64,000 nt of DNA from Nitrosopumilus sp. (GTDB taxonomy: Archaea > Thermoproteota > Nitrososphaeria > Nitrososphaerales > Nitrosopumilaceae). The notes below the pieces were generated by a model. The model was not told the origin of the DNA, did no database searches, and worked only from the letters and a program-made list of their open reading frames with translations. The stretch lies in the NCBI GenBank assembly GCA_965206745.1, contig OZ242220.1, forward strand, positions 1,472,001 to 1,536,000. Direction: 5' to 3'. The position numbers were made by a program, and so were the translations under genes. Numbering within the stretch: position 1 is the stretch's first letter; the number at the start of each line of letters is the position of its first letter. Below are positions 1 through 64,000 of the stretch, piece by piece.

Positions 1-432
1 GTGGGACTTTACAGAGACCTGCATCTTCATCGATTCCAGGGTACACACTACATCCCCCTGCTTTACTGCATCCCCCTCTGAGACAGATATTGATACGACC
101 TTGCCAGGAATCTGGCTCTTCAATGCCAGCTGCGCACTGCCGCTGCTAGCGCCGCCGGAGTTTTTGTAGACAATTTTGTCAAAGTGGGTGTGACGGTTGA
201 TAATAATTGGAACGTTGTCAATTACGATGCTCATCTCGTTTGTGGACTCGTCAAGGTATTTTGCCCTGTGATATTTCTGGTCCAGGATAAACTCGATTCC
301 CTTGGAATCCATCGTTATGATTTTCAGTGAATGCTCGTCATCGTCAATCTTGATTGTATACTGGTTGTCCCCCAGATTCTCCACAATCCTTCCCTCAAAT
401 GATCTTTCAATGTCTTGTATCTTGTAGTTCAT
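1..432 (-). CDS. accB: Biotin carboxyl carrier subunit of acetyl-/propionyl-CoA carboxylase (3' end runs off the window)
   Basis: Not in the ORF track; read manually from ATG at 432: MNYKIQDIERSFEG...LKSQIPGKVVSISVSEGDAVKQGDVVCTLESMKMQVSVKSH. Contains the ESMKM biotinylation motif and starts 5 bp after the biotin carboxylase stop. Confidence 0.93.
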   Translation of the reverse strand, partial: MNYKIQDIERSFEGRIVENLGDNQYTIKIDDDEHSLKIITMDSKGIEFILDQKYHRAKYLDESTNEMSIVIDNVPIIINRHTHFDKIVYKNSGGASSGSAQLALKSQIPGKVVSISVSEGDAVKQGDVVCTLESMKMQVSVKSH

Positions 433-437
433 CTTTA

Positions 438-1925
438 TCAATCCAACTTGTACTTCCAGTTTGAGTTGCCAGCGGCACTGTCTTGCACCCTGCTCCTAAA
501 GTATTCAGAGTGAATTATGGCAGCTGCCAGAGCAGCCGTGCTCTTTTCCTCTTTTTCGCTCTTTAGGTCCTCAGTCAGCCTGTCAATCATCCCATAGCGC
601 TTCAAGAAATCAGTGGTGAGATCCCCGTTTTTGTATTCATCAGAGTTTAGAATCGTTTTGTACAGCGGAATCGAGGTCTCAACGCCCTGAATGTAAAAGT
701 CATCTAGCGCCGAAAGCATCCTGGTTCTTGATTCCTCGAATGTCTGCCCCCAGGTGACTAGTTTGGCCATCAGCGAGTCATAAAACGGCGAGACGGTGCA
801 TCCCGGATACAGGTAGGTATCGCACCTTACACCGGGCCCTGCAGGAATTCTCACATCAGGTACGGGCCCTGTGGAGGGGGCAAAGTCCAGAAAGGTGTCC
901 TCTGCATTGATTCGGCACTCTATTGCATACCCGTTCATCTTGAGATCACTTTGCTTGAACGGTATTGCCTCCCCGTTTGCAATGTCTAGTTGCAGTTTTA
1001 CCAGATCCAGTCCCGAGACAAACTCTGTGATCGGGTGCTCCACTTGCAGCCTTGCATTAATCTCTATAAAGTAAAATTCGCCATCATCGGCCCTTAGAAA
1101 TTCAGCAGTTCCAAGATTGGTATACCCTACAGCATCAGCTGCCCTACAAACTGATTGGCCCACGCGCGCCCTTGTCTCCTCATCGACGATTGGTGAGGGG
1201 GTCTGTTCGATTAGCTTTTGGTTGCGCCTTTGAATGGAGCACTCCCTCTCAAAGATATGTACAGTGTTGCCGTGCGTGTCCCTTGCAAACTGGTACTCGA
1301 TGTGCCGTGTCTTTTCTAGGAACTTTTCCACAATGATTGCAGACTTGCCTACTGCGGCAATGGATTCGCCGGTGACTGACTCGTATCCGTCACGCAACTC
1401 CTGGTCATTGGTGACGATTCTAATTCCCCTGCCCCCGCCTCCGTAGACGGACTTTAGCATTACAGGGTATCCTATGTCATTTGCAATCTTTTCTGCATCA
1501 TCTGCATCCTTTACCAGGCCCGGACTACCTGGAACTGTCGGGACGTCTGCCCCAAGCATCGCTGCCTTGCACTTCATCTTGTCCCCACAGAGATTCATGG
1601 ATTCTGCAGTAGGACCAATAAAGGTGATCTTGTTCTTTTCACACAGGCTTGCAAAGTCGTCATTTTCAGATAGAAAGCCGTATCCGGGATGTACAGAGTC
1701 GGCACCGGATGCAAGCATCACCTCGAGGATCTTCTCTTGGTTAAGGTACGACTTTGCAGGCGAGGCCTCCCCGATATGGTATGCCTCAGTTGCCTGCTTG
1801 ACATGCATCGAGTTGTAATCCTCATCAGAGTATACAGCAACAGTCTTGATTCCAAGTGCCCTGCACGTTCGAATTACGCGCAGCGCGATCTCTCCCCGGT
1901 TTGCGATGAGTACTTTTTCAATCAT
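438..1925 (-). CDS. accC: Biotin carboxylase subunit of acetyl-/propionyl-CoA carboxylase
   Basis: KVLIANRGEIA, HPGYGFLSEN, GGGGRG, ERECSIQRRNQK and EINARLQVEH motifs of ATP-grasp biotin carboxylases. Confidence 0.97.
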   Translation of the reverse strand: MIEKVLIANRGEIALRVIRTCRALGIKTVAVYSDEDYNSMHVKQATEAYHIGEASPAKSYLNQEKILEVMLASGADSVHPGYGFLSENDDFASLCEKNKITFIGPTAESMNLCGDKMKCKAAMLGADVPTVPGSPGLVKDADDAEKIANDIGYPVMLKSVYGGGGRGIRIVTNDQELRDGYESVTGESIAAVGKSAIIVEKFLEKTRHIEYQFARDTHGNTVHIFERECSIQRRNQKLIEQTPSPIVDEETRARVGQSVCRAADAVGYTNLGTAEFLRADDGEFYFIEINARLQVEHPITEFVSGLDLVKLQLDIANGEAIPFKQSDLKMNGYAIECRINAEDTFLDFAPSTGPVPDVRIPAGPGVRCDTYLYPGCTVSPFYDSLMAKLVTWGQTFEESRTRMLSALDDFYIQGVETSIPLYKTILNSDEYKNGDLTTDFLKRYGMIDRLTEDLKSEKEEKSTAALAAAIIHSEYFRSRVQDSAAGNSNWKYKLD

Positions 1926-1931
1926 TTTTAA

Positions 1932-3479
1932 TCACAAGTTGATATTTCCATGCTTTCTTGGCAGTTGTTTTGAACGTTTGTTCTCAAGCATCTCAAGGGC
2001 CTTAATCAGCATAGGCCTCGTCTGGGCAGGATCAATTACGTTATCTACGGTTCCATGGGATGCTGCAACGTAGGGATTTTCAAATTTTTCTGCAAACTCG
2101 TCGATGAGCTGCTTTTTGAGCACTTCAGCATCATCGGACTTTTTGAGGTCCTTTCTGTACATTATCTTCACTGCTGCCTCCCCGCCCAAAACTGCGCATC
2201 TGGCAGTAGGCCACGCATAGTTGACATCAGTCCTGAGATTCTTGCTTCCCATTGCAATGTATGCCCCGCCGTATGCCTTGCCAATCACCAAGGTGATTCT
2301 CGGTACCGTAGCCTCACAGTATGCGTAAAGCAGCTTGCTGCCGTGTCTGATGATGCCGTTGTGCTCCTGGTTGGAGCCGGGCATGTATCCGGGCGTGTCC
2401 ACCAGGGTAATCAGTGAGATGTTAAATGCGTCACAGAATCGGATGAACCTGGCTGCCTTGTTTGATGAGTCAATGTCAAGTGCCCCTGCAAGGTGTATCG
2501 GCTGGTTTGCAACGATTCCCACCGCGCGGCCGTTCATCCTTCCAAAGCCGACTATAATGTTTTGGGCAAACAGCTCGTGGACCTCAAAGAACTCGTGATC
2601 ATCGACAATCGAGTTAATAATCTCCTTCATGTCGTATGGCTGCAGCGGGTTTTCCGGAATGATGTTAATCAGGTTATGATCCATTCTGTTTGGGTCATCG
2701 CCTGCTTTGACTTTGGGCGGTGCCTCTGAGTTGTTTTGAGGCAGAAACGAGATTAATCTTTTGATGTAATCCATGCACTGATACTCGTTCTGAGCTACAA
2801 AGTGCGCCACCCCGCTTTTTGTTCCATGCGTCATTGCCCCGCCGAGATCATCAAAGGAGATCTCCTCGCCCAACACAGTCTTGACCACGTCAGGTCCGGT
2901 AACAAACATGGTTCCCACCTTTTCGACCATGATTACAAAGTCAGTCATTGCAGGAGAGTAGACAGAGCCGCCTGCAGACGGGCCGACACTTGCAGTGATT
3001 TGCGGGACCACGCCGGAGGCAAGCTGGTTGTGATAGAATATGTCTGCAAACCCGTCAAGACTCATGATGCCCTCCTGGATTCGGGCCCCGCCGGAATCCA
3101 TTATTCCAATTATGGGGCATCCGGTTTGAACTGCGTGATCCATGAGTTTACAGATCTTTTTGGCGCCCATCTGGCTTAGTGTTCCGCCAAGTACGGTAAA
3201 ATCATAGGCAAAGACAAAGACCTGCCTTCCGTTTACGTTTCCGTATCCGCCCACGACGCCGTCTGTGAAGAACTTTTTCTTCTGCATGTCATACTCGTGG
3301 TAGTGATGTGTGGTTAATGGATCAATCTCAGTAAAGGTGCCCTCGTCAACTAGCAGGTCGATTCTCTCACGGGCAGTCAGCTTTCCCTTCTCATGCTGGG
3401 CTCTGATTCTATCCTGACCGCCCCCTTGTAATGCCTCGTTATTCTTTTTAGTATATCCTTCAATCTTTTCAGAATGCAC
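1932..3479 (-). CDS. pccB: Carboxyltransferase subunit of acetyl-/propionyl-CoA carboxylase (PccB-type; 3-hydroxypropionate/4-hydroxybutyrate cycle)
   Basis: GKLTARERI, DSGGARIQEG, VDTPGYMPG, KAYGGAY and KHGNINL motifs. GTG start; first gene of a tight three-gene operon. Confidence 0.95.
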   Translation of the reverse strand: MHSEKIEGYTKKNNEALQGGGQDRIRAQHEKGKLTARERIDLLVDEGTFTEIDPLTTHHYHEYDMQKKKFFTDGVVGGYGNVNGRQVFVFAYDFTVLGGTLSQMGAKKICKLMDHAVQTGCPIIGIMDSGGARIQEGIMSLDGFADIFYHNQLASGVVPQITASVGPSAGGSVYSPAMTDFVIMVEKVGTMFVTGPDVVKTVLGEEISFDDLGGAMTHGTKSGVAHFVAQNEYQCMDYIKRLISFLPQNNSEAPPKVKAGDDPNRMDHNLINIIPENPLQPYDMKEIINSIVDDHEFFEVHELFAQNIIVGFGRMNGRAVGIVANQPIHLAGALDIDSSNKAARFIRFCDAFNISLITLVDTPGYMPGSNQEHNGIIRHGSKLLYAYCEATVPRITLVIGKAYGGAYIAMGSKNLRTDVNYAWPTARCAVLGGEAAVKIMYRKDLKKSDDAEVLKKQLIDEFAEKFENPYVAASHGTVDNVIDPAQTRPMLIKALEMLENKRSKQLPRKHGNINL

Positions 3480-3504
3480 TGTATTCTAAGCCATGATGGT
3501 TTCC

Positions 3505-3512
3505 TATATTAA
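3505..3512 (-). promoter_or_regulatory. Probable archaeal TATA box (TTAATATA) of the carboxylase operon
   Basis: Lies 26-33 nt upstream of the GTG at 3479, the spacing expected for a leaderless archaeal transcript. Confidence 0.55.
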
Positions 3513-3580
3513 TTTAGTTTGGGAATATCAACTGGCAGGATTTTCAGAAAGGATCAACTGGTACTGTCTTGGTTTTGATC

Positions 3581-3892
3581 CTAAGAGTTGAGGATTGGGA
3601 ACTTTTTGTTTGTGGATTTCCGGTAAGAGTCAAAGGCGTCCCTCTCCTCGCTGCACCTCTTGCAGATGCACAATTGTGAGACGTTTGGAATGTCGCATAT
3701 CTCCTGGAATTCGCACTGGGCGCAGCCAGCAGGTGCGCCGCATACGATACACTGCAGTTGATCAGTCTGGGCACATTTTTCATGTTTGACGCCTACGCCT
3801 TTGGCCCACAAGCCGACCTCGTTGACTGGGATCTTCCCGTTACATACGATGCAGATGCCGGGAAACTTCATGGGGATCTTCCTCCAGCTCAT
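3581..3892 (-). CDS. Cys-rich putative multi-zinc-finger protein (103 aa, 11 Cys)
   Basis: Likely start is MSWRKIPMKF at 3892, which overlaps the rfcL stop as ATGA. Contains CxxC...HxxC, CxxC, CxxC and CxCxxC clusters. The track start at 3994 lies inside rfcL. Confidence 0.8.
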   Translation of the reverse strand: MSWRKIPMKFPGICIVCNGKIPVNEVGLWAKGVGVKHEKCAQTDQLQCIVCGAPAGCAQCEFQEICDIPNVSQLCICKRCSEERDAFDSYRKSTNKKFPILNS

Positions 3893-5046
3893 CGTATCAG
3901 CTCGATCTCCTTTTGGATTATATCGCCAAATGTCTCCTCCAACTCCAACTCGAGTGCCTTGTTCTTGATGCAGAGCAGGACAAATGGCAGGCACAGGGTC
4001 ACAAAGGAGCTGGAAGACAGGTGCAGTCTCTTTGCCATTACAGATGACAGTGATTTTATTTTTGCGCCATCCCAGCGAATTCTGTTAAGCAAAGGCCACG
4101 ACAGGTTGTACTGAGCATACCGGATCCTGTCATCTTTTTGGTACAATTTAATCAGAATATCATTCAGATATCGGAGCAGTCTCCAGTTCTGCGTCCTCAT
4201 TATTTTCCCAAAGAGCATGTCTGCATCAGATATCGTCTCCAGGTATTTTGCAAGGCTTGCACCGTCCAACTCGCTGGTGATGATGCTGGAATAAAACGCG
4301 TTGATCTTCTCCCTGGGATCAATCTGCATCGAGTAGAGGACGCTTCTAGCTTCATCAACAGAGTTTGCCTTGAAGAAGGCATTTACGCCCTCCTCGACAT
4401 TGACACTCTCAAAAGACTGGTCTGTCTGCGGGTTGAATCCCGTAACTAGGGACTGTGCAAGGTTTATCATCGAACGAATATCACCCTTTGACTTGTCAAT
4501 GACCTTGATTAGTGCGCCCGGACTTAGTTTTGCACCTTGTCTTTTCAGGATGTCCTCAAGATACACCCTTAGCAGTCTCGGGGGAATTCTTTTGAGCGTG
4601 ACTGTCTTGACTGCCTTTTTGACGCCCTTCATCTTGTCAGATGCATCAGAGTTTGCAGCAAGAAGAATCGGTACTGTGGGTTCCTTTAGAATCTCAACGA
4701 GTGCTGATGCGCCACCATAGTCGCCCCTGCCATGAATTCCATCGACCTCATCAACGAAGATCATCGGGGCTCCCATGACGCTCACATTTCCCAAAACGGG
4801 CATCAGAATCTCGTTGATTCGCGACTTGCTTCGGACGTCACTGGCATTTAGTCCGATCATGTCGTATCCGAACTGTTTTGCAAGAATGTATGCGATAGTG
4901 GTCTTTCCGATTCCGGGGGAGCCGACTAGGAGCAGCGGCTTTGTGCCTTTCTTCCACTTGACAAACCATTCGGTGATGGCTGCGCGCGCCTCCTCGTTTC
5001 CCACCATCTCAGAGGTTGCCTGAGGACGGTATTTTTCAGACCACAT
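3889..5046 (-). CDS. rfcL: Replication factor C large subunit (clamp-loader AAA+ ATPase)
   Basis: WSEKYRP (RFC box II), Walker A GSPGIGKTT, LNASDVR, Walker B IFVDEVDG and GDIRSMIN. Start placed at MWSEK (5046) to avoid overlap with the upstream gene. Confidence 0.9.
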   Translation of the reverse strand: MWSEKYRPQATSEMVGNEEARAAITEWFVKWKKGTKPLLLVGSPGIGKTTIAYILAKQFGYDMIGLNASDVRSKSRINEILMPVLGNVSVMGAPMIFVDEVDGIHGRGDYGGASALVEILKEPTVPILLAANSDASDKMKGVKKAVKTVTLKRIPPRLLRVYLEDILKRQGAKLSPGALIKVIDKSKGDIRSMINLAQSLVTGFNPQTDQSFESVNVEEGVNAFFKANSVDEARSVLYSMQIDPREKINAFYSSIITSELDGASLAKYLETISDADMLFGKIMRTQNWRLLRYLNDILIKLYQKDDRIRYAQYNLSWPLLNRIRWDGAKIKSLSSVMAKRLHLSSSSFVTLCLPFVLLCIKNKALELELEETFGDIIQKEIELIR

Positions 5047-5054
5047 CAATGCAG

Positions 5055-6173
5055 TTACTTCCTTGGAAGCTTGGAGTGGTACTCGGACCATCTGCCTGCC
5101 TTGTTGAGCTTGTTAAACCAGTATTGATTGTAATGCTCCACGCTGAGAAATAGAAACTCTAGGAATTCCTTGTGTGAAAAGTCATCAGGTAGCAGGTCAA
5201 GTGCAAGCCTTGCATCCTGCAGATACAGACTGCTCTTCTCAAGGGTCACTTCAAATCCCTTCTTCACATCATCTGCCAGCAGGGAATAGTAGAGTGGCCA
5301 GGAGGGAATTTTTACGAATCCGTTCTTGATGGAATCCTCAATCTCGTTTCCGCATCCGACGCCTTCAGCAGCTCGTGCCATGCCAAGGTAAAAGATCTCG
5401 CCTAAGGGCCTCTCTGCCAGGGCCATGTTTCTGCCGGCAGTTCCCATCACTGCGCGGTATTTTTTGTAAGATAGCGTCATCTCCTCCTCTGTAATCTCAG
5501 TCGGTTTTGATTTTAGTTTCTCATCAAGGTACTGTCCTACTCTGGCATCTGCAAATCCTGCCTCGAACTCTTTTAAAACCTGCGGTCCGCCCTTTGAGAT
5601 CTTTTCTCTGGCCAATCTCAGAATGTACGGGTTCATCAGTTTATAGTCATCAAGAAATTCCAAATCCTCGTCCTTGTCGACGATTCTGTCCATGGGTTCG
5701 CTGAGGTCTATTGCAAGCATGTGTCCCTCAACTACATCCTGCTTTAGCTTGGGATCGTTTCTGCCAGAGTATTGCGCTGCTGCATCAAACAATCCGTTAA
5801 ACACGGGAAATGTCATCTTTACAAAGTTTGAGTTCAGGATGCGGTTAACCCTATCCTGCATTACATCCGGGCTCTCCAACTTTGACTTTATGGGCCCAAT
5901 TTCAGAGGCACCTAGGATAATCTCAGTGGAGCCTATCTCGTTGCCAAAGGCCTGCTGGGTCGCATTTGGATCAGCATCGGATTTTATCTCATGGAGCAGT
6001 CCCTGGGCAAATCTTTGTGCAAAGTCTGGGAACTGTTCCTCAGTCTCCTCCTTGTACTTGTTGAATAGTTTGTAGCCCTTGGATTTGAAGAGGGCCTGCT
6101 TTATGATCTGCTTTCCGGGTTTTGTGCTCATCAAAGCCTCTCTGCTAGTTACAGACTGATCTTTGCCGCTCAC
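5055..6173 (-). CDS. Hypothetical protein (372 aa), probably helical; possible class I isoprenoid-synthase-like fold
   Basis: Long ORF with GTG start, ending 8 bp before rfcL. The motifs DRIVD, GQYLD, VMGTAG and LGMA...ED...G...IP are only suggestive of the fold. Confidence 0.75.
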   Translation of the reverse strand: MSGKDQSVTSREALMSTKPGKQIIKQALFKSKGYKLFNKYKEETEEQFPDFAQRFAQGLLHEIKSDADPNATQQAFGNEIGSTEIILGASEIGPIKSKLESPDVMQDRVNRILNSNFVKMTFPVFNGLFDAAAQYSGRNDPKLKQDVVEGHMLAIDLSEPMDRIVDKDEDLEFLDDYKLMNPYILRLAREKISKGGPQVLKEFEAGFADARVGQYLDEKLKSKPTEITEEEMTLSYKKYRAVMGTAGRNMALAERPLGEIFYLGMARAAEGVGCGNEIEDSIKNGFVKIPSWPLYYSLLADDVKKGFEVTLEKSSLYLQDARLALDLLPDDFSHKEFLEFLFLSVEHYNQYWFNKLNKAGRWSEYHSKLPRK

Positions 6174-6256
6174 AACCGTTGATCCTTCTTGTTGTTATTT
6201 ATGCTTTCAAGGCAAATGCTTTCTTCACTTAAATTACGAGTGATTAGTTTTGCAAC
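6174..6256. promoter_or_regulatory. Divergent promoter region with two TATA-like boxes
   Basis: AT-rich 83-bp spacer. ATAAATAA on the minus strand (6195-6202) precedes the 6173 start; TTAAAT on the plus strand (6229-6234) precedes the 6257 start. Confidence 0.5.
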
Positions 6257-7054
6257 ATGCAAGTCATTGAAGTTCTCCGCGAGGCCTCAGCGAGGATTTA
6301 TGAGAACGTAAAGGATCTTGCAGGAACAGAGAATGCAGCAGGTGATTTCGGCATCGGTGCAGGGGGAGATGTCTCACGAAACATAGACATGATTGCAGAA
6401 AAGACTGTTTTGGATTATCTCAGAGAGATTAATTTTGAGTGCATAGTTTTAGGCGAGGAGTGCGGCAGAGTAGAGTTATCAGAAAAGCCAAGGGGGTTTG
6501 TCATAATGGATGCAATTGATGGCTCTGCAAACGCAGTAAGGGGGGTTCCTTTCTTCTGCAGTTCTCTGGCATTTGCAACACAGGAGAAGCTCAGCTCGAT
6601 TACAGACGGCGTCATCACCGACCTCTCAAACGGGGAGACGTACTGGGCATCAGAGAGTGGGGGCGCATTTTTCAATGATAAGCAGATCAGTGTGTGCAAG
6701 GAGGATCCAATCTACAAGATAGTCGGAATCAACACATCTGGCGCCTCCGTCGAGCTGATAAACAAGCTGCACCCGATATTTGAGAACTATAATCAGGTGA
6801 GGCATTTTGGGGCAAATGCCCTTGAGATGGCAATGTTTGCAAGGGGACTGATAGATGTCTTTATTGACTTTAGGGGCAAGATTAGAATCCAAGATATTGC
6901 TGCAGGCTACCTGATTGTAAAAGAGGCCGGCGGGTTGCTGCTAGATGCAGATTTGAATCCCCTTGATGCAGATCTGAGCTACGGTACAAGGGTCTCATTT
7001 ATTGCAGCTGCAAATCAGGGGATTCTCGATGAGATAATCTCGCAGATCAGCTAA
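6257..7054 (+). CDS. Inositol monophosphatase / fructose-1,6-bisphosphatase (archaeal IMPase/FBPase family)
   Basis: GAGGD, LGEE, MDAIDGSANA (DPIDGT-like), RHFGANALE and DIAAGYLIVKEAGG motifs. Confidence 0.9.
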   Translation: MQVIEVLREASARIYENVKDLAGTENAAGDFGIGAGGDVSRNIDMIAEKTVLDYLREINFECIVLGEECGRVELSEKPRGFVIMDAIDGSANAVRGVPFFCSSLAFATQEKLSSITDGVITDLSNGETYWASESGGAFFNDKQISVCKEDPIYKIVGINTSGASVELINKLHPIFENYNQVRHFGANALEMAMFARGLIDVFIDFRGKIRIQDIAAGYLIVKEAGGLLLDADLNPLDADLSYGTRVSFIAAANQGILDEIISQIS

Positions 7055-7069
7055 GAGAAATATATTTAA
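7055..7069 (+). promoter_or_regulatory. Probable BRE and TATA box (GAGAAA-TATATTTAA) for the ferredoxin-NADP reductase gene
   Basis: Purine-rich element followed by a TATA-like sequence 26-34 nt upstream of ATG 7095. Confidence 0.5.
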
Positions 7070-7094
7070 CCAAAGTCAGGAAAAAGCTTCTTGT

Positions 7095-7937
7095 ATGGTA
7101 ACTGAGATGAAGGCAAAGGTCGTCTATAGGGAGTTGCTAAAGGAGGATCTGGTGATCATCAGACTGGTCCCAGAAAAAGGAATGCCAGATTACAAGACAG
7201 GACAATTTTTGACAATAGGTCTTCCGATTCCCGCAGAGAAGAAGATTGTCAGAAGGGCATACTCTATTGCATCGCATCCGGAGAACAGGGACTATTTTGA
7301 GTTTGTAATTAGGTGGGTGAGAAAGCCGCTTCCAGGCCGCGTGACTACAGAGTTGTTTTATCTAAGTGTCGGCGACGAGGTCTCCCTCGGTGATCCGACT
7401 GGAGCCGCATTGCAAATCAGTGACAAGTTGTCCAAAGGGCAAAAAGACAACAGGAGGGTGATCTGCGTAGGAGGCGGTACGGGATTGGCACCGTTTATTG
7501 CATTTGCAAAACACTTTCACGATACCAATGATAAGCGAGAGGTCATAGTTTTGCACGGTGCAAGCTATGTAGATGAGCTAAGCTACAAGCGACTGTTGAC
7601 GGATTTGGAATTAGAAAGCGAGAGCAGGGGAAGGGACAAGTGGAATTTCAGGTACAGGGCCGCAATCAGCAGACCAAAGGAATTCTTCAACAGAACCTGG
7701 AACGGCCACGTAGGCAGGGTCGAATCGTTCTTCAAGCCAGATAAGAAATCAGGACTCTCACCGGTGGAGGAGATGGTAGGCGAGGAACTGACCCCGGAAA
7801 ATACCATCGTCTACATTTGCGGATATCAGGGGACCATTGACGGGGTAATAGAATGCCTTGGTCCAAAGGGTTTTGTTACCGAGCATGAGAAAAAACCAGA
7901 CGGAAGCTTTGGGATAAAGTTTGAATCATACGGATAA
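7095..7937 (+). CDS. Ferredoxin-NADP+ reductase (FNR/Fpr family flavoprotein)
   Basis: GQFLTIG, RRAYSIAS (FAD-binding RxYS), GGGTGLAPF, YICG and terminal FESYG. Confidence 0.9.
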   Translation: MVTEMKAKVVYRELLKEDLVIIRLVPEKGMPDYKTGQFLTIGLPIPAEKKIVRRAYSIASHPENRDYFEFVIRWVRKPLPGRVTTELFYLSVGDEVSLGDPTGAALQISDKLSKGQKDNRRVICVGGGTGLAPFIAFAKHFHDTNDKREVIVLHGASYVDELSYKRLLTDLELESESRGRDKWNFRYRAAISRPKEFFNRTWNGHVGRVESFFKPDKKSGLSPVEEMVGEELTPENTIVYICGYQGTIDGVIECLGPKGFVTEHEKKPDGSFGIKFESYG

Positions 7938-8391
7938 ATAATTTAAAAATGCCAGAATCCTCATTTGGGCATATTCTGACTGGTTTGTCAGTTCCTTGAT
8001 TAAAAGTTCAGAGAGTGGTTTTTAAGATTGCCTCAAAAAAATTCCCCAGTACAGTTTGTGTCTCTCAGCAATGACTGTACAATCTTGGAAATTCAGATGT
8101 GGATCTTGCTATGATTCAGGATTACCCATTTGGACCAAAAGATATCTTAGATATTGCAGAGTGACAAGGACTCTTATTTGCATCGTACTGTCTGCAAAGC
8201 CAATCTGCATCTTGACAGTGTTGGATCATCACATGAGATCAGCCATGCATGATGTCACAGTGGCAATGCACATCAGGGTAAAGTATCGTTGATTCTCAAA
8301 ACCCGGGATGCGGTGGCTAGTCGGAGAATGGCACCATCAGAACTCTTGTTCGTACATGTGGATTTTTATATTGATTATTTTTCACCAAAAT

Positions 8392-8559
8392 ATGGCAAAA
8401 CTCAAGTGCAGTGATTACGGGTTTGAGTGTGATTTTATTGTCGAAGGCGAGAGGGATTCAGTCATTGACGACTTTAGAACCCACACTGAAGAGGTGCACG
8501 GAATAGACTATTCCAAGGAAGCAGTCATGCAGTTTCTCCTAAGAAAGCAGGGACTGTAA
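8392..8559 (+). CDS. Small metal-binding protein, DUF1059-like (55 aa)
   Basis: MAKLKCSDYGFECDF...HTEEVHG matches the CxDxGxxC...HxxxxHG pattern. A TTTATA box at 8365-8370 supports ATG 8392 over the track start at 8308. Confidence 0.85.
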   Translation: MAKLKCSDYGFECDFIVEGERDSVIDDFRTHTEEVHGIDYSKEAVMQFLLRKQGL

Positions 8560-8573
8560 CGAAATTACACCTC

Positions 8574-9641
8574 TTATCTCTTCATTCTAGCAGCTAGGAC
8601 AGGGAGCTCCTTCTCTATTATCTTCTCTACTGCCGGAACAATGCCTGCTCTAGCTTTTACGCTCTCCTCATAAAGCTCTGCAACCTGGTCCCTGAAGAGC
8701 AGCTTGATTCCAGCAAGTGCAGTGATCCCCTCATCGACTGTTCTGGGATCAGAGAGATCCAAGACCAGCGTGCCCTTTTTCTTCTCCTCCATGACCAGTC
8801 TAATCCTATCAAAGGTGATCAAAAAGTAGTCAGACGTGGTTGCAACAAAGACAATGTCATACTTGTCAAACCCTGTCAAGACGTCATTAAAGTCCACAGG
8901 CGTCCCCCCAAGGATTGTCGTAAAGCCGGTAACGCGTTGCACGCTCTTGCTTGCCACATCAAACTCGATACCCTTCTTCTTGAGTGTTTTTGCAAGCATT
9001 GCGGCAGGCTCGCCTGTTCCAATCACCAAGACCTTCTTCTTGGAGTCAAGTCCTGCCTTCTCATCTACTAGCTTTACTGCCACATCACCTAGCGAGACGA
9101 CATCCTTTGCAATTCCAGTAGTGTCCCTTATTCGTGTGGCCAGCCTGATTACACTCTCAAATAATTTATTCAAGATACTTCCAGACACGCCGGTATCCTT
9201 TGCATTTGCCAGGGATTGCACGATCTCATCAAAGATCTCCTGCTTTCCTACCACTACAGAGTCCAGTCCCGATGCCAACCGCAGCAGATACATGTAAACG
9301 TCATCACCCTTGTAAACCTCAAGGGTCTGATCAAAGTGATCAATGTCAATCTGCTCCAGGGAAGACAGGGACACCCAGGTATCCTTGATTTGGTTCAGTA
9401 CGAGCATTTTGCCCTCTGCTCTTCTTGCGTCAGGGGTGTCCTCAGTCTCCACGTTACTTACCGTAAAGATCTCCACCCTGCTTGCAGTCTGAATAATGAT
9501 GCACTCCTCAACGCCGGGGATCTTTTTGAATTCCTCACATGCGGCACCGACATCCTTGAATGTAAATTTTGATAGCGTGTGCAGCGGGATGTTTTTAAAA
9601 GTCACTCGCGCATTCATCACGTCAAAAGATACCTGTCCCAA
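8574..9641 (-). CDS. Glutamyl-tRNA reductase (HemA)-like protein lacking the catalytic Cys and the C-terminal dimerisation domain
   Basis: HemA layout (QTASRVE, LLRLASGLDSVVVG, VSLGDVAV, VLVIGTGE, DIVFVATTS, LDLSDPRTVD). Likely TTG start at 9641 with an SD-like GGTGGAG upstream; the track start at 9701 overlaps the upstream gene. Confidence 0.8.
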   Translation of the reverse strand: MGQVSFDVMNARVTFKNIPLHTLSKFTFKDVGAACEEFKKIPGVEECIIIQTASRVEIFTVSNVETEDTPDARRAEGKMLVLNQIKDTWVSLSSLEQIDIDHFDQTLEVYKGDDVYMYLLRLASGLDSVVVGKQEIFDEIVQSLANAKDTGVSGSILNKLFESVIRLATRIRDTTGIAKDVVSLGDVAVKLVDEKAGLDSKKKVLVIGTGEPAAMLAKTLKKKGIEFDVASKSVQRVTGFTTILGGTPVDFNDVLTGFDKYDIVFVATTSDYFLITFDRIRLVMEEKKKGTLVLDLSDPRTVDEGITALAGIKLLFRDQVAELYEESVKARAGIVPAVEKIIEKELPVLAARMKR

Positions 9642-9654
9642 ACCACTCCACCTG

Positions 9655-10338
9655 CTATGCCTTAATCCTGTCCCGTCCGCCTTTGGCGGTTCTAAAAACA
9701 TTCATTCCAAGATAGAAATTCTCATGCAGTGACTCTAGGTAAGTAATCTGGTTCTCAGTATCTGTGATCTCCTTTTGTGTCGCATCAGGATCATCTTGTA
9801 GTTGTGCAAGTTTCCCTTTGAGTTCCTCCAGAAAGGAGTCGACGCCGCGCTCATAGTTTGAAACGCCGGCAAACTCAGGGCTGAGAACGTGCTGTGGGGT
9901 ATATGCAGGGGTTTGATCCTGCGGGATTTCAGCCATTCTTGTCAGCGACTCTTGCTCGTCAGCAGAGAGGATAGGTCGTGGAAAACGGTCTGCCTTGTCC
10001 AGCCAAAATTCTGGTTCGCCCATATCGCGTCTAAAGATCTCCTCGCCCTGTCTCTTAAAAGTATAATCTGATTTTTTTGCCGATTCTGCCTTTACCTCTG
10101 CAGCAATTGCCTTGTACTCTTCTTCTGCTGCCTCCTCTGCTTGCGCCTTGGCTTTGGCTGCATTGGCCAGTGCCTTTTTGACTGCATTTTCTGCAGCTTC
10201 TGCTGCCTTGGTGGCAGCCTCCGCTTTGGCTATTGCAGATTCTGCTGAATTGGCCTCAAGTTTTGCAGCTTGGTTAGTAGCATCTTCGGATGGAGCCTCA
10301 GCAGGCTCTGCCTCTGATTCCTTTTTCTCTTCGGACAA
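9655..10338 (-). CDS. Hypothetical protein with Ala/Glu/Lys-rich coiled-coil-like N-terminus (227 aa)
   Basis: TTG start with TATTAAAA 25-32 nt upstream (10363-10370). Ends 13 bp before the HemA-like gene, so the two are probably co-transcribed. Confidence 0.75.
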   Translation of the reverse strand: MSEEKKESEAEPAEAPSEDATNQAAKLEANSAESAIAKAEAATKAAEAAENAVKKALANAAKAKAQAEEAAEEEYKAIAAEVKAESAKKSDYTFKRQGEEIFRRDMGEPEFWLDKADRFPRPILSADEQESLTRMAEIPQDQTPAYTPQHVLSPEFAGVSNYERGVDSFLEELKGKLAQLQDDPDATQKEITDTENQITYLESLHENFYLGMNVFRTAKGGRDRIKA

Positions 10339-10660
10339 TGAAATTTACTGAAATTGCCTGAATTTTAATATTCTTGTGGCAGTGGTTACTTGAAGAATGT
10401 TTTCTGATGGCAGTTTTTTGGGCGTGTCTCTGATCGGCAGAAAGGATCATGGGTTCCTCAAAAGGGAACATTCTCCCTTTCATTGACAAGGCCTTCCAAT
10501 GGGTGGTTTAGGGTATCAGGGGGAATCTTTTGGTGCATCCGCAGTACGTACTTTTTGGGTCGGTGCGATTTGAGGTGGGCCTCTCTGGATTACAGTCAGA
10601 TGATACCATGCTAGAACGGATCCCAAAGATTACAGGGTTGGCCAGTCAGCAAGACAAGGA

Positions 10661-13600
10661 CTAGTTTAACAGGTCTAATATTCTCTGCGCCTTGCCCTGC
10701 TCAATGTCGAGCTCCTCTGCGAGTTTTTCTGACTTTGAGACGCTGGACTTTGGATTTGAATAGTCATAGCTGAATGTCTGGTCAGGTATGGATACCAGCT
10801 TGCTTGCGTCAAATATCATAGTTGCCCTGTCTTGCTCCTGCTGCATCAGATTCTCAAAGTTTGAGTGCATCCTAGTCATCACGTTGACTGCACCGTCTGT
10901 GAATCGCTCCATCTCAGGTGAGGTAACTGAGAACCAGCTGCCGTGATCATTTTGTGTCCAGAGGTATCCCGAATCATCCTCCCAGATGTTGTAGCGCCTG
11001 TCCTGCTGGGTCAGGGTGATGATCTTTGCCGGTCCCTGGTTTGTCTTTTTCTGCACGATATACTGTGTCTTTGATTCAAGCAGAGAGTCGCCTGCAAACT
11101 CTACGCCCTCGTTGATGTACGTTACGGTGCTGCGTCGCTTGGAATCTACTGCAGATATTGCAAGCACGTCTGATTTCAGTGGCGCGTTAATCTTGAAGGA
11201 TATCTCAAAGGAGTGGCATATCGTACTAGAGCCGGGATTGCATGCGCCGCTGGTGACTGTGGCAGTTGTCTTGTTCTCGTCTACTAGCGACTCTTTTTGC
11301 TCGTGAATAATCTCATCTATATCATAGCCGACTGGACTGGTATAGTTCCTGTTTAGCATCAGTATGATGTCAGTTTCTGCATCTGTTGCCGCACCAATCT
11401 CGGGCACTCCAAGGGATAGTACCACATACCTGAATCCGTCAGCTGCATATGCCTTCATGGTGACGTTGTTTGTATCGCCGATTATTGACGATGTCCTTCT
11501 AAAGTCAGTGTGCCAGTTGTCAGTGACATCTAGTGTGCGGCCATTGAATGTGAATCCGTCCCTGACTAGCTGCGATGGGAGCACCTCCCATGACTTGCCA
11601 AAGGTTGGCTTTTTCTGCCAGTCATTTGAGCCGCCGTTTGTGGTTCTACGCAGTGTCAGCTCACCGTCTTGCGCAGACAATTCCCCGGTACCATCCTCAA
11701 ATGACCAGGTAAACTCGAACAATCTTGAGCTCTGACCAGATTCTAGATAACTAGAGTTAAACTGTGCAGAGAATCCACCTGTCTGATTATTTAGGGAAGA
11801 TGCGATGGATTCGGGCAAGCTACCCATATCTTTAATCCTGTATATTGACGTGTCATCTGGTGGACTCTCAGTCGGGTTTATGACTGCCCTACTCAGGTCT
11901 GGAATGTGTTGGTTGGGTCTTATTATATGTGAATACTGCCTAAATTCAGGTACTATGTTTACCTCGTTTACGATAATTTCGATATTTAGCGTAGCATCCT
12001 GATTGAGTGGCTCTGTATCAGTGAGGGTGATTGTGAATCCGACTGTGGTGTTGCCGTGAGTATCATCAGGTGTCCATGTGAATATTCCACTGGTTCTACC
12101 TATCTCTGCATTAGTATCAGTTGGGAATATTATGGCCCAGTCACCATCAACATCATTTGGAGTCAGATCATCATCGCTCAGGGTAAATGTCAGCATATCG
12201 TGTTCATCAACTGTTAGGCCTGGATCAGGAATGCCTCCGATCATGGGATCATGCCCGACGTTTATGATAGGGCCAATTATTAAAAAGTGTATTTCCATAG
12301 TGACTGGAGTAGAAATTATACCATCAGTCACTTGGACTATCCTTGTTATCGATGTACCGTCATGGACGTCACGAGGTGTGAATGTAAATACGCCGGTATC
12401 TCTATCAATGCTTCCCTGATCATTATTGCCATCCTCTAGACTCCATACCAGAGGCTCATCACCATCAGGATGCATAGCGGTGAAGGGTATTATTAGGGGC
12501 ACATCCACAGCGAGCCCTACAGGGAAATCTACAGGGAGACCTACAAAGAGATCTGGTGTGTTTATTACCGGTGGCAGGTTGTCGTTGGTTACCTCTATGG
12601 AACTAGTCTGCATTATGTTAGCATTTGGACCGTTGCCGTCGTCATTGTATGTCCACCTGAACTCGAACCGTTCTGGTGAGAGTGCGTTAGTTGTCGCATT
12701 ATGGGATACGGTTCCTTCAAATGTTCCATCATCAGGGTTTATCCTTATTCCAAGTGGCAGTTCGCCAGATTCGTGGGTATATGTTATGTCAGATGACGGA
12801 TTCTCCACATCATCTGTAATTGTAATTGAGAGCGAGCCAGGTACTGGGTTTCCCTCGACTACTTGCACATTGTATAGTGTGCCAGATAGGGTTGGTTCCT
12901 GGTTTGAAGTGTCTGCATTTACAGTAATTGCGTGAGGTACGCTTGCTCGTTGATTATCAACGTCAGTCAGAGTGAATGTAAACTCGACTGTAGTATCGAC
13001 AAACTGTGAACCGGGAGTCCATGAGAATAGTATGTTTTGTCCGGTGGTTGCATTAAGTGTTGCGCCAGTAGTAGTGGTTGAATTATCTGATAGTCTCCAT
13101 ATTGGCAGAGGATCATTTCTGTCAAGATCATCGCCGGTCACGATAAATGATACGGGACTACCAACAATAATTTCTCTAGGAGCAGTACTTGAAATAGGAT
13201 CTACTGTAGGCGCTCGGTTATTGTTGTTTATTGTCAGTCTGGCATCATATTCTGCTCGTGCTGTTCCAGCATTATCCTCATAGCTCCAGACAAAGTTATA
13301 GATTACCTCGCCTTCTGCATGATTTACTGTATCAAATGGAAGCCTGCCGCCTGCAAATACACCTGACTGTTCATTTAGGGTCCCTGCAACAGGCAAGTCG
13401 CCAGATACGTACCTGAATTCACGTATAATGCCAGGTGGCATTCCGTCAGGATATGTAATTACACTAGACAGGGAAGGAATGATCTGATTCTCTGATCTAG
13501 TAAAGTTGTATGAACCGATTGTAGCAGGGGTTGGCGGTTCACTTGTTGCAGACACAGTAATTGTGTGCGGTTCAGTGCTAGACCCACCATGACCATCACT

Positions 13601-16600
13601 TAGCGTAAATGTAAATACAGTATCACCCATATGGTCTTCCGTAGGAGTCCATGTGAATTCTATGTTTCGTCCGGTGGTTGCATTAAGTGTTGCGCCAGTA
13701 GCGGTTGAAGAATCATCTGATAGGGACCATGTCAAAGGATCTCCATCAGGATCCGTACCGGTCAGAGGGAATGTAACTGAGCTGCCTGCATCAACTTGGG
13801 AAGGAGTATTAGGAATGCCTGCGATTACTGGATTCTGGTTTGAAGTGTCTGCATTTACAGTAATTGCGTGAGGTACGCTTGCTCGTTGATTATCAACGTC
13901 AGTCAGAGTGAATGTAAACTCGACTGTAGTATCGACAAACTGTGAACCGGGAGTCCATGAGAATAGTATGTTTTGTCCGGTGGTTGCATTAAGTGTTGCG
14001 CCAGTAGTAGTGGTTGAATTATCTGATAGTCTCCATATTGGCAGAGGATCATTTCTGTCAAGATCATCGCCGGTCACGATAAATGATACGGGACTACCAA
14101 CAATAATTTCTCTAGGAGCAGTACTTGAAATAGGATCTACTGTAGGCGCTCGGTTATTGTTGTTTATTGTCAGTCTGGCATCATATTCTGCTCGTGCTGT
14201 TCCAGCATTATCCTCATAGCTCCAGACAAAGTTATAGATTACCTCGCCTTCTGCATGATTTACTGTATCAAATGGAAGCCTGCCGCCTGCAAATACACCT
14301 GACTGTTCATTTAGGGTCCCTGCAACAGGCAAGTCGCCAGATACGTACCTGAATTCACGTATAATGCCAGGTGGCATTCCGTCAGGATATGTAATTACAC
14401 TAGACAGGGAAGGAATGATCTGATTCTCTGATCTAGTAAAGTTGTATGAACCGATTGTAGCAGGGGTTGGCGGTTCACTTGCTGCAGACACAATAATTGT
14501 GTGCGGTTCAGTGCTAGACCCACCATGACCATCACTTAGCGTAAATGTAAATTCGTTATCACCTATATGCGCTTCTGCAGGAGTCCATGAGAATTCTATG
14601 TTTGATCCGGTGGTTGCATTAAGTGTTGCACCCAGAGTGTTAGGCGATAGAACCCATGTCAAAGAATTCCTATCAGGATCCATACCGGTCACGACAAATG
14701 TGACTGGGTTGCCTACAACAGCTGTGGGATCGGCATCCGCTGGGATGGTTATTTCTGGGTCTCTGACAGGTATATCAAATGATATATCCCTAGTGACTGG
14801 AGTAGTAATTATACCATCAGTCAATTGGACTGTCCTCGTTACCATTTGACCTTCCTGGGAGCTAAGAGGTGTAAATTCATATTCGCCGGTAAGCCTATTA
14901 ATTACTGCGCCCTCATTATTGCCATCAAGTATACTCCATGCAAAGTTAGCAGCATCACCGGGATCAGGATCCATACCCTCAAAATCTATCGGTTCTATTG
15001 CTTCACCTACATTGGGCATATCATCGTAATCTAGTGGGTCATCTATTGTCGGGGATCGGTTGACGTCGGTTACAGTTATGGTACCAGACTGCACCCCTGC
15101 TGATCCAATGCCGTCTGCAAATATCCAATTAAAGTTAAAGGTTACAGAACCTTGTGCAGCGGTTACATCATCAAATGGAATGGTGCCATCAAATTCGCCG
15201 GTGTCAGAATCCAAAAGATTTATGATGCCCTGAGGCAGGTTGCCGCCTGTGACTTCATACCCGGAGATAGTTTGTGCCGGAGTCAGAACAGAATCTATAA
15301 CTTCACTATACAAAGAGGGAAGAGTGTCACCTTCTGCTACTATCTCATCATAGGTATTAAATGAAGGCAGTTCCTCGACTGTCAGGGTGTAGGTACCTGA
15401 ATCAGGACCTGCAGTAGTGCTTGTTGCAGTGTAGTCTATTGCAAAGTCCTGTGATGTCGAACCGTCATTTATGGCATCAAGGTCTAGATTTCCAGTTATG
15501 GTACATGCGGCATTAAGTGTGAGACTGCCAGGCAGTAGGGAGTCAGGGGCACAGGTTATTTCGCCATCACCTGTAACTCCAAGTGGGATGTCTACTGTCT
15601 CACCTTCTGTGCGAGTTGAGGTACCGTTCGGTGCAGTAATTGTTGAAACGTCATCTACCAGTATGGTGCCAGGCTGGGATCCAGATGTAGATTCACCAAC
15701 ACTGTATGTCCATTCAAATGGGAATGGTCGTGGTGAGTTTCCGGCAGTTGTAGCATCATGGGGTACGGTTCCTGCAAATGTTCCATCATCACGGTTTAGC
15801 GTTATGCCAGATGGCAGTGCTTCAGTAAGTACGATGTCATATGTTATGCCAGGTACCGACTCTACACCAACTATTACACTTGCAAGCGAGGTGGGTATTT
15901 GCTGTCCCTCATCGACATCAACAGTGTATGGGCCAGATGTGTCAGGCAGTTCACTTGCTGCTGCAGACACAATAATTGTGTGCGGTTCAGTGCTAGATCC
16001 ACCACGACCATCACTTAGCGTAAATGTAAATTCGTTAGGACCTATATGCGCTTCTGCAGGAGTCCATGTGAATTCTATGCTTGATCCGGTGGTTGCATTA
16101 AGTACTGCACCGGTGGCAGTTGAAGAATCATCTGATAGGGACCATGTCAAAGTATTGCCATCAGGATCCTCACCGGTCACTACAAATGTGACTGGGTCGC
16201 CTACAACAGCTGTGGTATCGGCATCCGGTGGGATGGTTATGATTGGGTCTCTGACAGGTATAGTAAATTCTATTATCCTAGTGGCTGGAGTAGTAATTAT
16301 ACCATCAGTCACTTGGACTGTCCTATCTGCAAATCCACCTTCATGGAAATGAGGAGGCGTATATGTAAAGAATCCGGTTCTCGCATCAATTTCTGCACCC
16401 TGATCATTGCCGCGTTCTAGACTCCATACCAGTTCCTCATCACCATCAAGATGCGTAGCGGTGAACTGTATTTCTACGAGGTCACCTACATTGGGTGTAG
16501 GATCGAAAGTGTCTGGGGTATTTATTGTCGGTGCCAGGTTGACGTTGATTACCTCTATGGAACTAGTCTGAGTTATGTTAGCATTTGGACCGTTGCCGTC

Positions 16601-19600
16601 GTCATTGTATGTCCACCTGAACTCGAACCGTTCTGGTGAGAGTGCGTTAGTTGTCGCATTATGGGATACGGTTCCTTCAAATGTTCCATCATCAGGGTTT
16701 AGCCTTATTCCAAGTGGCAGTTCGCCAGATTCGTGGGTATATCTTATTATGGGGAATAGCGTATCGTCGGGATCATTAATTGCACCTGAGAGGGAACGTA
16801 GTACTGAGTCTCCCTCGCGGACTTGCTCACTGTACGGTGTGTCAGATAGGGACGGTGGTGCGTTTGTCTCTGCCACATCAAATGCGATGGTATAGGTGGC
16901 TACCTTCTCTCCGGGATCAGTCAGGGTGATTATAAAGTGGACTGTGCTGCTGCCGTGGGATTCACCTGGTGTCCACGTGAATATGCCATCTTGATCAATC
17001 ACTGCATTGTTGGTTGCATTTGCCTGTACAGTCCACTCCGGCTCATCATCACCTGTATCAGTGTCAGGATCCATGCCCTCAAAGTCAACTGATACCAATT
17101 CTCCCTCATCAGGTGTATCATCAACAGCACCTGAAGGACCGTCTATCACAGGTGCTCTGTTATAGTTGGTTACAGTGATTGTGCCAGCCCGGACAGGTTC
17201 TGGTGTATTGACGCCGTCATCATATGTCCATTGGATGGTGTAGACTCTGGTAGGGTCTGCATAGGTTGCAGTGTCAAATGGGAATGATGCATCAAATGCG
17301 CCAGTTGTCTCATCAAAGGAGCCGCTGACGACAGCAGGTAGTGGAGGGTCGCTTGATTCTAACGTGTATACGATGGTGCCAGATGACGATTCCACAGGGT
17401 CACTTACCGCACTTGAGAGTGGCGGAATTCTGCCGCCTTCAGATACTCCGGCATTATATTCAGATAGGTCTGGTATCTCGTCTATTGTTGGTGTGAGTTC
17501 CGTCTCAGATACGGTAAATTCAATCTCTTCAGTGGCTCTTGCGCCTATAGGATCAGTGAGGGTGATGTTAAATGAGACAGTGTCTCCATCGCCATACTGA
17601 CCGCCTGGAATCCACAAAAAGTCACCGGTGGCAGGATTGATAATTGCGCCGTCATTGTTTGGAGATATGCCCCATATTGGTGCAGCCTCGCCTGTAGTGT
17701 CATCAGTATCAGGATCCATACCCTCAAAGTCATATGATACTGCTTGGAATTGGGCAGGTGTATTGTTGATACCGTTCGGAGGTGTGATTACAGGCTCTCG
17801 GTTGTCGTTGTTTACTGTCAGTATGGCAAACATTTGAGGCGGTGATGGGTTGGTGTCATCTGTATACGTCCATGTAATGTTATAGTTTACAAAGCCTGGA
17901 TCAGAGTCTGCAGTGTCAAATGGGAACGTGTCTGAAAAGTCACCGGTTGCACTATCAATGGTGATACCAGGCAGTGGAGGGTCACTTGATACAAATGTAT
18001 AACTGATGGTACCGTCTGGAGAATCTTCGGCAGGGTCGCTGACTACGATGGAGAGTGACGGTACATCCTGTCCTTCAAGGATTGACTGTGAGTATTGGAC
18101 AATTCGGGGCGGATCACTTTCTGGCGTGTTTGGAGTGTCAGTTATGACAAATGGGACAGTCCTTGTGACCTGCTCATCTGCAGCATCAGTTAAGGTGAAT
18201 ATAACATCTACTGTGCCGGCGTGGGACTCGCCTGGAATCCACAGGAATGTGCCGTTTTCTGGATGAATCGTTGCATCGACAGTAGCATCAGCAGAGGATA
18301 CGCTCCACCTTGGCAGAGGATCGTTTGTGTCCTCATCAGAGCCGCTGGCAATAAATGATATTATTTCAAACTCAGAGTATGTCCTGGGGCCCGGAATCAG
18401 GTCAATTGTAGGTGCTCGGTTCTCGTTCTCTACAGTCAGGATGCCGTGCTGTACAGGAGAGGTTACAGAGTTGTATGTAAGGGTCCACTCAAACTCGTAG
18501 GTTGCAGGATCCTCCAAGGCAGATACCGTATCGTATGGAATGACATTTCTAAATGCGCCGGTGTTAGTATTCAGGAGATCTTTGAGGGATTCAGGCAGGG
18601 TGCCTTCTCCGATGTCGTAGACTAGTGTGGCGCCTGGTGGAATTGTATCGGGGTCAACTGCATCAGACAGTGAAGGAATCACGCTATTCTCTGCTACTCT
18701 TTCTGTGTAGGAGGTAAATGTCGGTTCGACACTTTGAGGCGGCTCGGTTCTCTCCTGCACGTCAACTGTGATGATTCGGTCATCCTTGTCCCCTGCAGGA
18801 TCAGTGAGGGTGAGCTTGAATGAGGCCGTGGTACTGGCATGAGTGTCATCAGGGGTCCACGTGAATAGACCGCTTGTCCTGCCAATCTCTGCACCGTCAT
18901 CATTTGGAGATATGCTCCATGTTGGGGCAGCCTCGCCTGTAGCAGAATCAGTATCGGGATCATCGCCTGTCATGGTAAATTGCAGGGTATCTCCAGGACT
19001 AGGTGAGACAAACGAGGGTGTTGCACCTATCACGGGCTCTCGGTTGTCGTTGTTTACTCGCAACGAGCCGAATTGTTCCTCTGGTACTGCACCACTGCCG
19101 TCTGTATACATCCATGTTATCTCATATCGTATAAAGCCAGGATCAGAGTCTGTGGTGTTAAATGGGAATGATCCGTCAAAGTCACCGGTGTTCTCATCAA
19201 AGTCGACGTCATCAGGCAGGTCCGGGCTGATGTCTAACAATTCATAACGGATGGCACCGTCTGGCGGAACCTCTACGGGATCTCGGACCAGTTCTGAGAG
19301 ACTGGGAATTGGACTGCCTTCCAATACTCCCCTCACGTAACGGAATATGGCAGGTTCCTCATTTACGTCTGGCGTGTCATCAACATTAGTTATGGTAAAG
19401 TCAAGCGGTACATCGTCTTTGTCACCTACAGGATCAGTGAGGGTGACGTTAAATGAGACTGTGTCTCCCTCGTCATACTGGTCACCCACAATCCACGTGA
19501 ATGCCCCACTGGTGGAATTGATGTATGCACCGTCATCATTTGGAGATATGCTCCATGTTGGGGGATCATCACCTGTATCAGTATCTTCATCCATACCCTC

Positions 19601-22600
19601 AAAGTCAAATGATACTGTTTGGAGTTCTGTAGGGTTTTCGTTGAAGCCGGTTCGAGTTGTAATTACAGGTGCCCGGTTGTCGTTGTTTACTGTCAGTATG
19701 GCAAACTGTTCATCTGATGTACCAGTGCCGTCTGTATACGTCCATGTAATGTTATAGGTTACAAAGCCCGGATCAGAGTTTACAGTGTCAAATGGGAACG
19801 TGGCTGAAAAGTCACCGGTTGCCCCAATGGCGACAGGCAGTGGAGGGTCACTTGATACAAATGTATAACTGATGGCACCGACTGTCCCATCCTCGGCAGG
19901 GTCGCTGACTGCGATGGAGAGTGACGGGACATCCTGTCCTTCAAGTACAGTCTGTGAGTATGAGACAATTCGGGGCGGATCGTCACCTGACGTGTTTGGA
20001 GTGTCAATTATGTTAAATATGACAGTCTCTGTGTCCAGCTCACCTGCAGCATCAGTCAAGTTAAATGTAAACAGGATTGTGCTGCCGCCGCGAGACTCAT
20101 CTGGAATCCACAGGAATGCCCCATTCTCCAGATGAATCTCTGCATCAGTGGAGACGGTGGCATTGTCCGATACACTCCACCTTGGCAGAGGATCGTTTGT
20201 GTCCTCATCAAAGCCTCGCACGGTAAATGATATTATTTCAAACTCAGAGTATGTCCTGGGGCCCGGAATCGGATCAACTGTTGGCAGTCTGTTGTTGTTC
20301 TCTACAGTTATGGTACTGTACTGCATCGGCGATGTTCCGGTGCCGTCCTCAAATGTCCACTCAATCTCGTAGGTTACAGAACCCTCCAGGGCAGATACCG
20401 TATCAAATGGGAACGTGGCTGAAAAGTCACCGGTTGCCGTATCAAAGGATCCTCTGATGTCATCAGGCAGGTTGTGTGATGTGATATTATATGTGGATAC
20501 AAGGTCTGCCTCTGCTTCCTCAGGGTTGGTGACTGCATCAGATAGTGAAGGGATTGGCGCATCCTCCTGTATCCTTTCTGTATAGGAGGCAAATGTCGGC
20601 ACATTGTTTGGATCTACTGTAAACGTGTGGATTGCAGTGGCAGGGATACCTTCCTCATCAGTTATGCTGAATGTGAATTCGACTCCAGTACCGCCATGCA
20701 CATCACGTGGAGTCCACGAGAATACACCACTCTGAGAAATTGTTGCATCTGTATTGGCATCAGAGTCATTAGAGGATACGCTCCATGTTGGCGGGTCGTC
20801 ATTGGTGTCATCATCCCCGCCTAGCAGGGCAACTGGTACATTTTGACCGACAAAAATCAGTTCAGGTGTACCATCTGGAACCTGGATGGTTGGGAGCTGG
20901 TTGAGGTTCGTTACGTTTAGTGTACCAGGCTGATTCGGTGATGTTGTTCCAGAGCCGTCAGTGAAGGTCCACGCAAACGTAAAGAATTGGAATTCTTGCT
21001 CAAATGATACGGTATCAAATGGAATGACAGGACTAAACGCGCCAGTGTTTTCATTCAGAGTAACTGCAACCATACTCAGATTGCCAATTCCATCTACGAT
21101 GGCATATCTGGGAGGGGTCTCTGAGGATTCATCAAGGTTGTTGACGAAATCAGAGAGGGGAGGAACGGCATCACCTTCTGGCACTGTCTCGGCATACATA
21201 TCAAATGGGGATGTCACAGCATTGACTGTCAGGGTGTAGGTACCTGAAGCAGTATCTACAGTGTTTGTTGCATCGTATTCTATTGTAAATTGCCGCGATA
21301 ATTCTCCGTCAGGTACGACATTATCACTTATAGTACCAGTTATGGCACAGTTCATCTCATCAAATATGAGATCGTCAGGCAGGTTCCTGGGGTCGGTGAT
21401 GGTACAGGTTACGCCGCCTGGACCCGTAGCTCCAAGTGGGATGTCTACTGTCTCACCTTCTGTGCGAGTTGAGGTACCGTTCGGTGCAGTAATTGTTGAA
21501 ACGTCATCTACCAGTATGGTGCCAGGCTGGGATCCAGATGTAGATTCACCAACACTGTATGTCCATTCAAATGGGAATGGTCGTGGTGAGTTTCCGGCAG
21601 TTGTGGCATCATGGGGTACGGTTCCTGCAAATGTTCCATCATCACGGTTTAGCGTTATGCCAGATGGCAGTGCTTCAGTAAGTACGATGTCATATGTTAT
21701 GCCAGGTACCGACTCTACACCAACTATTACACTTGCAAGCGAGGTGGGTATTTGCTGTCCCTCATCGACATCAACAGTGTATGGGCCAGATGTGTCAGGC
21801 AGTTCACTTGCTGCTGCAGACACAATAATTGTGTGCGGTTCAGTGCTAGATCCACCACGACCATCACTTAGCGTAAATGTAAATTCGTTAGGACCTATAT
21901 GCGCTTCTGCAGGAGTCCATGTGAATTCTATGCTTGATCCGGTGGTTGCATTAAGTACTGCACCGGTGGCAGTTGAAGAATCATCTGATAGGGACCATGT
22001 CAAAGTATTGCCATCAGGATCCTCACCGGTCACTACAAATGTGACTGGGTCGCCTACAACAGCTGTGGTATCGGCATCCGGTGGGATGGTTATGATTGGG
22101 TCTCTGACAGGTATAGTAAATTCTATTATCCTAGTGGCTGGAGTAGTAATTATACCATCAGTCACTTGGACTGTCCTATCTGCAAATCCACCTTCATGGA
22201 AATGAGGAGGCGTATATGTAAAGAATCCGGTTCTCGCATCAATTTCTGCACCCTGATCATTGCCGCGTTCTAGACTCCATACCAGTTCCTCATCACCATC
22301 AAGATGCGTAGCGGTGAACTGTATTTCTACGAGGTCACCTACATTGGGTGTAGGATCGAAAGTGTCTGGGGTATTTATTGTCGGTGCCAGGTTGACGTTG
22401 ATTACCTCTATGGAACTAGTCTGAGTTATGTTAGCATTTGGACCGTTGCCGTCGTCATTGTATGTCCACCTGAACTCGAACCGTTCTGGTGAGAGTGCGT
22501 TAGTTGTCGCATTATGGGATACGGTTCCTTCAAATGTTCCATCATCAGGGTTTAGCCTTATTCCAAGTGGCAGTTCGCCAGATTCGTGGGTATATCTTAT

Positions 22601-25600
22601 TATGGGGAATAGCGTATCGTCGGGATCATTAATTGCACCTGAGAGGGAACGTAGTACTGAGTCTCCCTCGCGGACTTGCTCACTGTACGGTGTGTCAGAT
22701 AGGGACGGTGGTGCGTTTGTCTCTGCCACATCAAATGCGATGGTATAGGTGGCTACCTTCTCTCCGGGATCAGTCAGGGTGATTATAAAGTGGACTGTGC
22801 TGCTGCCGTGGGATTCACCTGGTGTCCACGTGAATATGCCATCTTGATCAATCACTGCATTGTTGGTTGCATTTGCCTGTACAGTCCACTCCGGCTCATC
22901 ATCACCTGTATCAGTGTCAGGATCCATGCCCTCAAAGTCAACTGATACCAATTCTCCCTCATCAGGTGTATCATCAACAGCACCTGAAGGACCGTCTATC
23001 ACAGGTGCTCTGTTATAGTTGGTTACAGTGATTGTGCCAGCCCGGACAGGTTCTGGTGTATTGACGCCGTCATCATATGTCCATTGGATGGTGTAGACTC
23101 TGGTAGGGTCTGCATAGGTTGCAGTGTCAAATGGGAATGATGCATCAAATGCGCCAGTTGTCTCATCAAAGGAGCCGCTGACGACAGCAGGTAGTGGAGG
23201 GTCGCTTGATTCTAACGTGTATACGGGGGTGCCAGTTGTCGAATCCTCTACAGGGTCACTTACCGCACTTGAGAGTGGCGGAATTCTGCCGCCTTCAGAT
23301 ACTCCGGCATTATATTCAGATAGGTCTGGTATCTCGTCTATTGTTGGTGTGAGTTCCGTCTCAGATACGGTAAATTCAATCTCTTCAGTGGCTCTTGCGC
23401 CTATAGGATCAGTGAGGGTGATGTTAAATGAGACAGTGTCTCCATCGCCATACTGACCGCCTGGAATCCACAAAAAGTCACCGGTGGCAGGATTGATAAT
23501 TGCGCCGTCATTGTTTGGAGATATGCCCCATATTGGTGCAGCCTCGCCTGTAGTGTCATCAGTATCAGGATCCATACCCTCAAAGTCATATGATACTGCT
23601 TGGAATTGGGCAGGTGTATTGTTGATACCGTTCGGAGGTGTGATTACAGGCTCTCGGTTGTCGTTGTTTACTGTCAGTATGGCAAACATTTGAGGCGGTG
23701 ATGGGTTGGTGTCATCTGTATACGTCCATGTAATGTTATAGTTTACAAAGCCTGGATCAGAGTCTGCAGTGTCAAATGGGAACGTGTCTGAAAAGTCACC
23801 GGTTGCACTATCAATGGTGATACCAGGCAGTGGAGGGTCACTTGATACAAATGTATAACTGATGGTACCGTCTGGAGAATCTTCGGCAGGGTCGCTGACT
23901 ACGATGGAGAGTGACGGTACATCCTGTCCTTCAAGGATTGACTGTGAGTATTGGACAATTCGGGGCGGATCACTTTCTGGCGTGTTTGGAGTGTCAGTTA
24001 TGACAAATGGGACAGTCCTTGTGACCTGCTCATCTGCAGCATCAGTTAAGGTGAATATAACATCTACTGTGCCGGCGTGGGACTCGCCTGGAATCCACAG
24101 GAATGTGCCGTTTTCTGGATGAATCGTTGCATCGACAGTAGCATCAGCAGAGGATACGCTCCACCTTGGCAGAGGATCGTTTGTGTCCTCATCAGAGCCG
24201 CTGGCAATAAATGATATTATTTCAAACTCAGAGTATGTCCTGGGGCCCGGAATCAGGTCAATTGTAGGTGCTCGGTTCTCGTTCTCTACAGTCAGGATGC
24301 CGTGCTGTACAGGAGAGGTTACAGAGTTGTATGTAAGGGTCCACTCAAACTCGTAGGTTGCAGGATCCTCTAGGGCAGATACCGTATCGTATGGAATGAC
24401 ATTTCTAAATGCGCCGGTGTTAGTATTCAGGAGATCTTTGAGGGATTCAGGCAGGGTGCCTTCTCCGATGTCGTAGACTAGTGTGGCGCCTGGTGGAATT
24501 GTATCGGGGTCAACTGCATCAGACAGTGAAGGAATCACGCTATTCTCTGCTACTCTTTCTGTGTAGGAGGTAAATGTCGGTACTACACTTTCAGGCACAG
24601 TTGGAACGTCAGTTACATGTATGGTACTAGTCTGTATTAGAGATTCAGTTGGACCGTCACTGTATCTCCACATGAACGTGAAAGGTTCTGGCGAGTCTTC
24701 GGCAGTTGTCGCATCATGGGATACGGTTCCTACAAATGATCCATCAGGGTTTAGATCTATTCCAAGTGGCAGTTCGCCAGATTCGTGGGTATATGTTATG
24801 GGAGATGTCGGATCGCCTGGATCATCAACTGCATCTGAGAGCGGAAAGTCAATTGTTTGTCCCTCGTTGACGCTAGCAGCGTATCCATTGGTAACTGTAC
24901 CGGGTAATCCGATTATCTCTGCCACATCAAATGTGATGATACGAGTGACTACTTTCTTTCCGGGATCAGTCAGGACGAATGTGAATTCGACTGTGCTACC
25001 ACCGTGAGTATGATCAGTAGGCCACGTGAATGCGCCATTTATCCTATCAATGACTGCATTGTTGGTTGCATTTGCCTGTACGGTCCACTCTGGAGGATCA
25101 TCGCCTGCAACAGTGGCAGTACGGGTATCAGGATCAGAGCCAAACAGGGTAAAGAATACTGTTTGACCCTCCGAAGGGTTTCTGTCAATACCAGAAGTGC
25201 CGTCTATCACAGGTGCTCTGTTATAGTTGGTTACAGTGATTGTGCCAGCCCGGACAGGTTCTGGTGTATTGACGCCGTCATCATATGTCCATTGGATGGT
25301 GTAGACTCTGGTAGGGTCTGCATAGGTTGCAGTGTCAAATGGGAATGATGCATCAAATGCGCCAGTTGTCTCATCAAAGGAGCCGCTGACGACAGCAGGT
25401 AGTGGAGGGTCGCTTGATTCTAACGTGTATACGATGGTGCCAGATGACGATTCCACAGGGTCACTTACCGCACTTGAGAGTGGCGGAATTCTGCCGCCTT
25501 CAGATACTCCGGCATTATATTCAGATAGGTCTGGTATCTCGTCTATTGTTGGTGTGAGTTCCGTCTCAGATACGGTAAATTCAATCTCTTCAGTGGCTCT

Positions 25601-28600
25601 TGCGCCTATAGGATCAGTGAGGGTGATGTTAAATGAGACAGTGTCTCCATCGCCATACTGACCGCCTGGAATCCACAAAAAGTCACCGGTGGCAGGATTG
25701 ATAATTGCGCCGTCATTGTTTGGAGATATGCCCCATATTGGTGCAGCCTCGCCTGTAGTGTCATCAGTATCAGGATCCATACCCTCAAAGTCATATGATA
25801 CTGCTTGGAATTGGGCAGGTGTATTGTTGATACCGTTCGGAGGTGTGATTACAGGCTCTCGGTTGTCGTTGTTTACTGTCAGTATGGCAAACATTTGAGG
25901 CGGTGATGGGTTGGTGTCATCTGTATACGTCCATGTAATGTTATAGTTTACAAAGCCTGGATCAGAGTCTGCAGTGTCAAATGGGAACGTGTCTGAAAAG
26001 TCACCGGTTGCACTATCAATGGTGATACCAGGCAGTGGAGGGTCACTTGATACAAATGTATAACTGATGGTACCGTCTGGAGAATCTTCGGCAGGGTCGC
26101 TGACTACGATGGAGAGTGACGGTACATCCTGTCCTTCAAGGATTGACTGTGAGTATTGGACAATTCGGGGCGGATCACTTTCTGGCGTGTTTGGAGTGTC
26201 AGTTATGACAAATGGGACAGTCCTTGTGACCTGCTCATCTGCAGCATCAGTTAAGGTGAATATAACATCTACTGTGCCGGCGTGGGACTCGCCTGGAATC
26301 CACAGGAATGTGCCGTTTTCTGGATGAATCGTTGCATCGACAGTAGCATCAGCAGAGGATACGCTCCACCTTGGCAGAGGATCGTTTGTGTCCTCATCAG
26401 AGCCGCTGGCAATAAATGATATTATTTCAAACTCAGAGTATGTCCTGGGGCCCGGAATCAGGTCAATTGTAGGTGCTCGGTTCTCGTTCTCTACAGTCAG
26501 GATGCCGTGCTGTACAGGAGAGGTTACAGAGTTGTATGTAAGGGTCCACTCAAACTCGTAGGTTGCAGGATCCTCCAAGGCAGATACCGTATCGTATGGA
26601 ATGACATTTCTAAATGCGCCGGTGTTAGTATTCAGGAGATCTTTGAGGGATTCAGGCAGGGTGCCTTCTCCGATGTCGTAGACTAGTGTGGCGCCTGGTG
26701 GAATTGTATCGGGGTCAACTGCATCAGACAGTGAAGGAATCACGCTATTCTCTGCTACTCTTTCTGTGTAGGAGGTAAATGTCGGTTCGACACTTTGAGG
26801 CGGCTCGGTTCTCTCCTGCACGTCAACTGTGATGATTCGGTCATCCTTGTCCCCTGCAGGATCAGTGAGGGTGAGCTTGAATGAGGCCGTGGTACTGGCA
26901 TGAGTGTCATCAGGGGTCCACGTGAATAGACCGCTTGTCCTGCCAATCTCTGCACCGTCATCATTTGGAGATATGCTCCATGTTGGGGCAGCCTCGCCTG
27001 TAGCAGAATCAGTATCGGGATCATCGCCTGTCATGGTAAATTGCAGGGTATCTCCAGGACTAGGTGAGACAAACGAGGGTGTTGCACCTATCACGGGCTC
27101 TCGGTTGTCGTTGTTTACTCGCAACGAGCCGAATTGTTCCTCTGGTACTGCACCACTGCCGTCTGTATACATCCATGTTATCTCATATCGTATAAAGCCA
27201 GGATCAGAGTCTGTGGTGTTAAATGGGAATGATCCGTCAAAGTCACCGGTGTTCTCATCAAAGTCGACGTCATCAGGCAGGTCCGGGCTGATGTCTAACA
27301 ATTCATAACGGATGGCACCGTCTGGCGGAACCTCTACGGGATCTCGGACCAGTTCTGAGAGACTGGGAATTGGACTGCCTTCCAATACTCCCCTCACGTA
27401 ACGGAATATGGCAGGTTCCTCATTTACGTCTGGCGTGTCATCAACATTAGTTATGGTAAAGTCAAGCGGTACATCGTCTTTGTCACCTACAGGATCAGTG
27501 AGGGTGACGTTAAATGAGACTGTGTCTCCCTCGTCATACTGGTCACCCACAATCCACGTGAATGCCCCACTGGTGGAATTGATGTATGCACCGTCATCAT
27601 TTGGAGATATGCTCCATGTTGGGGGATCATCACCTGTATCAGTATCTTCATCCATACCCTCAAAGTCAAATGATACTGTTTGGAGTTCTGTAGGGTTTTC
27701 GTTGAAGCCGGTTCGAGTTGTAATTACAGGTGCCCGGTTGTCGTTGTTTACTGTCAGTATGGCAAACTGTTCATCTGATGTACCAGTGCCGTCTGTATAC
27801 GTCCATGTAATGTTATAGGTTACAAAGCCCGGATCAGAGTTTACAGTGTCAAATGGGAACGTGGCTGAAAAGTCACCGGTTGCCCCAATGGCGACAGGCA
27901 GTGGAGGGTCACTTGATACAAATGTATAACTGATGGCACCGACTGTCCCATCCTCGGCAGGGTCGCTGACTGCGATGGAGAGTGACGGGACATCCTGTCC
28001 TTCAAGTACAGTCTGTGAGTATGAGACAATTCGGGGCGGATCGTCACCTGACGTGTTTGGAGTGTCAATTATGTTAAATATGACAGTCTCTGTGTCCAGC
28101 TCACCTGCAGCATCAGTCAAGTTAAATGTAAACAGGATTGTGCTGCCGCCGCGAGACTCATCTGGAATCCACAGGAATGCCCCATTCTCCAGATGAATCT
28201 CTGCATCAGTGGAGACGGTGGCATTGTCCGATACACTCCACCTTGGCAGAGGATCGTTTGTGTCCTCATCAAAGCCTCGCACGGTAAATGATATTATTTC
28301 AAACTCAGAGTATGTCCTGGGGCCCGGAATCGGATCAACTGTTGGCAGTCTGTTGTTGTTCTCTACAGTTATGGTACTGTACTGCATCGGCGATGTTCCG
28401 GTGCCGTCCTCAAATGTCCACTCAATCTCGTAGGTTACAGAACCCTCCAGGGCAGATACCGTATCAAATGGGAACGTGGCTGAAAAGTCACCGGTTGCCG
28501 TATCAAAGGATCCTCTGATGTCATCAGGCAGGTTGTGTGATGTGATATTATATGTGGATACAAGGTCTGCCTCTGCTTCCTCAGGGTTGGTGACTGCATC

Positions 28601-31600
28601 AGATAGTGAAGGGATTGGCGCATCCTCCTGTATCCTTTCTGTATAGGAGGCAAATGTCGGCACATTGTTTGGATCTACTGTAAACGTGTGGATTGCAGTG
28701 GCAGGGATACCTTCCTCATCAGTTATGCTGAATGTGAATTCGACTCCAGTACCGCCATGCACATCACGTGGAGTCCACGAGAATACACCACTCTGAGAAA
28801 TTGTTGCATCTGTATTGGCATCAGAGTCATTAGAGGATACGCTCCATGTTGGCGGGTCGTCATTGGTGTCATCATCCCCGCCTAGCAGGGCAACTGGTAC
28901 ATTTTGACCGACAAAAATCAGTTCAGGTGTACCATCTGGAACCTGGATGGTTGGGAGCTGGTTGAGGTTCGTTACGTTTAGTGTACCAGGCTGATTCGGT
29001 GATGTTGTTCCAGAGCCGTCAGTGAAGGTCCACGCAAACGTAAAGAATTGGAATTCTTGCTCAAATGATACGGTATCAAATGGAATGACAGGACTAAACG
29101 CGCCAGTGTTTTCATTCAGAGTAACTGCAACCATACTCAGATTGCCAATTCCATCTACGATGGCATATCTGGGAGGGGTCTCTGAGGATTCATCAAGGTT
29201 GTTGACGAAATCAGAGAGGGGAGGAACGGCATCACCTTCTGGCACTGTCTCGGCATACATATCAAATGGGGATGTCACAGCATTGACTGTCAGGGTGTAG
29301 GTACCTGAAGCAGTATCTACAGTGTTTGTTGCATCGTATTCTATTGTAAATTGCCGCGATAATTCTCCGTCAGGTACGACATTATCACTTATAGTACCAG
29401 TTATGGCACAGTTCATCTCATCAAATATGAGATCGTCAGGCAGGTTCCTGGGGTCGGTGATGGTACAGGTTACGCCGCCTGGGGTTATGATTGTGCCGTC
29501 TGGGGTTGTGATTGTGCCGTCTGGGGTTATGATTGTGCCGCCTGGGGTTATGATTGTGCCGTCTGGGGTTATGATTGTGCCGTCTGGGATTGTGATTGTG
29601 CCGAATTGGGTTGTGATTGTGCCGAATTGGGTTGTGATTGTGCCGTCTGGGGTGACGGATACGCCGCCTAGGGTTATGATTGTGCCCTCTGTGGTTATGA
29701 TTGTGCCGCCTGGGGTTATTCTTATGCCGTCTGGGGTTATGATTGTGCCGTCTGGGATTGTGATTGTGCCGGCTAGGGTTATTCTTGTGCCGTCTGGGGT
29801 TGTGATTGTGCCGTCTGGGGTTATGATTGTGCCGTCTGGGGTTCTGATTGTGCTGCCTGGGGTTGTGATTGTGCCGCCTGGGGTTATGATTGTGCCGCCT
29901 GGGGTTGTGATTGTGCCGTCTGGGGTTGTGATTGTGCCGTCTGGGGTTGTGATTGTGCCGTCTGGGGTTGTGATTGTGCCGTCTGGGCCCGTAGCTCCAA
30001 GTGGGATGTCTACTGTCTCACCTTCTCTGTGAGTTGAGGAGCCGTCAGGTGCAACAACTATTTGAACGTCAGTTACCGTTATGGTACCGGTCTGGGAAAT
30101 AGATTCGACATCATCAGTGTATCTCCACATGAACTCGAAAGGTTCTGGCGAGTCTCCGGCAGTTGTGGCATCATGTGATACGGTTCCTTCAAATGTTCCA
30201 TCAGGGTTCAGCGTTATTCCGTCTGGCAGTGGTTGGCCAAGTACGCGGGCATATGTTATCTCAGATGGCGGATCGTCGGGATCATCAACTACATCTGCAA
30301 GGGAGGTGGGTATTGAGTCTCCCTCGTTGACATCAACGGTATATGGAGTGGCAGGTATGGGCGCCTGCGTGTTTGTCTCTGCGACCTCAAATAGGACGGT
30401 CCTAGTGTCCAGGTCTCCGGGAGGATCAGTGTAGGTGATTGTGAATGCGACTGTACTGCCGCCGTGGGATTCATCGGGTGTCCACGTGAATATTCCGTTG
30501 ACTGGGTTGATTGTCGCATCGGTGGTGGCATTGGCCTGTACTGCCCATACGGGATCTGCATCGGTGACGTCGTCATCCGTACCGTTAAAGTTAATCCTCA
30601 TTGCTTGGTGCTCTAAAGGTGTCGTGTCAATGACATCCAAATAGTCATCAGATATCATTGGACGCTGGTTGTAGTTGGTTACTGTGATTGTACCATCCTG
30701 AGTTAGAGATTCGCCTCTAGTACTGCCATCCTCATATGTCCATTGGATGTCATAGGTTCGGGTAGGCTCCCGATGGCTTGCAGTGGTAAATGGGAACGGA
30801 TCATCAAATGCGCCAGTTGTCTGGTCAAAGGAGCCTCTGACGTCATCAGGCAGGTTGCTTGATACGATTCTATATACAATGTCATCATCCGTAGAAGTCT
30901 CTGCAGGGTCACTTATTGCACTTGAGAGGGACGGAATCCTTTGGCCTTCTGGTATTCCGACATTGTAATCAAACGTATCATATTCGTCGTTTGTTGGTGT
31001 GAGTGCCGTCTCAGATACGACAAAGTCAATCTTTTCAGTGTCCCTTGCGCCTGCAGGATCAGTGAGGGTGACGTTAAATGAGACAGCTCCAATGTGCTCC
31101 TGGCCTGGAATCCACAGGAATTCACCGGTGGCAGGATCAATAATTGCGCCGTCATCATTTGGAGATATGCCCCATATTGGTGCAGCCTCGCCTGTAGTGT
31201 CATCAGTATCTTCATCCATACCCTCAAAGGTAAATTCTACTGCTTGGAATTGGGCAGGTGTATCGGCGATACCGTTCGGAGTTGTGATTACAGGTGCTCG
31301 GTTGAAGTTGTTTACTGTAATTGTGTCAGTCTGCTCATATGGTGATTCATCACTGCCGTCTGTATACGTCCATGTAATGTCATATTGTACAAAGCCAGGA
31401 TCAGAGCCTGTGGTGTTGAATGGGAACGTGGCTGAAAAGTCACCGGTTGCTGGAACAAAGGATTCTGCAATGTCTTCAGGCAGGGTGGTGCCGCTTGGTA
31501 CCAATGCATAACTGATGGCACCAACTACCGAATCCTCGGCAGGATCACTGACTGTGATGGAGAGTGACGGGACATCCTGTCCTTCAAGGATTGACTGTGA

Positions 31601-34600
31601 GTATGCGACAATTTGTGGCCGATCGTCTCCTGGCGTGGGTTCAGTATCAGTTATGGTAAATATGATAGGCTCTGTGGTGGCCGGTGCACCTGCAGCATCA
31701 GTTAAGGTGAATGTGAAATCTACCTCGGTGCCGCCGTACCCAGCACTGGGAATCCACAGGAATGTGCCATTTTCTGGATGAATCGTCGCATCCGCATTGG
31801 CAGTAGCATCACTAGATGATACGCTCCACCTTGGCAGAGGATCGTTTGTGTCCTCATCAGAGCCGCTTGCGACAAATGATATTATTTCAAACTCAGAGTA
31901 TGTCCTGGGACCCGGAATCAGATCAATTGTAGGTGCCCGGTTGTCGTTGTCTACAGTTAACGTACTGTACTGTATATCAGATACTCCGGTGCCGTCCTGG
32001 AATGTCCACTCAAACTCGTAGGTTGCAGGATCTTGTATGGCAGATACCGTATCACGTGGAATGGTACTTGTAAATGCGCCGGTGGTAGGATTCAGGCGAT
32101 CTCTGAGGGATTCGGGCAGGGTGCTGCCCTCTAGGATGACATAGTTGGATATGGCGTCTGGTGTTGGCAGCTCCGCAGGGTTGTCAACTACATTGTTTAG
32201 TGAAGGAATCTCATCACCCTCTGTCACTCTTGCTGCGTAGGAGGTAAATGTTGGCGGGGTGTTGCTGTGGGATACAGTTATTGTGCCGTCCTGCACATCC
32301 GGATCTCCTGGAGAGCCGTCATCAAATGTCCATTGGAATGTATAGCGGGCAGGAGGGTCTCCGGCAGCTACCGTATCAAATGGAACAGGGTCTGTAAAGT
32401 TACCATTGGTTTCATCCAGGGAAAGTCTGATGTCGTCAGGCAGGTTGCCAATGTCTGGTACGATGGCATATACGGATCTTTGGTCTAAAGCCTCATCAGG
32501 GTCTGTAACCACAGTGGACAGGGAATCAAGGATATCACCTTCTGATACTGTCTGCGTGTATTCGGTGAATGTAGGTGGTTCGTTTTCTTCTGTTAGAGCT
32601 TGTACATCGAATGGGACGTCTAGAGTGGTCCTATTAACTGTATCATCCAGACTTAATGTGAATGTAACTCTGGTGCCGCCATGAATCTCAGCTGGAGTCC
32701 ACGTGAATATGCCATCTTGATCAATCGTTGCATTTGCATTGGCAGTAATGTCAACAGATGATACGTCCCATGTTGGCAGAGGATCGTTTGTGTCAAGATC
32801 CCTACCCTCAAAGTCAATTGATATTGTTTCCGATTCAAAAGGTGCTAGATTGGCAGTATCTGGAATGGGATCAATTTCAGGTGCTCGGTTGACGTTGTTT
32901 ACTGTAATTGTGCCTTGTCGGTCATATTCATCAAAGCTATCTGTATATATCCATGTAAAGCGGACTGTTCGAGGGTCTGTTGAAATATCCACACGGTTAA
33001 AGTCAAACTTGCCGTCCGGACCAAACTCACCGGTGTTTTCATTCAGAGATCTTCCGATGGATCCAGAGAGGCCACTTGTGATCTCGTATGTACCGTCTGG
33101 ATCTGGTGTCCCATCAGGGTCGATAACAAAGTCAGAGAGGCTTGGGAATCCCTCATTCTCATCTACTGTAGCGACATAGTCAGTAACTGTTGATTCTGAG
33201 TTTGTCTCTACCACATTAAATGCGATGGTATAAGTTGCTACCTTCTCTCCGGGATCAGTCAGGGTGATTATAAATTGGACTGTGCTGCTGCCGTGGGATT
33301 CACCGGGAGTCCATGTGAATGCGCCAGTTGTCCTATCAATGACTGCATTGGTGGTTGCATTTGCCTGTACGGTCCACTCTGGAGGATCATCGCCTGCAAC
33401 AGTGGCAGTACGGGTATCAGGATCAGAGCCATCCATGGTAAAGGATACTGCTTGGTGCTCATCAGGTGTATCATCAACGGCACCCAAAGGACCGTCTATC
33501 ACAGGTGCTCTGTTATAGTTGGTTACAGTGATTGTGCCAGCCCGGACAGGTTCTGGTGTATTGACGCCGTCACTATACCTCCATTGGATGGTGTAGATTC
33601 TGGTCGGGTCTGCATAGGTTGCAGTGTCAAATGGGAATGACTCGTCAAATGCGCCAGTTGTCTCATCAAAGGATTCCATGACGTTATCAGGCAGTGGAGG
33701 GACGCTTGATTCTAACGTGTATACGATGGTGCCAGATGACGATTCCACAGGGTCACTTACTGCACTTGAGAGTGGCGGAATCCTGCCGCCTTCAGATACT
33801 CCGGCATTATATTCAGATAGGTCTGGTATCTCGTCTATTGTTGGTGTGAGTTCCGTCTCAGATACGACAAAGTCAATCCTTACAGAGTCTTTTTCACCTA
33901 CAAAGTCAGTGAGGGTGACGTTAAATGAGACCATATCTCCCTCATCATACTGGCCACCTGGAATCCACAGGAATTGGCCGGTGGCAGGATTAATAATTGC
34001 AGGATTAATGATTGCAGCGTCATCGTTTGGAGATACGCTCCATGTTGGTGAATCATCACCTGGAACAGTAGCAGTACGAGTATCAGGATCCGTACCCTCA
34101 AAGTCAAATGATACCAGTTCGAATTCTGCGGGGTTGGTGTTGGTGACGGTTCGAGTTGTAATTACAGGCGCCCGGTTGTCGTTGCTTACTGTAATTGTGC
34201 CGAACTGATCAAGTGATGTACCAGTGTCGTCTGTATACGTCCATGTAAAGGCAAATGTCTCAGGACCATTAGTGGCATTGAGGTGATCAAATGGGAATGA
34301 CCCGGTAAATGCGCCGGTTGCCTCATCAAAGGTGATGTCATCAGGCAGGACAAGGTTGTCATCTAGGGCATATCTGATGGCAGTATCTATATCATCCTCG
34401 GCAGGGTCGCTGACTGCGATGGAAAGCGGTGGGATAGCCTGTCCTTCAAGGATTGACTGTGAGTATGAGGCAAAGTCTGGAGGATCGTCTCCCGGCGTGG
34501 GTTCAGTGGCAGTTATGACAAATGGGACAGTCTCTGTGACCTGCTCACCTGCAGCATCAATCAGGGTAAATGTAAAGTCTACTGTGCTGCCGCCGTGGGA

Positions 34601-37600
34601 TGCACCTGGAATCCACAGGAATGTGCCATTCTCCGGATGAATCGTTGCACTTGCATCAGCGGCAGGGTCAGTAGAGGATACGCTCCACCTTGGCAGAGGA
34701 TCGTTTGTGTCCTCATCAGAGCCGCTTGCGACAAATGACACTATTTCAAACTCAGAGTATGTCCCGGGGCCCGGAATCAGGTCAATTGTAGGTGCTCGGT
34801 TGTCGTTCTCTACAGTCAGGATGCCATGCTGTATAGGAGAGCGTACAGAGTCGTATTCAAGTATCCACTCAAACTCGTAGGTTGCAGGATCCTCCAGGGC
34901 AGATACCGTATCACGTGTAATGAAACCTGCAAATGCGCCGGTGTCATGATTCAGGAGATCTACGAGGGATTCGGGCAGGTTGCCTCCTGTGATGTTGTAG
35001 AATTGTGTGGCGTCTTGTGAAAGTTCATCAGGGTTGCCAACTACATTGTTTAGTGAAGGAATCTCATCACCCTCTGTCACTCTTTCTGTGTATGAGGTAA
35101 ATGTCGGTTCGACACTTTGAGGAGCTATGATGGTTATGTCAATATTGACACCATCAATGAGAGTTCCTTGATTATCCCGATATTCAAATGACAGATCATC
35201 AGTTGTAGCACCAGATGACGTGCGGTATGTTATAGTAACTATACCAACTGTATCTGTAACGAAAGTGTATGTACCGAAATCAGGTTCCTTACCTATAGAT
35301 ACAGTTATTGGATCTCTCTCGGGATCTGTGACAATTGCCAGAATGTGGTCTGTACCATCGCTTTGCACCACATGGTTCCCAAGAGTGTGGGATGGTGGCT
35401 CGTTTCTCTCCTGCACGTCAACTGTGATGATTCGGTCATCCTTGTCCCCTGCAGGATCAGTGAGGGTGAGCTTGAATGAGGCCGTGGTACTGGCATGAGT
35501 GTCATCAGGGGTCCACGTGAATAGACCGCTTGTCCTGCCAATCTCTGCACCGTCATCATTTGGAGATATGCTCCATGTTGGGGCAGCCTCGCCTGTAGCA
35601 GAATCAGTATCGGGATCATCGCCTGTCATGGTAAATTGCAGGGTATCTCCAGGACTAGGTGAGACAAACGAGGGTGTTGCACCTATCACGGGCTCTCGGT
35701 TGTCGTTGTTTACTCGCAACGAGCCGAATTGTTCCTCTGGTACTGCACCACTGCCGTCTGTATACATCCATGTTATCTCATATCGTATAAAGCCAGGATC
35801 AGAGTCTGTGGTGTTAAATGGGAATGATCCGTCAAAGTCACCGGTGTTCTCATCAAAGTCGACGTCATCAGGCAGGGACGGGCTGATGTCTAACAATTCA
35901 TAACGGATGTCACCGTCTGGCGGAATCTCTACGGGATCTCGGACCAGTTCTGAGAGACTGGGAATTGGACTGCCTTCCAATACTCCCCTCACGTAACGGA
36001 ATATGGCAGGTTCCTCATTTACGTCTGGCGTGTCATCAACATTAGTTATGGTAAAGTCAAGCGGTACATCGTCTTTGTCACCTACAGGATCAGTGAGGGT
36101 GACGTTAAATGAGACTGTGTCTCCCTCGTCATACTGGTCACCCACAATCCACGTGAATGCCCCACTGGTGGAATTGATGTATGCACCGTCATCATTTGGA
36201 GATATGCTCCATGTTGGGGGATCATCACCTGTATCAGTATCTTCATCCATACCCTCAAAGTCAAATGATACTGTTTGGAGTTCTGTAGGGTTTTCGTTGA
36301 AGCCGGTTCGAGTTGTAATTACAGGTGCCCGGTTGTCGTTGTTTACTGTCAGTATGGCAAACTGTTCATCTGATGTACCAGTGCCGTCTGTATACGTCCA
36401 TGTAATGTTATAGGTTACAAAGCCCGGATCAGAGTTTACAGTGTCAAATGGGAACGTGGCTGAAAAGTCACCGGTTGCCCCAATGGCGACAGGCAGTGGA
36501 GGGTCACTTGATACAAATGTATAACTGATGGCACCGACTGTCCCATCCTCGGCAGGGTCGCTGACTGCGATGGAGAGTGACGGGACATCCTGTCCTTCAA
36601 GTACAGTCTGTGAGTATGAGACAATTCGGGGCGGATCGTCACCTGACGTGTTTGGAGTGTCAATTATGTTAAATATGACAGTCTCTGTGTCCAGCTCACC
36701 TGCAGCATCAGTCAAGTTAAATGTAAACAGGATTGTGCTGCCGCCGCGAGACTCATCTGGAATCCACAGGAATGCCCCATTCTCCAGATGAATCTCTGCA
36801 TCAGTGGAGACGGTGGCATTGTCCGATACACTCCACCTTGGCAGAGGATCGTTTGTGTCCTCATCAAAGCCTCGCACGGTAAATGATATTATTTCAAACT
36901 CAGAGTATGTCCTGGGGCCCGGAATCGGATCAACTGTTGGCAGTCTGTTGTTGTTCTCTACAGTTATGGTACTGTACTGCATCGGCGATGTTCCGGTGCC
37001 GTCCTCAAATGTCCACTCAATCTCGTAGGTTACAGAACCCTCCAGGGCAGATACCGTATCAAATGGGAACGTGGCTGAAAAGTCACCGGTTGCCGTATCA
37101 AAGGATCCTCTGATGTCATCAGGCAGGTTGTGTGATGTGATATTATATGTGGATACAAGGTCTGCCTCTGCTTCCTCAGGGTTGGTGACTGCATCAGATA
37201 GTGAAGGGATTGGCGCATCCTCCTGTATCCTTTCTGTATAGGAGGCAAATGTCGGCACATTGTTTGGATCTACTGTAAACGTGTGGATTGCAGTGGCAGG
37301 GATACCTTCCTCATCAGTTATGCTGAATGTGAATTCGACTCCAGTACCGCCATGCACATCACGTGGAGTCCACGAGAATACACCACTCTGAGAAATTGTT
37401 GCATCTGTATTGGCATCAGAGTCATTAGAGGATACGCTCCATGTTGGCGGGTCGTCATTGGTGTCATCATCCCCGCCTAGCAGGGCAACTGGTACATTTT
37501 GACCGACAAAAATCAGTTCAGGTGTACCATCTGGAACCTGGATGGTTGGGAGCTGGTTGAGGTTCGTTACGTTTAGTGTACCAGGCTGATTCGGTGATGT

Positions 37601-40600
37601 TGTTCCAGAGCCGTCAGTGAAGGTCCACGCAAACGTAAAGAATTGGAATTCTTGCTCAAATGATACGGTATCAAATGGAATGACAGGACTAAACGCGCCA
37701 GTGTTTTCATTCAGAGTAACTGCAACCATACTCAGATTGCCAATTCCATCTACGATGGCATATCTGGGAGGGGTCTCTGAGGATTCATCAAGGTTGTTGA
37801 CGAAATCAGAGAGGGGAGGAACGGCATCACCTTCTGGCACTGTCTCGGCATACATATCAAATGGGGATGTCACAGCATTGACTGTCAGGGTGTAGGTACC
37901 TGAAGCAGTATCTACAGTGTTTGTTGCATCGTATTCTATTGTAAATTGCCGCGATAATTCTCCGTCAGGTACGACATTATCACTTATAGTACCAGTTATG
38001 GCACAGTTCATCTCATCAAATATGAGATCGTCAGGCAGGTTCCTGGGGTCGGTGATGGTACAGGTTACGCCGCCTGGACCCGTAGCTCCAAGTGGGATGT
38101 CTACTGTCTCACCTTCTGTGCGAGTTGAGGTACCGTTCGGTGCAGTAATTGTTGAAACGTCATCTACCAGTATGGTGCCAGGCTGGGATCCAGATGTAGA
38201 TTCACCAACACTGTATGTCCATTCAAATGGGAATGGTCGTGGTGAGTTTCCGGCAGTTGTGGCATCATGGGGTACGGTTCCTGCAAATGTTCCATCATCA
38301 CGGTTTAGCGTTATGCCAGATGGCAGTGCTTCAGTAAGTACGATGTCATATGTTATGCCAGGTACCGACTCTACACCAACTATTACACTTGCAAGCGAGG
38401 TGGGTATTTGCTGTCCCTCATCGACATCAACAGTGTATGGGCCAGATGTGTCAGGCAGTTCACTTGCTGCTGCAGACACAATAATTGTGTGCGGTTCAGT
38501 GCTAGATCCACCACGACCATCACTTAGCGTAAATGTAAATTCGTTAGGACCTATATGCGCTTCTGCAGGAGTCCATGTGAATTCTATGCTTGATCCGGTG
38601 GTTGCATTAAGTACTGCACCGGTGGCAGTTGAAGAATCATCTGATAGGGACCATGTCAAAGTATTGCCATCAGGATCCTCACCGGTCACTACAAATGTGA
38701 CTGGGTCGCCTACAACAGCTGTGGTATCGGCATCCGGTGGGATGGTTATGATTGGGTCTCTGACAGGTATAGTAAATTCTATTATCCTAGTGGCTGGAGT
38801 AGTAATTATACCATCAGTCACTTGGACTGTCCTATCTGCAAATCCACCTTCATGGAAATGAGGAGGCGTATATGTAAAGAATCCGGTTCTCGCATCAATT
38901 TCTGCACCCTGATCATTGCCGCGTTCTAGACTCCATACCAGTTCCTCATCACCATCAAGATGCGTAGCGGTGAACTGTATTTCTACGAGGTCACCTACAT
39001 TGGGTGTAGGATCGAAAGTGTCTGGGGTATTTATTGTCGGTGCCAGGTTGACGTTGATTACCTCTATGGAACTAGTCTGAGTTATGTTAGCATTTGGACC
39101 GTTGCCGTCGTCATTGTATGTCCACCTGAACTCGAACCGTTCTGGTGAGAGTGCGTTAGTTGTCGCATTATGGGATACGGTTCCTTCAAATGTTCCATCA
39201 TCAGGGTTTAGCCTTATTCCAAGTGGCAGTTCGCCAGATTCGTGGGTATATCTTATTATGGGGAATAGCGTATCGTCGGGATCATTAATTGCACCTGAGA
39301 GGGAACGTAGTACTGAGTCTCCCTCGCGGACTTGCTCACTGTACGGTGTGTCAGATAGGGACGGTGGTGCGTTTGTCTCTGCCACATCAAATGCGATGGT
39401 ATAGGTGGCTACCTTCTCTCCGGGATCAGTCAGGGTGATTATAAAGTGGACTGTGCTGCTGCCGTGGGATTCACCTGGTGTCCACGTGAATATGCCATCT
39501 TGATCAATCACTGCATTGTTGGTTGCATTTGCCTGTACAGTCCACTCCGGCTCATCATCACCTGTATCAGTGTCAGGATCCATGCCCTCAAAGTCAACTG
39601 ATACCAATTCTCCCTCATCAGGTGTATCATCAACAGCACCTGAAGGACCGTCTATCACAGGTGCTCTGTTATAGTTGGTTACAGTGATTGTGCCAGCCCG
39701 GACAGGTTCTGGTGTATTGACGCCGTCATCATATGTCCATTGGATGGTGTAGACTCTGGTAGGGTCTGCATAGGTTGCAGTGTCAAATGGGAATGATGCA
39801 TCAAATGCGCCAGTTGTCTCATCAAAGGAGCCGCTGACGACAGCAGGTAGTGGAGGGTCGCTTGATTCTAACGTGTATACGGGGGTGCCAGTTGTCGAAT
39901 CCTCTACAGGGTCACTTACCGCACTTGAGAGTGGCGGAATTCTGCCGCCTTCAGATACTCCGGCATTATATTCAGATAGGTCTGGTATCTCGTCTATTGT
40001 TGGTGTGAGTTCCGTCTCAGATACGGTAAATTCAATCTCTTCAGTGGCTCTTGCGCCTATAGGATCAGTGAGGGTGATGTTAAATGAGACAGTGTCTCCA
40101 TCGCCATACTGACCGCCTGGAATCCACAAAAAGTCACCGGTGGCAGGATTGATAATTGCGCCGTCATTGTTTGGAGATATGCCCCATATTGGTGCAGCCT
40201 CGCCTGTAGTGTCATCAGTATCAGGATCCATACCCTCAAAGTCATATGATACTGCTTGGAATTGGGCAGGTGTATTGTTGATACCGTTCGGAGGTGTGAT
40301 TACAGGCTCTCGGTTGTCGTTGTTTACTGTCAGTATGGCAAACATTTGAGGCGGTGATGGGTTGGTGTCATCTGTATACGTCCATGTAATGTTATAGTTT
40401 ACAAAGCCTGGATCAGAGTCTGCAGTGTCAAATGGGAACGTGTCTGAAAAGTCACCGGTTGCACTATCAATGGTGATACCAGGCAGTGGAGGGTCACTTG
40501 ATACAAATGTATAACTGATGGTACCGTCTGGAGAATCTTCGGCAGGGTCGCTGACTACGATGGAGAGTGACGGTACATCCTGTCCTTCAAGGATTGACTG

Positions 40601-43600
40601 TGAGTATTGGACAATTCGGGGCGGATCACTTTCTGGCGTGTTTGGAGTGTCAGTTATGACAAATGGGACAGTCCTTGTGACCTGCTCATCTGCAGCATCA
40701 GTTAAGGTGAATATAACATCTACTGTGCCGGCGTGGGACTCGCCTGGAATCCACAGGAATGTGCCGTTTTCTGGATGAATCGTTGCATCGACAGTAGCAT
40801 CAGCAGAGGATACGCTCCACCTTGGCAGAGGATCGTTTGTGTCCTCATCAGAGCCGCTGGCAATAAATGATATTGTTTCAAACTCAGAGTATGTCCTGGG
40901 GCCCGGAATCAGGTCAATTGTAGGTGCTCGGTTCTCGTTCTCTACAGTCAGGATGCCGTGCTGTACAGGAGAGGTTACAAAGTCGTATGTAAGGGTCCAC
41001 TCAAACTCGTAGGTTGCAGGATCCTCTAGGGCAGATACCGTATCGTATGGAATGACATTTCTAAATGCGCCGGTGTTAGTATTCAGGAGATCTTTGAGGG
41101 ATTCAGGCAGGGTGCCTTCTCCGATGTCGTAGACTAGTGTGGCGCCTGGTGGAATTGTATCGGGGTCAACTGCATCAGACAGTGAAGGAATCACGCTATT
41201 CTCTGCTACTCTTTCTGTGTAGGAGGTAAATGTCGGTACTACACTTTCAGGCACAGTTGGAACGTCAGTTACATGTATGGTACTAGTCTGTATTAGAGAT
41301 TCAGTTGGACCGTCACTGTATCTCCACATGAACGTGAAAGGTTCTGGCGAGTCTTCGGCAGTTGTCGCATCATGGGATACGGTTCCTACAAATGATCCAT
41401 CAGGGTTTAGATCTATTCCAAGTGGCAGTTCGCCAGATTCGTGGGTATATGTTATGGGAGATGTCGGATCGCCTGGATCATCAACTGCATCTGAGAGCGG
41501 AAAGTCAATTGTTTGTCCCTCGTTGACGCTAGCAGCGTATCCATTGGTAACTGTACCGGGTAATCCGATTATCTCTGCCACATCAAATGTGATGATACGA
41601 GTGACTACTTTCTTTCCGGGATCAGTCAGGACGAATGTGAATTCGACTGTGCTACCACCGTGAGTATGATCAGTAGGCCACGTGAATGCGCCATTTATCC
41701 TATCAATGACTGCATTGTTGGTTGCATTTGCCTGTACGGTCCACTCTGGAGGATCATCGCCTGCAACAGTGGCAGTACGGGTATCAGGATCAGAGCCAAA
41801 CAGGGTAAAGAATACTGTTTGACCCTCCGAAGGGTTTCTGTCAATACCAGAAGTGCCGTCTATCACAGGTGCTCTGTTATAGTTGGTTACAGTGATTGTG
41901 CCAGCCCGGACAGGTTCTGGTGTATTGACGCCGTCATCATATGTCCATTGGATGGTGTAGGTTCTGGTCGGGTCTGCATAGGTTGCAGTGTCAAATGGGA
42001 ATGATGCATCAAATGCGCCAGTTGTCTCATCAAAGGAGCCGCTGACGACAGCAGGTAGTGGAGGGTCGCTTGATTCTAACGTGTATACGATGGTGCCAGA
42101 TGACGATTCCACAGGGTCACTTACCGCACTTGAGAGTGGCGGAATTCTGCCGCCTTCAGATACTCCGGCATTATATTCAGATAGGTCTGGTATCTCGTCT
42201 ATTGTTGGTGTGAGTTCCGTCTCAGATACGGTAAATTCAATCTCTTCAGTGGCTCTTGCGCCTATAGGATCAGTGAGGGTGATGTTAAATGAGACAGTGT
42301 CTCCATCGCCATACTGACCGCCTGGAATCCACAAAAAGTCACCGGTGGCAGGATTGATAATTGCGCCGTCATTGTTTGGAGATATGCCCCATATTGGTGC
42401 AGCCTCGCCTGTAGTGTCATCAGTATCAGGATCCATACCCTCAAAGTCATATGATACTGCTTGGAATTGGGCAGGTGTATTGTTGATACCGTTCGGAGGT
42501 GTGATTACAGGCTCTCGGTTGTCGTTGTTTACTGTCAGTATGGCAAACATTTGAGGCGGTGATGGGTTGGTGTCATCTGTATACGTCCATGTAATGTTAT
42601 AGTTTACAAAGCCTGGATCAGAGTCTGCAGTGTCAAATGGGAACGTGTCTGAAAAGTCACCGGTTGCACTATCAATGGTGATACCAGGCAGTGGAGGGTC
42701 ACTTGATACAAATGTATAACTGATGGTACCGTCTGGAGAATCTTCGGCAGGGTCGCTGACTACGATGGAGAGTGACGGTACATCCTGTCCTTCAAGGATT
42801 GACTGTGAGTATTGGACAATTCGGGGCGGATCACTTTCTGGCGTGTTTGGAGTGTCAGTTATGACAAATGGGACAGTCCTTGTGACCTGCTCATCTGCAG
42901 CATCAGTTAAGGTGAATATAACATCTACTGTGCCGGCGTGGGACTCGCCTGGAATCCACAGGAATGTGCCGTTTTCTGGATGAATCGTTGCATCGACAGT
43001 AGCATCAGCAGAGGATACGCTCCACCTTGGCAGAGGATCGTTTGTGTCCTCATCAGAGCCGCTGGCAATAAATGATATTATTTCAAACTCAGAGTATGTC
43101 CTGGGGCCCGGAATCAGGTCAATTGTAGGTGCTCGGTTCTCGTTCTCTACAGTCAGGATGCCGTGCTGTACAGGAGAGGTTACAGAGTTGTATGTAAGGG
43201 TCCACTCAAACTCGTAGGTTGCAGGATCCTCCAAGGCAGATACCGTATCGTATGGAATGACATTTCTAAATGCGCCGGTGTTAGTATTCAGGAGATCTTT
43301 GAGGGATTCAGGCAGGGTGCCTTCTCCGATGTCGTAGACTAGTGTGGCGCCTGGTGGAATTGTATCGGGGTCAACTGCATCAGACAGTGAAGGAATCACG
43401 CTATTCTCTGCTACTCTTTCTGTGTAGGAGGTAAATGTCGGTTCGACACTTTGAGGCGGCTCGGTTCTCTCCTGCACGTCAACTGTGATGATTCGGTCAT
43501 CCTTGTCCCCTGCAGGATCAGTGAGGGTGAGCTTGAATGAGGCCGTGGTACTGGCATGAGTGTCATCAGGGGTCCACGTGAATAGACCGCTTGTCCTGCC

Positions 43601-46600
43601 AATCTCTGCACCGTCATCATTTGGAGATATGCTCCATGTTGGGGCAGCCTCGCCTGTAGCAGAATCAGTATCGGGATCATCGCCTGTCATGGTAAATTGC
43701 AGGGTATCTCCAGGACTAGGTGAGACAAACGAGGGTGTTGCACCTATCACGGGCTCTCGGTTGTCGTTGTTTACTCGCAACGAGCCGAATTGTTCCTCTG
43801 GTACTGCACCACTGCCGTCTGTATACATCCATGTTATCTCATATCGTATAAAGCCAGGATCAGAGTCTGTGGTGTTAAATGGGAATGATCCGTCAAAGTC
43901 ACCGGTGTTCTCATCAAAGTCGACGTCATCAGGCAGGTCCGGGCTGATGTCTAACAATTCATAACGGATGGCACCGTCTGGCGGAACCTCTACGGGATCT
44001 CGGACCAGTTCTGAGAGACTGGGAATTGGACTGCCTTCCAATACTCCCCTCACGTAACGGAATATGGCAGGTTCCTCATTTACGTCTGGCGTGTCATCAA
44101 CATTAGTTATGGTAAAGTCAAGCGGTACATCGTCTTTGTCACCTACAGGATCAGTGAGGGTGACGTTAAATGAGACTGTGTCTCCCTCGTCATACTGGTC
44201 ACCCACAATCCACGTGAATGCCCCACTGGTGGAATTGATGTATGCACCGTCATCATTTGGAGATATGCTCCATGTTGGGGGATCATCACCTGTATCAGTA
44301 TCTTCATCCATACCCTCAAAGTCAAATGATACTGTTTGGAGTTCTGTAGGGTTTTCGTTGAAGCCGGTTCGAGTTGTAATTACAGGTGCCCGGTTGTCGT
44401 TGTTTACTGTCAGTATGGCAAACTGTTCATCTGATGTACCAGTGCCGTCTGTATACGTCCATGTAATGTTATAGGTTACAAAGCCCGGATCAGAGTTTAC
44501 AGTGTCAAATGGGAACGTGGCTGAAAAGTCACCGGTTGCCCCAATGGCGACAGGCAGTGGAGGGTCACTTGATACAAATGTATAACTGATGGCACCGACT
44601 GTCCCATCCTCGGCAGGGTCGCTGACTGCGATGGAGAGTGACGGGACATCCTGTCCTTCAAGTACAGTCTGTGAGTATGAGACAATTCGGGGCGGATCGT
44701 CACCTGACGTGTTTGGAGTGTCAATTATGTTAAATATGACAGTCTCTGTGTCCAGCTCACCTGCAGCATCAGTCAAGTTAAATGTAAACAGGATTGTGCT
44801 GCCGCCGCGAGACTCATCTGGAATCCACAGGAATGCCCCATTCTCCAGATGAATCTCTGCATCAGTGGAGACGGTGGCATTGTCCGATACACTCCACCTT
44901 GGCAGAGGATCGTTTGTGTCCTCATCAAAGCCTCGCACGGTAAATGATATTATTTCAAACTCAGAGTATGTCCTGGGGCCCGGAATCGGATCAACTGTTG
45001 GCAGTCTGTTGTTGTTCTCTACAGTTATGGTACTGTACTGCATCGGCGATGTTCCGGTGCCGTCCTCAAATGTCCACTCAATCTCGTAGGTTACAGAACC
45101 CTCCAGGGCAGATACCGTATCAAATGGGAACGTGGCTGAAAAGTCACCGGTTGCCGTATCAAAGGATCCTCTGATGTCATCAGGCAGGTTGTGTGATGTG
45201 ATATTATATGTGGATACAAGGTCTGCCTCTGCTTCCTCAGGGTTGGTGACTGCATCAGATAGTGAAGGGATTGGCGCATCCTCCTGTATCCTTTCTGTAT
45301 AGGAGGCAAATGTCGGCACATTGTTTGGATCTACTGTAAACGTGTGGATTGCAGTGGCAGGGATACCTTCCTCATCAGTTATGCTGAATGTGAATTCGAC
45401 TCCAGTACCGCCATGCACATCACGTGGAGTCCACGAGAATACACCACTCTGAGAAATTGTTGCATCTGTATTGGCATCAGAGTCATTAGAGGATACGCTC
45501 CATGTTGGCGGGTCGTCATTGGTGTCATCATCCCCGCCTAGCAGGGCAACTGGTACATTTTGACCGACAAAAATCAGTTCAGGTGTACCATCTGGAACCT
45601 GGATGGTTGGGAGCTGGTTGAGGTTCGTTACGTTTAGTGTACCAGGCTGATTCGGTGATGTTGTTCCAGAGCCGTCAGTGAAGGTCCACGCAAACGTAAA
45701 GAATTGGAATTCTTGCTCAAATGATACGGTATCAAATGGAATGACAGGACTAAACGCGCCAGTGTTTTCATTCAGAGTAACTGCAACCATACTCAGATTG
45801 CCAATTCCATCTACGATGGCATATCTGGGAGGGGTCTCTGAGGATTCATCAAGGTTGTTGACGAAATCAGAGAGGGGAGGAACGGCATCACCTTCTGGCA
45901 CTGTCTCGGCATACATATCAAATGGGGATGTCACAGCATTGACTGTCAGGGTGTAGGTACCTGAAGCAGTATCTACAGTGTTTGTTGCATCGTATTCTAT
46001 TGTAAATTGCCGCGATAATTCTCCGTCAGGTACGACATTATCACTTATAGTACCAGTTATGGCACAGTTCATCTCATCAAATATGAGATCGTCAGGCAGG
46101 TTCCTGGGGTCGGTGATGGTACAGGTTACGCCGCCTGGACCCGTAGCTCCAAGTGGGATGTCTACTGTCTCACCTTCTGTGCGAGTTGAGGTACCGTTCG
46201 GTGCAGTAATTGTTGAAACGTCATCTACCAGTATGGTGCCAGGCTGGGATCCAGATGTAGATTCACCAACACTGTATGTCCATTCAAATGGGAATGGTCG
46301 TGGTGAGTTTCCGGCAGTTGTGGCATCATGGGGTACGGTTCCTGCAAATGTTCCATCATCACGGTTTAGCGTTATGCCAGATGGCAGTGCTTCAGTAAGT
46401 ACGATGTCATATGTTATGCCAGGTACCGACTCTACACCAACTATTACACTTGCAAGCGAGGTGGGTATTTGCTGTCCCTCATCGACATCAACAGTGTATG
46501 GGCCAGATGTGTCAGGCAGTTCACTTGCTGCTGCAGACACAATAATTGTGTGCGGTTCAGTGCTAGATCCACCACGACCATCACTTAGCGTAAATGTAAA

Positions 46601-49600
46601 TTCGTTAGGACCTATATGCGCTTCTGCAGGAGTCCATGTGAATTCTATGCTTGATCCGGTGGTTGCATTAAGTACTGCACCGGTGGCAGTTGAAGAATCA
46701 TCTGATAGGGACCATGTCAAAGTATTGCCATCAGGATCCTCACCGGTCACTACAAATGTGACTGGGTCGCCTACAACAGCTGTGGTATCGGCATCCGGTG
46801 GGATGGTTATGATTGGGTCTCTGACAGGTATAGTAAATTCTATTATCCTAGTGGCTGGAGTAGTAATTATACCATCAGTCACTTGGACTGTCCTATCTGC
46901 AAATCCACCTTCATGGAAATGAGGAGGCGTATATGTAAAGAATCCGGTTCTCGCATCAATTTCTGCACCCTGATCATTGCCGCGTTCTAGACTCCATACC
47001 AGTTCCTCATCACCATCAAGATGCGTAGCGGTGAACTGTATTTCTACGAGGTCACCTACATTGGGTGTAGGATCGAAAGTGTCTGGGGTATTTATTGTCG
47101 GTGCCAGGTTGACGTTGATTACCTCTATGGAACTAGTCTGAGTTATGTTAGCATTTGGACCGTTGCCGTCGTCATTGTATGTCCACCTGAACTCGAACCG
47201 TTCTGGTGAGAGTGCGTTAGTTGTCGCATTATGGGATACGGTTCCTTCAAATGTTCCATCATCAGGGTTTAGCCTTATTCCAAGTGGCAGTTCGCCAGAT
47301 TCGTGGGTATATCTTATTATGGGGAATAGCGTATCGTCGGGATCATTAATTGCACCTGAGAGGGAACGTAGTACTGAGTCTCCCTCGCGGACTTGCTCAC
47401 TGTACGGTGTGTCAGATAGGGACGGTGGTGCGTTTGTCTCTGCCACATCAAATGCGATGGTATAGGTGGCTACCTTCTCTCCGGGATCAGTCAGGGTGAT
47501 TATAAAGTGGACTGTGCTGCTGCCGTGGGATTCACCTGGTGTCCACGTGAATATGCCATCTTGATCAATCACTGCATTGTTGGTTGCATTTGCCTGTACA
47601 GTCCACTCCGGCTCATCATCACCTGTATCAGTGTCAGGATCCATGCCCTCAAAGTCAACTGATACCAATTCTCCCTCATCAGGTGTATCATCAACAGCAC
47701 CTGAAGGACCGTCTATCACAGGTGCTCTGTTATAGTTGGTTACAGTGATTGTGCCAGCCCGGACAGGTTCTGGTGTATTGACGCCGTCATCATATGTCCA
47801 TTGGATGGTGTAGGTTCTGGTCGGGTCTGCATAGGTTGCAGTGTCAAATGGGAATGATGCATCAAATGCGCCAGTTGTCTCATCAAAGGAGCCGCTGACG
47901 ACAGCAGGTAGTGGAGGGTCGCTTGATTCTAACGTGTATACGATGGTGCCAGATGACGATTCCACAGGGTCACTTACCGCACTTGAGAGTGGCGGAATTC
48001 TGCCGCCTTCAGATACTCCGGCATTATATTCAGATAGGTCTGGTATCTCGTCTATTGTTGGTGTGAGTTCCGTCTCAGATACGGTAAATTCAATCTCTTC
48101 AGTGGCTCTTGCGCCTATAGGATCAGTGAGGGTGATGTTAAATGAGACAGTGTCTCCATCGCCATACTGACCGCCTGGAATCCACAAAAAGTCACCGGTG
48201 GCAGGATTGATAATTGCGCCGTCATTGTTTGGAGATATGCCCCATATTGGTGCAGCCTCGCCTGTAGTGTCATCAGTATCAGGATCCATACCCTCAAAGT
48301 CATATGATACTGCTTGGAATTGGGCAGGTGTATTGTTGATACCGTTCGGAGGTGTGATTACAGGCTCTCGGTTGTCGTTGTTTACTGTCAGTATGGCAAA
48401 CATTTGAGGCGGTGATGGGTTGGTGTCATCTGTATACGTCCATGTAATGTTATAGTTTACAAAGCCTGGATCAGAGTCTGCAGTGTCAAATGGGAACGTG
48501 TCTGAAAAGTCACCGGTTGCACTATCAATGGTGATACCAGGCAGTGGAGGGTCACTTGATACAAATGTATAACTGATGGTACCGTCTGGAGAATCTTCGG
48601 CAGGGTCGCTGACTACGATGGAGAGTGACGGTACATCCTGTCCTTCAAGGATTGACTGTGAGTATTGGACAATTCGGGGCGGATCACTTTCTGGCGTGTT
48701 TGGAGTGTCAGTTATGACAAATGGGACAGTCCTTGTGACCTGCTCATCTGCAGCATCAGTTAAGGTGAATATAACATCTACTGTGCCGGCGTGGGACTCG
48801 CCTGGAATCCACAGGAATGTGCCGTTTTCTGGATGAATCGTTGCATCGACAGTAGCATCAGCAGAGGATACGCTCCACCTTGGCAGAGGATCGTTTGTGT
48901 CCTCATCAGAGCCGCTGGCAATAAATGATATTGTTTCAAACTCAGAGTATGTCCTGGGGCCCGGAATCAGGTCAATTGTAGGTGCTCGGTTCTCGTTCTC
49001 TACAGTCAGGATGCCGTGCTGTACAGGAGAGGTTACAAAGTCGTATGTAAGGGTCCACTCAAACTCGTAGGTTGCAGGATCCTCCAAGGCAGATACCGTA
49101 TCGTATGGAATGACATTTCTAAATGCGCCGGTGTTAGTATTCAGGAGATCTTTGAGGGATTCAGGCAGGGTGCCTTCTCCGATGTCGTAGACTAGTGTGG
49201 CGCCTGGTGGAATTGTATCGGGGTCAACTGCATCAGACAGTGAAGGAATCACGCTATTCTCTGCTACTCTTTCTGTGTAGGAGGTAAATGTCGGTTCGAC
49301 ACTTTGAGGCGGCTCGGTTCTCTCCTGCACGTCAACTGTGATGATTCGGTCATCCTTGTCCCCTGCAGGATCAGTGAGGGTGAGCTTGAATGAGGCCGTG
49401 GTACTGGCATGAGTGTCATCAGGGGTCCACGTGAATAGACCGCTTGTCCTGCCAATCTCTGCACCGTCATCATTTGGAGATATGCTCCATGTTGGGGCAG
49501 CCTCGCCTGTAGCAGAATCAGTATCGGGATCATCGCCTGTCATGGTAAATTGCAGGGTATCTCCAGGACTAGGTGAGACAAACGAGGGTGTTGCACCTAT

Positions 49601-52600
49601 CACGGGCTCTCGGTTGTCGTTGTTTACTCGCAACGAGCCGAATTGTTCCTCTGGTACTGCACCACTGCCGTCTGTATACATCCATGTTATCTCATATCGT
49701 ATAAAGCCAGGATCAGAGTCTGTGGTGTTAAATGGGAATGATCCGTCAAAGTCACCGGTGTTCTCATCAAAGTCGACGTCATCAGGCAGGTCCGGGCTGA
49801 TGTCTAACAATTCATAACGGATGGCACCGTCTGGCGGAACCTCTACGGGATCTCGGACCAGTTCTGAGAGACTGGGAATTGGACTGCCTTCCAATACTCC
49901 CCTCACGTAACGGAATATGGCAGGTTCCTCATTTACGTCTGGCGTGTCATCAACATTAGTTATGGTAAAGTCAAGCGGTACATCGTCTTTGTCACCTACA
50001 GGATCAGTGAGGGTGACGTTAAATGAGACTGTGTCTCCCTCGTCATACTGGTCACCCACAATCCACGTGAATGCCCCACTGGTGGAATTGATGTATGCAC
50101 CGTCATCATTTGGAGATATGCTCCATGTTGGGGGATCATCACCTGTATCAGTATCTTCATCCATACCCTCAAAGTCAAATGATACTGTTTGGAGTTCTGT
50201 AGGGTTTTCGTTGAAGCCGGTTCGAGTTGTAATTACAGGTGCCCGGTTGTCGTTGTTTACTGTCAGTATGGCAAACTGTTCATCTGATGTACCAGTGCCG
50301 TCTGTATACGTCCATGTAATGTTATAGGTTACAAAGCCCGGATCAGAGTTTACAGTGTCAAATGGGAACGTGGCTGAAAAGTCACCGGTTGCCCCAATGG
50401 CGACAGGCAGTGGAGGGTCACTTGATACAAATGTATAACTGATGGCACCGACTGTCCCATCCTCGGCAGGGTCGCTGACTGCGATGGAGAGTGACGGGAC
50501 ATCCTGTCCTTCAAGTACAGTCTGTGAGTATGAGACAATTCGGGGCGGATCGTCACCTGACGTGTTTGGAGTGTCAATTATGTTAAATATGACAGTCTCT
50601 GTGTCCAGCTCACCTGCAGCATCAGTCAAGTTAAATGTAAACAGGATTGTGCTGCCGCCGCGAGACTCATCTGGAATCCACAGGAATGCCCCATTCTCCA
50701 GATGAATCTCTGCATCAGTGGAGACGGTGGCATTGTCCGATACACTCCACCTTGGCAGAGGATCGTTTGTGTCCTCATCAAAGCCTCGCACGGTAAATGA
50801 TATTATTTCAAACTCAGAGTATGTCCTGGGGCCCGGAATCGGATCAACTGTTGGCAGTCTGTTGTTGTTCTCTACAGTTATGGTACTGTACTGCATCGGC
50901 GATGTTCCGGTGCCGTCCTCAAATGTCCACTCAATCTCGTAGGTTACAGAACCCTCCAGGGCAGATACCGTATCAAATGGGAACGTGGCTGAAAAGTCAC
51001 CGGTTGCCGTATCAAAGGATCCTCTGATGTCATCAGGCAGGTTGTGTGATGTGATATTATATGTGGATACAAGGTCTGCCTCTGCTTCCTCAGGGTTGGT
51101 GACTGCATCAGATAGTGAAGGGATTGGCGCATCCTCCTGTATCCTTTCTGTATAGGAGGCAAATGTCGGCACATTGTTTGGATCTACTGTAAACGTGTGG
51201 ATTGCAGTGGCAGGGATACCTTCCTCATCAGTTATGCTGAATGTGAATTCGACTCCAGTACCGCCATGCACATCACGTGGAGTCCACGAGAATACACCAC
51301 TCTGAGAAATTGTTGCATCTGTATTGGCATCAGAGTCATTAGAGGATACGCTCCATGTTGGCGGGTCGTCATTGGTGTCATCATCCCCGCCTAGCAGGGC
51401 AACTGGTACATTTTGACCGACAAAAATCAGTTCAGGTGTACCATCTGGAACCTGGATGGTTGGGAGCTGGTTGAGGTTCGTTACGTTTAGTGTACCAGGC
51501 TGATTCGGTGATGTTGTTCCAGAGCCGTCAGTGAAGGTCCACGCAAACGTAAAGAATTGGAATTCTTGCTCAAATGATACGGTATCAAATGGAATGACAG
51601 GACTAAACGCGCCAGTGTTTTCATTCAGAGTAACTGCAACCATACTCAGATTGCCAATTCCATCTACGATGGCATATCTGGGAGGGGTCTCTGAGGATTC
51701 ATCAAGGTTGTTGACGAAATCAGAGAGGGGAGGAACGGCATCACCTTCTGGCACTGTCTCGGCATACATATCAAATGGGGATGTCACAGCATTGACTGTC
51801 AGGGTGTAGGTACCTGAAGCAGTATCTACAGTGTTTGTTGCATCGTATTCTATTGTAAATTGCCGCGATAATTCTCCGTCAGGTACGACATTATCACTTA
51901 TAGTACCAGTTATGGTACATGCCTCATCATTAAATCTGAGATCGTCAGGCAGGTTCCTGGGGTCGGTGATGGTACAGGTTACGCCACCTGGACCCGTAGC
52001 TCCAAGTGGGATGTCTACTGTCTCACCTTCTGTGCGAGTTGAGGTACCGTTCGGTGCAGTAATTGTTGAAACGTCATCTACCAGTATGGTGCCAGGCTGG
52101 GATCCAGATGTAGATTCACCAACACTGTATGTCCATTCAAATGGGAATGGTCGTGGTGAGTTTCCGGCAGTTGTAGCATCATGGGGTACGGTTCCTGCAA
52201 ATGTTCCATCATCACGGTTTAGCGTTATGCCAGATGGCAGTGCTTCAGTAAGTACGATGTCATATGTTATGCCAGGTACCGACTCTACACCAACTATTAC
52301 ACTTGCAAGCGAGGTGGGTATTTGCTGTCCCTCATCGACATCAACAGTGTATGGGCCAGATGTGTCAGGCAGTTCACTTGCTGCTGCAGACACAATAATT
52401 GTGTGCGGTTCAGTGCTAGATCCACCACGACCATCACTTAGCGTAAATGTAAATTCGTTAGGACCTATATGCGCTTCTGCAGGAGTCCATGTGAATTCTA
52501 TGCTTGATCCGGTGGTTGCATTAAGTACTGCACCGGTGGCAGTTGAAGAATCATCTGATAGGGACCATGTCAAAGTATTGCCATCAGGATCCTCACCGGT

Positions 52601-55600
52601 CACTACAAATGTGACTGGGTCGCCTACAACAGCTGTGGTATCGGCATCCGGTGGGATGGTTATGATTGGGTCTCTGACAGGTATAGTAAATTCTATTATC
52701 CTAGTGGCTGGAGTAGTAATTATACCATCAGTCACTTGGACTGTCCTATCTGCAAATCCACCTTCATGGAAATGAGGAGGCGTATATGTAAAGAATCCGG
52801 TTCTCGCATCAATTTCTGCACCCTGATCATTGCCGCGTTCTAGACTCCATACCAGTTCCTCATCACCATCAAGATGCGTAGCGGTGAACTGTATTTCTAC
52901 GAGGTCACCTACATTGGGTGTAGGATCGAAAGTGTCTGGGGTATTTATTGTCGGTGCCAGGTTGACGTTGATTACCTCTATGGAACTAGTCTGAGTTATG
53001 TTAGCATTTGGACCGTTGCCGTCGTCATTGTATGTCCACCTGAACTCGAACCGTTCTGGTGAGAGTGCGTTAGTTGTCGCATTATGGGATACGGTTCCTT
53101 CAAATGTTCCATCATCAGGGTTTAGCCTTATTCCAAGTGGCAGTTCGCCAGATTCGTGGGTATATCTTATTATGGGGAATAGCGTATCGTCGGGATCATT
53201 AATTGCACCTGAGAGGGAACGTAGTACTGAGTCTCCCTCGCGGACTTGCTCACTGTACGGTGTGTCAGATAGGGACGGTGGTGCGTTTGTCTCTGCCACA
53301 TCAAATGCGATGGTATAGGTGGCTACCTTCTCTCCGGGATCAGTCAGGGTGATTATAAAGTGGACTGTGCTGCTGCCGTGGGATTCACCTGGTGTCCACG
53401 TGAATATGCCATCTTGATCAATCACTGCATTGTTGGTTGCATTTGCCTGTACAGTCCACTCCGGCTCATCATCACCTGTATCAGTGTCAGGATCCATGCC
53501 CTCAAAGTCAACTGATACCAATTCTCCCTCATCAGGTGTATCATCAACAGCACCTGAAGGACCGTCTATCACAGGTGCTCTGTTATAGTTGGTTACAGTG
53601 ATTGTGCCAGCCCGGACAGGTTCTGGTGTATTGACGCCGTCATCATATGTCCATTGGATGGTGTAGACTCTGGTAGGGTCTGCATAGGTTGCAGTGTCAA
53701 ATGGGAATGATGCATCAAATGCGCCAGTTGTCTCATCAAAGGAGCCGCTGACGACAGCAGGTAGTGGAGGGTCGCTTGATTCTAACGTGTATACGGGGGT
53801 GCCAGTTGTCGAATCCTCTACAGGGTCACTTACCGCACTTGAGAGTGGCGGAATTCTGCCGCCTTCAGATACTCCGGCATTATATTCAGATAGTACAGGT
53901 GGCTCATTGTCTGTGGTGGGTGCCGTCTCAGATACGGTAAATTCAATCTCTTCAGTGGCTCTTGCGCCTATAGGATCAGTGAGGGTGATGTTAAATGAGA
54001 CAGTGTCTCCATCGCCATACTGACCGCCTGGAATCCACAAAAAGTCACCGGTGGCAGGATTGATAATTGCGCCGTCATTGTTTGGAGATATGCCCCATAT
54101 TGGTGCAGCCTCGCCTGTAGTGTCATCAGTATCAGGATCCATACCCTCAAAGTCATATGATACTGCTTGGAATTGGGCAGGTGTATTGTTGATACCGTTC
54201 GGAGGTGTGATTACAGGCTCTCGGTTGTCGTTGTTTACTGTCAGTATGGCAAACATTTGAGGCGGTGATGGGTTGGTGTCATCTGTATACGTCCATGTAA
54301 TGTTATAGTTTACAAAGCCTGGATCAGAGTCTGCAGTGTCAAATGGGAACGTGTCTGAAAAGTCACCGGTTGCACTATCAATGGTGATACCAGGCAGTGG
54401 AGGGTCACTTGATACAAATGTATAACTGATGGTACCGTCTGGAGAATCTTCGGCAGGGTCGCTGACTACGATGGAGAGTGACGGTACATCCTGTCCTTCA
54501 AGGATTGACTGTGAGTATTGGACAATTCGGGGCGGATCACTTTCTGGCGTGTTTGGAGTGTCAGTTATGACAAATGGGACAGTCCTTGTGACCTGCTCAT
54601 CTGCAGCATCAGTTAAGGTGAATATAACATCTACTGTGCCGGCGTGGGACTCGCCTGGAATCCACAGGAATGTGCCGTTTTCTGGATGAATCGTTGCATC
54701 GACAGTAGCATCAGCAGAGGATACGCTCCACCTTGGCAGAGGATCGTTTGTGTCCTCATCAGAGCCGCTGGCAATAAATGATATTATTTCAAACTCAGAG
54801 TATGTCCTGGGGCCCGGAATCAGGTCAATTGTAGGTGCTCGGTTCTCGTTCTCTACAGTCAGGATGCCGTGCTGTACAGGAGAGGTTACAAAGTCGTATG
54901 TAAGGGTCCACTCAAACTCGTAGGTTGCAGGATCCTCCAGGGCAGATACCGTATCGTATGGAATGGTATCTGTAAATGCGCCGGTGTTAGTATTCAGGAG
55001 ATCTTTGAGGGATTCAGGCAGGGTGCCTTCTCCGATGTCGTAGACTAGTGTGGCGCCTGGTGGAATTGTATCGGGGTCAACTGCATCAGACAGTGAAGGA
55101 ATCACGCTATTCTCTGCTACTCTTTCTGTGTAGGAGGTAAATGTCGGTTCAGCACTTTGAGGCGGCTCGGTTCTCTCCTGCACGTCAACTGTGATGATTC
55201 GGTCATCCTTGTCCCCTGCAGGATCAGTGAGGGTGAGCTTGAATGAGGCCGTGGTACTGGCATGAGTGTCATCAGGGGTCCACGTGAATAGACCGCTTGT
55301 CCTGCCAATCTCTGCACCGTCATCATTTGGAGATATGCTCCATGTTGGGGCAGCCTCGCCTGTAGCAGAATCAGTATCGGGATCATCGCCTGTCATGGTA
55401 AATTGCAGGGTATCTCCAGGACTAGGTGAGACAAACGAGGGTGTTGCACCTATCACGGGCTCTCGGTTGTCGTTGTTTACTCGCAACGAGCCGAATTGTT
55501 CCTCTGGTACTGCACCACTGCCGTCTGTATACATCCATGTTATCTCATATCGTATAAAGCCAGGATCAGAGTCTGTGGTGTTAAATGGGAATGATCCGTC

Positions 55601-58600
55601 AAAGTCACCGGTGTTCTCATCAAAGTCGACGTCATCAGGCAGGGACGGGCTGATGTCTAACAATTCATAACGGATGTCACCGTCTGGCGGAATCTCTACG
55701 GGATCTCGGACCAGTTCTGAGAGACTGGGAATTGGACTGCCTTCCAATACTCCCCTCACGTAACGGAATATGGCAGGTTCCTCATTTACGTCTGGCGTGT
55801 CATCAACATTAGTTATGGTAAAGTCAAGCGGTACATCGTCTTTGTCACCTACAGGATCAGTGAGGGTGACGTTAAATGAGACTGTGTCTCCCTCGTCATA
55901 CTGGTCACCCACAATCCACGTGAATGCCCCACTGGTGGAATTGATGTATGCACCGTCATCATTTGGAGATATGCTCCATGTTGGGGGATCATCACCTGTA
56001 TCAGTATCTTCATCCATACCCTCAAAGTCAAATGATACTGTTTGGAGTTCTGTAGGGTTTTCGTTGAAGCCGGTTCGAGTTGTAATTACAGGTGCCCGGT
56101 TGTCGTTGTTTACTGTCAGTATGGCAAACTGTTCATCTGATGTACCAGTGCCGTCTGTATACGTCCATGTAATGTTATAGGTTACAAAGCCCGGATCAGA
56201 GTTTACAGTGTCAAATGGGAACGTGGCTGAAAAGTCACCGGTTGCCCCAATGGCGACAGGCAGTGGAGGGTCACTTGATACAAATGTATAACTGATGGTA
56301 CCGACTGTCCCATCCTCGGCAGGGTCGCTGACTGCGATGGAGAGTGACGGGACATCCTGTCCTTCAAGTACAGTCTGTGAGTATGAGACAATTCGGGGCG
56401 GATCGTCACCTGACGTGTTTGGAGTGTCAATTATGTTAAATATGACAGTCTCTGTGTCCAGCTCACCTGCAGCATCAGTCAAGTTAAATGTAAACAGGAT
56501 TGTGCTGCCGCCGCGAGACTCATCTGGAATCCACAGGAATGCCCCATTCTCCAGATGAATCTCTGCATCAGTGGAGACGGTGGCATTGTCCGATACACTC
56601 CACCTTGGCAGAGGATCGTTTGTGTCCTCATCAAAGCCTCGCACGGTAAATGATATTATTTCAAACTCAGAGTATGTCCTGGGGCCCGGAATCGGATCAA
56701 CTGTTGGCAGTCTGTTGTTGTTCTCTACAGTTATGGTACTGTACTGCATCGGCGATGTTCCGGTGCCGTCCTCAAATGTCCACTCAATCTCGTAGGTTAC
56801 AGAACCCTCCAGGGCAGATACCGTATCAAATGGGAACGTGGCTGAAAAGTCACCGGTTGCCGTATCAAAGGATCCTCTGATGTCATCAGGCAGGTTGTGT
56901 GATGTGATATTATATGTGGATACAAGGTCTGCCTCTGCTTCCTCAGGGTTGGTGACTGCATCAGATAGTGAAGGGATTGGCGCATCCTCCTGTATCCTTT
57001 CTGTATAGGAGGTAAATGTCGGTGATGGGCTTGCCCCTACATCAAATGCGATATCCTTCATGGCTTTTCCTGCACGGCCATCAGTCAGCGTTACGGTAAA
57101 TATGACACGGGTATTGGCTTGGTCTTGGGTTGGAGTAAATGTGAATAATCCGTCCTGATCAATATCTGCACCATCAGGAGCGCCATCTAGATTAAGAGGC
57201 GATATGCCCCATCCTAGGTCATCATCGTCAGGATCCTCACCAGTCAGGGTGAATTGTACGATATCTCCAGGATTAGGTGTAGAGTCAAAAGGCGGATCGT
57301 TAGTTATCATAGGGGGTCGGTTGGTATTGGTTACATTTAATATACCAATCTGGTTATCGGGGTTCCCAGTGCCGTCCTCGAATGTCCAGACAAACACAAA
57401 GAGTTGAAAATCAAGTGAATTGGCTACTGCACTATGGGAGACATTACCACTAAAGGTACCATTGTTTCTATTCAGAGAAGAGACTATGACATCTGGGAGT
57501 CCAGATATGATTGTATAGATGGATGTGTCGTCTTCTGGAATTTCATCAGGATTATCAACTACACCAGACAGTGGAGGAATTCTATCCTCATTGCTACCTT
57601 CTGTGGCCTGTCCTGTATATTGCCCAATTCTTGGTCGCGTGTTTACATCCTCCACCTCAAATGTAATGATCTCATTGTCTACCTTCTGTCCGGGATCAGT
57701 GAGGGTGAATGTGAATCTGACTGTGGTGTCGCCGTGAGTGTCATCTGGAGTCCACGTGAAGAGGCCATTTTGATCAATGACTGCATCAGTAGTTGCATTT
57801 GCCAGTACAGTCCATTCCGGCGGGTCATCACCTGAAACAGTAGCAGTACGAGTATCAGGATCAGAGCCAGTCAGCGTAAATGATGTCATTTGCTGCTCTG
57901 GAGGCGTTCTGTCGATACCAGAGGGGTCTTCTATCATTGGGCGCCGGTTCTCATTGGTTACCGTGATTGTGCCAGTCTCAGGGTCTTGTGGCGGTGTATT
58001 GACGCCGTCACTATACCTCCATTGGATGGTATAGACTCGGGTCGGCTCTGCATAGGTTGTAGTGTTAAATGGGAATGGTTCGCCAAATTCGCCGGTTGTA
58101 TCATCAAAGGAGTCCATGACGGCATCAGGCAGGGCAGGGACGCTTGATTCTAACGTGTATGCGATGGTGCCAGATGCCGAATCCTCTACAGGGTCACTTA
58201 CCGCACTTGAGAGTGGCGGAATCCTGTCGCCTTCTGATACTCCGGCATTATAATCAAATAGTATGGGTTCCTCGTCTGGTATTGTGAGTGCCGTCTCAGT
58301 TACGGTAAATTCAATCTCTTCAGTGTCTGCTGCACCTGCAGGATCAGTGAGGGTGACGTTAAATGAGACTGTGTCTCCGCCGTGCTCATCGCCTGGAATC
58401 CACAGGAATACACCAGATTCAGGATTGATAATTGCGCCGTCATCATTTGGAGATATGCTCCATGTTGGGGCAGCCTCGCCTGTAGCAGGATCAGTATCAG
58501 GATCTATACCCTCAAAGTCAAATGATATGGATTCAAATTCTGCAAGCGTATCATCAATGGTTGGAGGTGTAATTACAGGCTCTCGGTTGAAGTTGTTTAC

Positions 58601-61600
58601 TGTAATTGTGCCGGATTCTTCAGATGGTGATGCACCACTGCCGTCTGTATATGTCCATGTAATGTCATATTGTACAAAGCCAGGATCAGAGCCTGTGGTG
58701 TTGAATGGGAACGTGGCTGAAAAGTCACCGGTGTTCTCATCAAAGGATTCTGCAATGTCTTCAGGCAGGGTGGTGCCGCTTGGTACCAATGCATAACTGA
58801 TGGCACCAGCTGTCGAATCTTCGGCAGGGTCGATGACTGCGATGGAAAGCGATGGGATATCCTGTCCCTCAAGGATTGACTGTGAGTATGGGGCAAAGTC
58901 TGGAGCATCGTCTCCTGGCGTGTTTGGAGTGTCAGTTATGGTAAATGTGACAGGCTCTGTGGCATCTTCACCTGCAGCATCAGTCAAGGTGAATATGAAA
59001 TCCACTGTGCCGGCATGAGATTCACCTGGAATCCACAGGAATGTGCCGTTTTCTGGATGAATCGTTGCATCTGCATTGGCAGCAGTATTAGTAGAGGATA
59101 CGCTCCATCTTGGCAGAGGATCGTTTGTGTCCTCATCAGAGCCGCTCACATTAAATGATATTATTTCAAACTCAGAGTATGTCGTAGGGACCATAATCGG
59201 ATCAATTGTTGGCAGTCGGTTGTCGTTCTCTACAGTTATGGTACCATACTGTATCTCTGATCGTCCGGTACCGTCTGTAAATCTCCAAAAGAACTCGTAC
59301 GTTATGGAATCCTCCAGGGCAGATACTGCATCATGTGTGAACATGTTTGTAAATTCGCCGGTTGTCGGAACAAAGGAGCTGAGAATCTCCTCAGGCAGGT
59401 TGCTTGATGCGATGGCATAGTTCAGTACGTTCTCTGCTAAAATTCCATCAGGGTTTGTAAATACGCTAGACAGGGAAGGAATGGGGACATTCTCTGGTAT
59501 CGTTTCTGCGTACGTGGGCGCCTGCGTGTTTGTCTCTGCCACCTCAAATGTGATGATCTCATTGTCTACTTTCTGTCCGGGATCAGTGAGGGTGAATGTA
59601 AATCGGACTGTGCTGCCACCGTGAGATTCACTGGGAGTCCACGTGAAATCACCAGTCTCTTCATCAATCATTGCATCCGTAGTTGCATTTGCCAATACAG
59701 TCCATTCCGGCGGATCATCACCTGTAGCAGTATCAAGATCCATACCCTCAAAGTCAAATGATAATAGTTCGTGCTCTGAAGGTGTTCTGTCGATACCAGA
59801 GGGTTCTTCTATCATTGGGCGTCGGTTGTCGTTAGTTACTGTGATTATGCCAGTCTGAGTTTGTGGCGTGTATCCTGGACTGCCATCATTATATATCCAT
59901 TTGACGGTATAGTTTAGGGCAGGATTCGCATAGTTTGTAGTGTCAAATGGGAATGATTCATCAAATGCTCCGGTTCTCTGATTCAGAGAGTTTATGATGG
60001 ATGTAGGCAAGGTCGTACCATCTGATTCGATTGTGTATAGGGTGGCATTATCTGGCGGACTTTCGGCAGGATTGTTGACTGCAATTGAGAGGGGCGGAAT
60101 ACTTTTGTCTTCTAGTACTTTGACAAAATACTCAGACAGTTCAGGTGGCTCATTTATGTCAGGTGTAATTTCTGTCCTAGATACACGAAATTCAATCTCT
60201 TCAGTGGCTGGTCTACCTGCAGGATCAGTGAGGACGATGGTAAATGGGACTGTGGTGTCACCATGTCCATCACGTGGGGTCCACGTGAATGTTCCATTAA
60301 CAGGATTGATATATCCACCATCATCGTTGGCTACCACGCTCCACAATGGGGCAGGCTCAGCTATACCATCAGTATCTTCATCCTCACCTATCAGTGTAAA
60401 TGAAAATGTTTGGTATTCTGCAGCATTAAAGTCGATACCCTCTGGAATTGTAATTACAGGGTCGCGGTTGACGTTCTTTACTATCAGTTGGGCATCTAGT
60501 TCGTGTTCATCAAATTGTTCGTGATACGACCAAATAAAGTTTAGTGTTACAGGATCTCGGAAAGTAGTCACATAGGGATATGGGAAATAGTCAATTTGAT
60601 CTAGTGATTCGTCTGGATCAAATATGCCAGTTTTAGTGTTCACAGCATTTTTAATGTTTGAAGGAATTTCAGAAGGTATAACGTATTGGATATCCCGATC
60701 TACTGGATCTACTACAGGATCCCTAACTACGCTGGAAAAGTTTGGAAGGGGTTGCCTCTCAAATACTGTATGAAAGTATGGGATAAATTCAGCTAGCTCA
60801 TTTACATCTGTAGGGTCAGTATCATCTATGGTAAATGGGACAGTCTCTATGACTGATTCACCTGCAGCATCAGTCAAGTTGAATCTAACATCTATTGTGT
60901 GGCCGCCATGCTCATTACCTGGAATCCACCTGAATGTTCCATTCTCCAGATGAATCGATACATCTGCATCAGCGGCAGGGTCAGTAGAGGATACGCTCCA
61001 GGTTGGCTGAGGATCGTTTCCATCAGGATCAGAACCGGTCAGAGTAAATGATATTATTTCAAACTCAGAGTATGTCCTAAGGCCTGGAATCAGATCGATT
61101 GTCGGTGGTTGGTTGTTGTTCGCTACAGTCAGGGTACCAAACTGTCTCTCTGATGTTTCAGAGCCGACTGTGATTCTCCAAAAGAACTCGTAGGTTGTAG
61201 AATTCTCCAGGGCAGATACTGCATCAAATGGGAACTTGTTTGCAAAGTTACCAGTTGTCGTATCAAAGGAGCCCAGGATCTCCTCAGGCAGGTTGCCGTC
61301 TTCGATGTTATAGCTCAATGCGACATCTGGGGGAATTTCATCAAGGTTGCTAACTACATTGGAGAGTGAAGGAATTGTTGCATTCTCAAATACCGTTTCT
61401 GCGTAGGAAGTAAATGGTGGTAGGAGTGTAGATCCCACCTCAAATCTGAGAACCCTCTCGTCTGTTCCTCCACGGGCATCAGTTAGGACAATGTGAGCCG
61501 CGACGTTGGTATTGGCTTGGTCCCGAGTGGGGGCAAATCTGAAGTCTCCAGTGTCCCGATCAATTCTTGCACCCTGAGGAATGTCAGGTGATATGCTCCA

Positions 61601-64000: not shown

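Follow-up and report, generated by a model that had tools for sequence, protein, structure and literature searches.

A complete 56-kb gene in a Nitrosopumilus sp. genome encodes an 18,728-residue protein of predicted cadherin-like domains

The stretch of 64,000 nucleotides (nts) analysed here, referred to as the window, carries a minus-strand frame of 17,779 codons at 10661..64000 which contains no stop and whose 5' end is open at the window edge. A preliminary description of this DNA had given the product as at least 17,779 aa; the absence of stops was borne out by the ORF listing and by reading the whole genome, and the length holds as a minimum, as the extended gene encodes 18,728 aa (2.01 MDa). 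Read on the whole genome, and with positions past 64,000 given as window-equivalents, the frame is bounded upstream by a stop at 66857-66859 and is stop-free over 18,731 codons. Within it, the earliest start codon is the TTG at 66847 (genome position 1538847), with a TATA-like box at approximately 66867-66876, 20-29 nts upstream of the TTG. The gene measures 56,187 nts including its TAG stop, and 2,847 nts of it lie beyond the window edge. Its unique flanks lie towards hemA on one side and a tRNA on the other. An alternative start inside the window, a GTG at 63814, would give 17,717 aa.

The G+C content of the DNA is 45-50%, and judging from stop-codon frequency a chance origin of such a long stop-free frame at this composition can be ruled out. 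The archaeal host that had been proposed was supported, as the genome carries an archaeal amoA and the named relatives which share the C-terminal module of the protein are chromosomes labelled 'MAG: Nitrosopumilus sp.'. The gene is real and complete, belongs to an ammonia-oxidising archaeon (AOA) of the Nitrosopumilaceae, and its product ranks with the largest archaeal proteins observed to date. It takes up 3.0% of the 1.86-Mb genome, and the 12 frames with domains of its two main types, A and B, take up 6.75%. The features in the window are as follows, in the order in which the gene is read.

10661..64000, minus strand: in-window part of the giant gene, aa 950-18728 and the TAG stop (ORF listing and whole-genome extension)
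57023..64000, minus strand: single-copy N-proximal array of diverged A-B pairs, gene nts 2848-9825, with 31-mers found about once in the genome
56414..57031, minus strand: example A-B pair, aa 3273-3478, the first row of the pair alignment and the pair that was modelled
35397..57022, minus strand: near-identical super-repeat block 1, gene nts 9826-31451, in 5,853-nt units of 19 domains, each segment present 5-7 times at 95% identity or more
29483..35396, minus strand: diverged unit between the blocks, gene nts 31452-37365, 75-82% identical to other units
29474..29987, no strand assigned: tandem repeat with a period of 21 nts and 24.5 copies, encoding seven residues (Thr/Pro/Gly/Asp/Ile) per copy and set into a loop of a single Cys-pair Ig module
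15377..29482, minus strand: near-identical super-repeat block 2, gene nts 37366-51471, including the second copy of a 10,742-nt stretch (99.9%)
11639..15376, minus strand: C-proximal A/B domains, mostly single-copy, aa 17158-18403, with one pair of repeats of about 900 nts at 95% identity
10664..11638, minus strand: C-terminal module of 325 aa (18404-18728), conserved, in which beta-sandwiches precede two helices and one Cys pair is invariant

The TTG is followed by MNIALVVGFCLVLSLATIPVFAQS, the sole strongly hydrophobic stretch at either end of the protein. This segment resembles a signal peptide, as had been expected upstream of the window, but is without a positively charged n-region. Paralogues begin alike with a hydrophobic segment, which in several of them ends in small residues (VFA, AFA). 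The N-terminal 200 aa matched nothing at E 1e-5 in the other 150 genomes of the genus, and neither Pfam nor our own A/B profiles recognised a binding domain there. The specificity-bearing tip that the preliminary description had placed at this end was thus not found; the position is taken by a further Ig-like domain.

Profiles built for the two domain types detected 85 A and 84 B domains in the whole protein (169 in total), and these mostly alternate. Seven gaps of 92-264 aa between them correspond to seven other modules of about 100 aa, which brings the total to approximately 176. In the window there are about 167 (160 A/B domains starting at aa 951 or later, and the seven others), close to the roughly 170 first estimated. 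The proposed unit of 1,951 aa with about 19 domains was recovered by both DNA self-comparison and the domain profiles, with one unit (aa 3276-5226) comprising 18 A/B domains and one Cys-pair module of 96 aa. When 30 non-redundant A-B pairs were aligned, the consensus motifs first quoted for each type were recovered, with a mean column identity of 42% and conservation of the fold-defining residues.

A Pfam scan of aa 1-5950, 10001-13000 and 16501-18728 gave He_PIG (PF05345) at 137.1 bits over six stretches in aa 16501-18728 and at 125.2 bits in aa 951-5950 (cut-off 24), Big_9 (PF17963) at 142.7 bits with eight stretches and also at 130.6 bits (cut-off 23.6), and Cadherin_5 (PF17892) at 64.6 bits with three stretches and also at 37.1 bits (cut-off 26.5). 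The AlphaFold2 model of an A-B pair has a pLDDT of 91.9, and its top Foldseek match is the ligand-binding region of SraP (4m00; E 1.1e-8, TMq 0.60, 19% identity), with further matches to P-cadherin, protocadherin-15, classical cadherins and the RTX-adhesin extender 6xi1. Many extracellular cadherin (EC) pairs of cadherins and protocadherins match at E 1e-8 to 1e-7, but with two-domain TM-scores of just 0.35-0.45, so the inter-domain geometry differs from that of EC pairs. In a sequence search of the PDB, the pair profile matched protocadherin-15 across the junction (E 3.5e-5). Homologues of the pair among proteins of 362-2000 aa numbered only six, from a few long contigs. The families above cut-off and the modelled tandem beta-sandwiches of EC fold support the assignment of A and B as Ig/cadherin-like domains, as originally suggested.

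Cadherins bind calcium at their junctions through motifs named XEX, DXD, DXNDN-like and XDX. A comparable set is found where A passes into B: counted over the whole protein, N.N[RQL].P stands at the ends of 72 of the 85 A domains, Y(4-5)E occurs in 84 of 85, DxD is present in 82 of the 84 B domains, and [TS]D is found near the end of 79 of 84. The A-to-B junction therefore carries a cadherin-type motif set which is a putative calcium-binding site. The set is found at only 15 of the 84 B-to-A junctions, which are rich in Pro and Thr. The acidic linkers described earlier thus hold for the first kind of junction and fail for most of the second, and the uniformly stiff rod drawn from them is not upheld: with most B-to-A junctions lacking the motifs, the chain may be flexible. 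Each A-B pair could act as a two-domain unit stiffened by the calcium of sea water, with the Pro/Thr-rich linkers stringing the pairs together like beads. Cadherin structures measure approximately 4-4.5 nm per domain, and at this spacing the extended protein would reach up to about 0.7-0.8 micrometre.

The informative constant part is the 325-aa C-terminal module, which had not been singled out at first. It is present in five paralogues of the same genome (1,257-5,232 codons), in which it is 74-79% identical, and a profile search matched 613 representative proteins. Among the best 150 of these matches, there are 130 in which the module ends no more than 40 aa before the C-terminus, and a hydrophobic segment is found at the N-terminus of 82 and at the C-terminus of one. 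Fifty shorter module proteins carry 53 different Pfam families, including solute-binding proteins, cupredoxins, beta-helices and lectins. A profile search found the module in 28 of 74 Nitrosopumilaceae genomes; 176 genomes from 15 further families of the order gave no hit. The family, as defined here, has a C-terminal-end module of approximately 300-325 aa with an invariant Cys pair and an N-terminal signal-like segment, and the giant protein has all of these.

No Pfam family covers the module (DUF2436 alone was reported, at 21.3 bits and under its cut-off of 25), and there was no match in NCBIfam, none in a PDB profile search at E up to 1, and none for its model in Foldseek against the PDB at E 0.001 or better. 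A wide VIA-align search had its best Z at 8.6, to the V-type Ig domain 1xt5, over module residues 7-185 only; a Z of this size is also reached by common arrangements, and residues after about 185 are barely covered. The fold thus has only generic beta-sandwich matches. The best ESM Atlas score was 0.84, to unnamed clusters and under lead level. A two-copy complex prediction of the module, run without controls, scored 0.00 and speaks neither for nor against self-association. Neither a transmembrane segment nor a sorting motif of a known type is present at the C-terminus, and no over-threshold hydrophobic segment falls in the last 500 residues; the last such segment ends at aa 18195 and the protein ends in two amphipathic helices. 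When the 210 ORFs lying no more than 6 kb from the six paralogues were compared all against all, no flanking gene proved to be shared. By these profile searches the module is new here, belongs to no known family, and is spread over hundreds of predicted secreted proteins of the Nitrosopumilaceae with unrelated cargo. Its position and the variety of its cargo suggest an envelope anchor or sorting module, which would place the N-terminus of the giant protein at the distal tip.

The reading preferred here, which we hold to be somewhat the more probable, is that the complete gene encodes a Sec-exported fibre of the cell surface, very acidic and built from about 176 cadherin-like beads, with calcium-stiffened A-B pairs, a C-terminal envelope anchor, a role as adhesin, tether or spacer, and units derived from recent unequal recombination. 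Attachment at the cell envelope (S-layer or pseudo-periplasm) would be through the C-terminal module, the N-terminus would form the far end, and the fibre would extend towards host matrix, particles or other cells. It is probably a surface tether of up to about 0.7 micrometre.

The polarity could also be reversed, with the N-terminal segment an uncleaved membrane signal anchor and the C-terminal module a distal ligand-binding head common to the paralogues, as in bacterial RTX adhesins, where the binding domains lie near the C-terminus. The N-terminal segment is indeed the sole strongly hydrophobic stretch of the protein, and no part is better conserved among the paralogues than the module (74-79%), as would be expected of a common head; besides its invariant Cys pair it has conserved D, N, E, W and R residues. 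However, the module is also found on solute-binding, cupredoxin and beta-helix proteins, which need retention at the cell rather than a common ligand head, and the small residues at the end of the hydrophobic segment in several paralogues are in the style of a cleaved signal peptide. In the S-layer protein of N. maritimus, moreover, the N-terminus lies on the outside and the C-terminus on the inside (PMC11153153, available in part). Reverse polarity is therefore considered unlikely.

The composition of the protein (D+E 16.9%, K+R 3.3%, a computed pI of 4.05 which is the floor of the program, and 177 N-x-S/T sequons) would fit an acidic, probably glycosylated chain that forms a brush, either trapping ammonium and other cations or shielding the cell. 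A charge-trap role has been proposed for the AOA S-layer; such a polyanionic coat would take that role further and would resemble halomucin in purpose. To this explanation we give only a small probability, as the acidic residues are concentrated in the cadherin-type junction motifs, whose usual role is stiffening through bound calcium, the closest folds are those of adhesion modules, and a single chain of 0.7 micrometre is an uneconomical source of charge.

DNA self-comparison of the gene showed offsets of 5,853 nts (1,951 aa) with identities of 97.9-99.6%, and one block of 10,742 nts is repeated at 99.9% identity with an offset of 16,656 nts. Repeats at 95% identity or more account for 37,530 of the 56,187 nts, or two thirds of the gene, in the form of 5-7 near-identical copies of 5.85-kb units. 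These would be the product of recent unequal recombination, which would permit the length to change quickly. Units 1 and 2 differ by 26 synonymous and 85 non-synonymous changes, with 83 of the 111 differences in one 300-nt patch; this patch dominates the dN/dS between units of approximately 1 (from gapless comparisons, as indels spoiled two of five). As the recent copies differ near the neutral ratio, single units may be under little constraint. In a further public run (X8), presumed only to be RNA, short contigs had a depth of 5-15 in the repeat and were few in the single-copy part.

With repeats of this extent the assembly could be inflated, in that the gene is real and the number of 5.85-kb units is off by one or more or varies in the population, so that 18,728 aa would not be the true or only length. 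In public run X1, which may be the data set from which the genome was assembled, single-copy contigs have a flat k-mer depth of 491-494, and exact repeat contigs reach 2,110-2,198, or 4.3-4.5x against 5x for the same 31-mers in the assembly. The true count may be one unit lower, or the population may be mixed; the ratio is nevertheless near the assembled value, which indicates that the copy number is roughly right. The joint from unit to unit (a contig that 'goes back 5853') was seen in X1 and in X3, a run from another study. Furthermore, relatives assembled as whole chromosomes encode the C-terminal module in frames of 11,434 and of 25,697 codons, the larger of which lacks near-identical repeats. 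A wrong or variable unit count is accordingly judged improbable. Very improbable is a decaying or silent gene, a recently expanded array no longer expressed or useful, which the near-neutral ratio of the recent copies might suggest, since 56 kb are without stop or frameshift, the start, signal-like segment and C-terminal module are all intact, the fold-defining residues are conserved over the 30 aligned pairs, and the cell keeps 3.0% of its genome in this gene and 6.75% in the family.

More tentatively than the fibre itself, and with no great confidence, it is proposed that the C-terminal module is an undescribed envelope anchoring or sorting domain specific to the Nitrosopumilaceae, a counterpart of SLH, the T9SS C-terminal domain and PGF-CTERM. 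It would tether diverse extracytoplasmic proteins (solute-binding proteins, cupredoxins, lectins, proteases) and, in some lineages, cadherin-like fibres of 11,000-25,000 aa whose length is tuned in the population by recombination of the 5.85-kb unit. To our knowledge there is no known lipid or sortase anchor for such secreted proteins in the AOA envelope, and the module, as a single small domain, gives a practical entry point for learning how AOA hold them. The genome share of the gene and its family, together with the 25,697-codon relative, suggests that for some Nitrosopumilaceae cell-surface reach and attachment are a major and unstudied aspect of their biology. The near-identical units would also serve well for testing how long-read metagenome assemblies render repeat copy number.

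Literature searches turned up no description of proteins above 10,000 aa in AOA. Proteins above 9,000-10,000 aa are reported to be rare in archaea and mostly from Asgard (10.1101/2023.11.21.568195, available in part), and UniProt holds few archaeal proteins above 5,000 aa (PMC11573180, available in part); no Nitrosopumilaceae protein above 10,000 aa is reported in the available parts of these two texts. Halomucin and the giants of Asgard and Omnitrophota are in the same size class (above 9,000-10,000 aa) with other domain content. In a symbiont bacterium, Apilactobacillus kunkeei, the extracellular Giant1-5 proteins of 3,000-8,000 aa make up approximately 6% of a 1.5-Mb genome (PMC12863079, available in part), a share similar to that of the 12 A/B frames here (6.75% of 1.86 Mb), although their domain types are different and, by the same partial text, the largest is less than half the size of the archaeal protein.

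The S-layer protein of Nitrosopumilus maritimus, NmSLP, is likewise an acidic Ig-like array, glycosylated, with the N-terminus out and the C-terminus membrane-proximal, but it has ten domains in 1,734 aa and forms a lattice (PMC11153153, in the part available). Among the PDB matches of the A-B pair and C-terminal module profiles there was no chain named NmSLP, whose presence in the PDB copy used is unconfirmed. Archaeosortase-type sorting signals include PGF-CTERM, PEF-CTERM and the like; unlike proteins sorted in this manner, the giant protein has no C-terminal tripartite signal with a transmembrane helix.

The eukaryotic cadherin-23 and protocadherin-15 likewise have tandem EC-like beta-sandwiches with E, DxD and N.N..P-type junction motifs; such long cadherins have 11-27 domains compared with 176 here, whereas in the archaeal protein the motif set is at every second junction only and there is no transmembrane or cytoplasmic part. 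SraP of Staphylococcus aureus, a serine-rich, sortase-anchored Gram-positive protein and the best structural match of the A-B pair, shows that cadherin-like modules occur in a bacterial surface adhesin. The giant RTX adhesins that Gram-negative bacteria secrete by T1SS (the Marinomonas primoryensis ice-binding adhesin, LapA, SiiE) are similarly megadalton proteins of approximately 50-120 tandem Ig-like domains of about 100 aa, which are often near-identical and are calcium-stiffened; in that of M. primoryensis a calcium-dependent Ig-like repeat of 104 residues recurs about 120 times (PMC4083281, available in part), and the Aeromonas extender 6xi1 matches the A-B model at E 1.1e-7 and TMq 0.54. 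There are, however, no GGxGxD motifs of RTX nonapeptides in the 18,728 aa and no RTX family in the parts scanned with Pfam (aa 1-5950, 10001-13000 and 16501-18728). The archaeal protein differs from these adhesins in having an N-terminal Sec-type signal in place of a C-terminal T1SS signal, a host without an outer membrane, two alternating domain types in place of one, and a C-terminal module of a different kind.

The minus-strand frame at window position 10661 was free of stops over 17,779 codons to the window edge in the ORF listing, and the preliminary description had left it open there, at 17,779 aa or more. In the whole genome it meets an upstream in-frame stop at window-equivalent 66857-66859, and the first possible start, a TTG, lies three codons past this stop at genome position 1538847. 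The gene is therefore complete: it spans 56,187 nt with its TAG stop and encodes a product of 18,728 aa (the giant). Extension past position 64,000 also recovered a predicted signal peptide; the N-terminus is MNIALVVGFCLVLSLATIPVFAQS, the sole strongly hydrophobic stretch near either protein end, and N-termini of similar style are present in five paralogues. A TATA-like box is present 20-29 nt upstream of the TTG, which would fit a leaderless archaeal transcript. Two tRNA genes, at 5209-5283 (minus) and 5380-5453 (plus) of locus L001, are located ~360-600 nt upstream of the start.

Genes and ORFs downstream of the giant gene (window positions)
438-3479, minus strand: biotin carboxylase and carboxyltransferase genes
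5055-6173, minus strand: ORF of 372 aa, no Pfam match
9655-10338, minus strand: ORF of 227 aa, no Pfam match

The 227-aa ORF closely follows the giant gene on the same strand and shares 47 nt with the glutamyl-tRNA reductase ORF. The carboxylase genes encode subunits which we take to be those of acetyl/propionyl-CoA carboxylase, the usual assignment in ammonia-oxidising archaea, in the 3-hydroxypropionate/4-hydroxybutyrate cycle. These subunits, an archaeal amoA well over its Pfam cut-off and the title 'MAG: Nitrosopumilus sp.' on public records carrying relatives of the giant's C-terminal module identify the source as an ammonia-oxidising archaeon of the Nitrosopumilaceae, in agreement with the original assignment. 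The genome, in which the window occupies 1472001-1536000 of the first contig, is 1.86 Mb in two contigs and rated 99.6% complete; G+C in the window is 45-50%.

The observed giant frame is thus confirmed, and the Ig/cadherin-like nature proposed for it is supported by Pfam, profile and fold evidence. He_PIG, Big_9 and Cadherin_5 exceeded Pfam cut-offs in all three regions searched (aa 1-5950, 10001-13000 and 16501-18728). Profiles seeded with one domain of each of the two types, A and B, and iterated on the giant itself, with overlaps resolved, gave 85 A and 84 B domains, mostly alternating. Six of the seven internal gaps left between them are Ig modules of ~96 aa with a Cys pair, one per super-repeat, and the N-terminal end is one more Ig-like domain with a Cys pair. 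The total is ~176 domains, ~167 of which are in the window, close to the 170 first estimated.

Thirty non-redundant A-B pairs were aligned (mean column identity 42%), and the A and B consensus motifs described earlier were recovered. AlphaFold2 modelled a pair with confidence (pLDDT 91.9). In Foldseek the model matched SraP (4m00) at TMq 0.60, as well as the extender of an RTX adhesin (6xi1) and many EC pairs of cadherins and protocadherins, these last with E-values of 1e-8 to 1e-7 and TMq values of 0.35-0.45. By sequence, too, the pair profile matched protocadherin-15 across the junction (E 3.5e-5). The junctions are asymmetric: N.N[RQL].P ends 72 of 85 A domains and DxD is present in 82 of 84 B domains, whereas [ND].[ND]..P is found at only 15 of 84 B ends, and the B-to-A linkers are typically Pro/Thr-rich. 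The stiff cadherin-like chain first envisaged thus keeps its motif set at A-to-B junctions and mostly loses it at B ends. The giant is read as A-B pairs, predicted to be stiffened by calcium, on short, possibly glycosylated linkers rather than as a uniformly rigid rod.

No Pfam or NCBIfam family matches the last 325 aa (the C-terminal module), which recurs at 74-79% identity in five other frames of the source genome (1,257-5,232 codons). All five have a signal-like start and A/B domains (7-34 each), and no flanking gene is common to the six loci.

Paralogues carrying the C-terminal module (positions on the first contig of the source genome)
372615-381551, plus strand
1566304-1582002, minus strand
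618619-630573, plus strand
109249-114144, plus strand
1256645-1260418, minus strand

The module was matched by 613 representatives of a library of 1.84 billion proteins. A single-protein search found it in 37 of 151 genus genomes, the source included, and a profile search in 28 of the 74 family genomes and in none of 176 genomes from 15 other families of the order. Of the 150 best matches, 130 have the module ending at most 40 aa from the C-terminus; a hydrophobic segment is present at the N-terminus in 82 and at the C-terminus in one. In fifty shorter members it is preceded by 53 different Pfam families, including periplasmic binding proteins, plastocyanin-like copper proteins, beta-helix proteins, fn3 domains and lectins. 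Its model (pLDDT 84.8) has beta-sandwiches followed by two helices and returned generic matches only in fold searches. A C-terminal part that stays constant across many unrelated exported proteins tips the balance slightly towards a sorting or anchoring domain. As an anchor, it would leave the variable N-terminus as the distal end, the polarity also described for the N. maritimus S-layer protein (PMC11153153); a rival is the reverse polarity.

The mass of the giant is 2,013 kDa, with 16.9% D+E, 3.3% K+R, 13% Thr and 177 N-x-S/T sequons. An alternative for so acidic a protein is a polyanionic, cation-trapping coat, against which stand the adhesin and cadherin fold matches. On balance, the evidence favours a predicted role as a cadherin-like tether or adhesin that is secreted, attached to the envelope and stiffened by calcium. 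Individual domains of this kind are 4-4.5 nm long, and 176 of them would give a maximal reach of about 0.7-0.8 micrometre.

Within the gene, 37,530 of 56,187 nt are repeated at ≥95% identity, each such position occurring 5-7 times. The repeat is built from units of 5,853 nt, and one stretch of 10,742 nt recurs at 99.9% identity.

Repeats in the giant gene (window positions)
35397-57022: near-identical repeat block
15377-29482: near-identical repeat block
29474-29987: 24.5 tandem copies of a 21-nt unit, encoding a 7-residue Thr/Pro/Gly/Asp/Ile repeat

A diverged unit separates the two blocks. Of the six Cys-pair Ig modules, a single one carries the 21-nt repeat, inserted in a loop. Mis-assembly, and with it a miscounted repeat number, is conceivable for such repeats, and public data were therefore mapped on window 51170-64000. 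In run X1, possibly the source data of the assembly and so an independent test of depth though not of sequence, word depth was 491-494 for single-copy contigs (57123-63406) and 2,110-2,198 for exact repeat contigs (51170-57022). This is 4.3-4.5 times the single-copy depth, against exactly five assembled copies of their 31-mers, and the joint going back 5,853 nt was seen both in X1 and in X3, a run from another study. The multi-copy structure is therefore real, and the unit count is right within about one unit or varies in the population, part of which could have one unit fewer. Between units 1 and 2, 83 of 111 differences fall within one 300-nt patch (window ~53720-54020, gene nt ~12826-13125), a pattern that suggests replacement or conversion of a segment and not uniform divergence. 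The length of the giant probably evolves by unequal recombination. Four antisense ORFs of 314 aa on the plus strand (21261-22205, 37917-38861, 45978-46922 and 51831-52775) recur because the underlying repeat does, and are most likely not genes. That the giant gene itself is silent is a further, unlikely alternative.

Twelve frames with A/B domains make up 6.75% of the source DNA, the giant gene alone 3.0%.

Further A/B-domain frames (first contig of the source genome)
1037690-1046110, minus strand
995116-1000158, minus strand
1000961-1002493, minus strand
765260-769840, minus strand

These four are 511-2,807 codons long; in three, the N-terminus shares 40-43% identity with the giant's, and none was recovered with the module query. 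The N-terminal 200 aa of the giant, which include an A domain, had no match in 150 other genus genomes, and only six proteins (362-2000 aa) match an A-B pair, so the domain type seems confined to this lineage. Module-bearing frames in related genomes have 11,434 (G161), 8,617 (G357), 7,683 (G164) and 25,697 codons (G204), so at least one frame of this kind is larger than the giant.

Largest module-bearing frame
G204, first contig 1045961-1123051 (loci L032-L035), minus strand: stop-free frame of 25,697 codons, C-terminal module at E 6e-25

G204, a genome of 1.64 Mb in a single contig, belongs to a different genus within the family; G+C is 65% in an 80-kb stretch around the frame. A signal-like start lies about 88 codons into this frame, which has matches to Big_5, CopC and SWM_repeat and lacks A/B domains and near-identical long repeats.

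A literature search, supplements aside, found no description of the giant or its module. In the sections available, a survey devoted to proteins longer than 5,000 aa has few archaeal cases and mentions none of that size from this group (PMC11573180), a giant-gene preprint reports that archaeal proteins exceeding 10,000 aa are few and mostly from Asgard (10.1101/2023.11.21.568195), and accounts of sponge-associated ammonia-oxidising archaea describe an expansion of proteins with S-layer-like, Ig, cadherin and HYR domains and mention no giant protein (10.1101/527234; PMC7848895). The preliminary interpretation is largely supported. The giant belongs to a known kind, the giant Ig/cadherin-repeat surface adhesins, and what is new is the unexpected host group, the Sec signal and the novel, shared C-terminal module.

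Follow-up and report, generated by a model that had tools for sequence, protein, structure and literature searches.

The ice-binding adhesin of Marinomonas primoryensis, LapA and SiiE are giant bacterial adhesins built from near-identical tandem repeats of Ig-like or cadherin-like domains. Giant repeat adhesins are already known as a kind. Unequal crossing-over also shapes higher-order repeat arrays such as satellite DNA and rDNA, which undergo concerted evolution. Among archaea, halomucin of Haloquadratum walsbyi is a very large secreted protein, and it is reportedly about half the length of the protein described here. Archaeal proteins of more than 5,000-10,000 amino acids are described as rare in two sources (PMC11573180; preprint 10.1101/2023.11.21.568195). 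The Nitrosopumilus gene that we analyzed is unusually large for an archaeon.

The window, i.e. the whole stretch of 64,000 nt that was analyzed, contains a single open frame on the minus strand that spans the whole cassette region. ORF analysis placed its stop at 10661. The frame occupies 10661..64000 without internal stops and runs on beyond the window, with a TTG start codon near 66847 in window coordinates. All features given below lie on the same strand. From the TTG, the predicted protein has 18,728 amino acids (18,731 codons stop to stop, all open) and is very acidic. The gene is about 56.2 kb long, or 3% of the 1.86-Mb genome. A TATA-like sequence, TTATATATAA, is located some 20-30 nt ahead of this TTG, and the N-terminus of the protein resembles a signal peptide: MNIALVVGFCLVLSLATIPVFAQ. 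This is followed by ~90 tandem cadherin-like di-domains of 206 aa and a conserved C-terminal domain of ~330 aa. As a joint explanation, we consider it likely that this is one real chromosomal gene of an ammonia-oxidising archaeon, that its nested order arose by in-frame recombination and that its product is exported as a probable surface fibre. The protein would most likely be a very long, probably Ca2+-stiffened fibre or adhesin. Sequence inspection and family scans found no membrane anchor or known sorting signal at its C-terminus, and for this reason its attachment to the cell can only be presumed.

The protein shares with the giant bacterial adhesins a very long extracellular chain, β-sandwich domains of ~100 aa, Asp/Asn-rich linkers and near-identical repeats at the DNA level. 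By analogy, it may also serve as a Ca2+-stiffened extender that distances a binding region from the cell. It differs from them in its archaeal host, its N-terminal signal peptide, its different and uncatalogued C-terminal domain and its repeats, which make up no single simple array but a nested one with five levels that reach 16.7 kb. RTX/HemolysinCabind or type-1 secretion families were not listed by NCBIfam for the first 949 aa, the 1,000 that come after them and the final 999, nor by Pfam, which is a weak test of absence. Halomucin is alike in being a very large secreted archaeal protein but, by description, belongs to a different phylum and has a different domain make-up.

Family HMMs placed the protein among the cadherin-like or bacterial Ig-like repeat proteins. 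He_PIG (PF05345), Big_9 (PF17963) and Cadherin_5 (PF17892) exceeded the Pfam cut-offs in the six long pieces scanned, with the single exception of Cadherin_5 in piece 44003-51001 (22.8 bits vs 26.5). The protein did not fall into the Rib/alpha-C family (RibLong, E 0.0059, 17.8 bits, below the cut-off of 27). A di-domain HMM gave 94 matches tiling aa 143-18448, and the protein holds ~175-180 cadherin-like β-sandwich domains paired as di-domains of ~206 aa. In the AF2 model of the di-domain (pLDDT 91), the predicted fold is a tandem seven-strand β-sandwich like that of cadherin EC domains. The top Foldseek matches were N-cadherin EC1-2, protocadherin-15 and SraP (E 5e-8; TM 0.61 to 4m00_A), and the sequence profile itself matched protocadherin-15 at E 4.4e-5. 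In fold, tandem layout, Pfam matches and the protocadherin-15 match, the domains are thus like the cadherin-like domains of eukaryotes and bacteria, including the SraP modules (PDB 4m00). Unlike those, they alternate as two types within the di-domain, and the NxNRxP motif is present on just one linker of each. Among 30 di-domains, E12, N101-x-N103-R-x-P106 and D131-x-D133 were invariant or nearly so; the inter-domain linkers are putative Ca2+ sites. Outside the cassettes, the C-terminal side has diverged di-domains at 11513..15376, recognized by HMM matches and with a k-mer copy number of mostly 1. Older di-domains at 57023..64000, continuing outside the window, make up the N-terminal region and have 75-80% DNA identity to the cassettes.

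The C-terminal domain (10664..11683, ~330-340 aa) acts as a family tag. The same genome has five paralogous copies of it with 73-77% aa identity, and it was found in 36 of the 120 other genus genomes searched, with matches reaching E 1e-109. An alignment of 15 sequences (A1) contained a GGSSNDWKKKPTFGKSW motif, two invariant Cys and 33 invariant columns in all. Its dN/dS was 0.29-0.39. No Pfam family was above cut-off in this domain, its profile had no PDB match at E<=1 when compared for likeness to solved thaumarchaeal S-layer proteins, and fold searches returned generic Ig-like matches only (Z<=8.1). The AF2 model (pLDDT 68) has a β-sandwich core. The giant protein thereby belongs to an uncatalogued family of large Nitrosopumilus surface proteins with a common C-terminal domain, which probably marks that family in the genus; the surface role is a predicted one. 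Members include the 11,434-aa ORF of genome G120 and loci of Ca. N. hexadellus, Ca. N. detritiferus and Ca. Nitrosospongia ianthellae, whose C-terminal domains are 41-56% identical. Like the giant protein, they are huge, acidic and often contain near-identical internal arrays. The latter three organisms are named as sponge symbionts in PMC6697440 and PMC6790972. The passenger domains of the G120 protein differ, with 0 di-domain HMM matches. Across 150 further species genomes from the genus, a search found no orthologue of the giant gene and just one weak match to the P cassette.

A preliminary description of this DNA had read the cassettes, from N to C, as PQRS-PQRS-PQTQRS-P-U-S-PQTQRS-PQR. 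This order is present in the assembly. All 25 markers (6 P, 7 Q, 5 R, 5 S and 2 T) were recovered where they had been placed, each with 0/60 mismatches to the first copy of its class: P at 56571, 50718, 44865, 36804, 28209 and 20148; Q at 54429, 48576, 42723, 40518, 26067, 23862 and 18006; R at 52874, 47021, 38960, 22304 and 16451; S at 51197, 45344, 37283, 28688 and 20627; and T at 41277 and 24621. A whole-window scan allowing <=8/60 mismatches revealed no additional P, R, S or T sites. It also gave six further near-matches of the Q marker, every one of them within P cassettes, because P and Q have a sub-repeat in common. The proposed basic and extended periods were reproduced as offsets of 5,853-5,859 and 8,061 bp, with a difference of 2,208 between 5,853 and 8,061. 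The periods of 5,853, 8,061, 2,208, 8,595 and 16,656 bp are all divisible by 3, as they have to be if a translated array is to stay in frame. The cassette starts (57022, 51169, 45316, 37255, 28660 and 20599) coincide exactly with di-domain starts.

When aligned to one extended unit, the array runs a (5,853), b (5,853), c (8,061), Pd (1,862), U (5,911), S-tail (822), e (8,061) and f (5,223, partial). Unit a (51170..57022), of the basic type, lies at the N-terminal edge of the array; no other full unit is as diverged. Unit b (45317..51169) is a basic P-Q-R-S unit of 1,951 aa. The extended unit c (37256..45316) was the reference and contains T copy 1 (41249..42017). P copy d (35394..37255) adjoins U (29483..35393) and has five non-synonymous and one synonymous difference from the majority. 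Between U and unit e, the S-tail fragment (28661..29482) is 100% identical to the final 822 bp of unit c. The extended unit e (20600..28660) comprises P, Q-head, T-tail, Q-head, Q-tail, R and S and is 99.93% identical to unit c (6 mismatches, no gaps). Its T copy 2 (24593..25361), a variant Q-tail plus a half-domain, matches copy 1 at 99.6% identity and the ordinary Q-tails at 76%; along 450 nt it also matches part of U, at 86%. Unit f (15377..20599) is a truncated basic-type P-Q-R unit whose last ~360 alignment columns diverge; all of its substitutions fall in columns 7058-7417. Relative to the majority, the substitutions numbered 45 in a, 6 in b, 0 in c, 6 in d, 0 in x, 0 in e and 63 in f. 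The array had been given as 15577..57022. High identity indeed ends at 57022, but 15577 is not its other limit: it lies inside a decay zone, since identity falls off from about 15,750 to 15,377 at the C-terminal end. Similarly, the 10.7-kb block recurs 16,656 bp away as proposed, with limits 11 bp from those first given. Copy 1 (18738..29482; S-tail, unit e and P of unit f) and copy 2 (35394..46138; S-tail of unit b, unit c and P copy d) are each 10,745 bp and 99.888% identical, with 12 mismatches and 0 gaps. Counting exact 25-mers in 500-bp bins gave median copy numbers of 5, 6 or 7 for the cassettes, against 2 for T and 1 for U.

Only the assembly tells how the cassettes are ordered and exactly how many there are. 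The array might have been expanded, collapsed or mis-ordered during assembly, so that this order or the 6/7/5/5/2 counts belong to no real molecule. The 10.7-kb pair with so few mismatches and the longest exact repeat of 5,844 bp, because of which only long reads can resolve cassette order, both leave room for such an error. In addition, the source is probably a metagenome assembly, and the relatives are labelled MAG. We compared the assembly with three sequencing runs: X6, which may be the assembly's own sample; X1, from an independent study; and X8. A further run, X9, yielded 0 reads and carries no weight here. In X6, single contigs in U had k-mer depths of 437-588, whereas cassette contigs had 2,033-2,198 (R/S), 2,372 (P) and 2,720-3,702 (Q-head). 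The cassettes are thus at ~4-7x the depth of U in the expected rank Q > P > R/S, which supports their multi-copy state. The proposed copy numbers were reproduced in rank but not exactly, as the depth of R/S over the mean of U was about 4.0 instead of 5. One X6 contig spans the U|P junction at single-copy depth with 0 differences, and an X1 contig spans it again. No junction absent from the assembly was found in the X6 contigs, and all five loose ends checked (5/5) match other places of the window assembly. At 35877/35878, 40875, 40980/40984 and 41029 (also 41027), the X6 contigs had only the allele of the other copies, so the copy-specific differences there are unconfirmed. The frame is open over 56 kb with all periods multiples of 3, and the assembly comes close to a closed genome (2 contigs, completeness 99.6%), its second contig being unrelated to the gene. 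Taking both sides together, we regard an assembly artefact as improbable.

U had been described as single-copy. This is true at high identity but not at lower identity, as U has 75-86% DNA identity to Q/T segments. Its uniqueness at high identity and the 2,684-bp direct repeats on both flanks could suggest that a regular array was split by foreign DNA, either a mobile element or a piece gained by horizontal transfer. Such an origin is contradicted by the protein of U, which is collinear with the unit interior (47% identity over 1,655 aa; 64% over 759 aa) and tiled by the same di-domain HMM matches. U is also in frame, shares exact patches of 28-36 nt with Q copies and resembles the remainder of the gene in GC. 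A foreign origin is therefore very improbable, and U, judged by these comparisons, is an old, diverged unit core.

The copies were said to match even at synonymous sites, and they do: along 1,860 nt, four of the six P copies do not differ at all. The 10.7-kb pair differs by 2 synonymous and 8 non-synonymous codons, with a longest exact run of 4,948 bp, and identity across 10.7 kb cannot be due to chance. dS was 0-0.002 between interior copies and 0.3-0.8 between older modules. We also considered whether the copies are old, with purifying selection on the protein preserving their identity. This is contradicted by the identity at synonymous sites, and the dN/dS of the modules (0.6-0.9) is high, indicating weak constraint; of all the alternatives, we give it the least credence. 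Synonymous-site identity of copies beside diverged older paralogues, and homogenised interior copies beside diverged edge copies, are the pattern of concerted evolution. The three basic-unit Q copies are three different mosaics of the Qa and Qb haplotypes with differing switch points. Patches of these haplotypes recur in differing combinations among copies, and one is also common to U. The nested periods, homogenised interior, diverged edges and mosaic haplotypes are like those of satellite DNA and rDNA arrays; unlike them, the array is translated and its breakpoints lie at protein domain borders. It is well supported by the sequences that the cassette copies are recent and were made or homogenised by recombination.

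The nested order probably arose as blocks bounded by di-domains recombined homologously, in frame and more than once. The P, Q and R/S modules would go back to old duplications, and the P-Q-R-S unit would then have been amplified. One unit would have acquired an insert of 736 aa, made of a Q-head and the variant tail T. The latest step would be the copying of a 10.7-kb tract, composed of S-tail, extended unit and P, across U. Unequal crossing-over and gene conversion would hold the interior copies identical, synonymous sites included, while the array edges drift.

The preliminary description had proposed recent and possibly ongoing unequal recombination. Its recency is borne out by the low dS, the homogenised interior and the Q mosaics, while length change continuing now is plausible only. 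Since units of 5,853 and 8,061 bp both exist, the gene has changed its length in frame, by 736 aa, at least once. Cassette number might nevertheless be fixed by selection, with gene conversion homogenising the sequence and length remaining stable. The multi-switch mosaics of Q indicate conversion tracts rather than single crossovers, X6 has no novel junction, and conversion could produce the 10.7-kb blocks flanking a diverged core without length change. On the other side stand the coexistence of two unit lengths, the partial units, and the exact repeats of up to 5.8 kb, which are ready substrates for unequal exchange. In X1, the short contigs had a cassette depth not raised over U and a 2,853-bp joint inside U that goes back, which is weak evidence against stability; the unraised depth may reflect a lower copy number in that sample or no more than diversity among strains. 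In X8, short contigs had a joint at a shared 35-mer. Stable length seems unlikely to us.

On a more far-reaching and speculative reading, exact in-frame repeats of up to 5.8 kb that coincide with domain borders would let cells within one species acquire and drop blocks of 736-5,552 aa, and fibre length would vary between strains or hosts. A symbiont would then have a fast, reversible means to alter its reach or how exposed it is to its host. The C-terminal domain, for its part, would serve as a new archaeal module for surface attachment or export that takes unrelated passenger repeats. We suggest only tentatively, as something that may well prove otherwise, that no larger gene has yet been seen in an ammonia-oxidising archaeon and that few in Archaea surpass it, the gene encoding a length-tunable surface tether with a C-terminal export/attachment module.

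The paralogues and relatives have arrays of very different size, which also argues against a stable length. In the G120 gene, 26,073 of 34,302 bases are in repeats of >=95% identity with a period of 1,476 bp, forming a simple tandem array in contrast to the nested one described here. A 3,984-aa paralogue in the same genome as the giant gene carries a 588-bp array. Among 42 related loci, six contain at least 3.7 kb of repeats with >=90% identity.

The cassette array lies wholly within one minus-strand ORF, which encodes a cadherin-like predicted surface protein. Proteins of this general kind are known; it is the host, the size and the nested architecture that are unusual. The ORF has its stop at position 10661 of the window and extends beyond the window to an upstream stop (window coordinate 66857), for a total of 18,731 codons. 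A TTG start four codons into the ORF yields the N-terminus MNIALVVGFCLVLSLATIPVFAQ, which reads as a predicted signal peptide. A TTATATATAA box is found about 20-30 nt upstream of this TTG; its position fits a leaderless archaeal transcript, and we consider it a predicted promoter. The gene is 56.2 kb long, or 3% of the host genome (1.86 Mb in two contigs, 99.6% complete), and its GC content is 47.8%, compared with 41.2% for the genome. Its product is highly acidic (T 13.2%, D 10.6%, K 0.5%, C 0.1%). The adjoining genes are ordinary archaeal ones, encoding the RFC large subunit, biotin carboxylase, carboxyltransferase and glutamyl-tRNA reductase. Two further minus-strand ORFs, one of 227 aa adjoining the giant gene (9655-10338) and one of 372 aa near it (5055-6173), had no NCBIfam match at E<=0.001.

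All 25 cassette markers placed by the preliminary description were recovered exactly, and there were no further P, R, S or T sites in the window. Large repeats were surveyed by megablast of the window against itself, which returned both periods that had been proposed, 5,853 bp for the basic unit (P-Q-R-S) and 8,061 bp for the extended one. With one extended unit as the reference, the order as assembled from N- to C-terminus is unit a (5,853 bp), b (5,853 bp) and c (8,061 bp), followed by P copy d (1,862 bp), U (5,911 bp) and an S-tail (822 bp, termed x), and then by e (8,061 bp) and f (5,223 bp, truncated). Every period of the array is divisible by three. Exact 25-mers occurred five to seven times in the cassettes, twice in T and once in U. 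The recurrence of a 10.7-kb block was also borne out: 18738-29482 and 35394-46138 align over 10,745 bp at an offset of 16,656, with 99.888% identity, 12 mismatches and no gaps.

The two Q copies of the extended unit are near-identical for their first ~1,400 nt and about 25-30% different in the last 750 nt. Because they share the head and differ in the tail, T is a variant Q-tail plus a half-domain rather than an unrelated block. Elsewhere, it matched part of U best (86%). Recent import of T from a paralogue was rejected, as the best match outside the giant gene reached only 69%. U had been described as single-copy, which holds at high identity, as the 25-mers indicate, but not at the protein level. 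Its translation (1,971 aa) is collinear with the unit interior, with 47% identity over 1,655 aa and 64% over 759 aa, and it is tiled by the same di-domains as the cassettes. P copy d, U and the S-tail, 8,595 bp together, are one old unit, the ends of which were homogenised with the other units while its core drifted. It follows that the 10.7-kb blocks are one tract (S-tail, extended unit and P) flanking an old core. U also contains an internal repeat with 75% identity (30668-32251 and 33512-35104, spacing 2,844-2,853 bp). Within U, a 441-nt contig of sequencing run X1 connects 35085 back to 32233; this joint may reflect a related strain, ~3-4% diverged, that differs here by a duplication or by conversion.

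The Pfam families He_PIG, Big_9 and Cadherin_5 matched throughout the cassettes. When 100-aa pieces of one unit were compared with the whole unit, a period of 205-210 aa appeared, made of two alternating domains of ~100 aa. An HMM of this di-domain gave 94 matches that tile residues 143-18448 with almost no gaps, and di-domain starts coincide exactly with cassette starts. Three di-domains make up the P cassette. The Q cassette consists of three and a fourth, lower-scoring one across the Q/R border, and what is left of R/S comprises two half-domains plus one di-domain. The 736 aa by which the extended unit is longer correspond to three di-domains and a half-domain. An AF2 model of the di-domain, built with 30 non-redundant internal copies as input, comprised two beta-sandwiches (pLDDT 91). 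Foldseek matched it best to tandem EC domains of cadherins and to the cadherin-like modules of SraP, an adhesin, and the di-domain profile matched protocadherin-15 by sequence. Conservation is complete or almost complete at E12, N101-x-N103-R-x-P106 and D131-x-D133; we take these motifs to resemble those of cadherin Ca2+ sites, which would make the di-domains putative Ca2+ binders. At about 4.5 nm per domain, a chain of some 180 domains would form a fibre with an estimated length of about 0.8 um.

Over 1,860 nt, four of the six P copies do not differ at all, and the remaining two have 6 differences each. In the 10.7-kb pair, the 12 mismatches change 2 codons synonymously and 8 non-synonymously, near the neutral expectation. 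Older module comparisons gave dS of 0.30-0.79 and dN/dS of 0.6-0.9, and the C-terminal domain of the protein gave dN/dS of 0.29-0.39. Relative to the majority sequence, substitutions numbered 45 in a, 6 in b, 0 in c, 6 in d, 0 in x, 0 in e and 63 in f, and all 63 of those in f lay within its last ~360 columns. Arrays under concerted evolution classically look like this, with the interior copies kept alike and the edge copies diverged. The Q cassette has two haplotypes, Qa and Qb, and the three basic-unit Q copies are three different mosaics of the diagnostic sites. In linker regions, varying combinations of copies have short haplotype patches in common, in one case including U. Copy identity, edge divergence, mosaics and in-frame periods together show that homologous recombination took place repeatedly between blocks that are in frame and bounded by domains. 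The earlier reading of recent recombination was supported by the near-identical copies, the mosaics and the homogenised interior units. Past events include at least one length change (736 aa) and one very recent copy event of 10.7 kb. The mode might be unequal crossing-over, gene conversion or both, and the multi-switch Q mosaics point to conversion as well. It is plausible that accordion-like length change is still ongoing.

We also considered whether the array could be an assembly artefact. The longest exact repeat in it is 5,844 bp, so its order can be resolved by long reads only. One search showed that eight runs from four studies contain part of the U stretch. Contigs of runs X6, X1 and X8 and raw reads of run X9 were compared with 29383-41310, a stretch comprising U plus each cassette once. 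In X6, which may be the same sample as the assembly, three U contigs had k-mer depths of 437-588, and one of them is identical to the assembly across the U|P junction. Depths were 2,033-2,198 for four R/S contigs, 2,372 for a P contig and 2,720-3,702 for Q-head contigs. These values are about 4, 4.5 and 5-7 times the U mean for R/S, P and Q; their rank fits the 5, 6 and 7 copies counted in the preliminary description, although the values are lower. All five loose ends of X6 contigs that were checked could be placed elsewhere in the window, for instance at the start of the array (57023) and at P|Q junctions. At 35877/8, 40875, 40980/4, 41027 and 41029, X6 contigs showed only the allele of other copies. 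In X1, where joints with a shorter side of <30 nt were disregarded, a contig also spans the U|P junction, but cassette depth was not above that of U. X8 had cassettes at depth 3-10 and little of U. Its joint 36891->40876 was rejected as evidence of a P/Q hybrid, since P and Q have exact 31-mers in common there and a graph-path error is possible. No raw read of X9 fell on 29383-41310. We regard the multi-copy state and the U junction as real; cassette order and numbers are given as assembled. The second contig of the genome (C2, 2,066 bp) was rejected as an unplaced cassette, having no similarity to the main contig; it is small and repeats itself internally in both direct and inverted orientation.

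The N-terminal 1,000 aa, searched as an orthologue query against 30 relatives, gave only two marginal matches (E ~1e-4), and the P cassette had one weak match among 150 other genomes of the genus. By these comparisons, the cadherin-like modules appear nearly private to this genome. The protein ends in a domain of ~330 aa (10664-11683, minus strand; also at loci L002-L006 and L017-L070) with a GGSSNDWKKKPTFGKSW motif, two invariant Cys and a helical tail. In this genome it terminates six large acidic proteins, namely the giant one and five paralogues (ORFs of 5,232, 3,984, 2,978, 1,631 and 1,257 aa). It was also found in 36 of 120 other genomes of the genus, in ORFs of up to 11,434 aa. All relatives recovered with this domain are labelled Nitrosopumilus or Nitrosopumilaceae. 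The carriers include the sponge symbionts Ca. N. hexadellus and Ca. N. detritiferus, by the accessions in PMC6697440, and the Ianthella basta sponge symbiont, by the accession prefix in PMC6790972. The domain matched no Pfam family above cut-off; a DUF2436 match was discarded (21.4 bits, cut-off 25). Its fold had no specific structural match either: Foldseek gave nothing at E<=0.001, VIA gave generic Ig-like chains only (Z<=8.1), and the ESM Atlas had no usable match.

The 11,434-aa ORF belongs to another Nitrosopumilus species (genome G120, C1:674001-710000, loci L081 and L082) and ends in the same domain. A 1,476-bp tandem array with 98-99% identity occupies 26,073 of its 34,302 bases (76%). 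Its passenger domains differ from those of the giant gene and look like another Ig-like type, because the di-domain HMM had no match there. In the present genome, the 3,984-aa paralogue (618619-630570 of the main contig) contains a 588-bp tandem array of ~10 copies, 97-99% identical (622454-628347). Given these two arrays, recent internal amplification is a family trait, and the nested five-level array of the giant gene is the extreme case among the members examined. As the passenger repeats are unrelated between species, the C-terminal domain may be a module for attachment or export. This uncatalogued domain could help to explain how very large proteins of these archaea are displayed without a known anchor.

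Few archaeal proteins exceed 5,000 aa (PMC11573180) or 10,000 aa, the latter mostly in Asgard archaea (10.1101/2023.11.21.568195), as passages of these sources state. Sponge Thaumarchaeota have domains of the cadherin, Ig-like and HYR types, and their S-layer-like proteins are expanded (PMC7848895, PMC6790972); the passages of these two papers do not describe giant cassette genes. A full-text search of one literature collection returned no report of such a giant gene in Nitrosopumilus. The share of a small genome that the giant gene takes up implies a strong benefit, probably attachment. The gene also offers a clean natural example of higher-order repeats nested in frame within a prokaryotic coding sequence, and genomes of these archaea built from short reads must miss or break such genes.

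Other large acidic ORFs were seen on the same contig. Just past the window, a cluster of them (1,213-5,232 aa) occupies 1547422-1596393, and several end in an ...LIRAYNMT..C tail, a second C-terminal tag family. A dispersed 5.4-kb duplication with 99.93% identity lies elsewhere (1009906-1015289 and 1030935-1036318, 21 kb apart), with an acidic ORF of 1,725 aa in each copy.
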